This document shows, piece by piece, positions 1 through 64,000 of a DNA stretch of 64,000 nucleotides. The notes below the pieces were generated by a model. The model was not told the origin of the DNA. It saw only the letters and a list, made by a program, of their open reading frames with translations, and did not search any database. Made by a program: the position numbers and the translations under genes. How positions within the stretch are numbered: the stretch's first letter is position 1; the number at the start of each line of letters is the position of its first letter. The stretch is from Christensenellaceae bacterium (lineage in GTDB: Bacteria > Bacillota > Clostridia > Christensenellales > CAG-138). The DNA lies in contig OY762962.1 in assembly GCA_963667195.1 (NCBI GenBank), positions 1,370,591 through 1,434,590 on the forward strand, in the 5' to 3' direction.

Positions 1-497
1 GTGATGGCGAGAATCGCGCCGACTTTGCTCGCCGTATCGCTTGGCAGGGCGTAGCCTCCGCGGAATTTTCCGTTTGCGAACGCGGTTTGAAACGATTGGA
101 TATTGCGCACCCAAACATCCGCGACGAAATAGACCGCGTAGTCCGTGTGATGCTCCGTAATCACGATGCGAAGGTTGTCGTCCGAATAACTTCCGACGGA
201 GTTCGTTGTGTCCATAGCTCCCGTGGGGAACGTTGCGGAGAAGTCTCCGGGCGCGGGTGTAGGTGACGGGGTTGGCGTCGGGGTGGAGGCAACGAGGGTT
301 GCGGTCGCTTCCGGCGTGGCTTGCGCGGGCGCGGGTGTCGGCGATTGCGTTGCGGTAGCCATGATGCTTTTCAGCGGCTGATGGTCGCCGGGCTGAATGA
401 CAAACGTAAAGAGATAGAAAATTCCGAGCGCGACGCCGATGCCCAGCAAATCCAGCAGGACCACGAGGATTCCGGGCAACGGTTTTTTGTGCTGCAT
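1..497 (-). CDS. phosphodiester glycosidase family protein (NAGPA/DUF2233-like), N-terminal part; the gene runs off the window start
   Basis: Absent from the ORF track because it is truncated. My reverse-strand translation from the ATG at 497-495 gives MQHKKPLPGILVVLLDLLGIGVALGIFYLF (TM anchor) and a T/P/A-rich linker. It continues SYSDDNLRIVITEHHTDYAVYFVADVWVRNIQSFQTAFANGKFRGGY..SKVGAILAI, which matches my memory of the start of this domain. GGAAAGGAA lies upstream as a Shine-Dalgarno (SD) sequence. Confidence 0.6.
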   Translation of the reverse strand, partial: MQHKKPLPGILVVLLDLLGIGVALGIFYLFTFVIQPGDHQPLKSIMATATQSPTPAPAQATPEATATLVASTPTPTPSPTPAPGDFSATFPTGAMDTTNSVGSYSDDNLRIVITEHHTDYAVYFVADVWVRNIQSFQTAFANGKFRGGYALPSDTASKVGAILAI

Positions 498-660
498 AGG
501 GATTCCTTTCCAAAATTAGGCGCAAAAAGTCTTGCTTTCCTGCGCGTTGTTGATTGACAGCTCATACTAACTTTGTATGAGGGCAATTGCAAGAACTCTC
601 ATTATATTTTAATCAGAAATTCACAACAGAAGGACCGGATTGCCACAAAGCCGACGCAGT

Positions 661-706
661 TGAAAACAAAAAAGCAGATCTTTGGGCAATGTCCAAAGAT
701 CTGCTT
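661..706 (-). terminator. rho-independent terminator downstream of deoD
   Basis: Perfect 14-bp inverted repeat AAGCAGATCTTTGG / CCAAAGATCTGCTT (672-685 / 693-706) with a 7-nt loop. On the minus strand it is followed by TTTTGTTTT. Confidence 0.75.
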
Positions 707-769
707 GATTCCAAAGATGGAATTCTGTGCTTTCTAGCGCGATTTCGATCAAATACAGAGGAGAAACGC

Positions 770-1489
770 TTACTCCGCAATCGTCAGGGCGACCTGCATC
801 ATGTCGTGGAAGGCCGTCTGGCGCTCCTCGGACGTGGTGACAGCTCCTCCGATCAATAGATCGGAAATCGTGCAGATGGCGAGCGCCTTTTTACCCGCGC
901 GCGCGGCGTTCATATAGAGAGCCGCGGCTTCCATTTCGACCGCGAGCACGCCGAGCTTTGCCCACTCCATCGTGCCGTCAATGCCCTTTTCGGAATAGAA
1001 CATGTCGCTCGAAAGGAGGTTGCCGACCTTGTAGTTTAGCCCGCGCTTTTCGCACTCATCCACCGCGCGGCGCAGGGTTGGGTAGTCCGCGATGGGCGCA
1101 AAGCTTCCGTTGATGCCAAACTGCGAAAAATACGATGAGTTGGTGCAGGCGGCCTGACCCAGCACGATATCGAAGAGCTTCAGGTCGGGATGCATACCGC
1201 CCGCGGAACCGATGCGGATGATGGTGTCCACGCCGAAGAAGTTGTAGAGCTCAAAGGAATAGATGCCCATGCTCGGCATGCCCATGCCGCTGGCCATTAC
1301 GGAGACGCGCTTGCCTTCGAAATATCCCGTGTAGCCCTGCACACCGCGAACGTTGTTCACGAGCTCGCGATCCGTCAGATACGTTTCGGCAATATGCTTG
1401 GCGCGCAGCGGGTCGCCGGGCATCAAAACGGTCTTTGCAAAATCCCCAGGGCTGCAGCTGATGTGGGGCGTTAAATTGGCGGTTTTCAT
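770..1489 (-). CDS. deoD: purine nucleoside phosphorylase, DeoD type
   Basis: 239 aa. MKTANLTPHISCSPGDFAKTVLMPGDPLRAKHIAETYL..GVQGYTG..VSVMASGMGMPS..VEMEAAALY is colinear with hexameric PNP. Confidence 0.93.
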   Translation of the reverse strand: MKTANLTPHISCSPGDFAKTVLMPGDPLRAKHIAETYLTDRELVNNVRGVQGYTGYFEGKRVSVMASGMGMPSMGIYSFELYNFFGVDTIIRIGSAGGMHPDLKLFDIVLGQAACTNSSYFSQFGINGSFAPIADYPTLRRAVDECEKRGLNYKVGNLLSSDMFYSEKGIDGTMEWAKLGVLAVEMEAAALYMNAARAGKKALAICTISDLLIGGAVTTSEERQTAFHDMMQVALTIAE

Positions 1490-1571
1490 GATACACCTCC
1501 GAAAAATTTGAATACAGTCACAAAAATATTATAACATGTTTTTTCGCTTGCGTGAGGAACCGCGCTGAAAA

Positions 1572-3020
1572 TTAAGCGCGGCGTTCTTCGAGCTCGATAT
1601 GGCCCTTCCAGCCGGATGTCGGACGCAGATAGCACGCGGGATCAAACGCAAACGCCTCCAAGGTCGCGCCGCCACCCTGCTGCGTGACGACCAGCGGAGA
1701 CGCCTCTTCGTTCGGGCGATCCGGCAGGAAAGCGAGATATCGAATCGCGTTGGAAGAAAACCCGGCAAGTCGGCAGATGAACCGGTCCGTGGCCCAGATG
1801 TTGGTGGACATCACGATGACGCCCATCGGCTTGGGAGAGGGCTTGAGAGGACCTTCGCCTTCGCCCGCGACGATCATGTCGCAAACGTTGAATATCGTTC
1901 TCTGCGGCGTTGGCTGGAGCGCACCGGACTTGTCCGCAAAGCGCAGGATGCGGTTGAGGTCGACAATGGTGCGCCAGATGGTGTCGTTGCCATACCAGCT
2001 TCCCTCGGAAAAGTCCTTTTTCTCCGCGCCGGAGAGCTTTTGAAAAGCGCGAACGCCCTTATAGAGCCATTTGTTGAAGAAGAATCGCCGTTCACCCGCA
2101 TATTCGCTGTCGTTCTTTCGGTCGAGCAGGCGAGATTGCAGCCTGTGCAGCGCGTTCTTCTTGTTGTATTCGTCTCCGTTTTCCGCCTTGGAGCCCACGG
2201 TGTGGTGCGGTAGGTCTTCCTTTCGCATGCATGCGCCGACGAAGTTCTTCGCGCAGGCGGTCAAACCGGATTTCCGGTGCGATTTCGGCTTTGCAAGGTT
2301 GAGCACAACGTCCGCCTCCAGCACGCTGGGGTTGATCATGTACTCGTGCTTCTGCTCATTGTGGTGCTGCTTCATCAAGCCCGTGGCGTAGTTGGTTACG
2401 CGCATGCGGTCAATCTTTTCGCGGCTCCAGTCGGCAAAGAGGGATTGTTTGCCCAAATCGACGACGATGCCCGTCGATTGATTGCGCAGCACGCTCTTTC
2501 GCGAAGCGGTTTCGTGCGCAACGAGCCCGCGGAAATCCTGTATTTCGAGCGAAACACCCTTCTCGCGGTAAAACGCCCAAAGGCGGTTGTAACCCATTGT
2601 TTCGTGGAGATCTTCAAAATGGCAAATCTGAATCGGCGCATCGCCGACGATGACGCGTCCGGTTCCCTTGAGCGCGAGGAACACATAGTCCAACACCGCG
2701 CGGATCACGCTCGGATGCGTGACGACGCAGTTCATGTCGTGCGAAGGGTCGTCGTTTTCGTGCAGCACCCAGTTGGGTTTGACGAGAACCGTCATGCCCG
2801 GGCGAATGATCTTGCCAAGCGGGTTCCACTCCGGCTTGCCATAATGCGCGGCATCGTATCCCAACGCGTGAAAACCCGCACGAATCAGGCGATAGACGTC
2901 ATTTTCGCCTGCGGTACGCTCCGGATAGGGGCACTCGGGATAGGATTCGGAAGGCGACCAGCAAGATTCGCCGGAAGGGTAGGCGGCGTTTGGTGTTTGC
3001 CCAAAGTAGACTTGTTCCAT
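1572..3020 (-). CDS. DUF362 domain-containing protein
   Basis: 482 aa. The VLVKPNWV motif and overall layout recall DUF362. The start overlaps the upstream gene's stop by 1 nt (TAATG on the minus strand at 3018-3022). Confidence 0.7.
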   Translation of the reverse strand: MEQVYFGQTPNAAYPSGESCWSPSESYPECPYPERTAGENDVYRLIRAGFHALGYDAAHYGKPEWNPLGKIIRPGMTVLVKPNWVLHENDDPSHDMNCVVTHPSVIRAVLDYVFLALKGTGRVIVGDAPIQICHFEDLHETMGYNRLWAFYREKGVSLEIQDFRGLVAHETASRKSVLRNQSTGIVVDLGKQSLFADWSREKIDRMRVTNYATGLMKQHHNEQKHEYMINPSVLEADVVLNLAKPKSHRKSGLTACAKNFVGACMRKEDLPHHTVGSKAENGDEYNKKNALHRLQSRLLDRKNDSEYAGERRFFFNKWLYKGVRAFQKLSGAEKKDFSEGSWYGNDTIWRTIVDLNRILRFADKSGALQPTPQRTIFNVCDMIVAGEGEGPLKPSPKPMGVIVMSTNIWATDRFICRLAGFSSNAIRYLAFLPDRPNEEASPLVVTQQGGGATLEAFAFDPACYLRPTSGWKGHIELEERRA

Positions 3021-3952
3021 TACGATTCAAACTCCTTCGGGAAAAACTTGTTCAGCTCGATCCAGTCGCCAAGCTTGTAATCCCAGTCGACGGGCTGAAA
3101 GGTTTCCAACCCGCTGCCGGGATAGAGCGTCATCTCGCCGAAATACACCCTGTGGTTGATCTCATATAGATCCACGCGCATGAGCGGGAAGCCTTTGGAC
3201 AGTGTTTCGGCAACGCGGATCATCTCCGCGTAGCACTCCGGCTGGGGCAGAGATTGCGGGTCGGCGTGATAATGCCGCTCAAACGGCAGCCGCTTCCAAT
3301 CCGGGTCAAAGAACGTGACGTTGAGTTTGCTGCCCGCAAAGCGATTGGAGCAGACAAACGCGCAACGGTGTTCGCCGCCAAACATCATGAACTTATAGTC
3401 CATCAACTCGCCGGAGGATGCGCTTTCCATATATTGCTCCGCGATGATGCGGGGCTGAACATATTGATACGGCCATTCCCGACCACCCCAATAATAGTTG
3501 ATTTTTAGACTCTTTTCGATTTTCGCCTTCGCCGCGGCCAAATCAAACGTGCGCTTGTCCTGGCAGATGACGACATTGCCGCTGTCGTGCGTGCACTTGA
3601 GCACGAACCGCTCCGGCAGAGCATCAAAGTCGATCTCGTCAAAGCTGTTCCAGGGTCCGCCGACGAGCGGAACCAGGTATTCTTCGCCGATTTTGTCCGT
3701 GATCCACGCGCGAACGGCGTACTTATCCACAAGCGTCGGATAGAGTGGGTTTCGATCCTTCACCTTGAGCCATTGCACTTTTTCGTTGAACGATTTCGGG
3801 TTTTTCCAGTCGAGCTTCTTGTGGAAATAGGCGCGCCACATCGCGGAAAGATACAGCTGATCCGGCATCCAATTGAGCAGTTTTCGGGAGGAGAGCGCAA
3901 AAAAAACTGCCGCGGACGCGTGCCGTGCAGGGCGATCGGATTGTTTCGGCAT
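3020..3952 (-). CDS. ATP-grasp fold amidoligase (TupA-like) family protein
   Basis: 310 aa. KLDWKNPKSFNEKVQWLKVKDRNPLYPTLVDKYAVRAWI..FVLKCTHDSG..DYKFMMFGGE..RVDLYEINHRVYFGEMT is typical of TupA-like ATP-grasp glycopolymer enzymes. Confidence 0.75.
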   Translation of the reverse strand: MPKQSDRPARHASAAVFFALSSRKLLNWMPDQLYLSAMWRAYFHKKLDWKNPKSFNEKVQWLKVKDRNPLYPTLVDKYAVRAWITDKIGEEYLVPLVGGPWNSFDEIDFDALPERFVLKCTHDSGNVVICQDKRTFDLAAAKAKIEKSLKINYYWGGREWPYQYVQPRIIAEQYMESASSGELMDYKFMMFGGEHRCAFVCSNRFAGSKLNVTFFDPDWKRLPFERHYHADPQSLPQPECYAEMIRVAETLSKGFPLMRVDLYEINHRVYFGEMTLYPGSGLETFQPVDWDYKLGDWIELNKFFPKEFES

Positions 3953-4136
3953 TTACTCCTCCTGACGAGTCTTGTGGGATACAGACTTTGGCGGTGCTTC
4001 ACATCACCGCCTGCGTATAATATTATCCGCGTAGCCGTGGTGTGTCAATGGCGCGCGGCTGGATTTGCGGTTGCGCCCGCAAACACCGTTTCATAAAATT
4101 TTATATATGATTTCGTGCAGAATAGGGATAAATCGC

Positions 4137-4166
4137 TTGACAACCATTTTTCAGCAAGACTAAAAT
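4137..4166 (+). promoter_or_regulatory. candidate sigma-A promoter of asnA
   Basis: TTGACA (4137-4142), 18-nt spacer, TAAAAT (4161-4166). AAGGAGG SD lies before the ATG at 4204. Confidence 0.45.
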
Positions 4167-4203
4167 TATTGAATACCCGCACTGGGTCAAAGGAGGAGAA
4201 AGC

Positions 4204-5211
4204 ATGTCCAAGTCGTTCATTCCGCAGGGCTACCGCTCCAAACTGGGGCTCTACGACACGCAGAACGCCATCGAAATCATCAAGAGCACGTTCTTAGAAT
4301 CCCTCTCCGCGGTGCTGCGCCTCAAGCGCGTATCCGCGCCGCTCTTCGTCAATCCGGCGGAGGGACTCAACGATAACCTCAACGGCGTGGAACGCCCTGT
4401 TTCCTTCGATATTCCGGCGACCGGCGGGCATGGCGAGGTGGTGCAGTCCCTCGCAAAATGGAAACGGTATGCGCTGGGCCGGTACGGCTTCCGCTCCGGC
4501 AAGGGCCTCGTGACCGACATGAACGCTATCCGCCGCGATGAAGCGCTGGACAACCTGCACTCGGTTTATGTGGATCAATGGGACTGGGAAAAGGTAATCA
4601 CGCCCGAGGAGCGTACGGAAGAGACCCTGAAGCAGGCCGTTTTAAACATCGTGGATGCGATCTATTACACCCAGCAGATCATCTGCGCGAAGTACGATGT
4701 GCTCACTCCCTTCGTCAGCCGGGATGTCTCGTTTGTCACCGCGCAGGAACTGCTCGATCTCTACCCGGAATGTGACCCCAAGGAACGCGAGTATCGCTAT
4801 GTCAAGCAACATCCGACGACGTTTATCATGGGCATCGGCGGAAAACTATCCGACGGAAAACCGCATGACGGACGGGCGCCGGACTACGACGACTGGCAGA
4901 TCAACGGCGATATTTTGTTCTACAATCCGTTGCTGGACTGCGCGTTTGAAATCTCCAGCATGGGTGTTCGCGTGGACGCCGTAACACTGGACCGCCAGCT
5001 TTCACTCGCCGGCTGTGACAGCAGGAGAACCCTGCCATTCCACAAGATGTTGTTGGAAAACAAGCTTCCGCAAACGATCGGTGGTGGTATTGGCCAGTCC
5101 CGCTTATGCATGCTGTTGCTGAATAAAGCGCATATCGGCGAGGTGCAAAGCTCGCTCTGGGATGCCGAAACAATGGCGCTTTGCGAGCATGCAGGCGTAA
5201 CGCTTTTGTAA
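4204..5211 (+). CDS. asnA: aspartate--ammonia ligase (asparagine synthetase A)
   Basis: 335 aa. The N-terminus IPQGYRSKLGLYDTQNAIEIIKSTF..RVSAPLFV and the end IGGGIGQSRLCMLLL..HIGEVQ are characteristic of AsnA. Confidence 0.93.
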   Translation: MSKSFIPQGYRSKLGLYDTQNAIEIIKSTFLESLSAVLRLKRVSAPLFVNPAEGLNDNLNGVERPVSFDIPATGGHGEVVQSLAKWKRYALGRYGFRSGKGLVTDMNAIRRDEALDNLHSVYVDQWDWEKVITPEERTEETLKQAVLNIVDAIYYTQQIICAKYDVLTPFVSRDVSFVTAQELLDLYPECDPKEREYRYVKQHPTTFIMGIGGKLSDGKPHDGRAPDYDDWQINGDILFYNPLLDCAFEISSMGVRVDAVTLDRQLSLAGCDSRRTLPFHKMLLENKLPQTIGGGIGQSRLCMLLLNKAHIGEVQSSLWDAETMALCEHAGVTLL

Positions 5212-5227
5212 CAAGCAAACTTCATCT

Positions 5228-5264
5228 GAACCGCGGCTCAAGTTGGGCTGCGGTTCTTTTTTTT
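5228..5264 (+). terminator. rho-independent terminator of asnA
   Basis: GAACCGC..GCGGTTC hairpin followed by an 8-T run. Confidence 0.7.
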
Positions 5265-5583
5265 GTCTTGTCGCACGGGATTATCAATCTTGCAAAGATA
5301 CACGCCTGTTTGCCCGAACTCGCTTAAACAGAACTTAATGTTGCCATGTAACAAATCGATCAAACAGCGGATTGAAAATACAAGCAACGCGGATGTAACA
5401 ACATTTCCAAAGCGACACCTAAAACATATATATTGTAGGAGAATTCACAGAAAAGACATGAATAAAAATCACAAAATGCAACAATTATGTAATGTAAATT
5501 GCGTACCATATGCTAGAGTCAAAAAATATATCTGTACATCTGCAGACGAGTGTCTGCACGCGAGAGTTCTAGGAGGCAAAAAT

Positions 5584-8500
5584 ATGAAATGGTCGCAGAT
5601 TAAAAAGGGTATCAGCCTGGTACTGTGTGTACTCATGGTGTTGACGCTGCTTCCAGTCAGCTCGCTGGCGGAAGATACGGCGCCTGTTGACACAAGCACC
5701 CCGGCCGAGGCAACGCAAACCGCAAGCGTGGAGACGCCTGTGGCCAGCGATGCGAGCACGCCCACGCCATCCGATGCGGCGACGCCCACGCCCGCGGTAA
5801 CGGATGCAGCGGCTTCCACGTCGCCGACGGAGGATATCGTTCCGGACGGACCCAAGACGTATGTCGTCAATTTTGTGATCGATCATCAAACCATCCTGGG
5901 CATGCAGCAGACCGTTGCGGAAGGTGGGCTTGTGACCGCTCCGAGCATTCCCGCTGTGCCGGATGGCGAAGAATATGTCGGCCAGGTCTTCCTTTACTGG
6001 TATGCTAAGGAAGGCGTCGCTTACGACTTTGGCACGCCTGTGACCTCCGACCTTGTGCTCTATGCGCAGTTTGGCACCACCAAGGATGCGCCCGCTACCG
6101 AAGAGCAGCCCATCGTTGCGGATGATGCTGTCCTGTTCTCAGCGTTCTCCATGGCGGGTGGTATTCTCCCTGAGAGTACTCCCCTTTGGACCTATACGTT
6201 TGTTTCCGGCGGAACGACGGTCGCGACCAAGATCGTCGCCAACGGCGACACGCTGGATGCGCCGGAAGTGCCGACTGCCCCCGTCGGCCAGAAGTTCTCC
6301 GGCTGGTACACCTCCGATAATACCCTCTTTGACTCATTTGGCACACAGACCGTAACAGCTGATGGCGCGACCACGTTGACTGCAAAGTTTGAGCCTGCCT
6401 ACTATGTCTTCTTCTACAATCAGTTCGGTGCGGTGATCGAGGTGCGCACGCCCGATGCAAGCAACATCGTCTCCACCGCAAGCGTTACTTCTCTTCAGCT
6501 TGGCTCCGATCAAGCCCTCACCGGCTGGTCGCTGACGTCCGGCGGAACGACGGATGTTGGCGCGAGTGTGACGGTCAACGGCGCGAACATCAACCTCTAC
6601 CCGATCATCAAGAGCGTGATCTGGATTACCTTTAACTCCAACGGCGGAACCTATATTTCGCCGATGTATATCATGCCGAATACGGCGCTGACGCAACTTG
6701 CCGTCAACAACTATATCTCCACGCAGAACGGCGGCTCCAGCACGATTGCGAAGGTAGGATACACCTTCAACAATTGGACCGGCTTTACCTTTGGCAATAC
6801 GCCGACCGCGAATGTTACCCTGACTGCGAACTGGACGCCGAAGACCAATACGCCTTATAAACTCGTATATTGGATCGAGAACGCGGACGACAGCAACTAT
6901 TCGTTTGAAAAGTCGGTCGATAAGACCGGAACGACGGACGCCGTCATTGCGCTGACCAGCGCGGAAACGGCGAACACCAACCTGAACGCGACCTACGCAA
7001 CGTACTTCAACACGGGTACGTATACCGCAGGACAAACGATCAAAGGCGATGGCTCCACCATCGTGAATATCTATCATACCCGCAAGACGTATACGTTGAC
7101 CTACAAAAACGGGAATACTACGCTCTACACGAGTACCTATAAATACGATCAGGATATCTCGGCGGTATGGAATATCGCCGCGATTTTGAACCTGTCGAAT
7201 CAGGGATACGTTTGGCAGAGCAGCATCACGCAGGACTACTATACGATTCTTTTGAAGATGCCGGGCAGCAACCTGACCATGACGGCAACGCAATGGAACG
7301 GAAGCACGTACACCTGGTACTACTATCTGGAGACCCTGGATGGAACCGCAGCAACCGCGCCGTCAGGTTCCACGACGACAACCAGCGGCGGCATCACCTA
7401 TTATCTGATGAAGTCGGTCACGATCAAGGGAAACAACATTAGCCTGACCTATAGTGAAGATTATTTCCCGATCACCGGCTTCTATCAAAGAGACAGCAGC
7501 GTACCGAACTTTACGAAGACCGGAACGGTGTATTACGCGTCCTTGTTCTATCGCCGTTCGAGCTACAGCCTGACCTTTATCAACGGCGATACATCGAACG
7601 TGATTGCCAGCATCAAATATCAGGCGCCTGTTTCCGGCTATAACTATACGCCGAACCAACCGTCCGGTGTCGATGCTTCATTTACATTCAACAAATGGTT
7701 TGCAACCGAAGCCGCGATTGCGGGAACGGAGTTCAACTGGACGCAGACGATGCCCGCAAAGAACATCGTATTGTACGCCAACTGGGTTGCTCCGGCGTTC
7801 ACCGGAATTGCGCACTCGGTTGCCTATGGTTCAACCGGCGACACGACCGTCGATCTCGGTTCGATTCCCTACGGCGGCACCATCAGCGCAAGCGCGCTTG
7901 CCGCGGCACAGAATGCCGCCAATGCGAACAAACCACATCCCACGGACACGTTCGGCGGCTGGCTGATCATGAAAAACGGCTCGCTGATCCTGTTCAACTC
8001 CAGCATGCAGATCTACGAAAACGTGGTGCTATACCCCGTTTGGCTCAGCACACTGAGCTATACCGTGACCTACAATCTTGGCGAGGCGAGCGGAACCGCG
8101 CCTGTGGACAGCAAAACGTATGCTTCCGGCGGGCAGGCGCAGATTCTCTCCTATAGCGCAAGCGCCGTCACACCTCCCGCGGACAAGGTATTCATCGGCT
8201 GGCGCTCCAGCGTGGACAGCAAGATTTACTATCCCAACAGCGTGTTGACGATCACGCAGAATACGACGATGACCGCCGTCTGGGTTTACCCGACGACCAA
8301 CGTTACCATCACCTATAACGGCAACGGCGGCGCAACATCCGGAGGCGCGACCACCTTTACGGGCGGCGCGGTCAACAACACCTATCACACCGTGCAGAGC
8401 AACTCCTTCCTGTACACCGGCAAGATCTTTGCAAGCTGGAACACGAAGGCGGACGGCACAGGTACTTCCTATGCACCCGGCGACAGCGTGCTTCTGGGAG

Positions 8501-11500
8501 TCAGCGTGCCTACCGCACCCGGCGTGCTGTATGCAATCTGGCAGGATCAGACGTTTGTTGTCAGCGTGACGGCAAACCCGACAGCGGGCGTCACAGCAAA
8601 GAGCGGTGCGGGAACGTATATCTACGGAACGAACACGACCGTCACCTGGACGGTAGCCGCAGGTTATGAAGTCACCAGCGTAACGGACAACACCGTTACG
8701 GTGCCTGCTTCCTCCTATACAGGCAACAGCTATACGCTCAGCGGCCTTACGGCGGATCACGCGATCGTGATCAACACCCAAAAGACGCTGTATAACCTGA
8801 CCTACAACGGCAACGGCGGAACGGTTGGCGGGAATGCAAGCTACAGCTCCACCAAGACGATGGGAACGAGCATCACCGTCGATCAAAACACGTTTACGCG
8901 TGCGGGTTATTACTTCCTCGGCTGGAGCACCAACTCTGGCGCGACGGCTGTGGACCCGACCTATGCGCCGGGCACCAGCGTGGTGATGCCGGGCAACGAC
9001 CTGACCCTCTACGCCGTCTGGGCGCCAAAGATGGCACTTACGCTGACGGCAAACAGCGCCACACAGAACTATGACGGAACGGCTAAGAGCGTTTCGGGTA
9101 TCACCTCGAGCGTCTCCGGCCTGACCATTGAAAACGCGACTGCCTCCGCCACCGGAACCAACCCGGGCGTCTACGCGACCAGCTTTACCAATCAGGCAGG
9201 GGTTGTGCTCAAGAGCGGCGGCGTTGACGTAACGAATCGATACACGGTGACCTGGGTTGCGGGTTCGCTGACCGTCAACCCGCAGGTAACCTATCGCGCC
9301 AGTGCGGACGGCTCCCTGATCGGCACCGAGTGGGTGGCTTACGGCACGGGTGACGCGACCTATAACGTGACCCCGCAGCCGAGCATCACGGTAAGCGGCA
9401 ACAAGTATTACTGGCTTGGCACATATAGCCCCGCGACGGCAAACGACCTGACCGCGAACACGACGATCTATGCGACGTATACGCGCAATAAAACGCTCGT
9501 GATCACCGCGGACAGCGCAAATTATACCTATGATGGAACAACCCGCTCCGTCACCACCGGCACCGTGAACGTGTCTGGCCTGACGGTCACGGGCTACACC
9601 GTTTCCGGCAGCGGCACCAACGTAGGTACATACACAACCAGCGTGACGCTTGGCGCGGTCAAGATCATGAACGGTGCTACGGACGTTACCTATCAATATG
9701 ATGTGACGACCGCAAACGGGCTGCTCACAATCAACCCCGCGACCACAACCGCGACTTCTTCCGGTTACAACGACAAGTACGACGGCAGCGCGCACGGGAT
9801 CACGGTCACGCCGAAGGTGGATAGCTCGACGGTCAAGTACAGCCTGACCAACAGCACGAACCCGGCGGACTACACGCTGACCAACAGCCCGACGGCGACG
9901 GATTACACCCCGGGAACCACAGTCTACTTCGTGGTCACCAACCCGAACTACAATCCGGTGTTCGGCAACGAGCAAGTTGTCATTAATAAGAGAGTTGTTG
10001 CGCTGACGACGGCGACCGACACGAAAGAGTACGATACTCTTCCGTTGACCAACGCTGCTTGGTCGTATGACTCGACCGGCAATGACGGCTTCGTCGCAGG
10101 CCAGGGTTTCGCAACCTCCGCGGCAAACGGCACGATCACCAACGTCGGTTCGACGGACAACACGTTTGGCTACACGCTGACCTCGGCGACCAACGCCAGC
10201 AACTACACGATCTCTGTCACCAAGGGCAAGCTGACGATCACGGCGTCCAACGACCTGAGCGTTGGTGCCACCGACGTGACCAAGAAATACGACGGAACGG
10301 CTTACGGTGTGAACGCTTCGGCGAACGTACCCGCAGGCACGACGGTTCGCTACAGCGAGACCTACAGCACGAACCCGGCGGACTACACCCTCACGACGAG
10401 CCCGACGGCAACGCACGTTGGCGACAGCAAGACCGTCTACTTTGTCGCAACCAACACGAACTACGAGCCTGCGTTCGGTAGCGCGAAGGTCACGATTACG
10501 CCTCGCGAAATCACGCTGACCGCTGCGACCGAGTCGCGTGATTACAACGGAAACGCGCTCACCAACGCGAACGTGACCGTCTCCGGCGACGGCTTCCTCG
10601 ACGGTCAGGGTTACGAAACCCTGCCCACCGCAAGCGGAACGGTCACCGACGTCGGTTCCGTGAAGAACAATGTCGTGGCGGGCACGCTGAATGCCAGCAC
10701 GATCGCAAACGATTATACCTTCACGCCGGTGCAAGGCGACCTCACCGTCACCGCTCGCGCGCTGACCGTGCAAGCGAACGACCAGCAGATCGCCTACCCG
10801 GCGAACCGTCCGGCGAACGCCGACCTGACCTACGCGGTCGTGAGCGGCACTGTTTCCGGCGAGACCCCGGCGTTCGGTGGGGCGCTTGGTTACGACGCGG
10901 CGAAACTGCCCGCGAGCCAGCCGTATACACCCGCGACCTACGCTGACGCAATCGTCGGCGGCACGCTGGCGCTGACCAACAGCGGCGCGTTCAAGGCATC
11001 CAACTACTCGTTGACCGTTCTGCCCGCCGACCTCAAGGTCGTCAACGGCGGATTCACCGTTGACCTCACGGGCGGTAGCTGGACCTACAACGGCGACCCG
11101 CATGGCCCGACGCTCAATAACACCAATCCGACGGACACGATCGAGTACTTCGTCTCCGACGGTGCAGGCGGCTGGACGAGCAACGGCGCGACACCTCCGA
11201 CCGTCACCAACGTGGACGACGGCCCGCTGACGATCAAGGTCGTGGTCAACCGCCCGGGATATGATCCGGCGGAAGACACCACGACGCTCACGATCACGCC
11301 GGCGACGACCACCGCGACCTCGTCGGGCTACAACGACAAGTACGACGGCAATGCGCACGGGATCACCGTGACACCGAAGGTGGAAGGCTCGACGGTCAAG
11401 TACAGCCTGACCGACAGCACGAATCCTGCGGATTACACCCTGACGACGAGCCCGACGGCGACCGACTACACCGCCGGCACGACGGTCTACTTCGTAGTCA

Positions 11501-14500
11501 CGAACCCGAATTACAACCCGGTGTTCGGCAACGAGCAAGTTGTCATTAATAAGAGAGTTGTTGCGCTGACGACGGCGACCGACACGAAAGAATACGACAC
11601 GCTGCCGTTGACCAACGCTGCTTGGTCGTATGACACGACGGGCAACGACGGCTTCGTCGCAGGCCAGGGCTTTGCGACCTCCGCCGCAAACGGCACGATC
11701 ACCAACGTCGGTTCGACGGACAACACGTTTGGCTACACGCTGACCTCGGCGACCAACGCCAGCAACTACACGATCTCTGTCACCAAGGGCAAGCTGACGA
11801 TCACGGCGTCCAACGACCTGAGCGTTGGTGCCACCGACGTGACCAAGAAATACGACGGAACGGCTTACGGTGTGAACGCTTCGGCGAACGTACCCGCAGG
11901 CACGACGGTTCGCTACAGCGAGACCTACAGCACGAACCCGGCGGACTACACCCTCACGACGAGCCCGACGGCAACGCACGTTGGCGACAGCAAGACCGTC
12001 TACTTTGTCGCAACCAACACGAACTACGAGCCTGCGTTCGGTAGCGCGAAGGTCACGATTACGCCTCGCGAAATCACGCTGACCGCTGCGACCGAGTCGC
12101 GTGATTACAACGGAAACGCGCTCACCAACGCGAACGTGACCGTCTCCGGCGACGGCTTCCTCGACGGTCAGGGTTACGAAACCCTGCCCACCGCAAGCGG
12201 AACGGTCACCGACGTCGGTTCCGTGAAGAACAATGTCGTGGCGGGCACGCTGAATGCCAGCACGATCGCAAACGATTATACCTTCACGCCTGTGCAGGGT
12301 GACCTGACCGTCACCGCTCGCGCGCTGACCGTGCAAGCGAACGACCAGCAGATCGCCTACCCGGCGAACCGTCCGGCGAACGCCGACCTGACCTACGCGG
12401 TCGTGAGCGGCACTGTTTCCGGCGAAACTCCGGCATTCGGTGGCGCGCTTGGTTACGACGCAAGCAAGCTCCCGGCGAGCCAGCCGTACACGCCCGCGAC
12501 CTACACCGACGCAATCGTCGGCGGTACGCTGGCGCTGACCAACAGCGGCGCATTCAAGGCATCCAACTACTCGTTGACCGTTCTGCCCGCCGACCTCAAG
12601 GTCGTCAACGGCGGATTCACGGTCGACCTGACCGGCGGCAGCTGGACGTACAACGGCGATCCGCACGGCCCGACGCTGACCAACACCAACCCGACGGATA
12701 CGATTGAATACTTCGTTTCCGACGGCGCGGGTGGTTGGACTTCTAATGGCACTACGCCTCCGACCGTCACGAACGTCTCGGACGGCCCGCTGACGATCAA
12801 GGTTGTCGTCAACCGTCCGGGTTACGATCCGGCGGAAGATACGACCACGCTGACGATCACGCCGGCGACCACGACGGCGACCTCGTCGGGTTACAACGAC
12901 AAGTACGACGGCAGCGCGCACGGAATCACGGTGACGCCGAAGGTGGACGGCTCGACGGTCAAGTACAGCCTGACCGACAGCACAAACCCGGCGGACTACA
13001 CGCTGACCACGAGCCCGACAGCGACGGACTACACCGCCGGAACTACTGTCTACTTCGTGGTGACGAACCCGAACTACAACCCGGTGTTCGGTCACGAGCA
13101 AGTTGTCATCAATAAGAGAGTTGTGGCGCTGACGACGGCGACCGACACGAAAGAGTACGATACCCTTCCGCTGACCAACGCGGCTTGGTCGTATGACACG
13201 ACTGGCAACGACGGCTTCGTCGCGGGCCAGGGCTTCGCGACCTCCGCGGCAAACGGCACGATCACCAACGTCGGCTCGACGGACAACACGTTCGGCTACA
13301 CGCTGACGGGTGTCACGAGCGCCAGCAACTACACCATCTCCGTCACGAAGGGCAAGCTGACGATCACGGCGTCCAACGACCTGACCGTTGGTGCCACCGA
13401 CGTGACCAAGAAATACGACGGAACTGCCTACGGTGTGAACGCTTCGGCGAACGTACCCGCTGGCACGACGGTTCGCTACAGCGAGACCTACAGCAACAAT
13501 CCGGCGGACTACACGCTGACCACCAGCCCGAACGCGACGCATGTTGGAGACAGCAAGACCGTCTACTTCGTCGCAACCAACACGAACTACGAACCCGCGT
13601 TCGGCAGTGCGAAAGTGACGATCACGCCGCGCGCGATCACCTTGACTGCCGCGACCGAGTCGCGTGATTACAACGGCAACGCGCTGACCAACGCGAACGT
13701 GACTGTCTCCGGCGACGGCTTCCTCGACGGACAGGGTTACTCTGTTGCGCCCACCGCAAGCGGCACGATCACCGACGTCGGTTCCGTGAAGAACAACGTC
13801 GTGGCAGGCACGCTGAATGCCAGCACGACGGCAAGCGATTACACATTCACGCCTGTGCAGGGTGACCTGACCGTCACCGCGCGCGCGCTAACCGTGCAGG
13901 CGAACGATCAGCAGATCGCATACCCGGCGAACCGTCCGGCGAACGCCGACCTGACCTACACGGTCGTGAGCGGCACTGTTTCCGGCGAGACCCCGGCCTT
14001 CGGTGGTGCGCTTGGTTACGACACGGCGAAACTGCCCGCGAGCCAGCCTTACACACCCGCGACCTACGCTGACGCGATTGTCGGCGGAACGCTAGCGCTG
14101 ACCAACAGCGGCGCGTTCAAAGCCGCAAACTACACGCTCACCGTTCTGCCCGCCGACCTGAAGGTCGTCAATGGTGGATTCACCGTTGATCTCACGGGCG
14201 GCAGCTGGACGTACAACGGCGACCCGCATGGACCTACGCTGACCAACACCAACCCGACGGATACGATTGAATACTTCGTTTCCGACAGTGCAGGCGGCTG
14301 GACATCGAACGGCACGACGCCGCCGACCGTGACGAACGTCTCGGACGGTCCGCTGACCGTGAAAGTCGTCGTCAACCGTCCGGGTTATGATCCGGCGGAA
14401 GACACCACGACGCTCACGATCACGCCCGCGACCACGACAGCGACCTCGTCGGGCTACAACGACAAGTACGACGGCAGTGCGCACGGCATCACAGTCACGC

Positions 14501-17500
14501 CGAAGGTCGACGGCTCGACGGTCAAGTACAGCCTGACCGACAGCACAAACCCGGCGGACTACACGCTGACCACGAGCCCGACAGCGACGGACTACACCGC
14601 CGGAACTACTGTCTACTTCGTGGTGACGAACCCGAACTACAACCCGGTGTTCGGTCACGAGCAGGTTGTCATTAATAAGAGAGTTGTGGCGCTGACCACC
14701 GCGACCGACACGAAGGAGTATGACACTCTTCCGTTGACGAACGCGAGCTGGAGTTACGACACCACGGGCAACGACGGCTTTATCGCAGGTCAGGGCTTCG
14801 CGACCTCCGCGGCAAACGGCACGATCACCAACGTCGGCTCGACGGACAACACGTTCGGCTACACGCTGACCGCCGCGACCGCCGCCAGCAACTACACGAT
14901 CTCCGTCACGAAGGGCAAGCTGACGATCACAGCGTCCAACGACCTGAGCGTTGGTGCCACCGACGTGACCAAGAAATATGACGGAACTGCCTACGGTGTG
15001 TCCGCCTCTGCGAACGTGCCCGCCGGAACGACGGTCAAGTACAGTCTGACCAACAGCGCAAACCCGGCGGACTACACGCTGACCACCAGCCCGACCGCAA
15101 CGCACGTTGGCGACAGCAAGACCGTTTACTTCGTCGCAACCAACGCGAACTACGAACCCGCGTTCGGCAGCGCGAAGGTGACGATCACGCCGCGCGCGAT
15201 CACGCTGACCGCCGCGACCGAAACCCGCGATTACAACGGCAACGCGCTCACCAACGCGAGCGTGACCGTCTCCGGCGACGGCTTCCTCGACGGACAGGGT
15301 TACTCTGTTGCGCCCACCGCAAGCGGCACGATCACCGACGTCGGTTCCGTGAAGAACAACGTCGTGGCAGGCACGCTGAATGCCAGCACGACGGCAAGCG
15401 ATTACACATTCACGCCTGTGCAGGGTGACCTGACCGTCACCGCGCGCGCGCTAACCGTGCAGGCGAACGATCAGCAGATCGCATACCCGGCGAACCGTCC
15501 GGCGAACGCCGACCTGACCTACGCGGTCGTGAGCGGCACTGTTTCCGGCGAGACCCCGGCCTTCGGTGGTGCGCTTGGTTACGACACGGCGAAACTGCCC
15601 GCGAGCCAGCCTTACACACCCGCGACCTACGCTGACGCGATTGTCGGCGGAACGCTAGCGCTGACCAACAGCGGCGCGTTCAAGGCATCCAACTACACGC
15701 TGACCGTTCTGCCCGCCGACCTCAAGGTCGTCAACGGCGGATTCACCGTCGACCTCACCGGCGGCAGCTGGACCTACAACGGCGACCCGCATGGACCTAC
15801 GCTCAATAACACGAACCCGACGGATACGATCGAGTACTTCGTTTCCGACAGCGCAGGCGGCTGGACATCGAACGGCACCACGCCTCCGACCGTGACGAAC
15901 GTCTCGGACGGTCCGCTGACCGTGAAAGTCGTCGTCAACCGTCCGGGTTATGATCCGGCGGAAGACACCACGACGTTGACGATCACACCCGCGACGACCA
16001 CCGCGACCTCGTCCGGCTACAACGACAAGTACGACGGCAGCGCGCACGGGATCACCGTGACGCCGAAGGTCGACGGCTCGACGGTCAAGTACAGCCTGAC
16101 CAACAGCACGAACCCCGCGGACTACACGCTGACCACCAGCCCGACCGCGACCGACTACACGGCAGGAACCACGGTCTACTTCGTGGTGACCAACCCGAAT
16201 TACAACCCGGTGTTTGGGCATGAGCAGATCGTAATCAATAAGAGAGTTGTGGCGCTGACGACGGCGACCGACACGAAGGAATATGACACTCTTCCGTTGA
16301 CCAACGCGAGCTGGAGCTACGACACCACCGGTAACGACGGATTCGTCGCGGGGCAGGGCTTTGCGACCTCCGCGGCGAACGGCACGATCACCAACGTCGG
16401 CTCGACGGACAACACGTTCGGCTACACGCTGACGGGTGTCACGAACGCCAGCAACTACACGATCTCCGTCACGAAGGGCAAGCTGACGATCACAGCGTCC
16501 AACGACCTGAGCGTTTCGGCGTCCGACGTGACCAAGAAATATGACGGAACGGCTTACGGTGTGAACGCTTCGGCGAACGTACCCGCTGGCACGACGGTTC
16601 GCTACAGCGAGACCTACAGCACGAACCCGGCGGACTACACGCTCACGACGAGCCCGACCGCGACGCACGTTGGCGATAGCAAGACCGTCTACTTCGTCGC
16701 GACGAATAGCAACTATGAACCCGCGTTCGGCAGCGCGAAGGTGACGATCACGCCGCGCGATGTTGTGGTGCGCACGTATGGCGCAACAAAGGTCTATGAC
16801 GGACTTGCGCTGACGGCGAGCGGTTGGAGCATGGATCCCGCGAGCAGCGGATTTGTCGCAACGCAGGGCTTTGCGACCACGGCGAACACGGGAATGCTCA
16901 CGGATGTAGGCTCGGTTGAAAACGGCTTTGCCTACACGCTCAAGAGCAACACGACAGCTTCCGACTACGCCATCAGCGTGGTTCCGGGCACATTGAGTGT
17001 TACCCCGCGCGCGGTGCTGATCGCGGCGGATCAGACCGACAAGAACTTCGGCAGTGCGGACCCGACGTTTACCTACACCGTGCTGACCGGAACGATTGGC
17101 GGAACGACCTACTATCCGATTCTTGCGGCAGACCTTGGCGGCATCACCGTGACCGTCAACCGCTCGAGCGGTGGAAACAATGTCGGCACCTATGCGGATG
17201 CGCTGGTTCCGAACGTGAATGCAACCGCAGCGGTGCAGAAGAACTACACCTTCAGCACGCAGACGGCGGACTTCACGATCAATCCGCAGGTGGTCTACAA
17301 CCTCAACACCACGGATACGGTTACGGGATTCCCCGAAACGCAGTGGTTTGACCTCGGTTCGAACGCGACGGTCGCTTCGGCGGACGGCGTGAAGCGTCCG
17401 GGCTTCCGTCTGACCGGTTGGGAAGACGCGGCGACGGGTGATCCGGTGACCCTTGGCGGCACGATTCCGGCAATCGCCGGGAATCACACGCTGAACGCGG

Positions 17501-18615
17501 TTTGGGAGATTGCGCTGTATAACGTGACCTACGAATCGGGCACGGGCGACATCGTCATCCGCATGCCGGCGAATATCACGGGCAAGACCTACACAACCCC
17601 GATTGCGATTGAGGATTCCAATCCTTATCACTCCGGCTACAGCCTGCTCTACTGGATGACGACCGACATCGACGGCACGGAAACGCAGCTTGATCCGGGC
17701 GCAACGTTCAACATGCCGGATAACGACGTAACCATGACGGCGGTCTGGAAGGCAAACACCTCTCCGATCTACTATCACCCGAACGGGGCTCCCGGCGGCA
17801 CGGTGGAAGAAGGACGGTATCCGACCGATTCCATCGCAACCATCGCGGGCAACATGTTCTCGCGGCCGGGATACAAGTTCCTCGGTTGGAGCGAAGCCAG
17901 CGCGACTGCGGGCGTTTCCCGCCAGCCTGGCGATTCGCTCACCATGCCGCCGCGTCAGCTGAACTTCTACGCGCAGTGGGAGAAGCTCACGTACACGGTG
18001 ACCTACATCGTCACCGGCGGCACGGGCAATCTCAACGGCGATACGCCGTATGCGGTGTATGACAACCTTGGTTATGGAGACGCGATGCCGGTTCCGTCGA
18101 ACCCGACACTCACAGGTTACGTGTTTGACGGCTGGTCAACGGCGATTCCGTCCACGGTTCCGGATGGCAACCTCGTGATCTATGGCACAGTGACGCTGCA
18201 AGGCAAAAACACCGAACCGGACAATCCCGAGAAGATTACGGATTCGCAAACACCGCTTGCCGGTGGTCCGGTCTGGGCGCTTCTCAACCTGATTCTCGCG
18301 ATTGTGACCGCGCTGGCATCGATCCTGATGCTGATCGGCCTGATCGGTAAGAAGAAGGAAGAGGAAGACGGCGTTGTCGTCCGCGAGACGGAGAAGCACG
18401 GATTCACCCGCGTGCTCACGCTGGTGCCGGGCATCGGGGCGATCATCGCATTCATCCTCACGGAGAACATGCGCAACCCGATGGTCTTCACCGATCGCTG
18501 GACACTCCTGATGGTCATCATCGCTCTTGTGCAGCTGGTGCTTGTCCTCTTCGGCGCGAAGAAGGAAAAAGAACCGGCCGCAGAGCAGGCGGTTGAAACG
18601 TCGAAACCCGAATAA
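5584..18615 (+). CDS. giant cell-surface repeat protein (4,343 aa): signal peptide, Listeria-Bacteroides-type repeats, long MBG-like module array, C-terminal membrane anchor
   Basis: The track ORF opens at 5263, but the ATG at 5584 has an AGGAGG SD about 8 nt upstream and starts a classic signal peptide (MKWSQIKKGISLVLCVLMVLTLLPVSSLAEDT). Repeats of the form ..GY.F.GW......Y.PG......D..LYA.W recur at about 5860-9030 and again at 17290-18180. Modules of about 84 aa with K-x-Y-D-G / R-D-Y-N-G cores run from about 9030 to 17290. Hydrophobic helices lie at the C-terminus. I found no LPXTG motif. Confidence 0.9.
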   Translation: MKWSQIKKGISLVLCVLMVLTLLPVSSLAEDTAPVDTSTPAEATQTASVETPVASDASTPTPSDAATPTPAVTDAAASTSPTEDIVPDGPKTYVVNFVIDHQTILGMQQTVAEGGLVTAPSIPAVPDGEEYVGQVFLYWYAKEGVAYDFGTPVTSDLVLYAQFGTTKDAPATEEQPIVADDAVLFSAFSMAGGILPESTPLWTYTFVSGGTTVATKIVANGDTLDAPEVPTAPVGQKFSGWYTSDNTLFDSFGTQTVTADGATTLTAKFEPAYYVFFYNQFGAVIEVRTPDASNIVSTASVTSLQLGSDQALTGWSLTSGGTTDVGASVTVNGANINLYPIIKSVIWITFNSNGGTYISPMYIMPNTALTQLAVNNYISTQNGGSSTIAKVGYTFNNWTGFTFGNTPTANVTLTANWTPKTNTPYKLVYWIENADDSNYSFEKSVDKTGTTDAVIALTSAETANTNLNATYATYFNTGTYTAGQTIKGDGSTIVNIYHTRKTYTLTYKNGNTTLYTSTYKYDQDISAVWNIAAILNLSNQGYVWQSSITQDYYTILLKMPGSNLTMTATQWNGSTYTWYYYLETLDGTAATAPSGSTTTTSGGITYYLMKSVTIKGNNISLTYSEDYFPITGFYQRDSSVPNFTKTGTVYYASLFYRRSSYSLTFINGDTSNVIASIKYQAPVSGYNYTPNQPSGVDASFTFNKWFATEAAIAGTEFNWTQTMPAKNIVLYANWVAPAFTGIAHSVAYGSTGDTTVDLGSIPYGGTISASALAAAQNAANANKPHPTDTFGGWLIMKNGSLILFNSSMQIYENVVLYPVWLSTLSYTVTYNLGEASGTAPVDSKTYASGGQAQILSYSASAVTPPADKVFIGWRSSVDSKIYYPNSVLTITQNTTMTAVWVYPTTNVTITYNGNGGATSGGATTFTGGAVNNTYHTVQSNSFLYTGKIFASWNTKADGTGTSYAPGDSVLLGVSVPTAPGVLYAIWQDQTFVVSVTANPTAGVTAKSGAGTYIYGTNTTVTWTVAAGYEVTSVTDNTVTVPASSYTGNSYTLSGLTADHAIVINTQKTLYNLTYNGNGGTVGGNASYSSTKTMGTSITVDQNTFTRAGYYFLGWSTNSGATAVDPTYAPGTSVVMPGNDLTLYAVWAPKMALTLTANSATQNYDGTAKSVSGITSSVSGLTIENATASATGTNPGVYATSFTNQAGVVLKSGGVDVTNRYTVTWVAGSLTVNPQVTYRASADGSLIGTEWVAYGTGDATYNVTPQPSITVSGNKYYWLGTYSPATANDLTANTTIYATYTRNKTLVITADSANYTYDGTTRSVTTGTVNVSGLTVTGYTVSGSGTNVGTYTTSVTLGAVKIMNGATDVTYQYDVTTANGLLTINPATTTATSSGYNDKYDGSAHGITVTPKVDSSTVKYSLTNSTNPADYTLTNSPTATDYTPGTTVYFVVTNPNYNPVFGNEQVVINKRVVALTTATDTKEYDTLPLTNAAWSYDSTGNDGFVAGQGFATSAANGTITNVGSTDNTFGYTLTSATNASNYTISVTKGKLTITASNDLSVGATDVTKKYDGTAYGVNASANVPAGTTVRYSETYSTNPADYTLTTSPTATHVGDSKTVYFVATNTNYEPAFGSAKVTITPREITLTAATESRDYNGNALTNANVTVSGDGFLDGQGYETLPTASGTVTDVGSVKNNVVAGTLNASTIANDYTFTPVQGDLTVTARALTVQANDQQIAYPANRPANADLTYAVVSGTVSGETPAFGGALGYDAAKLPASQPYTPATYADAIVGGTLALTNSGAFKASNYSLTVLPADLKVVNGGFTVDLTGGSWTYNGDPHGPTLNNTNPTDTIEYFVSDGAGGWTSNGATPPTVTNVDDGPLTIKVVVNRPGYDPAEDTTTLTITPATTTATSSGYNDKYDGNAHGITVTPKVEGSTVKYSLTDSTNPADYTLTTSPTATDYTAGTTVYFVVTNPNYNPVFGNEQVVINKRVVALTTATDTKEYDTLPLTNAAWSYDTTGNDGFVAGQGFATSAANGTITNVGSTDNTFGYTLTSATNASNYTISVTKGKLTITASNDLSVGATDVTKKYDGTAYGVNASANVPAGTTVRYSETYSTNPADYTLTTSPTATHVGDSKTVYFVATNTNYEPAFGSAKVTITPREITLTAATESRDYNGNALTNANVTVSGDGFLDGQGYETLPTASGTVTDVGSVKNNVVAGTLNASTIANDYTFTPVQGDLTVTARALTVQANDQQIAYPANRPANADLTYAVVSGTVSGETPAFGGALGYDASKLPASQPYTPATYTDAIVGGTLALTNSGAFKASNYSLTVLPADLKVVNGGFTVDLTGGSWTYNGDPHGPTLTNTNPTDTIEYFVSDGAGGWTSNGTTPPTVTNVSDGPLTIKVVVNRPGYDPAEDTTTLTITPATTTATSSGYNDKYDGSAHGITVTPKVDGSTVKYSLTDSTNPADYTLTTSPTATDYTAGTTVYFVVTNPNYNPVFGHEQVVINKRVVALTTATDTKEYDTLPLTNAAWSYDTTGNDGFVAGQGFATSAANGTITNVGSTDNTFGYTLTGVTSASNYTISVTKGKLTITASNDLTVGATDVTKKYDGTAYGVNASANVPAGTTVRYSETYSNNPADYTLTTSPNATHVGDSKTVYFVATNTNYEPAFGSAKVTITPRAITLTAATESRDYNGNALTNANVTVSGDGFLDGQGYSVAPTASGTITDVGSVKNNVVAGTLNASTTASDYTFTPVQGDLTVTARALTVQANDQQIAYPANRPANADLTYTVVSGTVSGETPAFGGALGYDTAKLPASQPYTPATYADAIVGGTLALTNSGAFKAANYTLTVLPADLKVVNGGFTVDLTGGSWTYNGDPHGPTLTNTNPTDTIEYFVSDSAGGWTSNGTTPPTVTNVSDGPLTVKVVVNRPGYDPAEDTTTLTITPATTTATSSGYNDKYDGSAHGITVTPKVDGSTVKYSLTDSTNPADYTLTTSPTATDYTAGTTVYFVVTNPNYNPVFGHEQVVINKRVVALTTATDTKEYDTLPLTNASWSYDTTGNDGFIAGQGFATSAANGTITNVGSTDNTFGYTLTAATAASNYTISVTKGKLTITASNDLSVGATDVTKKYDGTAYGVSASANVPAGTTVKYSLTNSANPADYTLTTSPTATHVGDSKTVYFVATNANYEPAFGSAKVTITPRAITLTAATETRDYNGNALTNASVTVSGDGFLDGQGYSVAPTASGTITDVGSVKNNVVAGTLNASTTASDYTFTPVQGDLTVTARALTVQANDQQIAYPANRPANADLTYAVVSGTVSGETPAFGGALGYDTAKLPASQPYTPATYADAIVGGTLALTNSGAFKASNYTLTVLPADLKVVNGGFTVDLTGGSWTYNGDPHGPTLNNTNPTDTIEYFVSDSAGGWTSNGTTPPTVTNVSDGPLTVKVVVNRPGYDPAEDTTTLTITPATTTATSSGYNDKYDGSAHGITVTPKVDGSTVKYSLTNSTNPADYTLTTSPTATDYTAGTTVYFVVTNPNYNPVFGHEQIVINKRVVALTTATDTKEYDTLPLTNASWSYDTTGNDGFVAGQGFATSAANGTITNVGSTDNTFGYTLTGVTNASNYTISVTKGKLTITASNDLSVSASDVTKKYDGTAYGVNASANVPAGTTVRYSETYSTNPADYTLTTSPTATHVGDSKTVYFVATNSNYEPAFGSAKVTITPRDVVVRTYGATKVYDGLALTASGWSMDPASSGFVATQGFATTANTGMLTDVGSVENGFAYTLKSNTTASDYAISVVPGTLSVTPRAVLIAADQTDKNFGSADPTFTYTVLTGTIGGTTYYPILAADLGGITVTVNRSSGGNNVGTYADALVPNVNATAAVQKNYTFSTQTADFTINPQVVYNLNTTDTVTGFPETQWFDLGSNATVASADGVKRPGFRLTGWEDAATGDPVTLGGTIPAIAGNHTLNAVWEIALYNVTYESGTGDIVIRMPANITGKTYTTPIAIEDSNPYHSGYSLLYWMTTDIDGTETQLDPGATFNMPDNDVTMTAVWKANTSPIYYHPNGAPGGTVEEGRYPTDSIATIAGNMFSRPGYKFLGWSEASATAGVSRQPGDSLTMPPRQLNFYAQWEKLTYTVTYIVTGGTGNLNGDTPYAVYDNLGYGDAMPVPSNPTLTGYVFDGWSTAIPSTVPDGNLVIYGTVTLQGKNTEPDNPEKITDSQTPLAGGPVWALLNLILAIVTALASILMLIGLIGKKKEEEDGVVVRETEKHGFTRVLTLVPGIGAIIAFILTENMRNPMVFTDRWTLLMVIIALVQLVLVLFGAKKEKEPAAEQAVETSKPE
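9730..16759 (+). repeat. tandem array of 4.5 units of 1,563 bp (521 codons) inside the giant gene
   Basis: Unit starts (ATC ACG/AAC CCx GCG ACC.., peptide I-T/N-P-A-T-T-T-A-T-S-S-G-Y-N-D-K-Y-D-G) are at 9730, 11293, 12856, 14419 and 15982, exactly 1,563 nt apart and in frame. The fifth unit diverges after ..KVTITPR near 16759. Confidence 0.95.
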
Positions 18616-18640
18616 CACAAACTAACTGCATCAACACGCA

Positions 18641-18675
18641 TCCGGCGTCCTGCCAAAGGGACGCCGGATTTTTTG
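18641..18675 (+). terminator. rho-independent terminator of the giant gene
   Basis: TCCGGCGTCC (18641-18650) pairs with GGACGCCGGA (18659-18668), followed by TTTTTTG. Confidence 0.75.
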
Positions 18676-18872
18676 TTGCCGGTCGATCCAAAAGCACCCG
18701 CGAAACTTGTTTCGTGACACGAAGCGGAGGACGGTTTTTGATGAACTGATACAGGATGCGATCTGCTGTAACAATATCAATCGAGAGCGAATCCGCGAAA
18801 GCACATGTAACACAAAACCGCCTAAAATACGGTTGATCTCGAGCAGGCAGAACGTGTCCAAGTAACAATCTG

Positions 18873-18902
18873 TTGCATTTTCGTGATTTTAAGCGGTATA
18901 AT
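18873..18902 (+). promoter_or_regulatory. candidate promoter of the transglutaminase/pilus-like operon
   Basis: TTGCAT (18873-18878), 18-nt spacer, TATAAT (18897-18902). The TTG that the ORF track uses as a start is the -35 element. Confidence 0.4.
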
Positions 18903-18908
18903 CAGCTC

Positions 18909-19817
18909 ATGAAACAAGGGTCGGTGGCCGAACGGCTGCAAAAAGGGTTTGGGTGGCTGCTTTTATTCGGCTTCTTCTGCCTTTCGGCTTGTGCGGCGAG
19001 CCAACCCGCGCGACCGGACGCGGCTGGGACCGACTCTGTAAGCGCGCGCGCAAGCGCCTCCGGGACGGAGGAAGCCGTGCCGCTGCTGCTGCCCGAAGCC
19101 TCCGGAACCGTGGTTTACATCGGAGAAGGTGTGACCATCGACGCCTCGCATACCGACCAGGGATACGTGATGATCCGCTGCGAAGCGAGCGAAAAGCGCC
19201 TCAAGGCGCGGATTGCGACAGACGCGCAAACCTACTATTACGACCTGCCCGGCGGAGAGGCATACAGCGTGTTTCCGCTCCAGATGGGCGACGGAACCTA
19301 TACCGTGCGCGTGATGGAGCAGGTGCAGGACGACCTGTACGCGATGCGCTACGGAACCGAGATACAGGTGGTGCTTGCGGACGAGACCATACCTTTTCTG
19401 TATCCCAATCAATATGTGTGGTATGATGCAAATACCGAGGCCGTTCAGAAAGCGCGCGAGCTCGCGAGCGGGCTGACCAGCCACAAAGAGATTGCAACCC
19501 GCTTCTACAAATATGTTGTTTCACACATGACCTATGACACGGAAAAGGCGAAGACGGTTCGAAAAGGTTATCTGCCGAACGCGGATGATTCACTGGAAAG
19601 CGGAACAGGAATCTGCTTTGACTATGCGGCGCTGTTTGCGGTGATGCTTCGCGCCGAGGGAATCCCGACGAAGATGCTCATCGGCACCGTTACGCCGGAG
19701 AATCTCTATCACGCCTGGAACAGCGTCTATCTCGACGGAACATGGGTCTGGATGGACACGACACTGGATGGAACCGGACACAGAGAGAACGATTATCTCA
19801 CCGAACGAATCTATTGA
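18909..19817 (+). CDS. transglutaminase-like (papain-fold) lipoprotein
   Basis: MKQGSVAERLQKGFGWLLLFGFFCLSAC carries a lipobox (L-S-A-C). The transglutaminase core is present with Cys in GTGICFDYAALF, His in LYHAWNSVY and Asp in WVWMDTT. Confidence 0.85.
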   Translation: MKQGSVAERLQKGFGWLLLFGFFCLSACAASQPARPDAAGTDSVSARASASGTEEAVPLLLPEASGTVVYIGEGVTIDASHTDQGYVMIRCEASEKRLKARIATDAQTYYYDLPGGEAYSVFPLQMGDGTYTVRVMEQVQDDLYAMRYGTEIQVVLADETIPFLYPNQYVWYDANTEAVQKARELASGLTSHKEIATRFYKYVVSHMTYDTEKAKTVRKGYLPNADDSLESGTGICFDYAALFAVMLRAEGIPTKMLIGTVTPENLYHAWNSVYLDGTWVWMDTTLDGTGHRENDYLTERIY

Positions 19818-19892
19818 TCGCATCTTTAAGAATTATGATTTTTTAACCTGCATGTATATCAGCGGGTGGTCAACCATCAGAAAGGAACGGGA

Positions 19893-20948
19893 ATGCAGGA
19901 GAACACGACGCAGAAAACGCTTCCGCCGGACGAGACCGCGCTCTTTTGCGAGCAGGTAGCCATGGTGCTCAAGGCGGGCATTCCGCTGGGAGACGGCATG
20001 GAGACCCTTGCGCGGAGCTATGCGGGCAGCCGATATGGCGCGCGCTTTGAGAACATGCGCGAGGCGTTGGAGCGCAGGGGTACATTTTCAGAGGCGCTGG
20101 AGGAAGCGGGCATTTTCCCGAGCTACCTGCTCGCCATGACGCGCATCGGAGAACGCTCCGGCAAGCTCGACGAGGTGATGGCCTCGCTTGCGAACTATTA
20201 TCAATGGGAAGCGCAGATCAAGTCCTCGGTCAAGAGCGCAATCCTCTACCCGAGCGTACTGGTCATGATGCTTGCGGTCGTGATCGCGATCCTCGTCATC
20301 AGCGTGCTGCCGGTGTTTCAGCGTGTGTTCGATAGCCTCGGCCTCGTGGCGGGCAGCCCGGCAACGGCTGCGATGCAAATCGGCGTCGGCGTCGGAAAAG
20401 GCATGCTGATCCTCGTTGGCGTATTCGCGGTCGCGCTCGTGGTCATCGGTATCCTGCTTCGCACGAACAGACGGCTCTCGGTTCTTGCGCTGCTGGCAAA
20501 GGTGATTCCCTCCGTGCGCCGCGTCAACGCAAGGCTTTCCACCGCGCGGTATGCTTCCGCGCTGTCGATGATGCTTACCGCAGGCTATCCGGTTGAGGAG
20601 GCGATGCAGCTCGCGCCGTCGGTGGTGACGGATGAAAAGCACCGGCGTCAGGCGGAGATTGCGCGGCAGGAGCTGTTCTCCGGCGGCAGTTTTCCGCAGG
20701 CGGTGGAAAAGAGCGGCCTGTTTGATCCCATGCACGAAAAGATGATTCGCTTTGGTACAGCGGCGGGAAAACTGGACGCCGTGATGCAGAAGCTCAGCGG
20801 AATCTATATGACCGAGGCGGATGACGCGATTCACAACGTGATCGCCATGATTGAACCCGCGCTGGTTGCGGTGCTCTCCATCGTCATCGGCGGAATCCTG
20901 CTTTCCGTCATGCTGCCGCTGCTGTCCGTGCTGTCTGCGGTCGGTTGA
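19893..20948 (+). CDS. type II secretion / type IV pilus platform protein (GspF/PilC family)
   Basis: Two T2SS-F-like halves each end in G..GKLD..M..L...Y (..RIGERSGKLDEVMASLANYY and ..FGTAAGKLDAVMQKLSGIY), with three TM segments. The ATG at 19893 has a GAAAGGAAC SD. The GTG at 19866 is an alternative start. Confidence 0.85.
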   Translation: MQENTTQKTLPPDETALFCEQVAMVLKAGIPLGDGMETLARSYAGSRYGARFENMREALERRGTFSEALEEAGIFPSYLLAMTRIGERSGKLDEVMASLANYYQWEAQIKSSVKSAILYPSVLVMMLAVVIAILVISVLPVFQRVFDSLGLVAGSPATAAMQIGVGVGKGMLILVGVFAVALVVIGILLRTNRRLSVLALLAKVIPSVRRVNARLSTARYASALSMMLTAGYPVEEAMQLAPSVVTDEKHRRQAEIARQELFSGGSFPQAVEKSGLFDPMHEKMIRFGTAAGKLDAVMQKLSGIYMTEADDAIHNVIAMIEPALVAVLSIVIGGILLSVMLPLLSVLSAVG

Positions 20949-21077
20949 GCCCCGAGAACGAACTAAATTTTACTGAAAAAACAGTCGTTGGCAACAGAAA
21001 ACCGGCGTTTCGTGACAAGGCCGCGTCTTTTGCGGCGATCGCTTGATACACTATCGTCACCGAAAGGAGAATTCGGC

Positions 21078-21407
21078 ATGCATCTCTACGAGAAACCGCG
21101 CGGGCTCAACTGTGGGCTGATTTTCGCGATTGTCGTGTTTGCGCTGCTTGTCGCGTTCTTCCTGCTATCGCTGTTCTCTACTGCCGGGCGCAACGACGCA
21201 CGCGAAACCGAGATGGTAACCTCCGCATTACAGCGCGCGATCGTCACTTGCTATGCGGTGGAAGGCAAGTATCCGCCGAATCTTTCTTATTTGTATGACA
21301 ACTACGGCGTTCGCGTGGACGAGAGCCGTTATGCCGTGTTCTATGATGTCATCGCGTCCAACGTGATGCCGAGCGTCGAGGTTGTACGTGTGGGAGGCGG
21401 CTCATGA
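21078..21407 (+). CDS. small membrane protein, pseudopilin-like (non-canonical leader)
   Basis: GAAAGGAGA SD before the ATG at 21078. The N-terminus MHLYEKPRG-LNCGLIFAIVVFALLVAFFLL is basic, then Gly, then a hydrophobic helix, with no Glu5. The stop overlaps the next start (ATGA). Confidence 0.6.
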   Translation: MHLYEKPRGLNCGLIFAIVVFALLVAFFLLSLFSTAGRNDARETEMVTSALQRAIVTCYAVEGKYPPNLSYLYDNYGVRVDESRYAVFYDVIASNVMPSVEVVRVGGGS

Positions 21408-21904
21408 GCGCGCGGACTTCCGCCAAACAGCGCAACGACATGCGCGGTGCGTTCATCTTCGCGCTGCTTGCCGCGTTTGCGTTACTGAGCCTGATTGTGG
21501 TCATCGTCGGTGCGCGGTCATATCGAGGCATCAATGCGATGGCGGAGCAGGCGTTTCTCTCCCGCACGGGCATGAGCTATCTCGTCGGCAAAGTGCGCGG
21601 CGCGGACGCGGCAGGCCAGATTGAGATCGTACAGGAAGGCGACTTGACCGTGCTGACCCTCGGTCAGGAGCTGGATGGCGAGAGGTATTTGACATATATC
21701 TACTGCGACGGAACAAAGGTGTGCGAGTATTTTGCGCAGGCGGACGTCGCGTTTTCGCCGGATTACGGCGAGAAGATCTTTGATGCCAGCGGGCTTATGT
21801 TCTCTTTGGAAAACGGGCTCTTGCAGATTTCGATCGTTGACGCGGGCGGCAACACGCACACGGGAGCGGTCTATCTGCGGGCGGCAAAGGAGGGCGGTGC
21901 GTAA
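21404..21904 (+). CDS. pseudopilin-like membrane protein (possibly DUF4860-like; recollection only)
   Basis: ..KQRNDMRG-AFIFALLAAFALLSLIVVIV. GGGAGG SD. Start and stop overlap both neighbours (ATGA, TAATG). Confidence 0.62.
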   Translation: MSARTSAKQRNDMRGAFIFALLAAFALLSLIVVIVGARSYRGINAMAEQAFLSRTGMSYLVGKVRGADAAGQIEIVQEGDLTVLTLGQELDGERYLTYIYCDGTKVCEYFAQADVAFSPDYGEKIFDASGLMFSLENGLLQISIVDAGGNTHTGAVYLRAAKEGGA

Positions 21905-22323
21905 TGGAACAGATGCTTCGCCCGCCGAAAAGGCGCGGGGTATTCAGCCCGATCCTGATCGAGATGACCATCGTGATCCTGTTTCTCGCGCTGTCCACCA
22001 GCGTGGTGGTTCGCTTGATTGCGGCTGCGAATATCACGGCTCAGCAGAGCGCGTATGAATCCCGCGCCATCCTCGCGATGGAGCAGGTTGCGGAGCAGGT
22101 TAAGGCGGACCCGGTTGGGGACAACACTTGCAACGCCTGCGGGGCTCGCGTCTTCTCAACCAAAATCGCGGACGACCTCACGGTAGACTGCGTGGTAACC
22201 AGCGATGATTCCCCTCTGCAAGGGACACTGTATGACATCGAGCTTACCGTCACATCCCCGGAGGGAAAGGTGTTCGCGCTGGACGCGGCGCGTTACCTGC
22301 CGGATGCGGAGGTGACGCCATGA
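21904..22323 (+). CDS. pseudopilin-like membrane protein with a displaced LIEM motif
   Basis: ..PPKRRG-VFSPILIEMTIVILFLAL. This is the only one of the four with a Glu in the helix, and it sits at +8 rather than +5 if cleavage follows Gly. AAGGAGGG SD. Confidence 0.62.
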   Translation: MEQMLRPPKRRGVFSPILIEMTIVILFLALSTSVVVRLIAAANITAQQSAYESRAILAMEQVAEQVKADPVGDNTCNACGARVFSTKIADDLTVDCVVTSDDSPLQGTLYDIELTVTSPEGKVFALDAARYLPDAEVTP

Positions 22324-22736
22324 AACCGTATTCGTCCCGAATGGGGGTTGGAGCCTCCAGCATACTATTGATTCTCGTGGTGGTGAGTTTAACGCTGTTT
22401 GCGTCGCTTGCGCTGATTCAGGCGCGATCCGACGCGGCGCTCACCCAAAAGACCGCCGTGAGCACACGCGCCTATTACGACGCGGACACCCAGGCACAGA
22501 CGATGCTCGCGGCATTGGACGACGCTCTTCAGCAAGGCAATGCCTTGAACAGCATCGAAGGTGTGACGAAACAGGCGGACGGAAGCTATGCGTTTTCGGT
22601 TGAGGCGAGTGACGGGCACGCGCTGAACGTCGTGGTCGGCGTGACCACCGGAAGATGCGAAATCCTAAGCTACCGCTATGAAAACACACAGGACTGGACA
22701 GAGCAAGGCACGGGCAAGCTCTGGCAGGGAGGTTAA
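22320..22736 (+). CDS. pseudopilin-like membrane protein (ComGG/PilX-like layout)
   Basis: MKPYSSRMGVG-ASSILLILVVVSLTLFASLAL. GGAGGTG SD. ATGA overlap with the upstream gene. Confidence 0.62.
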   Translation: MKPYSSRMGVGASSILLILVVVSLTLFASLALIQARSDAALTQKTAVSTRAYYDADTQAQTMLAALDDALQQGNALNSIEGVTKQADGSYAFSVEASDGHALNVVVGVTTGRCEILSYRYENTQDWTEQGTGKLWQGG

Positions 22737-22741
22737 CGAAG

Positions 22742-23803
22742 ATGGCAGAGATTCATGATATTTTGCAATCTGCCATCGAGCGTGGCGGATCGGATGTGTT
22801 TATCATTCCCGGCTCGTGCGTGCGGCTCAAGGTTGCGGGCGAAGTACAGCCGTTGCTCAGCACGGTGCTCAAGCCCGACGATACCAAGCGCCTGATCCGA
22901 CAGGTGTACGAGCTGGATAATCGGGACATGGATCGTCTGACCGAGCATGGCGATGACGACTTTTCGTTTTCCGTCAGCGGAGTCGGCAGGTTTCGCTGCA
23001 ACGCATATCAGCAGCGCAATTCGCTCGCCATGGTGCTTCGCGTGGTGTCGCTGGTGTTGCCGGACCCGGTGAAGATGCATATTCCTGAGGAGATTTTGCG
23101 CCTTGCAGATGTCAAAAAAGGTCTTGTGCTGGTCACGGGCCCTGCCGCAAGCGGAAAATCGACCACACTCGCGTGCCTGATCGACCGGATCAATAATAAC
23201 CGCCACGGGCACATCATCACGATTGAAGACCCGATCGAGTTTATCCACGCGCACAAGGCAAGCGTACTCAGCCAGCGTGAGGTGGAGCACGATACCAAGA
23301 GCTATCAAACCGCCCTGCGCGCGGCGCTCCGGCAGGCGCCGGACGTGATCCTGCTGGGAGAAATGCGCGATCTGGAGACGATTCAAACCGCGCTGACCGC
23401 GGCGGAAACCGGCCAGCTCGTGCTCAGCACACTGCACACCGTCGGAGCGGCAAAGACGATCGACCGCATCATCGATGTTTTTCCCGCAAACCAGCAGCAG
23501 CAGATTCGCGTGCAGCTTTCGATGGTGCTCCGCGCGGTGGTCAGCCAGCAGCTCCTGCCGACCGTGGACGGCGGCTTGGAGCCCGCGTTTGAGATCATGC
23601 TGGTCAACAGCGCGATTCAAAACATGATCCGCGAGGGCAAGGCGCACCAGATGGACAACGTCATCTTCTCCGGTTTATCCGAGGGGATGCGAACGATGGA
23701 TTCGGACATCTACCGCTTAGTTTGCGAAAAGCGCGTAACCAAAGAGACCGCGCTGCTGTTTGCGGCAAACCCTGATCAACTGCGCAAGAAACTCGGCGAA
23801 TAG
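22742..23803 (+). CDS. pilT: PilT-family type IV pilus (retraction-type) ATPase
   Basis: 353 aa. Walker A is LVLVTGPAASGKSTT. Other PilT motifs are ITIEDPIEFIH, SQREVEHDTKSY, DVILLGEMRDLET, LSTLHT, DRIIDVFP and the PilT-specific AIQNMIREGK. Confidence 0.9.
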   Translation: MAEIHDILQSAIERGGSDVFIIPGSCVRLKVAGEVQPLLSTVLKPDDTKRLIRQVYELDNRDMDRLTEHGDDDFSFSVSGVGRFRCNAYQQRNSLAMVLRVVSLVLPDPVKMHIPEEILRLADVKKGLVLVTGPAASGKSTTLACLIDRINNNRHGHIITIEDPIEFIHAHKASVLSQREVEHDTKSYQTALRAALRQAPDVILLGEMRDLETIQTALTAAETGQLVLSTLHTVGAAKTIDRIIDVFPANQQQQIRVQLSMVLRAVVSQQLLPTVDGGLEPAFEIMLVNSAIQNMIREGKAHQMDNVIFSGLSEGMRTMDSDIYRLVCEKRVTKETALLFAANPDQLRKKLGE

Positions 23804-23912
23804 CGCGCTGAAACGCAAGACAAGCTGAAATCATCACGAAAGTGTGATCGATATTTACTCCGGCGGTGCGCTCCAGCCCGCCCAACACGCCAGAACACAA
23901 GGAGGAGACGGC

Positions 23913-25160
23913 ATGCCTAACGCAAAGATTAAAATCAAGATGTTTGGCAATTTTGAGATCGTGGTCAACGGAAATGTTGCGCTCACGCAACTTCGCCAGG
24001 CAAAGAAGACCAGCCAGTTTCTCGAGTATTTGATCTTGAAGAAAGATCGCGCGGTTCCGCACGAAGAACTGCTTGAGATGCTCTGGTCGGACAAAGAAAA
24101 CCGCAATCCGGCGACCGCGTTGCGCACACTGCTGCACCGCTATCGCTCGCTTGTCGATCAAAGCGAGCTGCCGGAACTGTCGGATTCGATTTTAACCGCG
24201 CGTGGGGCATATCAATGGAATCCGAATCTGGACTGCGAAATCGACGTGTTCGAGTTTGAGCGGCTTTGTCAGGAGGCGCGCACGCCCGGCATGAGCAATC
24301 GCGAGTGCATCGAGCGCTACCTCCAGATGCTACAGATTTACACGGGCCCGCTGCTCACCAACTCCGCCGAGGAGATGTGGGTCGTGCCCAAGAGCGTGTA
24401 TTATCACGACCTCTTTTTAGAGAGCGTGTTCACGCTGCTCGACCTGCTCAAGGTGGAAGAGGAGTACGATGTCATCGTTCAGGTTTGCCGCAAGGCGATG
24501 GACGTGGATATGTTTGACGAGCGTTTGCATCTGGAGCTGATGATGGCGCTGGTCAAGACGGGCAAGAAGCGCGAAGCGCTCTCGCAGTATTATTTCGCGA
24601 CCGACCTGCACTATAAGCAGCTCGGCATCCAGCCCTCCGGCGAAATCCGCGCGGTGTACAAGCTCATCGTGCAGGCGGATCAGGAGATGGAGGCGGACAT
24701 CGAGAAGGTGCAGAACATGCTCGAGGAGGATACCGACGGGCACGGCGCTTTCGTCTGTGAATATGAGATCTTCAAGGAGATCTACCAGCTACAGCGCCGC
24801 ATGCTGGAGCGCTATAACGGAACGATGTTCCTGGCTCTGCTGACCATCAGCAACACCTATGAGCAGCGCTTTGACAACCTTGTTCTGGACAACATCATGA
24901 AGCAGCTGCTGCATGTGTCGCAGACCAACCTCCGCCGCGGAGACACGATCTCCCGCTACAGCGTGATGCAATATGTCGTACTGCTTCCATCGGTGACATA
25001 TGAGACGGGCAGGCTCGTCATGGATCGCATCAAGAAGGCGTTTTACAACGAGTACGTCAAATCCAGCGTGGTGCTGACGTATAAGCTCAGACCGCTTTGC
25101 ATCAATAAGTATGACACCAACACGCAAAAGAAGATCGCGGAGTTCAAGGAAGACGAATGA
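23913..25160 (+). CDS. SARP/BTAD-family transcriptional regulator with a C-terminal degenerate GGDEF-like domain
   Basis: AAGGAGGAG SD before the ATG at 23913. A winged-helix region (FGNFEIVVNG..FLEYLILKKDRAVPHEELLEMLW) is followed by a BTAD helical region (..LHLELMMALVKTGKKREALSQYY..LGIQPS..). The C-terminus ..LALLTISN..LRRGDTISRYSVMQYVVLLP.. has SVMQY where GGDEF would sit. Confidence 0.78.
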   Translation: MPNAKIKIKMFGNFEIVVNGNVALTQLRQAKKTSQFLEYLILKKDRAVPHEELLEMLWSDKENRNPATALRTLLHRYRSLVDQSELPELSDSILTARGAYQWNPNLDCEIDVFEFERLCQEARTPGMSNRECIERYLQMLQIYTGPLLTNSAEEMWVVPKSVYYHDLFLESVFTLLDLLKVEEEYDVIVQVCRKAMDVDMFDERLHLELMMALVKTGKKREALSQYYFATDLHYKQLGIQPSGEIRAVYKLIVQADQEMEADIEKVQNMLEEDTDGHGAFVCEYEIFKEIYQLQRRMLERYNGTMFLALLTISNTYEQRFDNLVLDNIMKQLLHVSQTNLRRGDTISRYSVMQYVVLLPSVTYETGRLVMDRIKKAFYNEYVKSSVVLTYKLRPLCINKYDTNTQKKIAEFKEDE

Positions 25161-25391
25161 CAACGAGTCTGGTTTTTTCAAAGCGGAGGATTGATTTCCT
25201 CCGCTTTTTGTAAAACAGCACAACTTCGATTCGAGGATTGCGCCGCGTGGAACCCCGCGCCGCGTTTGATTGACACTGAGGCGCTTGCATGATAAAATTT
25301 GCGCTATAAGTGGGGGTTTAGGCTTGTTTGTCCGGCACGCGGTTTCGGGCGCCGGGCCGGAGCCAAAGCGGTGGAATTGAGGGTGGCGAGG

Positions 25392-26615
25392 ATGGAAGAA
25401 CAACTGCATATTGCGTTGATTTCGACGCACTTCGCGCCGGAAGTCACGCCGATCACCCATCTGTATGCCGACCTTGCGGAGGATTTCTCCCGCTTTGGCG
25501 CACGTGTGAGCGTGGTCACGAAGCTGCCCGGACATGAACTCAGCGAGGAAGAACGGGCGGCTTTCTATCATCGCAGAGACGAGATCGCGCCCGAGGGCTA
25601 TCGCATTCAGCGCGTCGGAAAGAAAGCGCGCAGAGGCGCGAACATCGTGGAGCGCGCGCTTCGCGCCTGCCAAAACACAATTGCAATCTACCGCACGGCA
25701 AAGAAGCTCAAGGCGGATGTCTATATTCTCTCCAGCATACCGGCCTATCTCGGCCTCGTCGGTTCGCGGCTCAACCGCCGCGCGAAGACCATCTACCTCA
25801 TGCAGGAGATATTTCCGGATAATCTCGTTGCGGCGGGCACGTATACCGAATGGCACCCGTTTGTGCGGTTTTGCCGCAAATTGGAGCAGCACATCTACCG
25901 CCACAACAGCGCGTTCATCACGCTTTCGGAGGAGATGAAGCGCACGCTCATCGCCCGCGGAATCGAGCAGGAGAAGATTACGGTCATCCCGAACTGGGCG
26001 GATACGGAGACGATTCAGCCCATCCCGCGGGAGAGTAACCTCCTCTTTGACGAGCTGAACCTACCGCGCGAAGGCTTTTATGCCGTCTATGCGGGTACGC
26101 TCGGGTTCCTGCAGGAGCCGGACGTGATCCTGGACGCGGCGAAGCTATTGAAAAGCGAGAAGGACATCCGCATTCTCGTCTTTGGCGACGGCGCGCTGCG
26201 GCAGCATGTGGAAAACCGCATTGAGCGGGAGCAAATTGAAAACGTGCTGCTCTTTCCGCTGCTTACTGCGGATCGAACCGCGGAGTTGTATTCCATTGCG
26301 GATGTTGCGCTGGTGCCACTGAAAAAGGGCATGACGCGCATCGCGGTGCCGAGCGAAACGTGGCTCGCGCTCGCCGCGGGCAGGCCCGTGATCGTGTGTG
26401 CGGAGGCGGGCAGCGAATGGGCGCGCTCGATTGAGCACGAGAGCTACGGCGTTTGCATTACGCCTGGTGAGCCGCAGGAGATGGCGGACGCAATTATAAG
26501 GCTGCATGGGAGCACGGTTCCGCTGAGCGAGCTCGGCGCGCGCGCAAGAAACTACGTTTGCGAGCATGCCTCCCGCGAGCAGGCCACCCGCGCCTACTAC
26601 GACTGGATAAAGTGA
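25392..26615 (+). CDS. glycosyltransferase family 4 (WbuB-like)
   Basis: 407 aa from the ATG at 25392. The N-terminus IALISTHFAPEVTPITHLYADLAEDF and the GT-B C-terminal half (..GTLGFLQEPD..ILVFGDGALR..VALVPLKKG..SETWLALAAGRPVI) fit the family. Confidence 0.82.
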   Translation: MEEQLHIALISTHFAPEVTPITHLYADLAEDFSRFGARVSVVTKLPGHELSEEERAAFYHRRDEIAPEGYRIQRVGKKARRGANIVERALRACQNTIAIYRTAKKLKADVYILSSIPAYLGLVGSRLNRRAKTIYLMQEIFPDNLVAAGTYTEWHPFVRFCRKLEQHIYRHNSAFITLSEEMKRTLIARGIEQEKITVIPNWADTETIQPIPRESNLLFDELNLPREGFYAVYAGTLGFLQEPDVILDAAKLLKSEKDIRILVFGDGALRQHVENRIEREQIENVLLFPLLTADRTAELYSIADVALVPLKKGMTRIAVPSETWLALAAGRPVIVCAEAGSEWARSIEHESYGVCITPGEPQEMADAIIRLHGSTVPLSELGARARNYVCEHASREQATRAYYDWIK

Positions 26616-26674
26616 TTTTTTTGCACCTGCGGTGCGGGCTAAATAAAAGATAAGAATACGCTTAAAGAAGGATT

Positions 26675-27023
26675 CGTAATTATTAGATAGATTTGTTGGG
26701 CATGAACAGACAGGATTAGGACACGGGAGATTGTCATTCACCACGCGTTTCCCCGCGCGCAGCGCGGAGGGAACCGTAACCACTAGATTTGTTGGGCATG
26801 AACAGACAGGATTAGGACACGGGAGAATGTCATTCACCACGCGTTTCCCCCGCGCGCAGCGCGGAGGAACCGTAACCACTAGATTTGTTGGGCATGAACA
26901 GACAGGATTGGGACACGGGAGAATGTCATTCACCACGCGTTTCCCCGCGCGCAGCGCGGAGGAACCGTAACCACTAGATTTTGTTGGGCACGAACAGACT
27001 GGATTGGGACACGGGAGAATGTC
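26675..27023. repeat. tandem repeat of 3.5 units of 96 bp that ends inside the capF-like translation-initiation region
   Basis: Units start at 26689, 26785, 26881 (95 bp) and 26976 (partial). The consensus is AGATTTGTTGGGCATGAACAGACAGGATTAGGACACGGGAGAATGTCATTCACCACGCGTTTCCCCGCGCGCAGCGCGGAGGAACCGTAACCACT. Each unit holds the GC hairpin CCGCGC-GCA-GCGCGG. Confidence 0.92.
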
Positions 27024-27027
27024 GCGT

Positions 27028-28146
27028 ATGAAAATCCTGATCACGGCGGCCGATGGATTCATCGGGAAAAACCTGATCATAGCACTTCGCGCACGCGGGT
27101 ACCACGACCTGCTCACGTTTGACGCGGATGCAACCGTCGACCAGCTGGAGCGTTACTGTGCAGACTGCGAATTTGTCTATCACCTCGCCGCGGCAAACCG
27201 GCCCAAACAGCAGGACGAGTACCTCCACAGCGACTTCAACCTGACCGATACCCTCCTGCGCCTGCTCAACAAACACAAGAACCGCTGCCCTGTCATGTTC
27301 GCAAGCTCCACCCAGGCCGCGCTGCCAAACCTCTACGGACGCAGCAAAAAAGCCAGCGAGGAACTGCTGGATCTCTATGCACACGAAACCGGCGCAAAGG
27401 TCTACGTCTATCGCCTGCCGCATGTATTCGGCAAGTGGTCCAAGCCGAGCCAGAACGGCATGATCGCGACGTTTTGCTATAATATTTCACACGATTTACC
27501 CATCGTCATCAGCGACGAAGCGACGGTGATCAACCTCGCGTATGTCGACGACGTTGCGGAGTCGCTCTGCGACCTGATCGACGATGTCGCAACCCGTGAA
27601 GGGCCATACTGCGTGGCACCGGTGCAATACAGCGCCACGCTCGGCGATATCGCCTCCCGCATCCGCTCGTTTCGCACGATGCGGGCAAACAACACGCTGC
27701 CAAACATGAGCGAACCTCTGACGAGGAAGCTCTACGCGACGTATCTAAGCCTGCTGCCCGTGATGGACTTTGCCTATCCGCTGGAGATGCATGAGGATGA
27801 AAACGGAAGCATGACGGAGTTTCTGCGCCTCAGCACCGGCGGGCAAATCTCGGTCAACGTCTGCAAGCCCGGCGCGGTGCGCGGCGAACACTGGCACCAC
27901 ACCAAGGCGGAAAAATTCCTCGTCGTCTCCGGCACGGGTGTGATCAAGTTCCGCCGCGTGGACCTCGACGAGGTGATGGAATACCCCGTCAGCGGGAAAA
28001 AGCACGTGGTGGTCGACATTCCGGTCGGCTACGCGCACAGCATCGAGAACACCGGAAAAACGGATCTGGTGACGCTGATGTGGGCGAGTGAAAACTGCAC
28101 GGGTACCGAGAGCGACATCGTAACCCCGGAATCAGAGCAAACATAA
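27028..28146 (+). CDS. capF: CapF/FnlB-like bifunctional SDR + cupin protein (UDP-L-FucNAc-type pathway)
   Basis: MKILITAADGFIGKNLI is a Rossmann fold. The C-terminal cupin reads ..CKPGAVRGEHWHHTKAEKFLVVSGTGVIKFR.. The GGGAGA SD is 9 nt before the ATG at 27028. The ATG at 27019, which is part of the repeat, is an alternative start. Confidence 0.8.
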   Translation: MKILITAADGFIGKNLIIALRARGYHDLLTFDADATVDQLERYCADCEFVYHLAAANRPKQQDEYLHSDFNLTDTLLRLLNKHKNRCPVMFASSTQAALPNLYGRSKKASEELLDLYAHETGAKVYVYRLPHVFGKWSKPSQNGMIATFCYNISHDLPIVISDEATVINLAYVDDVAESLCDLIDDVATREGPYCVAPVQYSATLGDIASRIRSFRTMRANNTLPNMSEPLTRKLYATYLSLLPVMDFAYPLEMHEDENGSMTEFLRLSTGGQISVNVCKPGAVRGEHWHHTKAEKFLVVSGTGVIKFRRVDLDEVMEYPVSGKKHVVVDIPVGYAHSIENTGKTDLVTLMWASENCTGTESDIVTPESEQT

Positions 28147-28280
28147 CAACACGCGAAACGACCGAAAGAAACCAACAGGCGCGGAGGTGAACTCCGCGCT
28201 GTTTTCACGAAACAGATGCGGTTTTCGATCCACGCTGATGAAGAGCGCCGGCGATGACCGCGAGAGACGGAGGAATGGAT

Positions 28281-29303
28281 ATGGCGACGGATTTGACAAC
28301 GACCGGCTCAAGCGTGCCGGAGCAAGTATTACCGGAGGTGCAGGAGGATGCGGCGCGTGTGCTGATCCTCGGCGGAGTTGCGTCCGCTCCGGATGCATTT
28401 TCCGCCAGCGAGCCGCTTGCGGCGCAGATTGCGGGTCAGCAACTGCTGGCCGGCGCGCTGCACACGGCGGACATTGGCGCGGCAAACTGGCTCATGCAGG
28501 CGGGCGCGGGGCTCGTTGCCCTTGCAGGCATGCTGGATGAGAGCAAGGACGCGTCTGCGCTGGGGCTCATCGGAGCCACTGCCATCGGCGCGGGGGAAAC
28601 GGAATCGATGACGAACCGCCCGTTTGTGCGCTGCATCAACGGCATCCGCCTCGGCTTTGTCTCCTTTGCCGAACAGCGCGCGGGAGACGGCGTTTCTCGC
28701 GCGGATGCGCTGCGGCTCATGGCGTTTGATCAGGTGCGCATGCTGCTCAATCAGTGCGACCACGTGATCGTGCTCGTTCGCGCGGGGCTGGATCAGGCGG
28801 AGCTGCCGCTGCCGGAATGGCGCGCGCGTTACCGCCGCTGGGTCGACGTGGGCGCGAGCGCCGTCGTGGACACGGGCAGCGCGAAGGGCTGGGAAGTGTA
28901 TAAAAACGGGTTGATCTTCTACGGCCTCGGGGCTCCAAACGGCGCGGACTCTCTGGGGCTATTCCTCACGCTCCGCCGCAACAGCAAGCTGGACTACGAA
29001 GTGCGCGCGCTGCAATGCAAGGCGGGTTTGCTCGATTACTCCGCAAACGATGCGTTTAAGCAGCGGATCGACGCGCAGAATCGGCTCTACACCGACGAAA
29101 AAGCATATCTCCAACACGCGGACGAAATGTGCCGTATGCTGTATTGCGAGCAGGAGGCCGCGCAGAAGCGCGGCGTGCTGGGGCTCTTTTCCTCGCATGC
29201 GGACGAGGAGACAAAGCTGCTGTCGCTATTGGAAAACGAGTCGCTTCGGCTCGCGACCCGGCGCGGAATCCGGGCGAAGCAGGCAGCGGAAAAACAGAAG
29301 TAA
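28281..29303 (+). CDS. CapA/PGA_cap-like protein, apparently degenerate
   Basis: Colinear with my memory of CapA metallophosphatase-fold proteins (..GIRLGFVSFAE..CDHVIVLVRAGLDQAELP..WVDVGASAVVDTGSAKGWEVYKNGLIFYGLG..). The usual H/D metal-ligand motifs are replaced. The start is uncertain among 28254, 28275 and 28281. Confidence 0.5.
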   Translation: MATDLTTTGSSVPEQVLPEVQEDAARVLILGGVASAPDAFSASEPLAAQIAGQQLLAGALHTADIGAANWLMQAGAGLVALAGMLDESKDASALGLIGATAIGAGETESMTNRPFVRCINGIRLGFVSFAEQRAGDGVSRADALRLMAFDQVRMLLNQCDHVIVLVRAGLDQAELPLPEWRARYRRWVDVGASAVVDTGSAKGWEVYKNGLIFYGLGAPNGADSLGLFLTLRRNSKLDYEVRALQCKAGLLDYSANDAFKQRIDAQNRLYTDEKAYLQHADEMCRMLYCEQEAAQKRGVLGLFSSHADEETKLLSLLENESLRLATRRGIRAKQAAEKQK

Positions 29304-29454
29304 CACTTCTGTGAAATAATAGGAAAGAACTCCGTTTCGGTTGCCTCGCGTCTCGCTATCCTTGGTGGTTCGATATGACCCCTGCCGCTATCGCTAGGCC
29401 CTAAAAACGGAACCATGACGGAATTACGAACAATTATGAAACAATGCTCCTGGG

Positions 29455-29484
29455 TTGCGCCATTTTCCATCACTGTGTTATAAT
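29455..29484 (+). promoter_or_regulatory. candidate promoter of ftsA-ftsZ
   Basis: TTGCGC, 18-nt spacer, extended -10 TGtTATAAT (TATAAT at 29479-29484). Confidence 0.45.
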
Positions 29485-29523
29485 ATCGCAGTGTATGTTG
29501 CAAAGTAAGCGGAGGAGACTCCA

Positions 29524-30705
29524 TTGAAGCCGGCTGCAGTGCTGGACATCGGAAGTTCGAAAATCGTCTGTCTGTGCGGCAGTTTTGTCAATCGGGATGG
29601 CATAACCGTGCACGGCGTTTCCGTTTGCCCATACAACGGCTATCAGGCCGGAGCCTTCACGGATCACCGGTCTTTGCACAACGCAATCGTCGAGTCGGTC
29701 TCCAAGGCGGAGCAGGAAGCGCGCATGCGCATCCGCGAGGCAGCCATCAGTGTGCCCGCTCCGTTTAGCAAGATCATTCTGACCGAAGCCACGCTTCCGA
29801 TCGGGAGCCGCAGCAAGCGCGTGATGGCAGAGGATATCGACGAAGTCATTTCACTCTCCCTCAAAAAGGTAAAGCTGAACGGATATGTGCTCATGCACAG
29901 TACACCTGTCTCCTTTACGGTCGGCGGGGTGGTGTCTTCCGCTCTCCCGACGGGAGCTAAGACCGAGGAGCTCGGCGCGCTCGTTTCGCACATGTATGTG
30001 CAGGAAGAGTTTGTCCGCGCGATGGAGCAGGCGTTGGCCCCGCTCGATATCGAGATCTCCATGAGCGTTTCGTCCCAGCTTTGCGCGGCGCTTGCGATCA
30101 TTCCCGAAAAAGAGCGCGTGCGTCCCGCGATTCTCATCGACGTTGGCTATACGCACACGGATGTTTCGATTGTGGAAAACGCGGCGCTGACCGACATTCG
30201 CACCATCGACATCGGCGGAAAACAATTTTCAAGCGATCTTGCCTTCGGGCTGGATATACCGCTGGAGACAGCGGAGCAGGTGAAGCGGCGGTTCGTCTTT
30301 TTGCAGGAGCCGCTGAGCAGCACCGAGATCGTACGCACACCCACGGGCGCAAAGCGCGTGGATCACGCGGCGATCGAACTCATTCTGGAAGCGCGGGCGG
30401 GCGAACTGGTCTCCATGATTCGCGCGGCGCTCAAGGAGATGGGCATCTCGCCGGAGGCGAGCCCCGTCACCTACTTAACCGGCGGTGGAATCGCCATGAT
30501 GAAGGGCGGCATCGACTACCTCAAACGCGGTTTGCAGCTGAACATTCAGCGGGACACGCCGTGGGTTGCGGATATGGATACACCCAATTACACGAGCTGT
30601 TTTGCGGCGCTTGACTTCGTTCTGCGCGCAACGAGCGACGACATTGTCACCAACACGTCGCCGGGTACGCTGATGGACAGGTTTCGCAACCTTTTTACCA
30701 AATAA
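29524..30705 (+). CDS. ftsA: cell division protein FtsA
   Basis: TTG start with a GGAGGAG SD 7 nt upstream. LDIGSSKIVCLCG.. and ..IDVGYTHTDVSIV..IDIGGKQFSSDLA.. indicate an actin-fold FtsA. The gene sits directly upstream of ftsZ. Confidence 0.9.
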   Translation: MKPAAVLDIGSSKIVCLCGSFVNRDGITVHGVSVCPYNGYQAGAFTDHRSLHNAIVESVSKAEQEARMRIREAAISVPAPFSKIILTEATLPIGSRSKRVMAEDIDEVISLSLKKVKLNGYVLMHSTPVSFTVGGVVSSALPTGAKTEELGALVSHMYVQEEFVRAMEQALAPLDIEISMSVSSQLCAALAIIPEKERVRPAILIDVGYTHTDVSIVENAALTDIRTIDIGGKQFSSDLAFGLDIPLETAEQVKRRFVFLQEPLSSTEIVRTPTGAKRVDHAAIELILEARAGELVSMIRAALKEMGISPEASPVTYLTGGGIAMMKGGIDYLKRGLQLNIQRDTPWVADMDTPNYTSCFAALDFVLRATSDDIVTNTSPGTLMDRFRNLFTK

Positions 30706-30717
30706 GGGGGACAAACA

Positions 30718-32070
30718 ATGTTTGAACCGGATTTCGAGAACACCTCTTTTGCGCAGATCAAAGTGATCGGCGTCGGAGGCGCGGGCTGTAACGCGATCAA
30801 CCGTATGGTCCAGTATGGCTTACGCGGCGTAGAATTCATCGCCATCAACACAGATAAGCAGGCGCTGTTTCTGGCGAAGGCACCAACCAAGATTCAGATC
30901 GGCGAAAAGCTGACCAAAGGTCTCGGCGCGGGCGCGGACCCCGAAGTGGGCCGCAAAGCCGCGGACGAGAGCCGCGAGCAGATCGTGGAAGCACTGCGCG
31001 GCACCGATATGGCGTTTATCACCTCCGGTATGGGCGGCGGCACAGGCACGGGCGCGACCGCAATCGTCGCCGAGTGCGCCAAAGAGCTTGGCATTCTGAC
31101 CATCGCGGTCGTGACGAAGCCCTTTACGTTTGAAGGCAAGGTGCGCATGCGCAACGCCGAAATCGGCATCGCATCGCTCAAACCCGCCGTCGATACGCTG
31201 ATTACGATTCCCAACGATAAACTCATCGACCTCGTCGGCCGTGCGAGCCTGCCGGATGCGCTGCGCGTCGCGGACGACGTGCTCCGCCAGGGTATTCAGG
31301 GCATCTCGGACCTCATCGCGGTTCCGGCGATGATCAACCTCGACTTTGCGGACGTCAAGACCATCATGCGTGAAAAAGGCCTTGCACACATGGGCATCGG
31401 TAACGCCAGCGGCGAAAAGCGCGCGGCGGAAGCAGCCCGTCAGGCCATCGAAAGCCCGCTTCTGGAGACCAGCATCAACGGCGCGCGCGGCGTGCTGATG
31501 AACATCACGGGCGGCCCGGATCTGAGCCTGCTCGAAGTCAACGAAGCCGCGGAACTCATCAGCGAGAACGTCGATCCCGAAGCGAACATCATCTTCGGTG
31601 CGGATATCGACGAGGCGATGGGCGATGCGCTCCGCATCACGGTCATCGCGACCGGATTTGACCGTCCCGACCGGATCGGTAACATTCAGGGCGTACCGGG
31701 CTTTGGCGCGTTCAGCACCTTCCGCTCGCCTTACGGCAGCACCGGCATGGGCGCAAATCAGCAGCAGCAACAGCAGCCTATCGCGCAGCCGCAACCGCAA
31801 CCGCAGCCGTATCCCACCCAACCGCAGCCGCAGCCGTATCCCACGCAGCCGCAGTATCAGCAGCCGATGCGTCAGCCGCAGCCGCAACAGCCGCAGTACA
31901 CCTCCGCGTCGTACGCGCCGCGCCGCCCGATTATGACGGACGAGCCGGTGGCGGCTCCGATTCCGCAGCAGCGGCAGGAGCAGGTGTTTGGCGAGAACGA
32001 CATTCGCCGGGACTATCAGGAAAAGCCCAAGAGCAAGCTGGACGTTCCCGCGTTCCTCCGCAATCGCTAA
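30718..32070 (+). CDS. ftsZ: cell division protein FtsZ
   Basis: [28 protein letters not shown] and [10 protein letters not shown] signatures are present. A Q/P-rich linker and the C-terminal peptide [11 protein letters not shown] follow. Confidence 0.97.
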
Positions 32071-32088
32071 TAGCAAACGAATACAGCA

Positions 32089-32119
32089 AAGCGCCGCTTG
32101 AACAAAGCGGCGCTTTTTT
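32089..32119 (+). terminator. rho-independent terminator of ftsZ
   Basis: GCGCCGCTT / AAGCGGCGC stem followed by TTTTTT. Confidence 0.75.
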
Positions 32120-32207
32120 CGCGAATGAACTTTCATTATAGAATCGAATAAAGATTAAACTAATTCTTCTGGAAAACTCTCTCGTATCAATAGGAGAGTT
32201 CTTTTGC

Positions 32208-32723
32208 TTACTTTTCTTTTAAGAAAAGTAAGAACCTCTCCCGTATCTCGTTGAACTGCTCGCCGATGGGCTTGGCAAGCGAATATTCAGCAATCATCTC
32301 GTCGAGCATTGCCAGCGTGACCCACCTTGCGTCGGCGGTCTCTCCCGCCTGCAACCGGACTTCGTTCAGCGGTATATCCCGCCGGAGCAGATAGTGATCC
32401 ACAAACGAATCCCGCGCGACCTGTTCACCGACGAGAATCAGTTCATCTTCGGCTGCGACAATGCCGGTCTCCTCAAACAGCTCCCGTACGGCGGCCTGCC
32501 TGCTGGCCTCTCCTGCGAGGGCGGAGCCGCCGGTGTTCTCCCAGCGGTCAGGATAGCTCTCCTTGGCGGAATCGCGCAGGGTCAAGAGTATATTGCCCGC
32601 GGAATCGACCGTCCAGATGGAGACGACGATGTGATACTCACCCGGATTACCCGGGGTCCCGCGCAAGCGCGTTTTGCCGAGCGGATTGCGTGCGCGGTCA
32701 AACAAGTCCCAGTGCTCCATCAT
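32208..32723 (-). CDS. NUDIX hydrolase
   Basis: Nudix box GGSALAGEASRQAAVRELFEETGI. Confidence 0.85.
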   Translation of the reverse strand: MMEHWDLFDRARNPLGKTRLRGTPGNPGEYHIVVSIWTVDSAGNILLTLRDSAKESYPDRWENTGGSALAGEASRQAAVRELFEETGIVAAEDELILVGEQVARDSFVDHYLLRRDIPLNEVRLQAGETADARWVTLAMLDEMIAEYSLAKPIGEQFNEIRERFLLFLKEK

Positions 32724-32756
32724 CCGCCTCCTTTCGTTTGCTGGTTCAGCGCAAGA

Positions 32757-33440
32757 TCACATAAACAGTACAAGCCCGATCGGAATAAAGATCGCGAGTA
32801 TGAAATCCAGCACCTTGATCTTGGTTACCTTGAGCAGGTTGAGGCCGATGGCGAGGATCAACAGCGAACCCACGCACGTCATCTCGGCGACTGCGGCGTC
32901 GCTGAGCACGGGAGCCAGAAACTGCGCAAGCAGCGTGATGCCGCCCTGATACAGGAACAACGGGATCGCCGAGAGCAGCACGCCCGCGCCAAGCGTGCTC
33001 GCGAAGATGATCGCGCTCACGCCGTCGAGAATGCTCTTCGTAAACAGCACCTCATGGTTGCCGGTGAGCCCGCTGTTGAGGGAACCGACCACCGCCATCG
33101 CGCCCACGCAATAGAGGAGCGTCGAGGTGATAAACGCCTCGCCAAAGCGCGAACCCGCATCCATCTTGGCGGCGAATTTCTGCTCGATGCTGCCGACAAA
33201 GTGGTTGAAGTGCCCGTCAAAGTCGAGGATCATGCCGATGGCCCCGCCGACGACGATGGAGATGGTCGCAATCAGCGCGTTTTGACCCTTTAACATGCCG
33301 CTGATGCCGATATAGATAACCACAAGGCCGAGGCCCTGCATGATTCCGCCGGAAACGCGCTCCGGAATGCCTTTTTTCAGCAGCAGGCCGAGCGTGCCTC
33401 CGATGAGGATTGCCGCTGCGTTGACGATGGTTCCAAGCAT
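32757..33440 (-). CDS. DUF554 family membrane protein
   Basis: MLGTIVNAAAILIGGTLGLLLKKGIPER.. is the typical DUF554 N-terminus. A GAAAGGA SD precedes this internal ATG. The track start at 33494 lacks an SD. Confidence 0.78.
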   Translation of the reverse strand: MLGTIVNAAAILIGGTLGLLLKKGIPERVSGGIMQGLGLVVIYIGISGMLKGQNALIATISIVVGGAIGMILDFDGHFNHFVGSIEQKFAAKMDAGSRFGEAFITSTLLYCVGAMAVVGSLNSGLTGNHEVLFTKSILDGVSAIIFASTLGAGVLLSAIPLFLYQGGITLLAQFLAPVLSDAAVAEMTCVGSLLILAIGLNLLKVTKIKVLDFILAIFIPIGLVLFM

Positions 33441-33830
33441 GAGAAGAAGTGTCCTTTCCGTGTCAGCCCGACGAATGAGCAAACTTTTTGACATTTTGTA
33501 TGATTATACGCCATTTCGAGGGGAAAGGGAACACGAGATTCAAGCGGATTTCCGCTCACATGCTGTCGTCTAACGCCCTGTGTGCTGGAAACACGATGTT
33601 TCCGGCTTTCGTTCGTTTGGTTGAGGCGAGTTGGAACGAAAGAAATATTGCATGAATGGTGCATAGCGGATAAATAAACCAGTTCTTGTCGCAGCGCAGA
33701 GCAAATAAAATCACGCTTTGGTCGGTTCTGATTCTGTACAATCCTGAATAAAAACTTCTCCACATAAATCGAACAAGAAGAACAAACGCAACGAACGATT
33801 ATAATTCTGCAACGCTCCATGATTCTTTCT

Positions 33831-33870
33831 AAAAAAAGAATCAAAAAAGAACCGATCTTGCGACCGGTTC
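33831..33870 (-). terminator. rho-independent terminator of the rpsF-ssb-rpsR operon
   Basis: The minus strand reads GAACCGGTC-GCAA-GATCGGTTC (9-bp stem with one G-U pair and a GNRA loop), then TTTTTTGATTCTTTTTTT. Confidence 0.72.
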
Positions 33871-33916
33871 TAGTTCTGCTAAGTCCTTTTGGGGTTAAGT
33901 GTGCTGTGTTTGTCGC

Positions 33917-34159
33917 TTAGTCCGAAACGTACGGCAGTAAGGCGACGGTGCGCGCGCGCTTGATGGCAATAGCAAGGTCACGCTGATGCTTGGCGCACAT
34001 GCCCGACATACGACGGGGCATGATCTTGCCGCGCTCGGACACAAACTTTTCAAGGGTACGGATATCCTTGTAGTCGATGCTCGCGGATTTATCAGCGCAG
34101 AACTTGCAAACCTTGCGGCGGCCACGCTTCATACGGGGACGCATTTTACGGTCTTCCAT
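33917..34159 (-). CDS. rpsR: 30S ribosomal protein S18
   Basis: 80 aa. ..[57 protein letters not shown].. Confidence 0.97.
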
Positions 34160-34213
34160 GTTGCAAGCCTCCTAATTCGAAAATTTTTGTTTGCGGGAGA
34201 CTCCCGCAGTGGT

Positions 34214-34627
34214 TCAAAACGGGATGTCGTCGGACTGGATGTCGGTAAACCCGGCCATATCCTGCGCGTTTTCTGCGCGGGCAGAGGGTGCGGCTCCATC
34301 CTCCTGCTGCTTGGGCGAGAGGAACTCCACTTCATCCGCCTGCACGTCGAGAGACATGCGGGTCGTGCCATCCTTGGCTTCGTATGTGCGGGCCTGGAGC
34401 TCGCCAATGACGGCGACCTTGCGGCCTTTGCTGAGAAACCGGGCGCACGTATCGCCGAGCTGACGCCAGGCGTTGATGCGGAAGAAGTCCGTCGGGCGTT
34501 CGCCGCCCGAGCCGCTCGCAAAGCGGCGGTTGACCGCGATGGTGAAGGAGCAGACGGTGACGCCGTTGGGCGTGGATCGCACTTCGGGGTCATGCGTCAG
34601 GTTTCCGATGAGAGTGATCTTATTCAT
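34214..34627 (-). CDS. ssb: single-stranded DNA-binding protein
   Basis: MNKITLIGNLTHDPEVRSTPNGVTVCSFTIAVNR.. OB fold, with the acidic tail ending DDIPF. Confidence 0.95.
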   Translation of the reverse strand: MNKITLIGNLTHDPEVRSTPNGVTVCSFTIAVNRRFASGSGGERPTDFFRINAWRQLGDTCARFLSKGRKVAVIGELQARTYEAKDGTTRMSLDVQADEVEFLSPKQQEDGAAPSARAENAQDMAGFTDIQSDDIPF

Positions 34628-34660
34628 ACTTCATCCATCCTTTCGGCATTGTGCTGTTCG

Positions 34661-34948
34661 TTACTCGCCTTTGCGGGTTACGAGATAGCGGAGAATCGCT
34701 TCGTCGTTCTTGAAGTTACGCTCGAGTTCCTTGGGAACTTCCGGCGCACACGTAAACGACATCAAGACGTAGTAGCCCTCGGTCTTGTAGTTGATGGGGT
34801 ACGCAAGGCGCTTTTTGCCCCACTCATCGACCGCCGTTACTTCACCGCCATTGGTTTCGACAATCCCTTTGAACTTTTCGACGGATGCTTTCATCGTTTC
34901 CTCGTCCTGGGTGGGCACGATGATGTAAAGAGCTTCGTATTGATTCAT
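34661..34948 (-). CDS. rpsF: 30S ribosomal protein S6
   Basis: MNQYEALYIIVP..WGKKRLAYPI. Confidence 0.95.
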   Translation of the reverse strand: MNQYEALYIIVPTQDEETMKASVEKFKGIVETNGGEVTAVDEWGKKRLAYPINYKTEGYYVLMSFTCAPEVPKELERNFKNDEAILRYLVTRKGE

Positions 34949-35107
34949 TCATTTCACCTCCTTATGGTCTATTGGCCCGGCGTCTCTGCACCGAGCAAGA
35001 AGGACGTTAGCGGAAGGTAGTGTATCACAAGAAACGGCATTTTGCAAGGAATTTCGCAGGAAAATGGGATTGGTTGGAGTTCTGCTGTCCAAATTTCTTT
35101 GCGAAGC

Positions 35108-35150
35108 TTTCTTTTAAAGAAAGCGAAAGGAGGACGTTGATCCGTCCCCC
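35108..35150 (-). terminator. candidate terminator of ileS (two hairpins)
   Basis: On the minus strand, GGGGGACG-GATCAA-CGTCCTCC lies directly after the stop, then TTTCGCTTTCTTT. A second palindrome GCTTTCTTT/AAAGAAAGC is adjacent. Confidence 0.5.
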
Positions 35151-35158
35151 TTTTTTTC

Positions 35159-38275
<3,117 letters not shown>

Positions 38276-38329
38276 TTGGTTCGCTCTCCTTGTTCTGTGT
38301 GTCTAAAAATAGAATCATCCTGCTTGCGC

Positions 38330-38610
38330 GGGAAAACGGGTAAAAAAATAGCTCTCCGTCCCGAAAAAGAGGGACGAAAAGCACGAAATTCCTGCTTTGC
38401 GCGGTACCACCCTGCTTGGCGGCTGATTGCCGCCCGCTCAAGAACCCCTTAACGCGGGGTATACGTCGCGCGTTACTCGGCGGTTTTGCCTTTGGCGCGC
38501 GCGCTCACGGGTGATACCAACTGGTTTCTCTCCACAACCGCCTTGCACCATACGCGGCTCGCTTCTATGGACATAAATGAAACCCGGACTGTCCCGATCA
38601 TCGCTGTAAT
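38330..38610 (-). promoter_or_regulatory. T-box leader (tRNA-sensing riboswitch) of ileS
   Basis: The minus strand contains the conserved T-box AGGGTGGTACCGCG (plus-strand 38400-38413). A terminator follows, with a 12-bp stem GCTTTTCGTCCC/GGGACGGAGAGC and then TATTTTTTT (38341-38388). Stem-I-like GCGATGA..AGT and GGTGCAA elements are present. The candidate specifier GGT-ATC-A would be an Ile codon. Confidence 0.8.
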
Positions 38611-38616
38611 AGCAGA

Positions 38617-38645
38617 AGTATAGCGGCTTTTTCGCGTTTTGTAAA
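38617..38645 (-). promoter_or_regulatory. candidate promoter of the ileS T-box leader
   Basis: Minus strand TTTACA, 17-nt spacer, TATACT. Confidence 0.45.
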
Positions 38646-38717
38646 GAGCGCGCGGGGTAAAGCTGCCTGCATAAGCGCGGGATTATGCGTTTTTCTGCTG
38701 AAAAAGTCTGTTTTGCC

Positions 38718-38746
38718 TTAACAGACGCGGAATTCTCTGATATAAT
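38718..38746 (+). promoter_or_regulatory. candidate promoter of argS-serS
   Basis: TTAACA, 17-nt spacer, extended -10 TGaTATAAT. Confidence 0.45.
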
Positions 38747-38799
38747 CACTCATTACAAATAGAAATAAGAAAAACGAAGAATAGCTAAGGAAACGATCG

Positions 38800-40491
38800 A
38801 TGGACTTCAAACTGGCAATCACATCCGCTCTCGCAACCCCCACGGAACTTCCCGCGGAGGAACTTGCTACCTGGCTCGAAACCCCTCCCACACCGGAGAT
38901 GGGGGATTTTGCGTTCCCCTGCTTTAAGCTCGCAAAGACGCTCCGCAAGGCCCCGCCGGTCATCGCGGGCGAACTCGCCGCAAGCCTTATTCTGCCGGAA
39001 GGTGTGGAAAAGGCGATTGCCGCGGGCGGATACGTGAACTTCTACCTCGACAAAAGCGCGCAGGCAAAGGCGGTATTAAGCCGCGTGTTTGCCGAAGGCG
39101 CGCGCTATGGCGGCTCCGATCTGGGGCAAAAGCGCAACGTCTGCATCGACTATTCCTCGGTGAACATTGCAAAACCGTTTCACATCGGGCACCTGCCCAC
39201 GACCGTGATCGGCAGCGCGCTGTACCGCATCTATAACCACCTCGGCTTCACCTCCGTGGGCATCAACCACCTCGGCGACTGGGGCACGCAGTTCGGCAAG
39301 ATGATCGTGGCATACAAGCTCTGGGGGGATCATGACGTGATCGATCAGGGCGGCGTGGACGAGCTGGTCAAAATCTACGTGCGATATCATCAGGAGGTGG
39401 AGAGTAATCCGTCTCTGGACGATGAGGCACGCGCGTGGTTTAAGCGCATTGAGGACGGCGACAAGGAAGCGCTGGAACTCTTCGACTGGTTTAAGAAGAT
39501 CACGCTCAAGGAGGTCGCAGAGGTTTACGACATCCTCGGCATCCGCTTCGACAGTTATGCCGGAGAGAGCTTTTATAACGACAAGATGGGTCGCGTGGTA
39601 GACGAACTGCGGGAGAAAAACCTCCTCAAGCTCGATCAGGGCGCGCAGATCGTCGATCTAAGCGACTACAAGATGCCGCCGTGCATCATTCTGCGCTCCG
39701 ACGGAGCCACGCTGTATGCAACCCGCGACATCGCGGCGGCGCTCTATCGCAAGGACACCTATGATTTTGCGAAATGCCTCTATGTGGTCGCGTACCAGCA
39801 GGATCTGCATTTCCGCCAGTGGTTCAAGGTCGTCGAGCTGATGGGCTACGAGTGGGCGAAGGACCTCATCCACGTCTCGTTTGGCATGGTCAGCGGCACG
39901 GAAGGCGCGTTTTCCACCCGCAAGGGCAACATGGTCAAGCTTCGCGACGTGCTCTCCGCCGCCTGCGACAAGACCTACGAAATCATCTGCGAAAAGAGCC
40001 CGGATCTCGAGGACAAGGAGACCATCGCCAAGCAGGTTGGCATCGGCGCGCTGATCTGGAACAGCCTCTACAACGGGCGCATCAAGGATGTGGTGTTTGA
40101 CTGGGACGCCGTGCTGAATTTTGACGGCGAAACGGGGCCTTACGCGCAGTATACGCACGCGCGTGCCTGCTCGGTGCTCCGCAAAGCGGACTACACGCCT
40201 GCCGAGATCGATTACAGCAAGCTCACTGACGCGGAAGCGTCCGCCGTCATCGCGGCGCTCGGCGCGTTTCCGGACGCGGTATTGGACGCAATGGAGAAAA
40301 ACGAGCCGTATCTCGTGACCCGCTCCATCATCGCCATCTGCGCCGCGTTCAATAAGTTTTATTATGAGCAGCGCATCATGGCGGACGATGCCGCCGTGCG
40401 GCAGGCGCGGCTCGCGCTGACGGATGCCACGCGCAAGGTTATCGCCATCGGGCTTGGCTTGCTCGGCATCGCGGCGCCGGAGCGCATGTAA
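38800..40491 (+). CDS. argS: arginine--tRNA ligase
   Basis: 563 aa. SSVNIAKPFHIGH (HIGH region), a typical N-terminal Arg-tRNA-binding add-on, and the anticodon-binding end ..LLGIAAPERM. Confidence 0.96.
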   Translation: MDFKLAITSALATPTELPAEELATWLETPPTPEMGDFAFPCFKLAKTLRKAPPVIAGELAASLILPEGVEKAIAAGGYVNFYLDKSAQAKAVLSRVFAEGARYGGSDLGQKRNVCIDYSSVNIAKPFHIGHLPTTVIGSALYRIYNHLGFTSVGINHLGDWGTQFGKMIVAYKLWGDHDVIDQGGVDELVKIYVRYHQEVESNPSLDDEARAWFKRIEDGDKEALELFDWFKKITLKEVAEVYDILGIRFDSYAGESFYNDKMGRVVDELREKNLLKLDQGAQIVDLSDYKMPPCIILRSDGATLYATRDIAAALYRKDTYDFAKCLYVVAYQQDLHFRQWFKVVELMGYEWAKDLIHVSFGMVSGTEGAFSTRKGNMVKLRDVLSAACDKTYEIICEKSPDLEDKETIAKQVGIGALIWNSLYNGRIKDVVFDWDAVLNFDGETGPYAQYTHARACSVLRKADYTPAEIDYSKLTDAEASAVIAALGAFPDAVLDAMEKNEPYLVTRSIIAICAAFNKFYYEQRIMADDAAVRQARLALTDATRKVIAIGLGLLGIAAPERM

Positions 40492-40531
40492 ATTAGAATC
40501 ACATTCTGACACACATATATAGGGGGATCGT

Positions 40532-41812
40532 ATGCTGGACATCAAGCTCATTCGCACGCAGCCGGAGCTGGTAAAAGAGAACATCAAGAAGAAGTTTCAG
40601 TTTGACAAGCTCGTGCTTGTGGACGAAGTGGTGGCGCTGGACGCAGAGTATCGCGAGGCGCGCACCCGCGCGGACAACCTGCGCGCGCAGAGAAACTCGA
40701 TTTCTAAATCCATCGGCTCCATGATGGCAAAAGGCCAGAAGGAAGAAGCCGAAGCCGCCAAGAAGCAGGTCAACGACATGGCGGACGAGATGGCGCGTCT
40801 GGAAGTTCGCGAGACCGAGTTGACCGCGGAAATCCGCAAGCGCATGCTCGTGATTCCGAACATCATCGACGAAAGTGTGCCGATCGGCAAGGACGACTCC
40901 GAGAATGTGGAGATTGAGCGCTTCGGTGAGCCTTTCGTACCGGAGTTTGAGATTCCCTACCATGTGGAGATCATGGAGAAGTTCAAGGGCATCGACTTAG
41001 ACGCCGCCAGAAAGACCAGCGGTAACGGGTTTTACTACCTCTGCGGCGATATCGCGCTGCTGCAATCCGCCATCCTCGCCTACGCGCGGGATTTCATGGT
41101 GGATCGCGGCTTTACCTATTACATTCCTCCGTTCATGATCCGCAGCGGCGTGGTGGACGGCGTGATGAGCTTTAGCGAGATGGAAGGCATGATGTACAAG
41201 ATCGAGGGAGAGGACCTCTACCTGATCGGCACCAGCGAACACTCGATGATTGGCAAGTTCATCGACACGTTCCTCGAAGAGAGCGAGCTGCCGCAGACGC
41301 TGACCAGCTACTCGCCGTGCTTCCGCAAGGAAGTCGGCGCGCACGGCATCGAAGAGCGCGGCGTTTACCGCATCCATCAGTTTGAAAAGCAGGAGATGAT
41401 CGTCGTCTGCAAACCCGAGGAGAGCATGACGTGGTTTAACACGCTGCTCAAGAACACGATCGATTTCTTCCGCACGCTGGATATCCCCGTGCGCTCGCTG
41501 GAGTGCTGCTCCGGCGACCTCGCCGACCTCAAGGTCAAGAGCATGGACGTCGAAGCGTGGTCTCCGCGCCAGAAGAAGTATTTCGAGGTGGGCAGCTGCT
41601 CGAATCTCGGCGATGCGCAGGCGCGCCGTCTCGGCATCCGCGTGAAGAACAAGGAGACGGGCAACTACTTCCCGCATACGCTCAATAACACGGTGGTGGC
41701 GCCTCCGCGCATGCTGATCGCGTTCCTCGAAAACAATCTCCGCGCGGACGGCAGCATCGCGATTCCCGCGGCGCTGAGACCGTATTTCCGGAATAAGACG
41801 GAGATTCGGTAA
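40532..41812 (+). CDS. serS: serine--tRNA ligase
   Basis: MLDIKLIR.. begins the N-terminal coiled coil. Class II core motifs are ..YRIHQFEKQEM.. and ..SCSNLGDAQARRL.. It lies only 40 nt after argS. Confidence 0.96.
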   Translation: MLDIKLIRTQPELVKENIKKKFQFDKLVLVDEVVALDAEYREARTRADNLRAQRNSISKSIGSMMAKGQKEEAEAAKKQVNDMADEMARLEVRETELTAEIRKRMLVIPNIIDESVPIGKDDSENVEIERFGEPFVPEFEIPYHVEIMEKFKGIDLDAARKTSGNGFYYLCGDIALLQSAILAYARDFMVDRGFTYYIPPFMIRSGVVDGVMSFSEMEGMMYKIEGEDLYLIGTSEHSMIGKFIDTFLEESELPQTLTSYSPCFRKEVGAHGIEERGVYRIHQFEKQEMIVVCKPEESMTWFNTLLKNTIDFFRTLDIPVRSLECCSGDLADLKVKSMDVEAWSPRQKKYFEVGSCSNLGDAQARRLGIRVKNKETGNYFPHTLNNTVVAPPRMLIAFLENNLRADGSIAIPAALRPYFRNKTEIR

Positions 41813-42161
41813 GGAGTTTTCTTTTCATCTTAGGCTAAAAAAAGAGAATTGAGCTATATGCCGATTCACGAAATAACAGCACTTTGTTAATGCTTAAGTT
41901 GGAAGTATTGTCAAAGTATCGATAGAGTTGTGATCGTAAGCCAAAGCAAGAAGCAATTTCCGCTAGAATTAGCAATTTAGCAAAACAACTATAGTTTGAA
42001 AAGAAGTTTGGCGGGATAGCTAGAAATCTGGATACCGTATTGGTGGGAAAAGCATCTCTTTGGCTTCGGTGAGTTAAGAAAAGCAATCAGAAAATAAGTA
42101 ATATAGTTGTGAACTATTAAAATGCAACATTGTTGCTCTTAATAGCAACAGGCAAATACAA

Positions 42162-42189
42162 TTGCTTTGAGAAATCAACGTTTTATACT
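42162..42189 (+). promoter_or_regulatory. candidate promoter of the islet gene pair
   Basis: TTGCTT, 16-nt spacer, TATACT. AGGAG SD lies before the ATG at 42219. Confidence 0.35.
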
Positions 42190-42218
42190 TAAAAATCAAA
42201 TGGTCAGGAGATATCGAA

Positions 42219-42482
42219 ATGTTACAGTTTACATGTGAAAATTGCGGATCACATGAGTATATTGAAAAAGATGGATTTAGAATATGCCAATACTGTAAAT
42301 CGAAATTCTCATTAACCGTAGCTGGTATATCAACAAAAGAATGTAGCATAGCACTTGTTGATGATATTGAAATGCTTTTGAAGAAATGTCGTGATAATCC
42401 ACAACATGCTCAACGATTTGCGAACCTAATTTTGGATATAGATCCCAGTAATAAAGAAGCCCTTAAATATTTGAGAAGATAG
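42219..42482 (+). CDS. zinc-ribbon protein with a TPR-like C-terminal helix pair
   Basis: 87 aa. CENCGSHEY..CQYCKSKF is a CxxC..CxxC ribbon. The C-terminus is ..AQRFANLILDIDPSNKEALKYL. Confidence 0.65.
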   Translation: MLQFTCENCGSHEYIEKDGFRICQYCKSKFSLTVAGISTKECSIALVDDIEMLLKKCRDNPQHAQRFANLILDIDPSNKEALKYLRR

Positions 42483-42493
42483 GTGGCTAAACT

Positions 42494-43114
42494 ATGCAAA
42501 TACCAAAAATAGCAAAGCAATATCACGTAGACGAAACGAAACTCTTTTCTTTTTTATCAAAAGAAAAGCCCAAGGGATTCAAGATAGGGTTTTGGACGGA
42601 CTATGTAGAAGATGGCGCAGATATAGATGCAATTATTGAAGCATTCAAACAATTTGAAGCGAATAAAGACACAAAAAAATCTAGTGCAGCTACAATAACT
42701 GAAGCTGAAAAGGAAAGACAAAAAGAGGCTGAGGACTTAAAAAGAAAAGCTTTAGCAAGCATGTTGATCACGTCCGGATTTAATTTCGATGGATATAAGA
42801 TCACAAAATATTCTGGCTACATTTCTGGGGATGACGCAATTAATGTTGATCGTGGATTTGCTGTTTTCGGAACAGGTGTAAATATCAAAGATAAGCTCAT
42901 GGAATCACTAGTTACAATTCGGCGAAATGCTTTAGCGGAATTAAAAGAATCTGCCTATGCACTTGGATGCAACGCTGTTATTGGTGTGGATTTTGACTAT
43001 TTAACTTTGGATCCGCAAACGGCGAATATTAGAGGCGGCACTACATATCAACCATACGTATTTGGTGTTACAGCTAATGGCAATGCTGTTATAATAGAAA
43101 AAATAACCGAGTAG
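42494..43114 (+). CDS. YbjQ (DUF74/UPF0145)-domain protein with a unique N-terminal domain and coiled-coil linker
   Basis: 206 aa. The C-terminal ~105 aa (MLITSGFNFDGYKITKYSGYISGDD..ALAELKESAYALGCNAVIGVDFDY..) match my memory of YbjQ-family proteins. The gene starts 11 nt after the upstream gene. Confidence 0.7.
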   Translation: MQIPKIAKQYHVDETKLFSFLSKEKPKGFKIGFWTDYVEDGADIDAIIEAFKQFEANKDTKKSSAATITEAEKERQKEAEDLKRKALASMLITSGFNFDGYKITKYSGYISGDDAINVDRGFAVFGTGVNIKDKLMESLVTIRRNALAELKESAYALGCNAVIGVDFDYLTLDPQTANIRGGTTYQPYVFGVTANGNAVIIEKITE

Positions 43115-43184
43115 TTTAGAATTTAAACCACTATGAAATGAATATCACTGATAACAGGTGTTTGGGTAACCGAATAGTAGTGCT

Positions 43185-43215
43185 AGGAACTACTCCCGCA
43201 GTTCCTTTTGTGTTT
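43185..43215 (+). terminator. terminator of the islet pair
   Basis: AGGAACT-ACTCCCGC-AGTTCCT followed by TTTGTGTTT. It lies between convergent genes. Confidence 0.6.
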
Positions 43216-43227
43216 CTTGCGTGCAAA

Positions 43228-44160
43228 TCAATCTTTGTACAACGCAGCTATCGCTTCCGCTCTTTGCTTCATCTCAGCGCGGACGTGCGGAGGCTCGATG
43301 CATTCGCACTTGTCGCCGAAGCCGAGCAGGATGCTGTAATAATAGTCGTTTTCGATGAGCGGGTAGCGGACGCTATAATGATCGGCGCCGTCCGGTGTGA
43401 TGTCCTCGCTGGCGATGTAGTCCAGTACCCGCTCCAGAATGGATTTGTGGATGCGGATGGTGATGGTGATTTGCCGAGTGGCGGCAGCGTCCGGAAAGTC
43501 CAGCTGCGGTTTCGGGTGCTCGCGCGGGACAAAGGTTTCCGCAAGCAGCTGCAAATTCGACATGCGGGAGAGCTTGAATAGGCGAAAATCGTTTCTGGTG
43601 TAACAGTACCCCTGCCAGTACCACTGGCTATTCTTCAGCACAAGCCGATACGGCTCGGCTGTTCGCGCGGTCTTGGTTCCATCGTGATTCAGGTATTCAA
43701 ACGAGAGCAGCCGGTTCTCCAGCAAGGCTGTCTGGATGCGCTCCAGATTCGACTGCACATTTCGGTTGACCGTCCAAGGGCTCAGATCGATCAGCACCTG
43801 GCTGCTGCGAAGCTCGATGTCCTTCGCCTGACCCGCGGGAATAAAGCTCCTGACCTTCGCGAGCGCGTTGGCCAACTCGTCTCCGCGCATCATACCGGAG
43901 ATACTGGAAAGCCCCATCAGGATCGCGGAGAGGTCGGCGGTCGAAAACACCTTGCGGTCGAGCTTGAATTGCGGCATAATCTCAAACCCGCCGTTCACGC
44001 CGGGTGTCGAGCGAACGGGAATACCCGCGAGATTGATGGCATCGATGTCGCGATAGATCGTGCGCGGGGACACCTCGAACTGCTCTGCGAGTTCATACGC
44101 TCTGATGCGCTCTTTTTCCAGCAGGATCAATATGATGCTGACGAGCCTGTCGATCTTCAT
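43228..44160 (-). CDS. WYL-domain transcriptional regulator (HTH + WYL, YafY-like)
   Basis: The N-terminal HTH is MKIDRLVSIILILLEKERIRAYELAEQFEVSPRTIYRDIDAI. The WYL region is ..PYRLVLKNSQWYWQGYCYTRNDFRLFKLSRM. Confidence 0.9.
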   Translation of the reverse strand: MKIDRLVSIILILLEKERIRAYELAEQFEVSPRTIYRDIDAINLAGIPVRSTPGVNGGFEIMPQFKLDRKVFSTADLSAILMGLSSISGMMRGDELANALAKVRSFIPAGQAKDIELRSSQVLIDLSPWTVNRNVQSNLERIQTALLENRLLSFEYLNHDGTKTARTAEPYRLVLKNSQWYWQGYCYTRNDFRLFKLSRMSNLQLLAETFVPREHPKPQLDFPDAAATRQITITIRIHKSILERVLDYIASEDITPDGADHYSVRYPLIENDYYYSILLGFGDKCECIEPPHVRAEMKQRAEAIAALYKD

Positions 44161-44273
44161 GCGTCCGCCTCCCCGCGACTTTTTCTATATTGTAGCACGA
44201 ATTGTTGCCACAAGGCTGTCAACAATAGCGCGTTATAATCGAGACAAAGCGAAACGAAGTGTGAGGAAGCAGC

Positions 44274-44762
44274 ATGCAGAAGAAAGCGTTGGTCGTGATT
44301 GACCTTCAAAACGACATCACGAAAAACTACAGGGAGATCATTGAAAACGTGAATCGCGCGATCGCTTGGGCGACAGCGCACGACATCCACGTCGTGTATA
44401 TCCGCCACGAGAACTTGTCCGAAGGCACGCGGACGTTCAAACCCAACACGCGCGGATTCGAGCTGGTTCCGGAACTCAATATCATGTCCGGCAACATCTT
44501 CACCAAGAGCAAGGGAAACGCGCTGACCAGCGAAGCATTTGCCGAATTTATCCGCGCAAACGGGATCACGGAGTTCTATCTTGCGGGCGCGGACGCCACC
44601 GCCTGCGTGAAGGCGACGAGCTACAACATGCGCCTGAGCCAATATACCGTGCATGTGCTGAAGGACTGCATCACGAGCTACGACAAGCGCAAGATCGACG
44701 AAATGCTGCGCTATTACGAGAGCAGGGGCTGCGAAATCCTCTCGCTGAACGATCTCGCGTGA
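44274..44762 (+). CDS. isochorismatase-family cysteine hydrolase
   Basis: ALVVIDLQND (Asp), ..TKSKGNA (Lys) and ..GADATACV (Cys) give the triad layout. The gene is divergent from the WYL gene. Confidence 0.88.
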   Translation: MQKKALVVIDLQNDITKNYREIIENVNRAIAWATAHDIHVVYIRHENLSEGTRTFKPNTRGFELVPELNIMSGNIFTKSKGNALTSEAFAEFIRANGITEFYLAGADATACVKATSYNMRLSQYTVHVLKDCITSYDKRKIDEMLRYYESRGCEILSLNDLA

Positions 44763-44822
44763 TGCGAGTGTATAAAAAAAGGAACCGCATGAGCGGTTCC
44801 TTTTTGAGTGACGTTCGTGAGA

Positions 44823-45746
44823 TTAGCCCGCGGGTTGCTCCGTTGCGGTATCGGTGGTCGTGGTGCCGGCTGCTTCGTCAAGCTTCGCCTGTGCGCCGCC
44901 CGCGCAGACATCGCACGGGTCCCAGCGGTTCGCTGCAAACGCGTCGTCCAGCGTGCCCGCAAAGAGTGTGCCGCCTTCGGCTGCCGGCGTCTTGTCCTTG
45001 ATGTACGGGCAATTGCGGTCAAAGTGGTAGCTCTGGCCAAACTTCGTCCAGTAGACCTCGCCGACGGCTTCCGCCTGCGCTTCCTGCTGCATCTGCTGCA
45101 CCTGCGCTTCACTCGGCTGGTGATAGTCCACCGAGGCCGCGCCCGCGCCGACGAACAGCGCCGCGAGGAGGGCAAGCAGGATGGTCTTGGTCTTCTTATT
45201 GAGCTTGTCGGACTTCGCGAGCAGGAAGATGCCGATCGGCAGGAAGCAGATCAGCACCATGATCACGCCAAGCTGGTGCCAGAGCGTACGCACGAGCTTG
45301 CTGTCCGAAAGATTCGGGCGGATGTGGTTTGCCTTTTTCCAAAGCTGCGCCGCGATGATGCAGAAGATCGCGTCGAGAATCAGCGCGCCGACGAGAAGCT
45401 GCATTTCAATATCCGCAAACGTCAGCGCATGATTACGCATAGCATAGCTAAACGCGAAGAACGCGCCGACTTCCGCGGCAAGCGCGAGCACCCAAAGGAT
45501 GATGGCGCCGATGCGCAAACCCTTGACGGAACCCTTGCCGCCGGAAGCGGGGGCTTCCTCGACTGTGTCGTTCTTGTTGCCCAGCACTTCCTCAATCGTT
45601 TCCGGCTGTGCGGGCGCCTTTTTCGGCGCGGCCTTGGCGGGGGCGGACTTGCTGGCAGGTGCTTTTGACTGCGCTGCCTTTTTCGCGGCTGCGGCGCGTT
45701 TTGCGGCTTCCGCCTTTGCCGCGTCGGACACAGGTTTCTTCTCCAT
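44823..45746 (-). CDS. hypothetical membrane protein (Ala/Lys-rich N-terminus, 4 TM, Cys-motif C-terminal domain)
   Basis: 307 aa with a GGAGG SD. The N-terminus is AAKAEAAKRAAAAKKAAQSKAPASKSAPAKAAPKKAP. Four hydrophobic helices follow. The C-terminus is ..WTKFGQSYHFDRNCPYI..WDPCDVC. Confidence 0.65.
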   Translation of the reverse strand: MEKKPVSDAAKAEAAKRAAAAKKAAQSKAPASKSAPAKAAPKKAPAQPETIEEVLGNKNDTVEEAPASGGKGSVKGLRIGAIILWVLALAAEVGAFFAFSYAMRNHALTFADIEMQLLVGALILDAIFCIIAAQLWKKANHIRPNLSDSKLVRTLWHQLGVIMVLICFLPIGIFLLAKSDKLNKKTKTILLALLAALFVGAGAASVDYHQPSEAQVQQMQQEAQAEAVGEVYWTKFGQSYHFDRNCPYIKDKTPAAEGGTLFAGTLDDAFAANRWDPCDVCAGGAQAKLDEAAGTTTTDTATEQPAG

Positions 45747-45970
45747 AGACTACCTCCACGATTCAAACTAGTAATTGATTACAGTATAACAATAACAAAA
45801 ATCGTTTGCAAGAACTCCACAAACACCAAAGCAGAATCTCTGGCGCAAGCGTATCGCGACTGCTATAATAGTAACGCACCGCACGCAAAGTCCAATTTCA
45901 CGTGGATGATCTTGCATAGCTGTGCGCACATATTTTTAGGACAGATCGATAGTAGGAGCGAAACCACCAT

Positions 45971-47152
45971 ATGTTGAATTTTGAATTTTACTCTCCGACG
46001 CGCCTTGTTGTAGGCAAGGGAACGGCGGATCAAATCGGCGCCCAGATTGCGCCGCTGGCGAAGAAGGTGCTCGTGCACTACGGCAGCGACCGCGTGGTCA
46101 AGGATGGCCTGCTCAAGCGCGTCACCGACTCGCTGAGCGCCGCAGGAGTATCGTATGTGACCCTCGGCGGCGTGATTCCGAATCCGGACGTCGAGCTGGT
46201 ACGCGCGGGCATCAAGCTTGCGAAAGCGGAGAATGTCGAGCTTGTGCTCTGCATCGGCGGCGGCTCGGTCATCGATTCCGGCAAGGGCATCGCGCTGGGA
46301 CTCAAAAACCCCGACCTCGATATCTGGGACGTGTATGAAAAACAGCTGGAAACCAAGGGCTCATACCCCGTTGCGTGCCTGTTGACCTTCCCCGCCGCGG
46401 GATCGGAGGCCAGCAACAGCACGGTGTTGAGCAACTACACGAAGCAGAAAAAATGCGGCTATAACCGCGAATGGAATCGTCCCGTTGTCTCCGTGATCGA
46501 TCCCACGCTGTTTGAGAGCATTCCGAAGTTTCAGATTGCGGCTGGCGTTGCGGACATGATGAGCCACATCTTCGAGCGGTATTTTTCGAACACCGAGCAC
46601 ACGGAGCTTTCGGACGCGCTGAGCGAGGCGACGCTGAGAACCCTGCTCACGTTCGGCGAAAAGGTGGTCAAAGACCCGACGGACTATGATTCTTGGTGCC
46701 AGGTTGCGCTCTCCGGCACGATTGCGCACAACAATATGCTTGGCGTAGGCCGTGAGCAGGACTGGGCCTGCCACAAGCTCGACCACGAGCTGACCGCGCG
46801 CTTCGGCGTGACGCACGGCGCGGGTCTTGCGGTGCTCACGCCCGCTTGGATGCGCTATGTCTGGCGCGTGAATCCCAAGCGCTTCTACGATTTCGCCGTG
46901 CGCATCATGGGGCAGGAGGATCAGCCCAAGGCGGTTGCGGCGACGATCGAGAGCGGCGTTTCCGCGCTGGAGACGTTCTACTCGCGGCTGGGGCTGCCCA
47001 GCAGGCTCGTCAAGCTCGGCGTCGATCCCGCGCAGATTGCGGACATGGCGCGGGTGGTCACACACGCGCCGGACGGTACCGATCGTCCCGTCGGGGGCTT
47101 GAAGAAGATCTACGAGGCTGACGCGAAAGCGATCTACGAAAAAGCGATTTAA
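45971..47152 (+). CDS. iron-containing alcohol dehydrogenase (butanol dehydrogenase/YqhD-like)
   Basis: MLNFEFYSPTRLVVGKG..CIGGGSVIDSGK..H..H metal motifs. Confidence 0.9.
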   Translation: MLNFEFYSPTRLVVGKGTADQIGAQIAPLAKKVLVHYGSDRVVKDGLLKRVTDSLSAAGVSYVTLGGVIPNPDVELVRAGIKLAKAENVELVLCIGGGSVIDSGKGIALGLKNPDLDIWDVYEKQLETKGSYPVACLLTFPAAGSEASNSTVLSNYTKQKKCGYNREWNRPVVSVIDPTLFESIPKFQIAAGVADMMSHIFERYFSNTEHTELSDALSEATLRTLLTFGEKVVKDPTDYDSWCQVALSGTIAHNNMLGVGREQDWACHKLDHELTARFGVTHGAGLAVLTPAWMRYVWRVNPKRFYDFAVRIMGQEDQPKAVAATIESGVSALETFYSRLGLPSRLVKLGVDPAQIADMARVVTHAPDGTDRPVGGLKKIYEADAKAIYEKAI

Positions 47153-47162
47153 TCCAAAACAC

Positions 47163-47190
47163 AAAAGAGAGGCTTTCGCCTCTCTTTTTT
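47163..47190. terminator. bidirectional terminator between convergent adh and pepV
   Basis: AAAAGAGAGGC-TTTC-GCCTCTCTTTT, with A and T runs on either side. Confidence 0.75.
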
Positions 47191-47203
47191 ACGTGAAATC
47201 CGA

Positions 47204-48541
47204 TTATTTCCCCGCCAGACGCTTGATCGCCTCGGCGATGAGCTTCGTGTCGAAGCGGACGCTCTCGACCGGGCAGGATTCGTCCGGCATGTGCGCCTGC
47301 GCGGCTTCGCCTTCCGGCTCCACGCCGAACGCGACCGCGTTGTCAAACGAACGAGCATACGTGCCGCCGCCGATGGAGAGCGGCTTTGCCTTCTTGCCGG
47401 TGGCCTCGCTGTAGATATCCAGAAGCGTGTTCACCAGCTCGCAGTTGGGATCGATATAGTGTCCCTTGGAGATCTTTTCGTGAACGCGGGTAAAGCCGAT
47501 CTGCGCAAACTTTTCGTCCTCCGTCGCGAGCAGTTGCTCCGGCGAAACGCTGAAGGGGAAGCGGCAGTCCAGCGTGATGGTAACGGAATCCTCCGTCCAT
47601 TCGATCATGTTGGGAGAGAGCGTCAGCCTGCCGGAATCGTCCGTGATGTCGAGGCCGAAGGCTTCGCCGTGCTGGTCAAACGCGAGCAGCGCCGCAAGAG
47701 ACGACGCGGTTGCGAGGTCTTCCGCGTTCAGCGGCTGCTCTTTCAGCGCGTCGAGCAGCGCCAGAAGTGCGTTCTGCGCGTCCTGCGGGGTGGAGGCGTG
47801 GCCTGCGCGGCCGACCGCGCGGAGATCGCCTTCGTCGTTGCCACTCAGCAGCATGCCGTGCTTGGCTTCCACGGGTTCGGGCGTGAATGGCAGATATGCC
47901 ACCGCCTCGCCGGGGATGACGTTCGGCGCGGTGCCGCAGGAGATGCGAACCTCGCTGCCCGTGAGTTTCTTCGTATACGTGGTCTGTCCGATGTTCTTTT
48001 CGGAGTTGATGACCGGATACTGCCCGTCCGGCGTGAAGGCCAGCGTGGGGTTCGGTTCGGTCTTCTTATAGCGATCGACGCAGCTCCAGCCGCGCTCTTC
48101 GTCGCAGCCGAGGAAGATGCGCACGCGGCGCTTGAGCGGAATGCCCGCCTCTTTGATCGCGCGGAGGGCGTAGAGCGAGGAGATCGCGGGGCCTTTGTCG
48201 TCCATCACGCCGCGACCGATCAGGCGGCCGTCCTTCTGCGTGAGGGTAAAGGGATCGCTTGTCCAGCCGTTGCCGGTAGGCACGACGTCCAGATGCGCCA
48301 TGATCATGAGCATCTCGTCGCCTTCGCCGTAGTCGATCACGCCGCAGTAGCCGTCGAGCGAGCGGGCGGAAAAGCCCATTTCCCGCGCAAGATCGAGGGT
48401 ATAGGTCAGCGCGTTGTGGATATGCCGTCCAAGCGGCATGCCCTCTTCCGGCTCGCCCTGGGAAACGCTCGGAAACGAAATGAGCTTGCCGAGCGAGGAA
48501 AGCTGCTCTTCAAAGTGCTGGTCGATCAGAGATTTATACAT
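47204..48541 (-). CDS. pepV: M20-family dipeptidase (PepV/Sapep-like)
   Basis: GGAGG SD before the internal ATG (MYKSLIDQHFEEQLSSLGKLISFPSVS..). AHLDVVP, GRGVMDDKGP and CDEE motifs are present. Confidence 0.88.
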   Translation of the reverse strand: MYKSLIDQHFEEQLSSLGKLISFPSVSQGEPEEGMPLGRHIHNALTYTLDLAREMGFSARSLDGYCGVIDYGEGDEMLMIMAHLDVVPTGNGWTSDPFTLTQKDGRLIGRGVMDDKGPAISSLYALRAIKEAGIPLKRRVRIFLGCDEERGWSCVDRYKKTEPNPTLAFTPDGQYPVINSEKNIGQTTYTKKLTGSEVRISCGTAPNVIPGEAVAYLPFTPEPVEAKHGMLLSGNDEGDLRAVGRAGHASTPQDAQNALLALLDALKEQPLNAEDLATASSLAALLAFDQHGEAFGLDITDDSGRLTLSPNMIEWTEDSVTITLDCRFPFSVSPEQLLATEDEKFAQIGFTRVHEKISKGHYIDPNCELVNTLLDIYSEATGKKAKPLSIGGGTYARSFDNAVAFGVEPEGEAAQAHMPDESCPVESVRFDTKLIAEAIKRLAGK

Positions 48542-48649
48542 CTTTTGCCTCCATATACATGCGCAGGTCTGCGCGAATACGCTGCCATTATCATACCCAT
48601 CAGGCGAAAAAAAAGCAAGCCGAGGCAAGCCAACGTGGGTGAGTCAGGG

Positions 48650-49645
48650 TCAGTATTATCCTTGTTTTGATAAATAACTATTCGATATGATCATGCTTTT
48701 GCAAGTTGCATCGAGCACACAATAATTGAATATTCGCAGCCGTTGTAGATGATCCTCCCTTAGAGAAAGGAATAATGTGATCGTAATGCAGGTTGGTTTC
48801 TGATCCACATTTTACACATTTTCCTTTATCTCGCTGCCAAACTTCAACTTTGACATTTGTTGGTATTAGTCGATTGTGTTCGAGTTCAATTTCTTTCGGT
48901 TCGATGGTAGCGCTGCTGGAAGCCTTTTCTTCCAACATCTCCAATTTGAACTTAAAGACTTTTCGGTTTCCAGAGCGTTCAATCCAAGCGTCCGTAAGCA
49001 CAAAGAATCCATTAGCAACCCAAATGCCAGCTTTGATTTTCTCATAGACCTTGATGATCTTCGGTGTCTTACCTTGGGTAAACCCTTTTGCCGCCTGATA
49101 AAACTTACCGTTTTCAGTTAGTCCACCCGAGGGCGTGAACATTGGTTGATCAAGGTCTTTTGGATTACGTCCACCACTTATATAGTTCGATTGTATATCG
49201 TGGCCTTCATAAATAATGGTCGTACCACTATCTTCGAAGCGATCAGCATAAGGTGCATTATTTCTCACACTCATTAGAATGATGCCGTAGTCACGACCGT
49301 TGATACTGAAGTTCATACCACGCTGGATAGAAAACCCTTCTGCGATGGTTATATCCACATAACGAATTACATCACCGCGCTTCATTGTTTGTTCGCTCAT
49401 ATTGGCTCCTTGCTTTAGAATTTTACTCGTACTCAAGCGTTTACTCATCACCGAAATCTATTTTTAACTGTCAAACGGATTTAAGTCGACAACTCAATTA
49501 GTGATAGCGGATGGTGATTTGTAGCTTGTCATAGTAATTCATATAAAAAATAAACTAAGTAGATTTTATTCTTGTTACTACCACTGTGTCAATTGAATGA
49601 ATCGTTACAACTAGTAATATCAAGCTGCACACCTTTACACACAGG
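48650..49645. other. second AT-rich islet carrying the SRA-like/HNH gene
   Basis: Hand counts of two 60-nt lines give 43% and 37% G+C (lines 48901 and 49141) versus about 60-65% in the flanks. Confidence 0.6.
48678..49400 (-). CDS. PUA/SRA-like domain fused to an HNH nuclease (putative Type IV modification-dependent restriction endonuclease)
   Basis: AAGGAG SD 6 nt before the internal ATG (MSEQTMKRGD..). The N-terminal ~170 aa have an SRA/YDG-like pattern (ILMSV..YADRFEDSGTTIIYEGHD..DQPM..IIKVYEK..IWVANGFFVLTDAW..RKVFKFKLE). The C-terminal HNH is CVKCGSETNLHYDHIIPFSKGG..NIQLLCARCNLQKHD. Confidence 0.78.
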   Translation of the reverse strand: MSEQTMKRGDVIRYVDITIAEGFSIQRGMNFSINGRDYGIILMSVRNNAPYADRFEDSGTTIIYEGHDIQSNYISGGRNPKDLDQPMFTPSGGLTENGKFYQAAKGFTQGKTPKIIKVYEKIKAGIWVANGFFVLTDAWIERSGNRKVFKFKLEMLEEKASSSATIEPKEIELEHNRLIPTNVKVEVWQRDKGKCVKCGSETNLHYDHIIPFSKGGSSTTAANIQLLCARCNLQKHDHIE

Positions 49646-49688
49646 TTTGCGGTTGACTTTACCGCGCGGGATTGCTACGCTGATTTGC

Positions 49689-50126
49689 ATGGAACAGAGA
49701 GTGAAAACAACGACACAAACGCTCCCGAGTGGGCGAATACTGACGATAACGCTGGATCGCTATGAGGCGGCGGCTGCCCGCGCACGCGGAGAGATCGCGG
49801 TCTATGACGACCGCTTCACCGAGAATCCTTCGTTTCGCATCTTCGACTCCTACCGCATCCGCAAAAACCGCGACAAGCGGGAGATCCTCCGCGCGATGAT
49901 CGCCTACAACGCGGCGAATCCAAGCGATCCCGCCTGGATGCGCACGGAAGACAATCTTGTGTTGGAGTGGATGGAGCATAACTTCGCCTACCGCGTTGGA
50001 TTTTTGCGCAGCAGGGCGGCAAGCGTGGACCTCGACAACCACGCGGAGGGCAAGGGCGCGCTAGGGTATTTTATGAAGAGCGCGTGGGAAGTGATTTTGG
50101 GGTATCTCAGACCGAGGAAAAATTAA
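49689..50126 (+). CDS. hypothetical protein
   Basis: 145 aa from the first ATG in the GC-normal part of the ORF. There is no clear SD and I recognise no motif. Confidence 0.4.
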   Translation: MEQRVKTTTQTLPSGRILTITLDRYEAAAARARGEIAVYDDRFTENPSFRIFDSYRIRKNRDKREILRAMIAYNAANPSDPAWMRTEDNLVLEWMEHNFAYRVGFLRSRAASVDLDNHAEGKGALGYFMKSAWEVILGYLRPRKN

Positions 50127-50281
50127 TGCGGCAGGGATTTTTTTGACGGCGAAGCCGTCTTTTTTATTTGCGATAAAGTTGTTGAAACTTTATTTTAAAT
50201 AGGCCTTGATTCTAATTTTTAATGCCTTTACGCTTTGTTGCAAGGATATCCTTGCAAGTAAAGAAAAGGAGAAACCGACAA

Positions 50282-51256
50282 ATGAATCAAGACAACACAA
50301 GGATGTTGGACGACGCGGTTCGCCGTTTCGACGACAACATCACTGGCATACTAATACAAAAAGACGGCGAAATCAGATATGAGAACTATTTCCACGGCTA
50401 CTCCGCGGAACACGCCGCGCACGTTTACTCGGTGACCAAGAGCGTCTTTTCCGCGCTGATCGGAATCGCGATCGGGAAAGGCATGATCAGGAGCATCGAT
50501 CAGAAGGTGCTGGACTTCTTCCCGGATTACGAGGTTCTGCCGAACGAAACGGGCATTCACCACGTGACCATCCGGCACCTATTGACCATGACCGCACCAT
50601 ATAAGTATGAAACCGAGCCGTATATGCAGTTTTTCACGAGCCCGAATCCGGTTCGCGCCGCGCTCGACCTCTTGGGTGGGGACAAGCCGATCGGAACCTT
50701 TCACTACTCCGCGATCGGCGGCACGCACATCCTCTCCGGTATACTGACCCGCGCGGCGGGGCAAAGCGCGCTCGCTTTTGCGCAGGAGCAATTGTTTGCG
50801 CCGCTGGAGATTCAGGTTCCAACTAGCATCGTGATCCGAAGCGAGGCGGAGCATTCGGCGATCATGAGCGATCCGAACACACGCGGCTGGGTCACCGACC
50901 CGCAGGGGAACAACTTCGCGAGCTGGGGACTGTTCCTGACCCCGCGCGAGATGGCGAAGATCGGACAACTCTACCTTGATGGCGGCGCTTGGGAAGGGAG
51001 GCAGATCGTGCCCGCACAATGGATCGTCGAGAGCACGCGCGAGCAAAGCCGCGCGGTTGAGTATGGCAACATTGCGTATGGCTATCTTTGGTGGGTTATG
51101 GATTCCGATTGTTTTGCGGCGCTGGGCGACGGCGGCAACACGATCTACGTAAACCGCAAAGAGCGGATCGTGGTCTGCGTGGAAGCCTTTCTCAAACCGG
51201 AGGTGAAAGACCGGATCGGTTGGATCAAGACTGAGATAGAGCCGCTGCTGATTTAA
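50282..51256 (+). CDS. serine hydrolase (beta-lactamase/PBP4*-like family)
   Basis: AAAAGGAGA SD. S-x-x-K motif in VYSVTKSVFSALIG. Typical ..YGYLWW.. near the C-terminus. Confidence 0.82.
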   Translation: MNQDNTRMLDDAVRRFDDNITGILIQKDGEIRYENYFHGYSAEHAAHVYSVTKSVFSALIGIAIGKGMIRSIDQKVLDFFPDYEVLPNETGIHHVTIRHLLTMTAPYKYETEPYMQFFTSPNPVRAALDLLGGDKPIGTFHYSAIGGTHILSGILTRAAGQSALAFAQEQLFAPLEIQVPTSIVIRSEAEHSAIMSDPNTRGWVTDPQGNNFASWGLFLTPREMAKIGQLYLDGGAWEGRQIVPAQWIVESTREQSRAVEYGNIAYGYLWWVMDSDCFAALGDGGNTIYVNRKERIVVCVEAFLKPEVKDRIGWIKTEIEPLLI

Positions 51257-51278
51257 ACAGAAGACGCGAACAAACAAA

Positions 51279-51307
51279 AGAGCGAGAGGAATTTCCCTCT
51301 CGCTCTT
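51279..51307. terminator. hairpin between convergent genes (probable bidirectional terminator)
   Basis: AGAGCGAGAGG-AATTT-CCCTCTCGCTCT. The flanking U-tracts are weak. Confidence 0.5.
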
Positions 51308-51318
51308 AATCGTTTCGT

Positions 51319-51876
51319 TTACATTCCCAGCGCTTCGTGTACGTCCCGCATGCCGAGGATGCTTTTCTGGATGACGTCCTCCAGCGGGAGACCCAGTAGC
51401 TCGCAGCCGCCGAGGATGACGTCGCGGTTCACGCCCGCGGCAAAGCCTTTGTCCTTGAACTTTTTCTTCACGCTGGAGACTTCCATGTCCATCACGCTTT
51501 TGCTGGGGCGCATGTAAGCCGCCGCCGTGATGAGCCCCGTGAGCTCGTCGATGGTATACAGCACGGTCTCCATCCGCTTCTCCGGTTTGACATCGACGCA
51601 GAGACCCCAGCCGTGCGCAAGGATCGCGTGGATGAACGCTTCATCGTAGCCCGCTTCGGCAAGCAGGCGGGGCGCAACCTTGAGGTGCTCCTCCGGCCAC
51701 TGCTCGTAGTCCACATCGTGCAGTAAGCCCACGATGCCCCAGTAGTTCTCGTCCTCGCCCGCCTCGCGTGCGAAATAGCACATCACGCCCTCTACCGCAA
51801 ACGCGTGCTTGAGCAGCGCTTCGCTTTTTGTATAAGCTTTCAGCGTAGCGAGCGCATGTTCCCGTGTCGTATCCAT
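51319..51876 (-). CDS. HD/HDIG-domain metal-dependent phosphohydrolase
   Basis: ..LKHAFAVEGVM..GLLHDVDYE..HAILAHG.. gives the H..HD..H pattern. The start is taken at MDTTREHAL. Confidence 0.82.
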   Translation of the reverse strand: MDTTREHALATLKAYTKSEALLKHAFAVEGVMCYFAREAGEDENYWGIVGLLHDVDYEQWPEEHLKVAPRLLAEAGYDEAFIHAILAHGWGLCVDVKPEKRMETVLYTIDELTGLITAAAYMRPSKSVMDMEVSSVKKKFKDKGFAAGVNRDVILGGCELLGLPLEDVIQKSILGMRDVHEALGM

Positions 51877-52043
51877 ATCTGCTTCGCCTTTCTGTTTTGG
51901 TTCTTTACGCTTTTCCGTCGTATCGCGCATTTGTTACGGCGTCATTTGTATGCCGCCTGGACGAACAAATGCAATCACGCGGACATTTCTCAATATCATA
52001 TAATAAAATTATAAAAAAGGGCAATATATTTTAGAATCTTTTC

Positions 52044-52072
52044 TTGACAGAGTATAAATAGGATGATATCAT
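52044..52072 (+). promoter_or_regulatory. candidate promoter of rpoB-rpoC
   Basis: TTGACA, 17-nt spacer, extended -10 TGaTATCAT. It sits about 190 nt upstream of the start. Confidence 0.5.
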
Positions 52073-52263
52073 TCATGATTGACTTATGATCTCATAAATG
52101 TCGAAATATGCCCAAAATCGCTTTTTTCAGCGTGTTTTTCGCGGGAAAACAGCACGATGGGCCATTTTTGACCAACTGATGCGGTGTAGGTTTTTGCAAA
52201 GGGTTTTTGCCAGAAAAAATGCGAAGGTACGGCCTGCAACCGTGCCGGCAAGGGGAGTACGCG

Positions 52264-55200
52264 ATGATGCATGACGTTCAAATGGGCAGACAGACGCGAA
52301 AGAGCTTTTCCAGAATTCGGGAAGTGCTCGATATGCCAGATTTGATTGAGATCCAAAAGAATTCGTACTATCGTTTTTTGAAGGAGGACCTGAAAGAGGT
52401 TTTTGACGATATTTCCCCAATCACCGATTATTCCGGCAAGCTGGTGTTAGAGTTTGTCGATTACCGTATTGACCTAGACTCACCGAAATATTCCATGGAA
52501 GAAAGCAAGGAGCGCGACGTAAACTACGCGGCTCCGCTTCGCGTTACCGTTCGCTTAATCAATAAGGAGACGGGCGAAGTCAAGCAGCAGGAAGTATTCA
52601 TGGGCGACTTCCCGCTGATGACGCCGCAGGGCACGTTTATCATCAACGGCGCCGAGCGCGTCATCGTCTCCCAGCTCGTCCGCTCGCCGGGCGTGTATTT
52701 CTCCGAGAGCTTCGACAAGGTCGGCAAGCAGCTCTTCTCCGCGCAGGTGATTCCGAATCGCGGCGCGTGGCTGGAGTATGAAACCGACTCTAACGGCGTA
52801 CTCTACGTCAAGATCGACCGTCAGCGCAAGGTGCACATCACGGCGCTGGTTCGCGCGCTGGGCTACGGCTCCAACCCGCAGATTCTCGATCTGTTCGGCG
52901 ACGACGAGCGCCTTTCCGCAACGCTTCAGAAAGACCCCACGCACTCCGAGGCGGAAGGTCTCATCGAAATCTACAAGCGTCAGCGCCCCGGTGAGCCGCC
53001 GACGGAAGAGAGCGCTCGCTCGCTTCTGAATTCGCTGTTCTTCGACAAGCGCTATGATTTGGCGCGCGTCGGGCGCTATAAATTCAACAAAAAGCTCGCC
53101 ATCCGCGCGCGGATTCGCAACCACGTCGCGGCGGATACGATCGTGCACCCCGTGACCGGCGAAATCCTCGCCGAGGCGGGGCAGACCATCGACCGCTTTG
53201 TCGCGGGAGACATCCAGAACGCGGGCATCAACGAAGTCTGGCTGCAGGTTGGCGAGAACCGCGTGAAGGTCATCGGCAACAACTTCGTGCGCGCCAACGA
53301 GTGGCTGGAGTTTGATCCTGCGGAAGCTGGCATCAACGAGGACGTCCACCTGCCGACCCTTAAGACCGCGCTCAAGGACGGCGAAGGCATGACCAAGGAA
53401 GAGCTCAAGGCGCTGCTCAAGGCGCGCTATTATGACCTCATTCCGCGGCACATCATTCCCGACGACATGATCTCCTCGATCTCGTACCTCATCGGCATGC
53501 CCTACAGCATCGGCCGCACGGACGACATCGACCACCTTGGCAACCGCCGCATCCGCAGTGTTGGCGAGCTTCTGCAAAACCAGATCCGCGTCGGCCTTAC
53601 CCGCCTCGAGCGCGTTGTGCGCGAGCGCATGGGCCTGCAGGATATGGATGTCGCGATGCCCTCTAACCTCATCAACATCCGCCCGGTCACCGCGGCGATC
53701 AAGGAGTTCTTCGGCTCTTCGCAGCTGAGCCAGTTCATGGATCAGACGAACCCGCTGGCGGAACTCACGCATAAGCGCCGTCTTTCGGCACTCGGCCCTG
53801 GCGGCCTCAACCGCGAGCGCGCAACGTTCGATGTTCGCGACGTTCACTTCTCGCATTACGGACGTATGTGCCCGATCGAGACGCCTGAAGGTCCGAACAT
53901 CGGACTGATCAACTCGCTCTCGACCTATGCGCGCATCAACGAGTACGGCTTCATCGAAGCACCATACCGCCGCGTGGACAGCAAGAAGCATGTCATCACG
54001 GACGAGATCGAATACCTCACCGCGGATGAAGAGGATAACTTCATCGTGGCGCAGGCCAACGAGCCGATCAACGAGGACTTGCACTGGTTTAAGAAGGACC
54101 GCGTCATCGCGCGCCTCCTCGACCAGATCATCGAAGTCAAGGCCACGGAAGTGGACTACATGGACGTTTCCCCGAAGCAGCTGGTCTCGGTTGCGACGGC
54201 GATGATCCCCTTCCTCGAAAACGACGACGCAAACCGCGCGCTGATGGGCTCGAACATGCAGCGTCAGGCGGTTCCGCTTCTCATTCCCGAATCTCCGATC
54301 GTGGCGACGGGTATGGAATACAAAGCGGCGCACGACTCCGGCATCGTGCTCATTGCGCAGGAGGACGGCGTGGTTTCCAAGCTCTCCGCCAAGGCGATCG
54401 TGATTACGGACAAGATCGGCGTGGAGCACGTGTATAAACTCACGAAGTTCCAGCGCAGCAACCAGGGCACCTGCCTAAACCAGCGCCCGATCGTCAGAAA
54501 AGGCGACATCGTCGTCAAAGGCGATGTAATCGCGGACGGCGCCTCGACCGAAAACGGCGAGATCGCGCTCGGCAGAAACATCCTCATCGGATTCATGACC
54601 TGGGAAGGTTACAACTACGAGGACGCGGTTCTCATCAGTGAAAAGCTGGTCAAGGACGACGTCTTTACCTCCATCCACATCGAGGAGCACGAGGTAGAGG
54701 CCCGCGACACGAAACTCGGGCCCGAAGAGATCACCCGCGACATCCCGAACATCGGTGAAGACGCTCTGGCGCAGCTCGACGAGAGCGGCATCATCCGTCC
54801 CGGTGCGGAAGTCCGCAGCGGCGACATCCTCGTCGGCAAGGTTACCCCGAAGGGCGAGACCGAGCTGACGGCAGAAGAGAGATTGCTGCGCGCCATCTTC
54901 GGCGAAAAAGCGCGCGATGTACGCGATACTTCCCTGCGCGTTCCGCACGGCGAAGGCGGCATCGTGGTCGATGTCAAGATCTTCACCCGCGAGCATAAAG
55001 ACGAGCTCAGCCCCGGCGTCAACCAGATGGTTCGCGTCTACATCGCCCAGAAGCGCAAGATCAGCGTCGGCGACAAGATGGCGGGACGTCACGGCAACAA
55101 GGGTGTTATCTCGCGCATCCTGCCGGAAGAGGATATGCCCTTCCTGCCGGACGGCACGCCGCTGCAGATCGTGCTCAACCCCCTCGGCGTTCCCTCGCGT

Positions 55201-56028
55201 ATGAACATCGGTCAGGTTCTGGAGCTGCACCTTGGCGCCGCGTGCAAAAACCTCGGCATCAAGATCGCGACCCCTGTCTTCGACGGCGCAACCGAAACCG
55301 ACATCAAAGACCTGCTCGTCAGCGCCGGACTCAACTCCGACGGCAAGACGACGCTCTACGACGGACGCAGCGGCGAACCCTTTGAAAACCGCGTCTCCGT
55401 CGGCTATATGTATTACCTCAAGCTCGCCCACCTTGTGGACGACAAGATCCACGCCCGCTCGACCGGCCCATACTCGCTGGTCACCCAGCAACCTCTGGGC
55501 GGCAAAGCGCAGTTCGGCGGCCAGCGCTTCGGCGAAATGGAAGTCTGGGCACTGGAAGCGTACGGCGCGGCCTACACCCTGCAGGAGATCCTCACGGTCA
55601 AGTCGGATGACGTGGTCGGCCGCGTGAAGACCTACGAAGCGATCGTCAAGGGCGACAACGTGCCGCCGGCGGGTGTTCCGGAGTCGTTTAAGGTGCTCAT
55701 CAAGGAGCTCCAGTCCCTCGCACTCGACATCAAGGTGCTGTCCGACACGCGCGACGAGATCTTCATCAACGAGGACGACGACGACGACGCAGTGCCGATC
55801 GACGTCAACCTCGCAGGTCTGGAAGACACGCCTGCCTTCACGCCGATCGACGATGAAGAGGACGATCTGGAGGACTTCGACGAATTCGAAGACTTCGAGG
55901 ATTCCGAAGAGGAACCCGCGGTGACCGATGAGGCCGATTCCGCGGACGAAGGCCTCGACGGATTGGACGAAGATCTTGCCGAGCTTTCGGACACGCTGGA
56001 TCTCGACATCGACAAGGACATCGAATAA
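52264..56028 (+). CDS. rpoB: DNA-directed RNA polymerase subunit beta
   Basis: GGGGAG SD 6 nt before the ATG at 52264. Conserved blocks include ..LIEIQKNSY.., ..[16 protein letters not shown].., ..[10 protein letters not shown].. and ..[38 protein letters not shown].. Confidence 0.97.
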
Positions 56029-56051
56029 GCGGCAGCAAGGAGAGATAGACT

Positions 56052-59000
56052 GTGTTTGAATTGACGAATTTTGATGCGTTGCAAATCGGGCTTGCGTCGC
56101 CCGAAAAGATACTCGAATGGTCGCACGGCGAGGTCAAGAAACCCGAGACGATCAACTACCGCACGCTCAAGCCGGAAAAAGACGGACTCTTCTGCGAGCG
56201 AATCTTTGGACCGACGAAGGACTGGGAGTGCCATTGCGGCAGATACAAACGCGGCCGCTATAAAGGCATCGTCTGCGAAAAGTGCGGCGTGGAAGTCACC
56301 CGCGCAAAGGTGCGCCGCGAGCGCATGGGCCACATCGAGCTTGCGGTTCCGGTCAGCCACATCTGGTACTTCAAGGGCATTCCGTGCCGCATGAAGATGC
56401 TGCTGGACATGAGCCCGCGCTCGCTGGAGCAGGTGCTCTATTTCGGCGCGTATGTGGTCATCGATCCCGGCACCACGGCGCTGACCTACAAGCAGATTCT
56501 CACCGATAAAGAATACCGCGAGGCGCAGGAGCAGTATGGTTCCAAGGCGTTTCGCGCGGGCATGGGCGCGGAAGCAATCCGCGAACTGCTCACCCAGCTC
56601 GACCTGCCGAAGCTCGAAAAAGAGCTCCGTGCGGAGATCGACAACGCCTCCGGCCAGAAGCGCGCAAACGCAATCAAGCGCCTCGAGGTCGTGGAAGCGT
56701 TCATCACCAGCGGCAACAAGCCGGAGTGGATCATCCTCACGGTGATTCCGGTCATTCCGCCGGAAATCCGCCCGATGGTGCAGCTCGACGGCGGCCGCTT
56801 TGCAACAAGCGACCTCAACGACCTCTACCGCCGCGTGATCAACCGCAACAACCGCCTCAAGCGCCTTCTGGAGCTCCGCGCGCCGGACATCATCGTCCGC
56901 AACGAAAAGCGCATGCTGCAGGAAGCGGTGGACTCGCTCATCGACAACGGCCGCAGAACCCGCCCCGTCACAGGCCCGGGCAACCGCCCGCTCAAGTCCC
57001 TTTCGGACATGCTGCGCGGCAAACAGGGCCGTTTCCGCCAGAACCTCTTGGGTAAGCGCGTTGACTATTCCGGCCGTAGCGTTATCGTCGTCGGCCCGGA
57101 TCTTCAGATGTATCAGTGCGGTCTGCCCAAGGAGATGGCGCTGGAGCTGTTCAAGCCGTTTGTGATGAAGAAGCTCGTCAAGGGCGGCTTCGCGCAGAAC
57201 GTCAAGGGTGCAAAGCGCATGGTGGAGCGCGTCGATCAGGCCGTTTGGGGCGTGCTCGAGGAGGTCATCAAGGATCATCCGGTGCTCTTAAACCGCGCAC
57301 CTACGCTGCATAGACTCGGTATTCAGGCGTTTGAGCCGATCCTCGTCGAGGGTCGCGCGCTCAAGCTCCACCCGCTGGTCTGCACCGCGTACAACGCGGA
57401 CTTCGACGGAGACCAGATGGCCGTTCACGTGCCGCTCTCGGTTGAGGCGCAGGCGGAAGCCCGCTTCCTCATGCTCGCGAGCAACAACATTCTAAAACCG
57501 CAGGATGGCCGTCCGGTCGTGTCTCCCACGCAGGATATGGTCATCGGCTGCTACTATCTGACCATGGTTCGCCCCGGTGCAAAGGGCGAGGGCAAGATTT
57601 TCCACTCGGAGAACGAAGCCATCATGGCCTACCAGACCGGCGAGATCGCGCTGCAGGCACGGGTGAAAATCCGCCTCGAGCGCGAATGGAACGGCGAGAA
57701 GCGCAGGAAGGTCGTGGACACCACGGTCGGCCGCGTGATCTTCAACAACGCCATTCCGCAGGACCTCGGCGGCGTCGATCGCACGAAGGAAGAGAACCTC
57801 TTCACGCTCGAGATCGACAAACTGGTCGCTAAGAAGGACCTCGGTAACATCGTGGACAGCTGCTACCGCAAGTACGGCCCCACGACGACGTCGCAGGTGC
57901 TCGACCGCATCAAGAAACTCGGCTTTACCTATTCCACGCGCGGCGGCATCACCGTCGGCTTCCAGGATATTCAGGTTCCCGCCGAGAAGAAGGATATGAT
58001 TGCCGAAGCGGAAGTCAAGATCGTCGAGATTGACGAGCTCTTCCGCATGGGTATGCTCTCCAACGCAGAGCGCAGAGAACGCGTCATCAAGGTTTGGGAA
58101 GTGACCACCGACCTCGTCGCCAAGAAGCTGATGAGCTCTCTGGACGAGTTCAACCCGATCTACATGATGGCAAACTCCGGCGCGCGCGGCAGCACGGCAC
58201 AGATCCGTCAGCTCGCCGGTATGCGCGGACTCATGGCCGACCCGAGTGGTCAGATCATCGAGGTTCCGATTCGCGCGAACTTCCGTGAAGGCCTCTCCGT
58301 TTTGGAGTTCTTCATCTCCTCCCACGGCGCGCGCAAAGGCTTGGCCGATACCGCGCTTCGTACGGCGGACTCCGGTTACCTCACCCGTCGTCTGGTCGAC
58401 GTTTCTCAGGACGTCATCGTGCGCGAGGAAGACTGCTTTGCCACCCGTGGCGAAGCGCCCAAGGGCATGGTGCTTACCGAGATCAAGGACGGCAACAAGC
58501 TCATCGAGCCGCTGCGTTCGCGCGTGATCGGCCGCTATGCGGTCGACGCGATCAAGCACCCCGAGACCGGCGAAGTCATCGTCGAGGCGGGTACGCTGAT
58601 CTCCTACGAACAGGCGGAAGCCATCGAGAAGGCCGGCATCAAGAGCGTACATTGCCGCTCGGTCTTCACCTGCCGTGCAGAGCGCGGTGTCTGCGCCAAG
58701 TGCTACGGCGCGAACCTTGCCACCGGCACCCCGGTCAACATCGGCGAAGCGGTCGGCATCATCGCGGCACAGGCCATCGGCGAACCCGGCACGCAGCTGA
58801 CGATGCGTACATTCCACACCGGCGGCGTCGCCAGCGCGGACGATATTACGCAAGGTCTCCCGCGCGTTGAGGAGCTCTTTGAGGCGCGTAAGCCGAAGGG
58901 CCTCGCCGTCATCAGCGAGATCAACGGCGTGGTGCACATCGACGACAGCAAGAAGCGCCGCGAGGCGATTGTCACAAACGACGATGGCGAAGCGGAAAGC

Positions 59001-59567
59001 TACCTCATCCCGTTCGGCAGCAAGCTCAAGGTTGCGGACGGCAGCGTGGTTGAGGCGGGCGACGAGCTCACCGAAGGCAGCGTGAACCCGCACGACATCC
59101 TCAAGATCAAGGGAGTCAAGGGCGTTCAGGCTTACCTCTTAAAGGAAGTCCAGAGCGTTTACCGCTTACAGGGCGTTGAGATTTCGGACAAACACATCGA
59201 AGTCATCATCCGCCAGATGCTGCGTAAGGTTCAGATCGAGGAGAACGGCGACACTGCAATGCTGCCGGGCGAACTCATCGACATCTTCCGCTTCGAAGAG
59301 GAGAACGAGCGCGTTCTGCAGGCGGAAGGCAAACCGGCCATCGCAAAGCGCAAGCTGCTGGGTATCACCAAGGCATCGCTCGCGACGGATTCCTTCCTCT
59401 CCGCGGCATCGTTCCAGGAGACCACCCGCGTGCTGACCGAAGCCGCCATCAAGGGCAAGATCGATCCGCTCGTCGGCCTCAAGGAAAACGTCATCATCGG
59501 CAAGCTGATTCCGGCCGGCATTGGCCTGCGCCGCTATCGCAACGTTGTTGTGACGGAGAACAAGTAA
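56052..59567 (+). CDS. rpoC: DNA-directed RNA polymerase subunit beta'
   Basis: GTG start with an AAGGAGAG SD. Zn finger [15 protein letters not shown]. Catalytic motif [14 protein letters not shown]. Confidence 0.97.
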
Positions 59568-59670
59568 ACACACGCGGCAGCCGCCGCTCACACGCATGAA
59601 TCAAACCGCCGCGCCGGTGACACCCGGCGCGACGGTTTGCCATCCTGACCGAGGCTTGAAAGGAGCAGAC

Positions 59671-60399
59671 ATGGAAAAACTGCCAGTCAACCCGAACTGC
59701 GAGCTTTCCGGTACAAAATACTGCGCCATGCTGAATATGCACACCTGCGCGGCGTGCACCGTTCGGGATGCGGAGAACAAAGCCGAGATCATCAGCGATC
59801 TCGACCTATACGAAACACTTTTGCCGCAGGGCGGCATTGCGCGGTTGTTTGAATCGCGCGAGTGCCAGTTTTGCACCACGCCCGAAAAGGGCAAGCGGCG
59901 CGGCTATGCCATCCTCGACATGGCGCACCCCGAACCGCGCAGAGTGCAAAAGTGGCTCTTTGGTAAGCGCATGTCGCGCATCGGCACCATGGTTCCCGTG
60001 CAGATAAGTGTTTGCCCGAAGTGCCGCAGGCGCTTTCTCGCGCTGGAATATATGACGATGGCCATTCCCGTGATCATCGGCATTCTGGCGCTGATCGTGC
60101 TCTCCATGGACTCCGTGCGCAATCCACTCGTGGATCTTTCGATGTTTGCGCCGTTTGGCGCCTGGATCGTCTGCGTACTGATCGGGGCAATCGCGGGCAA
60201 GCTCGTCACCGACGGGCTCCAGCGCGCCTGGTCAAAAGAAATGGTGACCGATGTGCTGCGCCATCCCGTCATCGCCGAGATGGTCAACATGGGTTGGACG
60301 CCGATCACCGCAAAAAGCCGCACGAAACTTCTCTTTAGCAAGAGCAGACTCGCAAAAGGCCTCGGCACCGCGGACAGCGAACTGCCGAAAGAGGAGTGA
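59671..60399 (+). CDS. hypothetical Cys-rich (zinc-ribbon-like) membrane protein
   Basis: GAAAGGAG SD before the ATG at 59671. Cys clusters are C..C(AMLNMHT)CAAC and CQFC..CPKC. Two TM helices are MTMAIPVIIGILALIVL and FGAWIVCVLIGAIAG. Confidence 0.6.
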   Translation: MEKLPVNPNCELSGTKYCAMLNMHTCAACTVRDAENKAEIISDLDLYETLLPQGGIARLFESRECQFCTTPEKGKRRGYAILDMAHPEPRRVQKWLFGKRMSRIGTMVPVQISVCPKCRRRFLALEYMTMAIPVIIGILALIVLSMDSVRNPLVDLSMFAPFGAWIVCVLIGAIAGKLVTDGLQRAWSKEMVTDVLRHPVIAEMVNMGWTPITAKSRTKLLFSKSRLAKGLGTADSELPKEE

Positions 60400-60463
60400 A
60401 TTGTGCCGCGCGCGCGGACGAAGCACTATATATAGGAAGAGTTTTGCCGGATCAAGAAAGCGT

Positions 60464-60492
60464 TTGACAAGCGCCGCCATACCTGATAAAAT
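60464..60492 (+). promoter_or_regulatory. candidate promoter of the rpsL-rpsG-fusA-tuf (str) operon
   Basis: TTGACA, 17-nt spacer, extended -10 TGaTAAAAT. Confidence 0.55.
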
Positions 60493-60721
60493 ACTGCGTT
60501 GGCGGTTCCTGTTTCTTCGTGACAAGCTGCGAAATATGCTGATTTTGCGGGTTTTACGGAAAACGGATGCGCACTTGATCGGGTTTTGACACAAATCGGG
60601 TACGATATTGCTCGAGTCACTCGAGAAACCATCAGGATACAATGCTTCCTACAGGGGTTGCAGGGAGCGGTAATAGAGATAGATAGAAGATTTTACCGAA
60701 AAGATTTGAAGGAGATTATTC

Positions 60722-61599
<878 letters not shown>

Positions 61600-61800
61600 G
61601 CCAAATCTCCACAACGACGCGGAGAGCGGCTTGAGCACGAAGGAATTGTCCCGGTTCATCCACGCGAGAGCGGTATGATCACGGGAAACAATGAAGGAAT
61701 CAACAGCCACGGGCCTGCGGTTCAGAGCAGTCAATCTGAACCGCAGACCCGCGCAATACTGTAGGGAACAAATATTAACGACGAGTAAAGGGAAACGATT

Positions 61801-63882
<2,082 letters not shown>

Positions 63883-63959
63883 TAACATGCGCCTGCCGCA
63901 TGCGGCAAACGCAAGATAAGCGTTATACAAACGATTGATTTAGAAAAGAGGAGATTTTT

Positions 63960-64000
63960 ATGGCAAAGGCAAAATTCGAACGGAATAAGCCGCACGTAAA
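63960..64000 (+). CDS. tuf: elongation factor Tu, first 13 codons only (runs off the window end)
   Basis: My translation is MAKAKFERNKPHV. GAGGAG SD upstream, and the position after fusA fits. Confidence 0.85.
   Translation, partial: MAKAKFERNKPHV

Follow-up and report, generated by a model that had tools for sequence, protein, structure and literature searches.

In every type IV filament system studied PilB assembles the filament and PilT retracts it, and in the canonical model the two motors have opposite senses of rotation (reviewed by Pelicic). A single ATPase that powers both extension and retraction is known from CpaF of the Tad pilus, judging from the passages on that system in Denise 2019 and PMC11300603. 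Two reviews of such systems, Denise 2019 and Pelicic 2019, describe no PilT-only system, and none was found in the literature searched on type IV filaments. Compact operons in which a single ATPase and a single platform are combined with several small proteins have a described example in the "minor TFP operon" of C. perfringens, pilB1-pilC1-pilA4-CPE1841...CPE1836, where some of the small proteins have a pilin-like N-terminal helix and no homology to known pilins (PMC6958937). In a different kind of system, LapG of Pseudomonas fluorescens, a periplasmic cysteine protease that has been termed transglutaminase-like, cleaves the giant adhesin LapA, and this cleavage is controlled by a c-di-GMP receptor whose domains are degenerate (PMC3032545).

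The window analysed here is the whole 64,000-nucleotide stretch of the Christensenellaceae contig. A preliminary description of it placed nine consecutive plus-strand genes at 5584-25160, and genes called independently on an ENA contig that is nearly identical form the same set with the same sizes, the products being 4343, 302, 351, 109, 166, 139, 138, 353 and 415 aa from 5' to 3'. Comparison of 100 related loci allowed the unit to be redrawn as a seven-gene module, 18909-23803, that consists of a transglutaminase-fold lipoprotein, a PilC-like platform, four small proteins (s1-s4) and PilT, which are found together in 91-97 of the 100 loci. The adjacency of lipoprotein and operon, which the preliminary description had noted, is strongly conserved among relatives. 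TGase-GspF-s1-s2-s3-s4-PilT is the gene order in most of the 80 loci retrieved through s1, and the genes are tightly coupled, with gaps of -4, -1, -4 and +5 nt at s1/s2, s2/s3, s3/s4 and s4/ATPase, so that they overlap or almost touch, and with a Shine-Dalgarno-like sequence before each of the small genes.

The module recurs across hundreds of gut and environmental Clostridia. Its hosts include Christensenellales, Oscillospirales, Lachnospirales, Peptococcaceae, Sedimentibacter and Erysipelotrichales, and in many Clostridia, as well as in some Erysipelotrichia, it has been passed on vertically. The s1 signature gave at least 599 matching stretches in a collection of species-representative genomes, and the s1 family comprises 1288 clusters at 50% identity, with all of the members listed being named hypothetical or unnamed. 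The module is undescribed, in that no paper on it was found, and the literature search also returned no paper that mentions DUF4860, the family of s2. No further conserved families were detected around the module among the 80 loci tested. Envelope genes are frequent but variable neighbours, these being GT4, LytR_cpsA_psr, sortase, ftsA/ftsZ and a PBP-like gene that was called by eye from its N-terminal sequence; in the window ftsA and ftsZ lie 5.7 kb downstream.

The sole secretion-type ATPase of the module (22742-23803, plus strand, as are all the features described here) is a hexameric ATPase of the PilT clade. It scores 414.5 bits against the NCBIfam model TIGR01420 (pilT_fam, cutoff 319), against 135 for ComGA (cutoff 300), 126 for GspE and 113 for PilB, and the Aquifex PilT structure matches it over its full length with 333 bits where PilB and GspE structures reach 86-90 bits. 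The PilT hallmarks noted previously (GPAASGKSTT, ITIEDPIEF, QREVEHDTKS and AIQNMIREGK) are all found in the translation, and the Walker A, Asp box, Walker B, His box and AIxNxIRE region are kept throughout the module ATPase clade. Phylogeny agrees with the profile scores that the enzyme is PilT-type, as had been proposed, and not PilB or ComGA: 21 module-linked ATPases are monophyletic (99/100 bootstraps) inside the PilT group (100/100), and their sisters are clostridial PilTs that adjoin PilB. This placement suggests that the enzyme is a dedicated paralogue and not the general retraction ATPase of the cell.

The platform (19893-20948), found in 94/100 loci, is an N-terminally shortened inner-membrane protein of the PilC/GspF type. 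It matches Pfam T2SSF in two stretches (3.6e-46), lies under the NCBIfam equivalog cutoffs for GspF, PilC and ComGB, and aligns through residues 16-350 with residues 81-416 of Myxococcus PilC (3jc8, 122 bits). The first gene of the module (18909-19817) encodes the extracytoplasmic transglutaminase-fold, or papain-like, lipoprotein, which is present in 91/100 loci and nearly always immediately 5' of the platform gene. Residues 193-295 of its 314-aa ORF match Pfam Transglut_core (6.6e-21); it has the lipobox L-S-A-C, and most orthologues also have a lipobox, the rest having a signal peptide. The intact papain-like Cys/His/Asp triad of the preliminary description (GICFDYA, YHAWNSV and WMDTT) was recovered and its residues, Cys (GxCxDY), His (YHAW) and Asp (xDxT), are invariant in 17/17 orthologues. 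Among solved structures it comes nearest to 3isr (E 5.6e-5), a putative cysteine protease determined by structural genomics.

The four small proteins had been characterised jointly by a basic N-terminus, a Gly and a hydrophobic helix, a description that stands as a conserved feature for s4 and does not for s1, s2 or s3. The 109-aa s1 (21078-21407) is a bitopic protein of minimal pilin-like architecture, with a basic stretch and hydrophobic helix at its N-terminus and the invariant residues C58, E62, G63, Y65, P66, Y71, Y76, G77, Y89, N95 and P98; no Pfam family covers it. The 166-aa s2 (21404-21904), present in 97/100 loci, matches Pfam DUF4860 (4.2e-22) and has an N-terminal anchor helix and a beta domain. 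Neither s1 nor s2 orthologues have a conserved Gly or Glu in the N-terminal segment. The AlphaFold2 models of both predict a long N-terminal helix followed by strands, in s1 a helix at 12-62, a short helix and a beta-hairpin (pLDDT 80) and in s2 a helix at 2-69 and eight strands (pLDDT 85), and the nearest folds to these models are pilins, in non-significant matches. For s1 the best three Foldseek matches are the full-length type IV pilins 5vxx, 1ay2 and 6xxd (TMq no higher than 0.50, E 0.7-2), and for s2, where no Foldseek match was significant, the Thermus type IV-like pilin 5g24_B had the top TM and probability (TMq 0.38, probability 0.77).

The 139-aa s3 (21904-22323) is type IV pilin-like and carries a pilin-type, Glu-bearing helix. 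Its family profile was matched to the N-terminal helices of solved pilins, namely geopilin 9egp (E 0.0036), Thermus PilA4 (E 0.023) and S. sanguinis PilE1 (E 0.08), and in the profile alignment its intramembrane Glu, kept in 93/93 orthologues, is in register with pilin E5. There is no conserved Gly-1, the pilin -1 position being Asn in 31, Gly in 22 and Ser in 12 of 96 sequences, and only single members of the family match N_methyl or T2SSI, weakly. The 138-aa s4 (22320-22736) is ComGG/GspK/PilX-like and has the converse pattern, with Gly11 before the hydrophobic helix in 87/87 orthologues and Ile or Leu, not Glu, at the +5 position. Four of 20 orthologues match the NCBIfam model pilin_ComGG_2, all under its cutoff (best E 0.00077), s4 itself has no match in Pfam or among PDB sequences, and the orthologues share the C-terminal motif LW(Q/D/E/N)G. 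Profile-profile comparisons among s1-s4 gave 25-49% probability, over the membrane helix only. Since the invariant Gly of s4 sits at the position cut by prepilin peptidase, it hints at a peptidase encoded elsewhere.

It had been remarked that the 64 kb lacks a PilB/GspE-type ATPase, a prepilin peptidase and a canonical pilin, and we agree. Pfam detected no PilB/GspE-type ATPase, Peptidase_A24 or N_methyl pilin in 31 window ORFs outside the module (taken from the longest that do not overlap one another and reach 150 aa), and a six-frame pattern search of the window found no G-F-T-L-I-E-type leader. Furthermore, PilB, PilM, PilN, PilO or a canonical pilin occurred within 7-10 kb of the module in none of the 80 loci tested, nor in the window.

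The earlier phrase "minimal filament or secretion device" fairly captures what sort of module this is, given its PilT-type ATPase, the invariant triad and the conserved neighbourhood of operon and lipoprotein. Our preferred reading, with moderate confidence, is an undescribed type IV filament variant that has a PilT-type ATPase as its only motor and works with an extracellular enzyme; what it builds is probably a short pseudopilus that acts with that enzyme. The PilT-like hexamer would dock on the PilC-like platform and, as sole motor, would move s1-s4 out of the membrane and back into it, so that they work as a short pseudopilus or a piston that stays within the wall zone, with s3 as the core subunit, s4 as a ComGG/GspK-like cap that lacks the Glu, and s1 and s2 as adaptors. 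Because Gly-1 is conserved in s4 only, most subunits would seem to skip processing by prepilin peptidase. The lipoprotein may act outside the membrane, on a wall or surface substrate, in step with the device. A PilT-only assembly machine is without precedent, which counts against this reading, as do the non-significant fold matches of s1 and s2 and the low profile-profile probabilities among s1-s4. A module whose sole motor is of the "retraction" type could reveal whether a motor of this kind is able to power a machine by itself.

It is possible, if doubtful, that the module is instead an accessory operon which supplies a second platform, minor pilin-like proteins and a retraction ATPase to a T4aP or Com pseudopilus that has its genes for PilB, PilD and the major pilin at another place in the genome. 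Retraction is after all the role of PilT in all studied systems, and PilB, PilD and the major pilin could act in trans, since a related Christensenella MAG (L022) has a canonical T4aP locus with PilC, PilM, PilN, PilO, pilins, PilB and PilT. Some type IV filament loci, MSH among them, also come without a peptidase gene and presumably depend on a borrowed enzyme (Denise 2019), and the s4 Gly, as well as ftsA and ftsZ downstream in the window, are in keeping with an accessory role. However, the module ATPases group apart from the PilB-adjacent clostridial PilTs, the module brings its own platform, and all the small proteins but s4 are without the Gly-1 required by prepilin peptidase. The lipoprotein, moreover, has no counterpart in canonical pilus loci, and the remaining pilus genes are absent from the flanks surveyed.

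FtsEX controls extracellular peptidoglycan hydrolases, and by analogy the ATPase, platform and s1-s4 might build no filament at all and instead, as a membrane complex, pass an ATP-driven conformational change to the extracellular enzyme, switching a wall-remodelling or surface-processing activity of the transglutaminase fold. The almost exceptionless linkage of lipoprotein and operon, the invariant triad, the frequent though variable envelope genes nearby, and the failure to detect a major pilin or a neighbouring peptidase in the window and the 80 loci would all suit such a transducer. It would seem unlikely, however, as s3 keeps the Glu-bearing helix used in filament assembly, this transglutaminase subfamily shows no evidence of a link to peptidoglycan, and PilC-type platforms are not known outside filament machines.

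The two outer genes of the nine are not part of the conserved module. The giant surface protein (5584-18615, 4343 aa) is a lineage-specific neighbour with a signal peptide, matches to Flg_new (five stretches), MBG_2 and fn3_6, and three hydrophobic helices at its C-terminus; an LPXTG motif was not found in it, and its gene contains a 1563-nt unit in four to five tandem copies. Between this gene and the module the terminator reported earlier proved real, an intrinsic terminator at 18640-18679 with a stem of 12 pairs (8 G-C; 18640-18669) and a loop of 6 followed by the T run TTTTTGTT. A protein with the same C-terminal anchor adjoins the module in the clade of the window (W, L002, L009, L162-166, L169 and L170) and in one Holdemania locus (L008), there on the other side of the module, and not in the other ~85 of the 100 loci, so that the proposal of a machine dedicated to the adjacent giant protein is unlikely. 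The SARP-type regulator (23913-25160) comprises an OmpR-like winged helix (Trans_reg_C, 26.3 bits, cutoff 26.2), a BTAD domain (7.5e-18) and a degenerate GGDEF-like C-terminal domain (Pfam GGDEF 15.3 bits, sub-threshold; residues 324-404 DgcR-like in NCBIfam, E 1.2e-6) that has S-V-M-Q-Y in place of the GGDEF motif and keeps RxxD five residues upstream (8/8 orthologues). It is a facultative neighbour, upstream or downstream of the module in 28/100 loci; where present it would probably tie expression to c-di-GMP through the degenerate domain with its retained RxxD. A further reading is a Gram-positive analogue of LapA, LapG and LapD, with the giant adhesin displayed or released by the device and cut by the transglutaminase-fold protease, and with the level set by the regulator. 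It is suggested by the P. fluorescens precedent (PMC3032545), by the window itself, where the gene of a giant repeat adhesin has beside it those of a papain-like, extracytoplasmic cysteine enzyme and of a degenerate GGDEF-type domain keeping RxxD, and by the same-anchor protein beside the module throughout the clade and, independently, in Holdemania, but is very improbable, as adhesin and regulator are not conserved partners (the one missing nearby in ~85/100 loci, the other not adjacent in 72/100), a strong terminator ends the giant gene, the lipoprotein matches Transglut_core and has no Pfam match to the LapG-type BTLCP family, and Lap relies on type I secretion and holds nothing like a pilus machine.

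Returning to the described pilus systems, the preferred reading of a filament variant with a PilT-type sole motor can be set against four of them. The Tad pilus offers, in the passages cited above, the precedent of one bifunctional ATPase for a lone motor, whereas CpaF/TadA belongs to another ATPase clade and the TadB/TadC platforms, Flp pilins and TadV peptidase are all absent from the module. The minor TFP operon of C. perfringens, compared by its published description only (PMC6958937), resembles the module in its make-up, but its ATPase is of the assembly kind, PilB-type, and one of its products, PilA4, can be recognised as a pilin. The Com pseudopilus of Bacillota (comGA-comGG) is likewise compact, its operon joining one ATPase and one platform to several small pilin-like proteins, the last of these in the module being the weakly ComGG-like s4 without Glu; PilM, PilN and PilO are absent from both, and in both the expected product is short and within the wall. 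It differs in that the module ATPase is PilT-type (414 bits, the ComGA model giving 135 against its cutoff of 300) and encoded last, not first, in that the module is without a major pilin of the ComGC type bearing a class III signal and has no detected link to ComC, ComEA or ComEC, and in the transglutaminase-fold partner. Finally, the type IVa pilus of monoderms (C. perfringens, S. sanguinis, L022) shares a PilC-type platform with two T2SSF domains, a PilT-family ATPase with all catalytic motifs, a subunit (s3) with a short basic leader and Glu-bearing hydrophobic pilin helix, and the lack of a secretin that is expected in a monoderm. Unlike that pilus, the module and its flanks have no PilB, PilM/PilN/PilO, prepilin peptidase or N_methyl pilin, Gly-1 is unconserved in three of its four subunits, its ATPase forms a separate clade, and its fixed partner is a transglutaminase-fold lipoprotein.

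The nine consecutive plus-strand genes that the preliminary description placed in this part of the window are indeed present, and an independent gene call on a near-identical 96.9-kb ENA contig, from which the gene starts used here are taken, agrees on both genes and sizes. They begin with a giant protein (5584-18615) and a transglutaminase-fold lipoprotein (18909-19817; Transglut_core, 6.6e-21), followed by a PilC-like platform protein (19893-20948; T2SSF in two stretches, 3.6e-46), four small bitopic proteins, namely s1 (21078-21407; no Pfam domain), s2 (21404-21904; DUF4860, 4.2e-22), s3 (21904-22323; profile match to the type IV pilin N-terminal helix) and s4 (22320-22736; an invariant Gly and sub-threshold ComGG matches), then an ATPase (22742-23803; TIGR01420, PilT/PilU, 414.5 bits with a cutoff of 319.1) and finally a regulator (23913-25160; BTAD, 7.5e-18, a borderline Trans_reg_C and a sub-threshold GGDEF-like tail). 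All of the sequence motifs previously quoted from these genes can be found in the window, and the terminator assigned to the giant gene is a strong one, in which a T run follows a 12-bp stem at 18640-18669. The seven genes from lipoprotein to ATPase are referred to here as the module. No convincing plus-strand terminator was found within its platform-to-ATPase run, where each gene is preceded by a Shine-Dalgarno-like sequence and where consecutive genes from s1 to the ATPase overlap or almost touch (gaps of -4, -1, -4 and +5 nt). At 18873-18911 a TTGCAT and a TATAAT separated by an 18-nt spacer, the latter ending 6 nt before the lipoprotein ATG, were spotted by eye and are unlisted by the automatic scan; the lipoprotein gene lacks a Shine-Dalgarno sequence and its transcript may be leaderless. 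Rfam found no family at gathering score over the 64-kb window, and hence no known riboswitch or RNA control.

When one genome per species was scanned with the ATPase as query, 20 Bacillota loci were recovered at 52-94% identity, after which came ordinary PilTs from other phyla, and those 20 loci share the order lipoprotein, platform, s1, s2, s3, s4, ATPase. A motif from s1 occurs in at least 599 stretches of the species-representative genome collection, with carriers in Lacrimispora, Hungatella, Enterocloster aldenensis, Butyricicoccus, Caproiciproducens, Ventrimonas, Oscillospiraceae, Anaerovoracaceae and Erysipelotrichaceae; 80 further loci were taken from these, most of which have the same gene order. 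Cultivable gut and environmental Clostridia with the module include Lacrimispora, Enterocloster aldenensis, Butyricicoccus pullicaecorum, Caproiciproducens and Sedimentibacter. Among its carriers with less fragmented assemblies are Lacrimispora sp. HJ-01 (NZ_CP173277), Oscillospiraceae bacterium LBM23126 (CP176394), Enterocloster aldenensis (NZ_BAABZL01), Butyricicoccus pullicaecorum DSM 23266, Caproiciproducens galactitolivorans BS-1 and Sedimentibacter hydroxybenzoicus DSM 7310. Clustering of all ORFs in the 100 loci places each of the seven module families in 91-97 loci and the regulator in 28, with no further conserved family around the module; sortase, LCP, GT4 and a MatE-family transporter with weak MurJ similarity are sporadic neighbours only. 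In Lachnospiraceae the module lies between ldh or a PBP-like gene and a housekeeping block which, by eye from N-terminal sequences and without a family search, we take to be ispF, cysS, mrnC and rlmB. This housekeeping context points to vertical inheritance of the module within the core genome of Lachnospiraceae. The housekeeping genes themselves were rejected as module members, their proximity across the 100 loci being lineage-specific synteny only.

The ATPase had been taken for a PilT, a reading to be given up should it group with ComGA or PilB, and both scores and tree bear the PilT assignment out. The TIGR01420 match spans residues 4-345 of a 353-aa protein with no extra N-terminal domain (no MshEN or GSPII), and Aquifex PilT (2gsz/2ewv) matches at 333 bits over residues 4-349, whereas structures of PilB, GspE and PilF reach 73-90 bits through the P-loop core only. 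Against the ComGA and GspE models the ATPase scores 135 bits (cutoff 300) and 126 bits (cutoff 630) respectively, and against the PilB model 113 bits, far under the cutoff. The motifs GPAASGKSTT (Walker A), EDPIE (Asp box), DVILLGEMRD (Walker B), TLHT (His box) and AIQNMIREGK (the C-terminal AIRNLIRE-type motif) are kept across 21 module ATPases. In a tree built by neighbour-joining only, from 97 PilT-type and 25-26 PilB-type sequences of the fetched loci, the PilT group was recovered in 100/100 bootstraps and the 21 module-linked ATPases formed one clade in 99/100. The nearest relatives of this clade are PilB-adjacent PilTs of Clostridia, first that of L022, which is the nearest outgroup, and then those of L081, L082, L085 and L089. 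L022 is a locus from a Christensenella MAG (384-11053) that encodes a complete monoderm T4aP set comprising PilC, PilM, PilN, PilO, two N_methyl pilins, PilB and PilT, as well as a 906-aa bactofilin/FapA-like protein. The module clade differs consistently from canonical PilT at five positions only, with the AIxNxIRE region intact, and the simplest reading of these relationships would be that duplication of a clostridial PilT gave a copy that the module took over. A defence-system reading was rejected, PADLOC yielding generic P-loop matches to the ATPase only.

The platform protein scores 156.6 bits with T2SSF (cutoff 25.2) and is matched by Myxococcus PilC at 122 bits, and it falls below the cutoffs of both the ComGB model (131 bits, cutoff 240) and the GspF model (195 bits, cutoff 424). 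None of the four small proteins has an N_methyl match above threshold. Pfam has a model for only one of their families, s2, a domain of unknown function whose relatives are named only "DUF4860 domain-containing protein". The s1 family comprises 1288 clusters at 50% identity, and its listed members that carry a source name are all "hypothetical protein", with no Pfam domain in any.

Of the four, s3 has a short basic leader followed by a hydrophobic helix, and a profile of 19 orthologues matches the pilin N-terminal helix of geopilin (E 0.0036), Thermus PilA4 (0.023) and Streptococcus sanguinis PilE1 (0.08). Its invariant Glu, found in 93/93 orthologues, aligns to pilin Glu5, and at the position equivalent to pilin -1 Asn occurs in 31/96, Gly in 22/96 and Ser in 12/96. 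Prepilin peptidases require Gly-1, so that they would be expected to process most s3 proteins poorly. The s4 protein has a Gly directly before the hydrophobic helix in 87/87 orthologues and no Glu; Gly without Glu is the pattern of the GspK, PilX and ComGG cap subunits, and ComGG matches were found for 4/20 s4 orthologues, all sub-threshold (best E 0.00077). Neither s1 nor s2 has a conserved Gly or Glu within its N-terminal segment. Structure models built on alignments of protein-search matches give a helix at 12-62, a short helix and a hairpin for s1 (pLDDT 80), and a helix at 2-69 followed by eight strands for s2 (pLDDT 85), so that both have the predicted layout of a pilin-type "lollipop". 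Foldseek against the PDB returned full-length type IV pilins as the best three matches to s1 and a Thermus type IV-like pilin as the top TM score for s2, all of them non-significant, and profiles of s1, s2 and s4 found nothing meaningful among PDB sequences. Given the s3 profile match, the s4 pattern, the non-significant folds and the weak profile-profile comparisons our calls are graded: s3 is predicted from its sequence to be pilin-like, s4 is probably a ComGG/GspK analogue, and s1 and s2 appear pilin-like in architecture only. That the four are paralogues is unsupported, as profile-profile similarity among them is weak (25-49% probability) and confined to the membrane helix. The s4 protein of the window (22700-22736) and its orthologues in loci L001-L020 end in a conserved C-terminal LW(Q/D/E/N)G motif with at most a few residues after it. 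This could be a contact or processing site; no link between it and the transglutaminase-fold enzyme was found.

The lipoprotein matches Transglut_core (PF01841) at 75.1 bits (cutoff 23). Its Cys-His-Asp triad is invariant in 17/17 orthologues, most orthologues have a lipobox and the remainder a signal peptide, and the enzyme is on these grounds predicted to be active-site competent and to act outside the membrane. Prepilin peptidases cut at the cytoplasmic face, and the predicted location therefore argues against the lipoprotein as a substitute prepilin peptidase, a role that we disfavour. Its nearest solved relative is 3isr, an uncharacterised putative cysteine protease; there was no match to the LapG-type BTLCP family, a Pfam scan (E up to 0.1) giving only Transglut_core, DUF553 and Transglut_core3.

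That canonical pilus parts are missing from the 64 kb still holds. Pfam searches of 31 ORFs outside the module, drawn from the longest non-overlapping ones with a minimum of 150 aa, revealed no PilB/GspE-type ATPase, prepilin peptidase (Peptidase_A24) or N_methyl pilin, and a six-frame motif search of the window found no canonical class III leader. A PilM_2 match at 29524-30705 was rejected as PilM, the gene being ftsA. Furthermore, a PilB query found no PilB-type gene within 7 kb of the module in any of the 80 s1-derived loci. Among the 600 matches listed for the L022 PilB query most were from distant phyla and its own contig was not among them, whilst the N-terminal 200 aa of an Enterocloster PilB, too specific a query, found three near-identical genomes only; with PilB queries as unsuited as these, no assembly is visibly shared among the matches listed between module-bearing and PilB-bearing genomes.

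The platform, the four bitopic proteins and the PilT-clade ATPase of the module are inherited together and coupled in translation, and with them goes an exported papain-fold enzyme. As to how it may work, we consider the chances even that the ATPase drives a short pseudopilus or piston made of s1-s4, with the lipoprotein acting in step. The ATPase hexamer would engage the platform as sole motor, s3 would be the core subunit, s4 the cap and s1 and s2 adaptors of a structure that would lie in the wall zone, and the lipoprotein would act on a wall or surface substrate in step with it. It is a more doubtful proposition that the module is a self-sufficient type IV filament machine in which a PilT-family ATPase is the sole motor, for assembly or for both directions, with subunits mostly unprocessed by prepilin peptidase, the machine as a whole being mechanically coupled to the extracellular transglutaminase-fold enzyme.

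The main rival to the pseudopilus reading holds the module to be an accessory set that brings a retraction motor, with PilB, PilD and a major pilin encoded at other sites in the genome. The canonical T4aP locus of L022 and the invariant Gly of s4 both speak for this, as does the presence of ftsA and ftsZ 5.7 kb downstream in the window, and borrowed peptidases are known (Denise et al.). However, the module ATPases form a separate clade, the module has a platform of its own, Gly-1 is missing in three of the subunits and the lipoprotein is a fixed partner, and we regard an accessory set as rather unlikely. Less probable again is a force transducer that makes no filament and controls the extracellular enzyme. 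The device for handling the adjacent adhesin that was proposed in the preliminary description has a real analogue in LapA, LapG and LapD (PMC3032545) but fails on conservation, and is very improbable.

The tie to the giant adhesin that underlies that proposal stands in part. Proteins homologous to the giant one, or to its C-terminal three-helix anchor, adjoin the module in the window's clade (L002, L009, L162-166, L169 and L170) and in one Holdemania locus, where the homologue lies on the opposite side of the module, and nowhere else. The association is real within the lineage because the neighbouring homologues recur in the window's clade, but about 85 other loci have the module without the adhesin, and the adhesin, which cannot explain the module there, is no member of the conserved unit. 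A unit of 1563 nt (521 aa) is repeated in tandem within the giant gene, at 9700-17500, in four to five copies that share 84-95% nucleotide identity. These were found by a direct-repeat search; Tandem Repeats Finder reported nothing, as the period exceeds 500 nt. The repeats create very long antisense ORFs, for example one of 1837 aa on the minus strand at 8029-13542, which are almost certainly not genes. There is no LPXTG in the giant protein; its C-terminus (18200-18615) has three hydrophobic helices (WALLNLILAIV..., ILTENM..PM..D.WT.LM), an ending also seen in a 1210-aa Flg_new protein beside the Holdemania module (L008:16300-16717), and this appears to be a membrane anchor that recurs at the C-terminus of clostridial surface proteins.

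On the other side of the module, the regulator has the predicted make-up of a SARP, with an OmpR-type winged helix (Trans_reg_C, 26.3 bits, borderline with a cutoff of 26.2) followed by BTAD (65.7 bits, cutoff 22.1). Its GGDEF score of 15.3 bits is under the threshold of 23.8 and gives no membership among diguanylate cyclases. In place of the GGDEF motif stands S-V-M-Q-Y (window 24900-25050, residues about 345-375 of 415), and the RxxD five residues upstream of the lost motif is kept in 8/8 regulator orthologues. Degenerate GGDEF domains that bind c-di-GMP show this pattern, which suggests that a SARP-type DNA-binding regulator has here been joined to a receptor domain for c-di-GMP. Downstream of it, at 25392-32070, are a GT4 gene, an epimerase gene, a PGA_cap-like gene, ftsA (29524-30705) and ftsZ (30718-32070), with a 96-nt tandem repeat (3.5 copies, 96% matches) at 26688-27023 between the GT4 glycosyltransferase and epimerase genes. 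A glycosyltransferase intervenes in the counterpart arrangement of C. novyi and C. tetani (PMC6958937), and the arrangement in the window may be what remains of a common ancestry; the ftsA family was found near the module in no clustered locus other than the window and L002. Further along are isoleucyl-, arginyl- and seryl-tRNA synthetase genes (35159-41812), with no T-box at Rfam gathering score in the 64 kb. An island with a GC content of 0.44 (about 0.57 elsewhere) at 42000-44700 contains a YbjQ-like gene and a WYL/HTH regulator, and an HNH endonuclease gene (48678-49451) lies in a second lower-GC region (0.49); both regions may be acquired DNA.

In the current understanding of type IV machines, assembly falls to PilB-type ATPases, retraction to PilT-type ATPases and the maturation of all subunits to a dedicated peptidase. 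The module keeps a platform and pilin-like parts, yet its sole motor is of the PilT type and the majority of its subunits would be poor peptidase substrates; an enzyme outside the membrane is also its fixed partner. Should the module work alone it would provide a natural test of a PilT motor driving assembly or bidirectional movement. A sole PilT motor, if true, would run against the rule of PilB for extension and PilT for retraction, and would define a new type IV filament family that is common in gut Clostridia. Even a conservative outcome would give names to several thousand hypothetical proteins.

We found no description of the module in the literature, with no mention of DUF4860 and nothing that joins PilT, transglutaminase and Firmicutes, and neither the survey of Denise et al. 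nor the Pelicic review of monoderms mentions a PilT-only system. The module differs from the T4aP, Com and T2SS machines. A T4aP would have a PilB-type ATPase and PilM/PilN/PilO, which are absent from the window, and the flanks of the 80 loci are negative with the PilB query, an absence that is local. It is unlike the Com pseudopilus in falling under the ComGA and ComGB cutoffs with no ComGC or N_methyl match, and unlike a T2SS in falling under the GspE and GspF cutoffs, with neither a T2SSG-type match nor a secretin in the module and the 31 window ORFs. Its platform and its ATPase place the module in the type IV filament superfamily.
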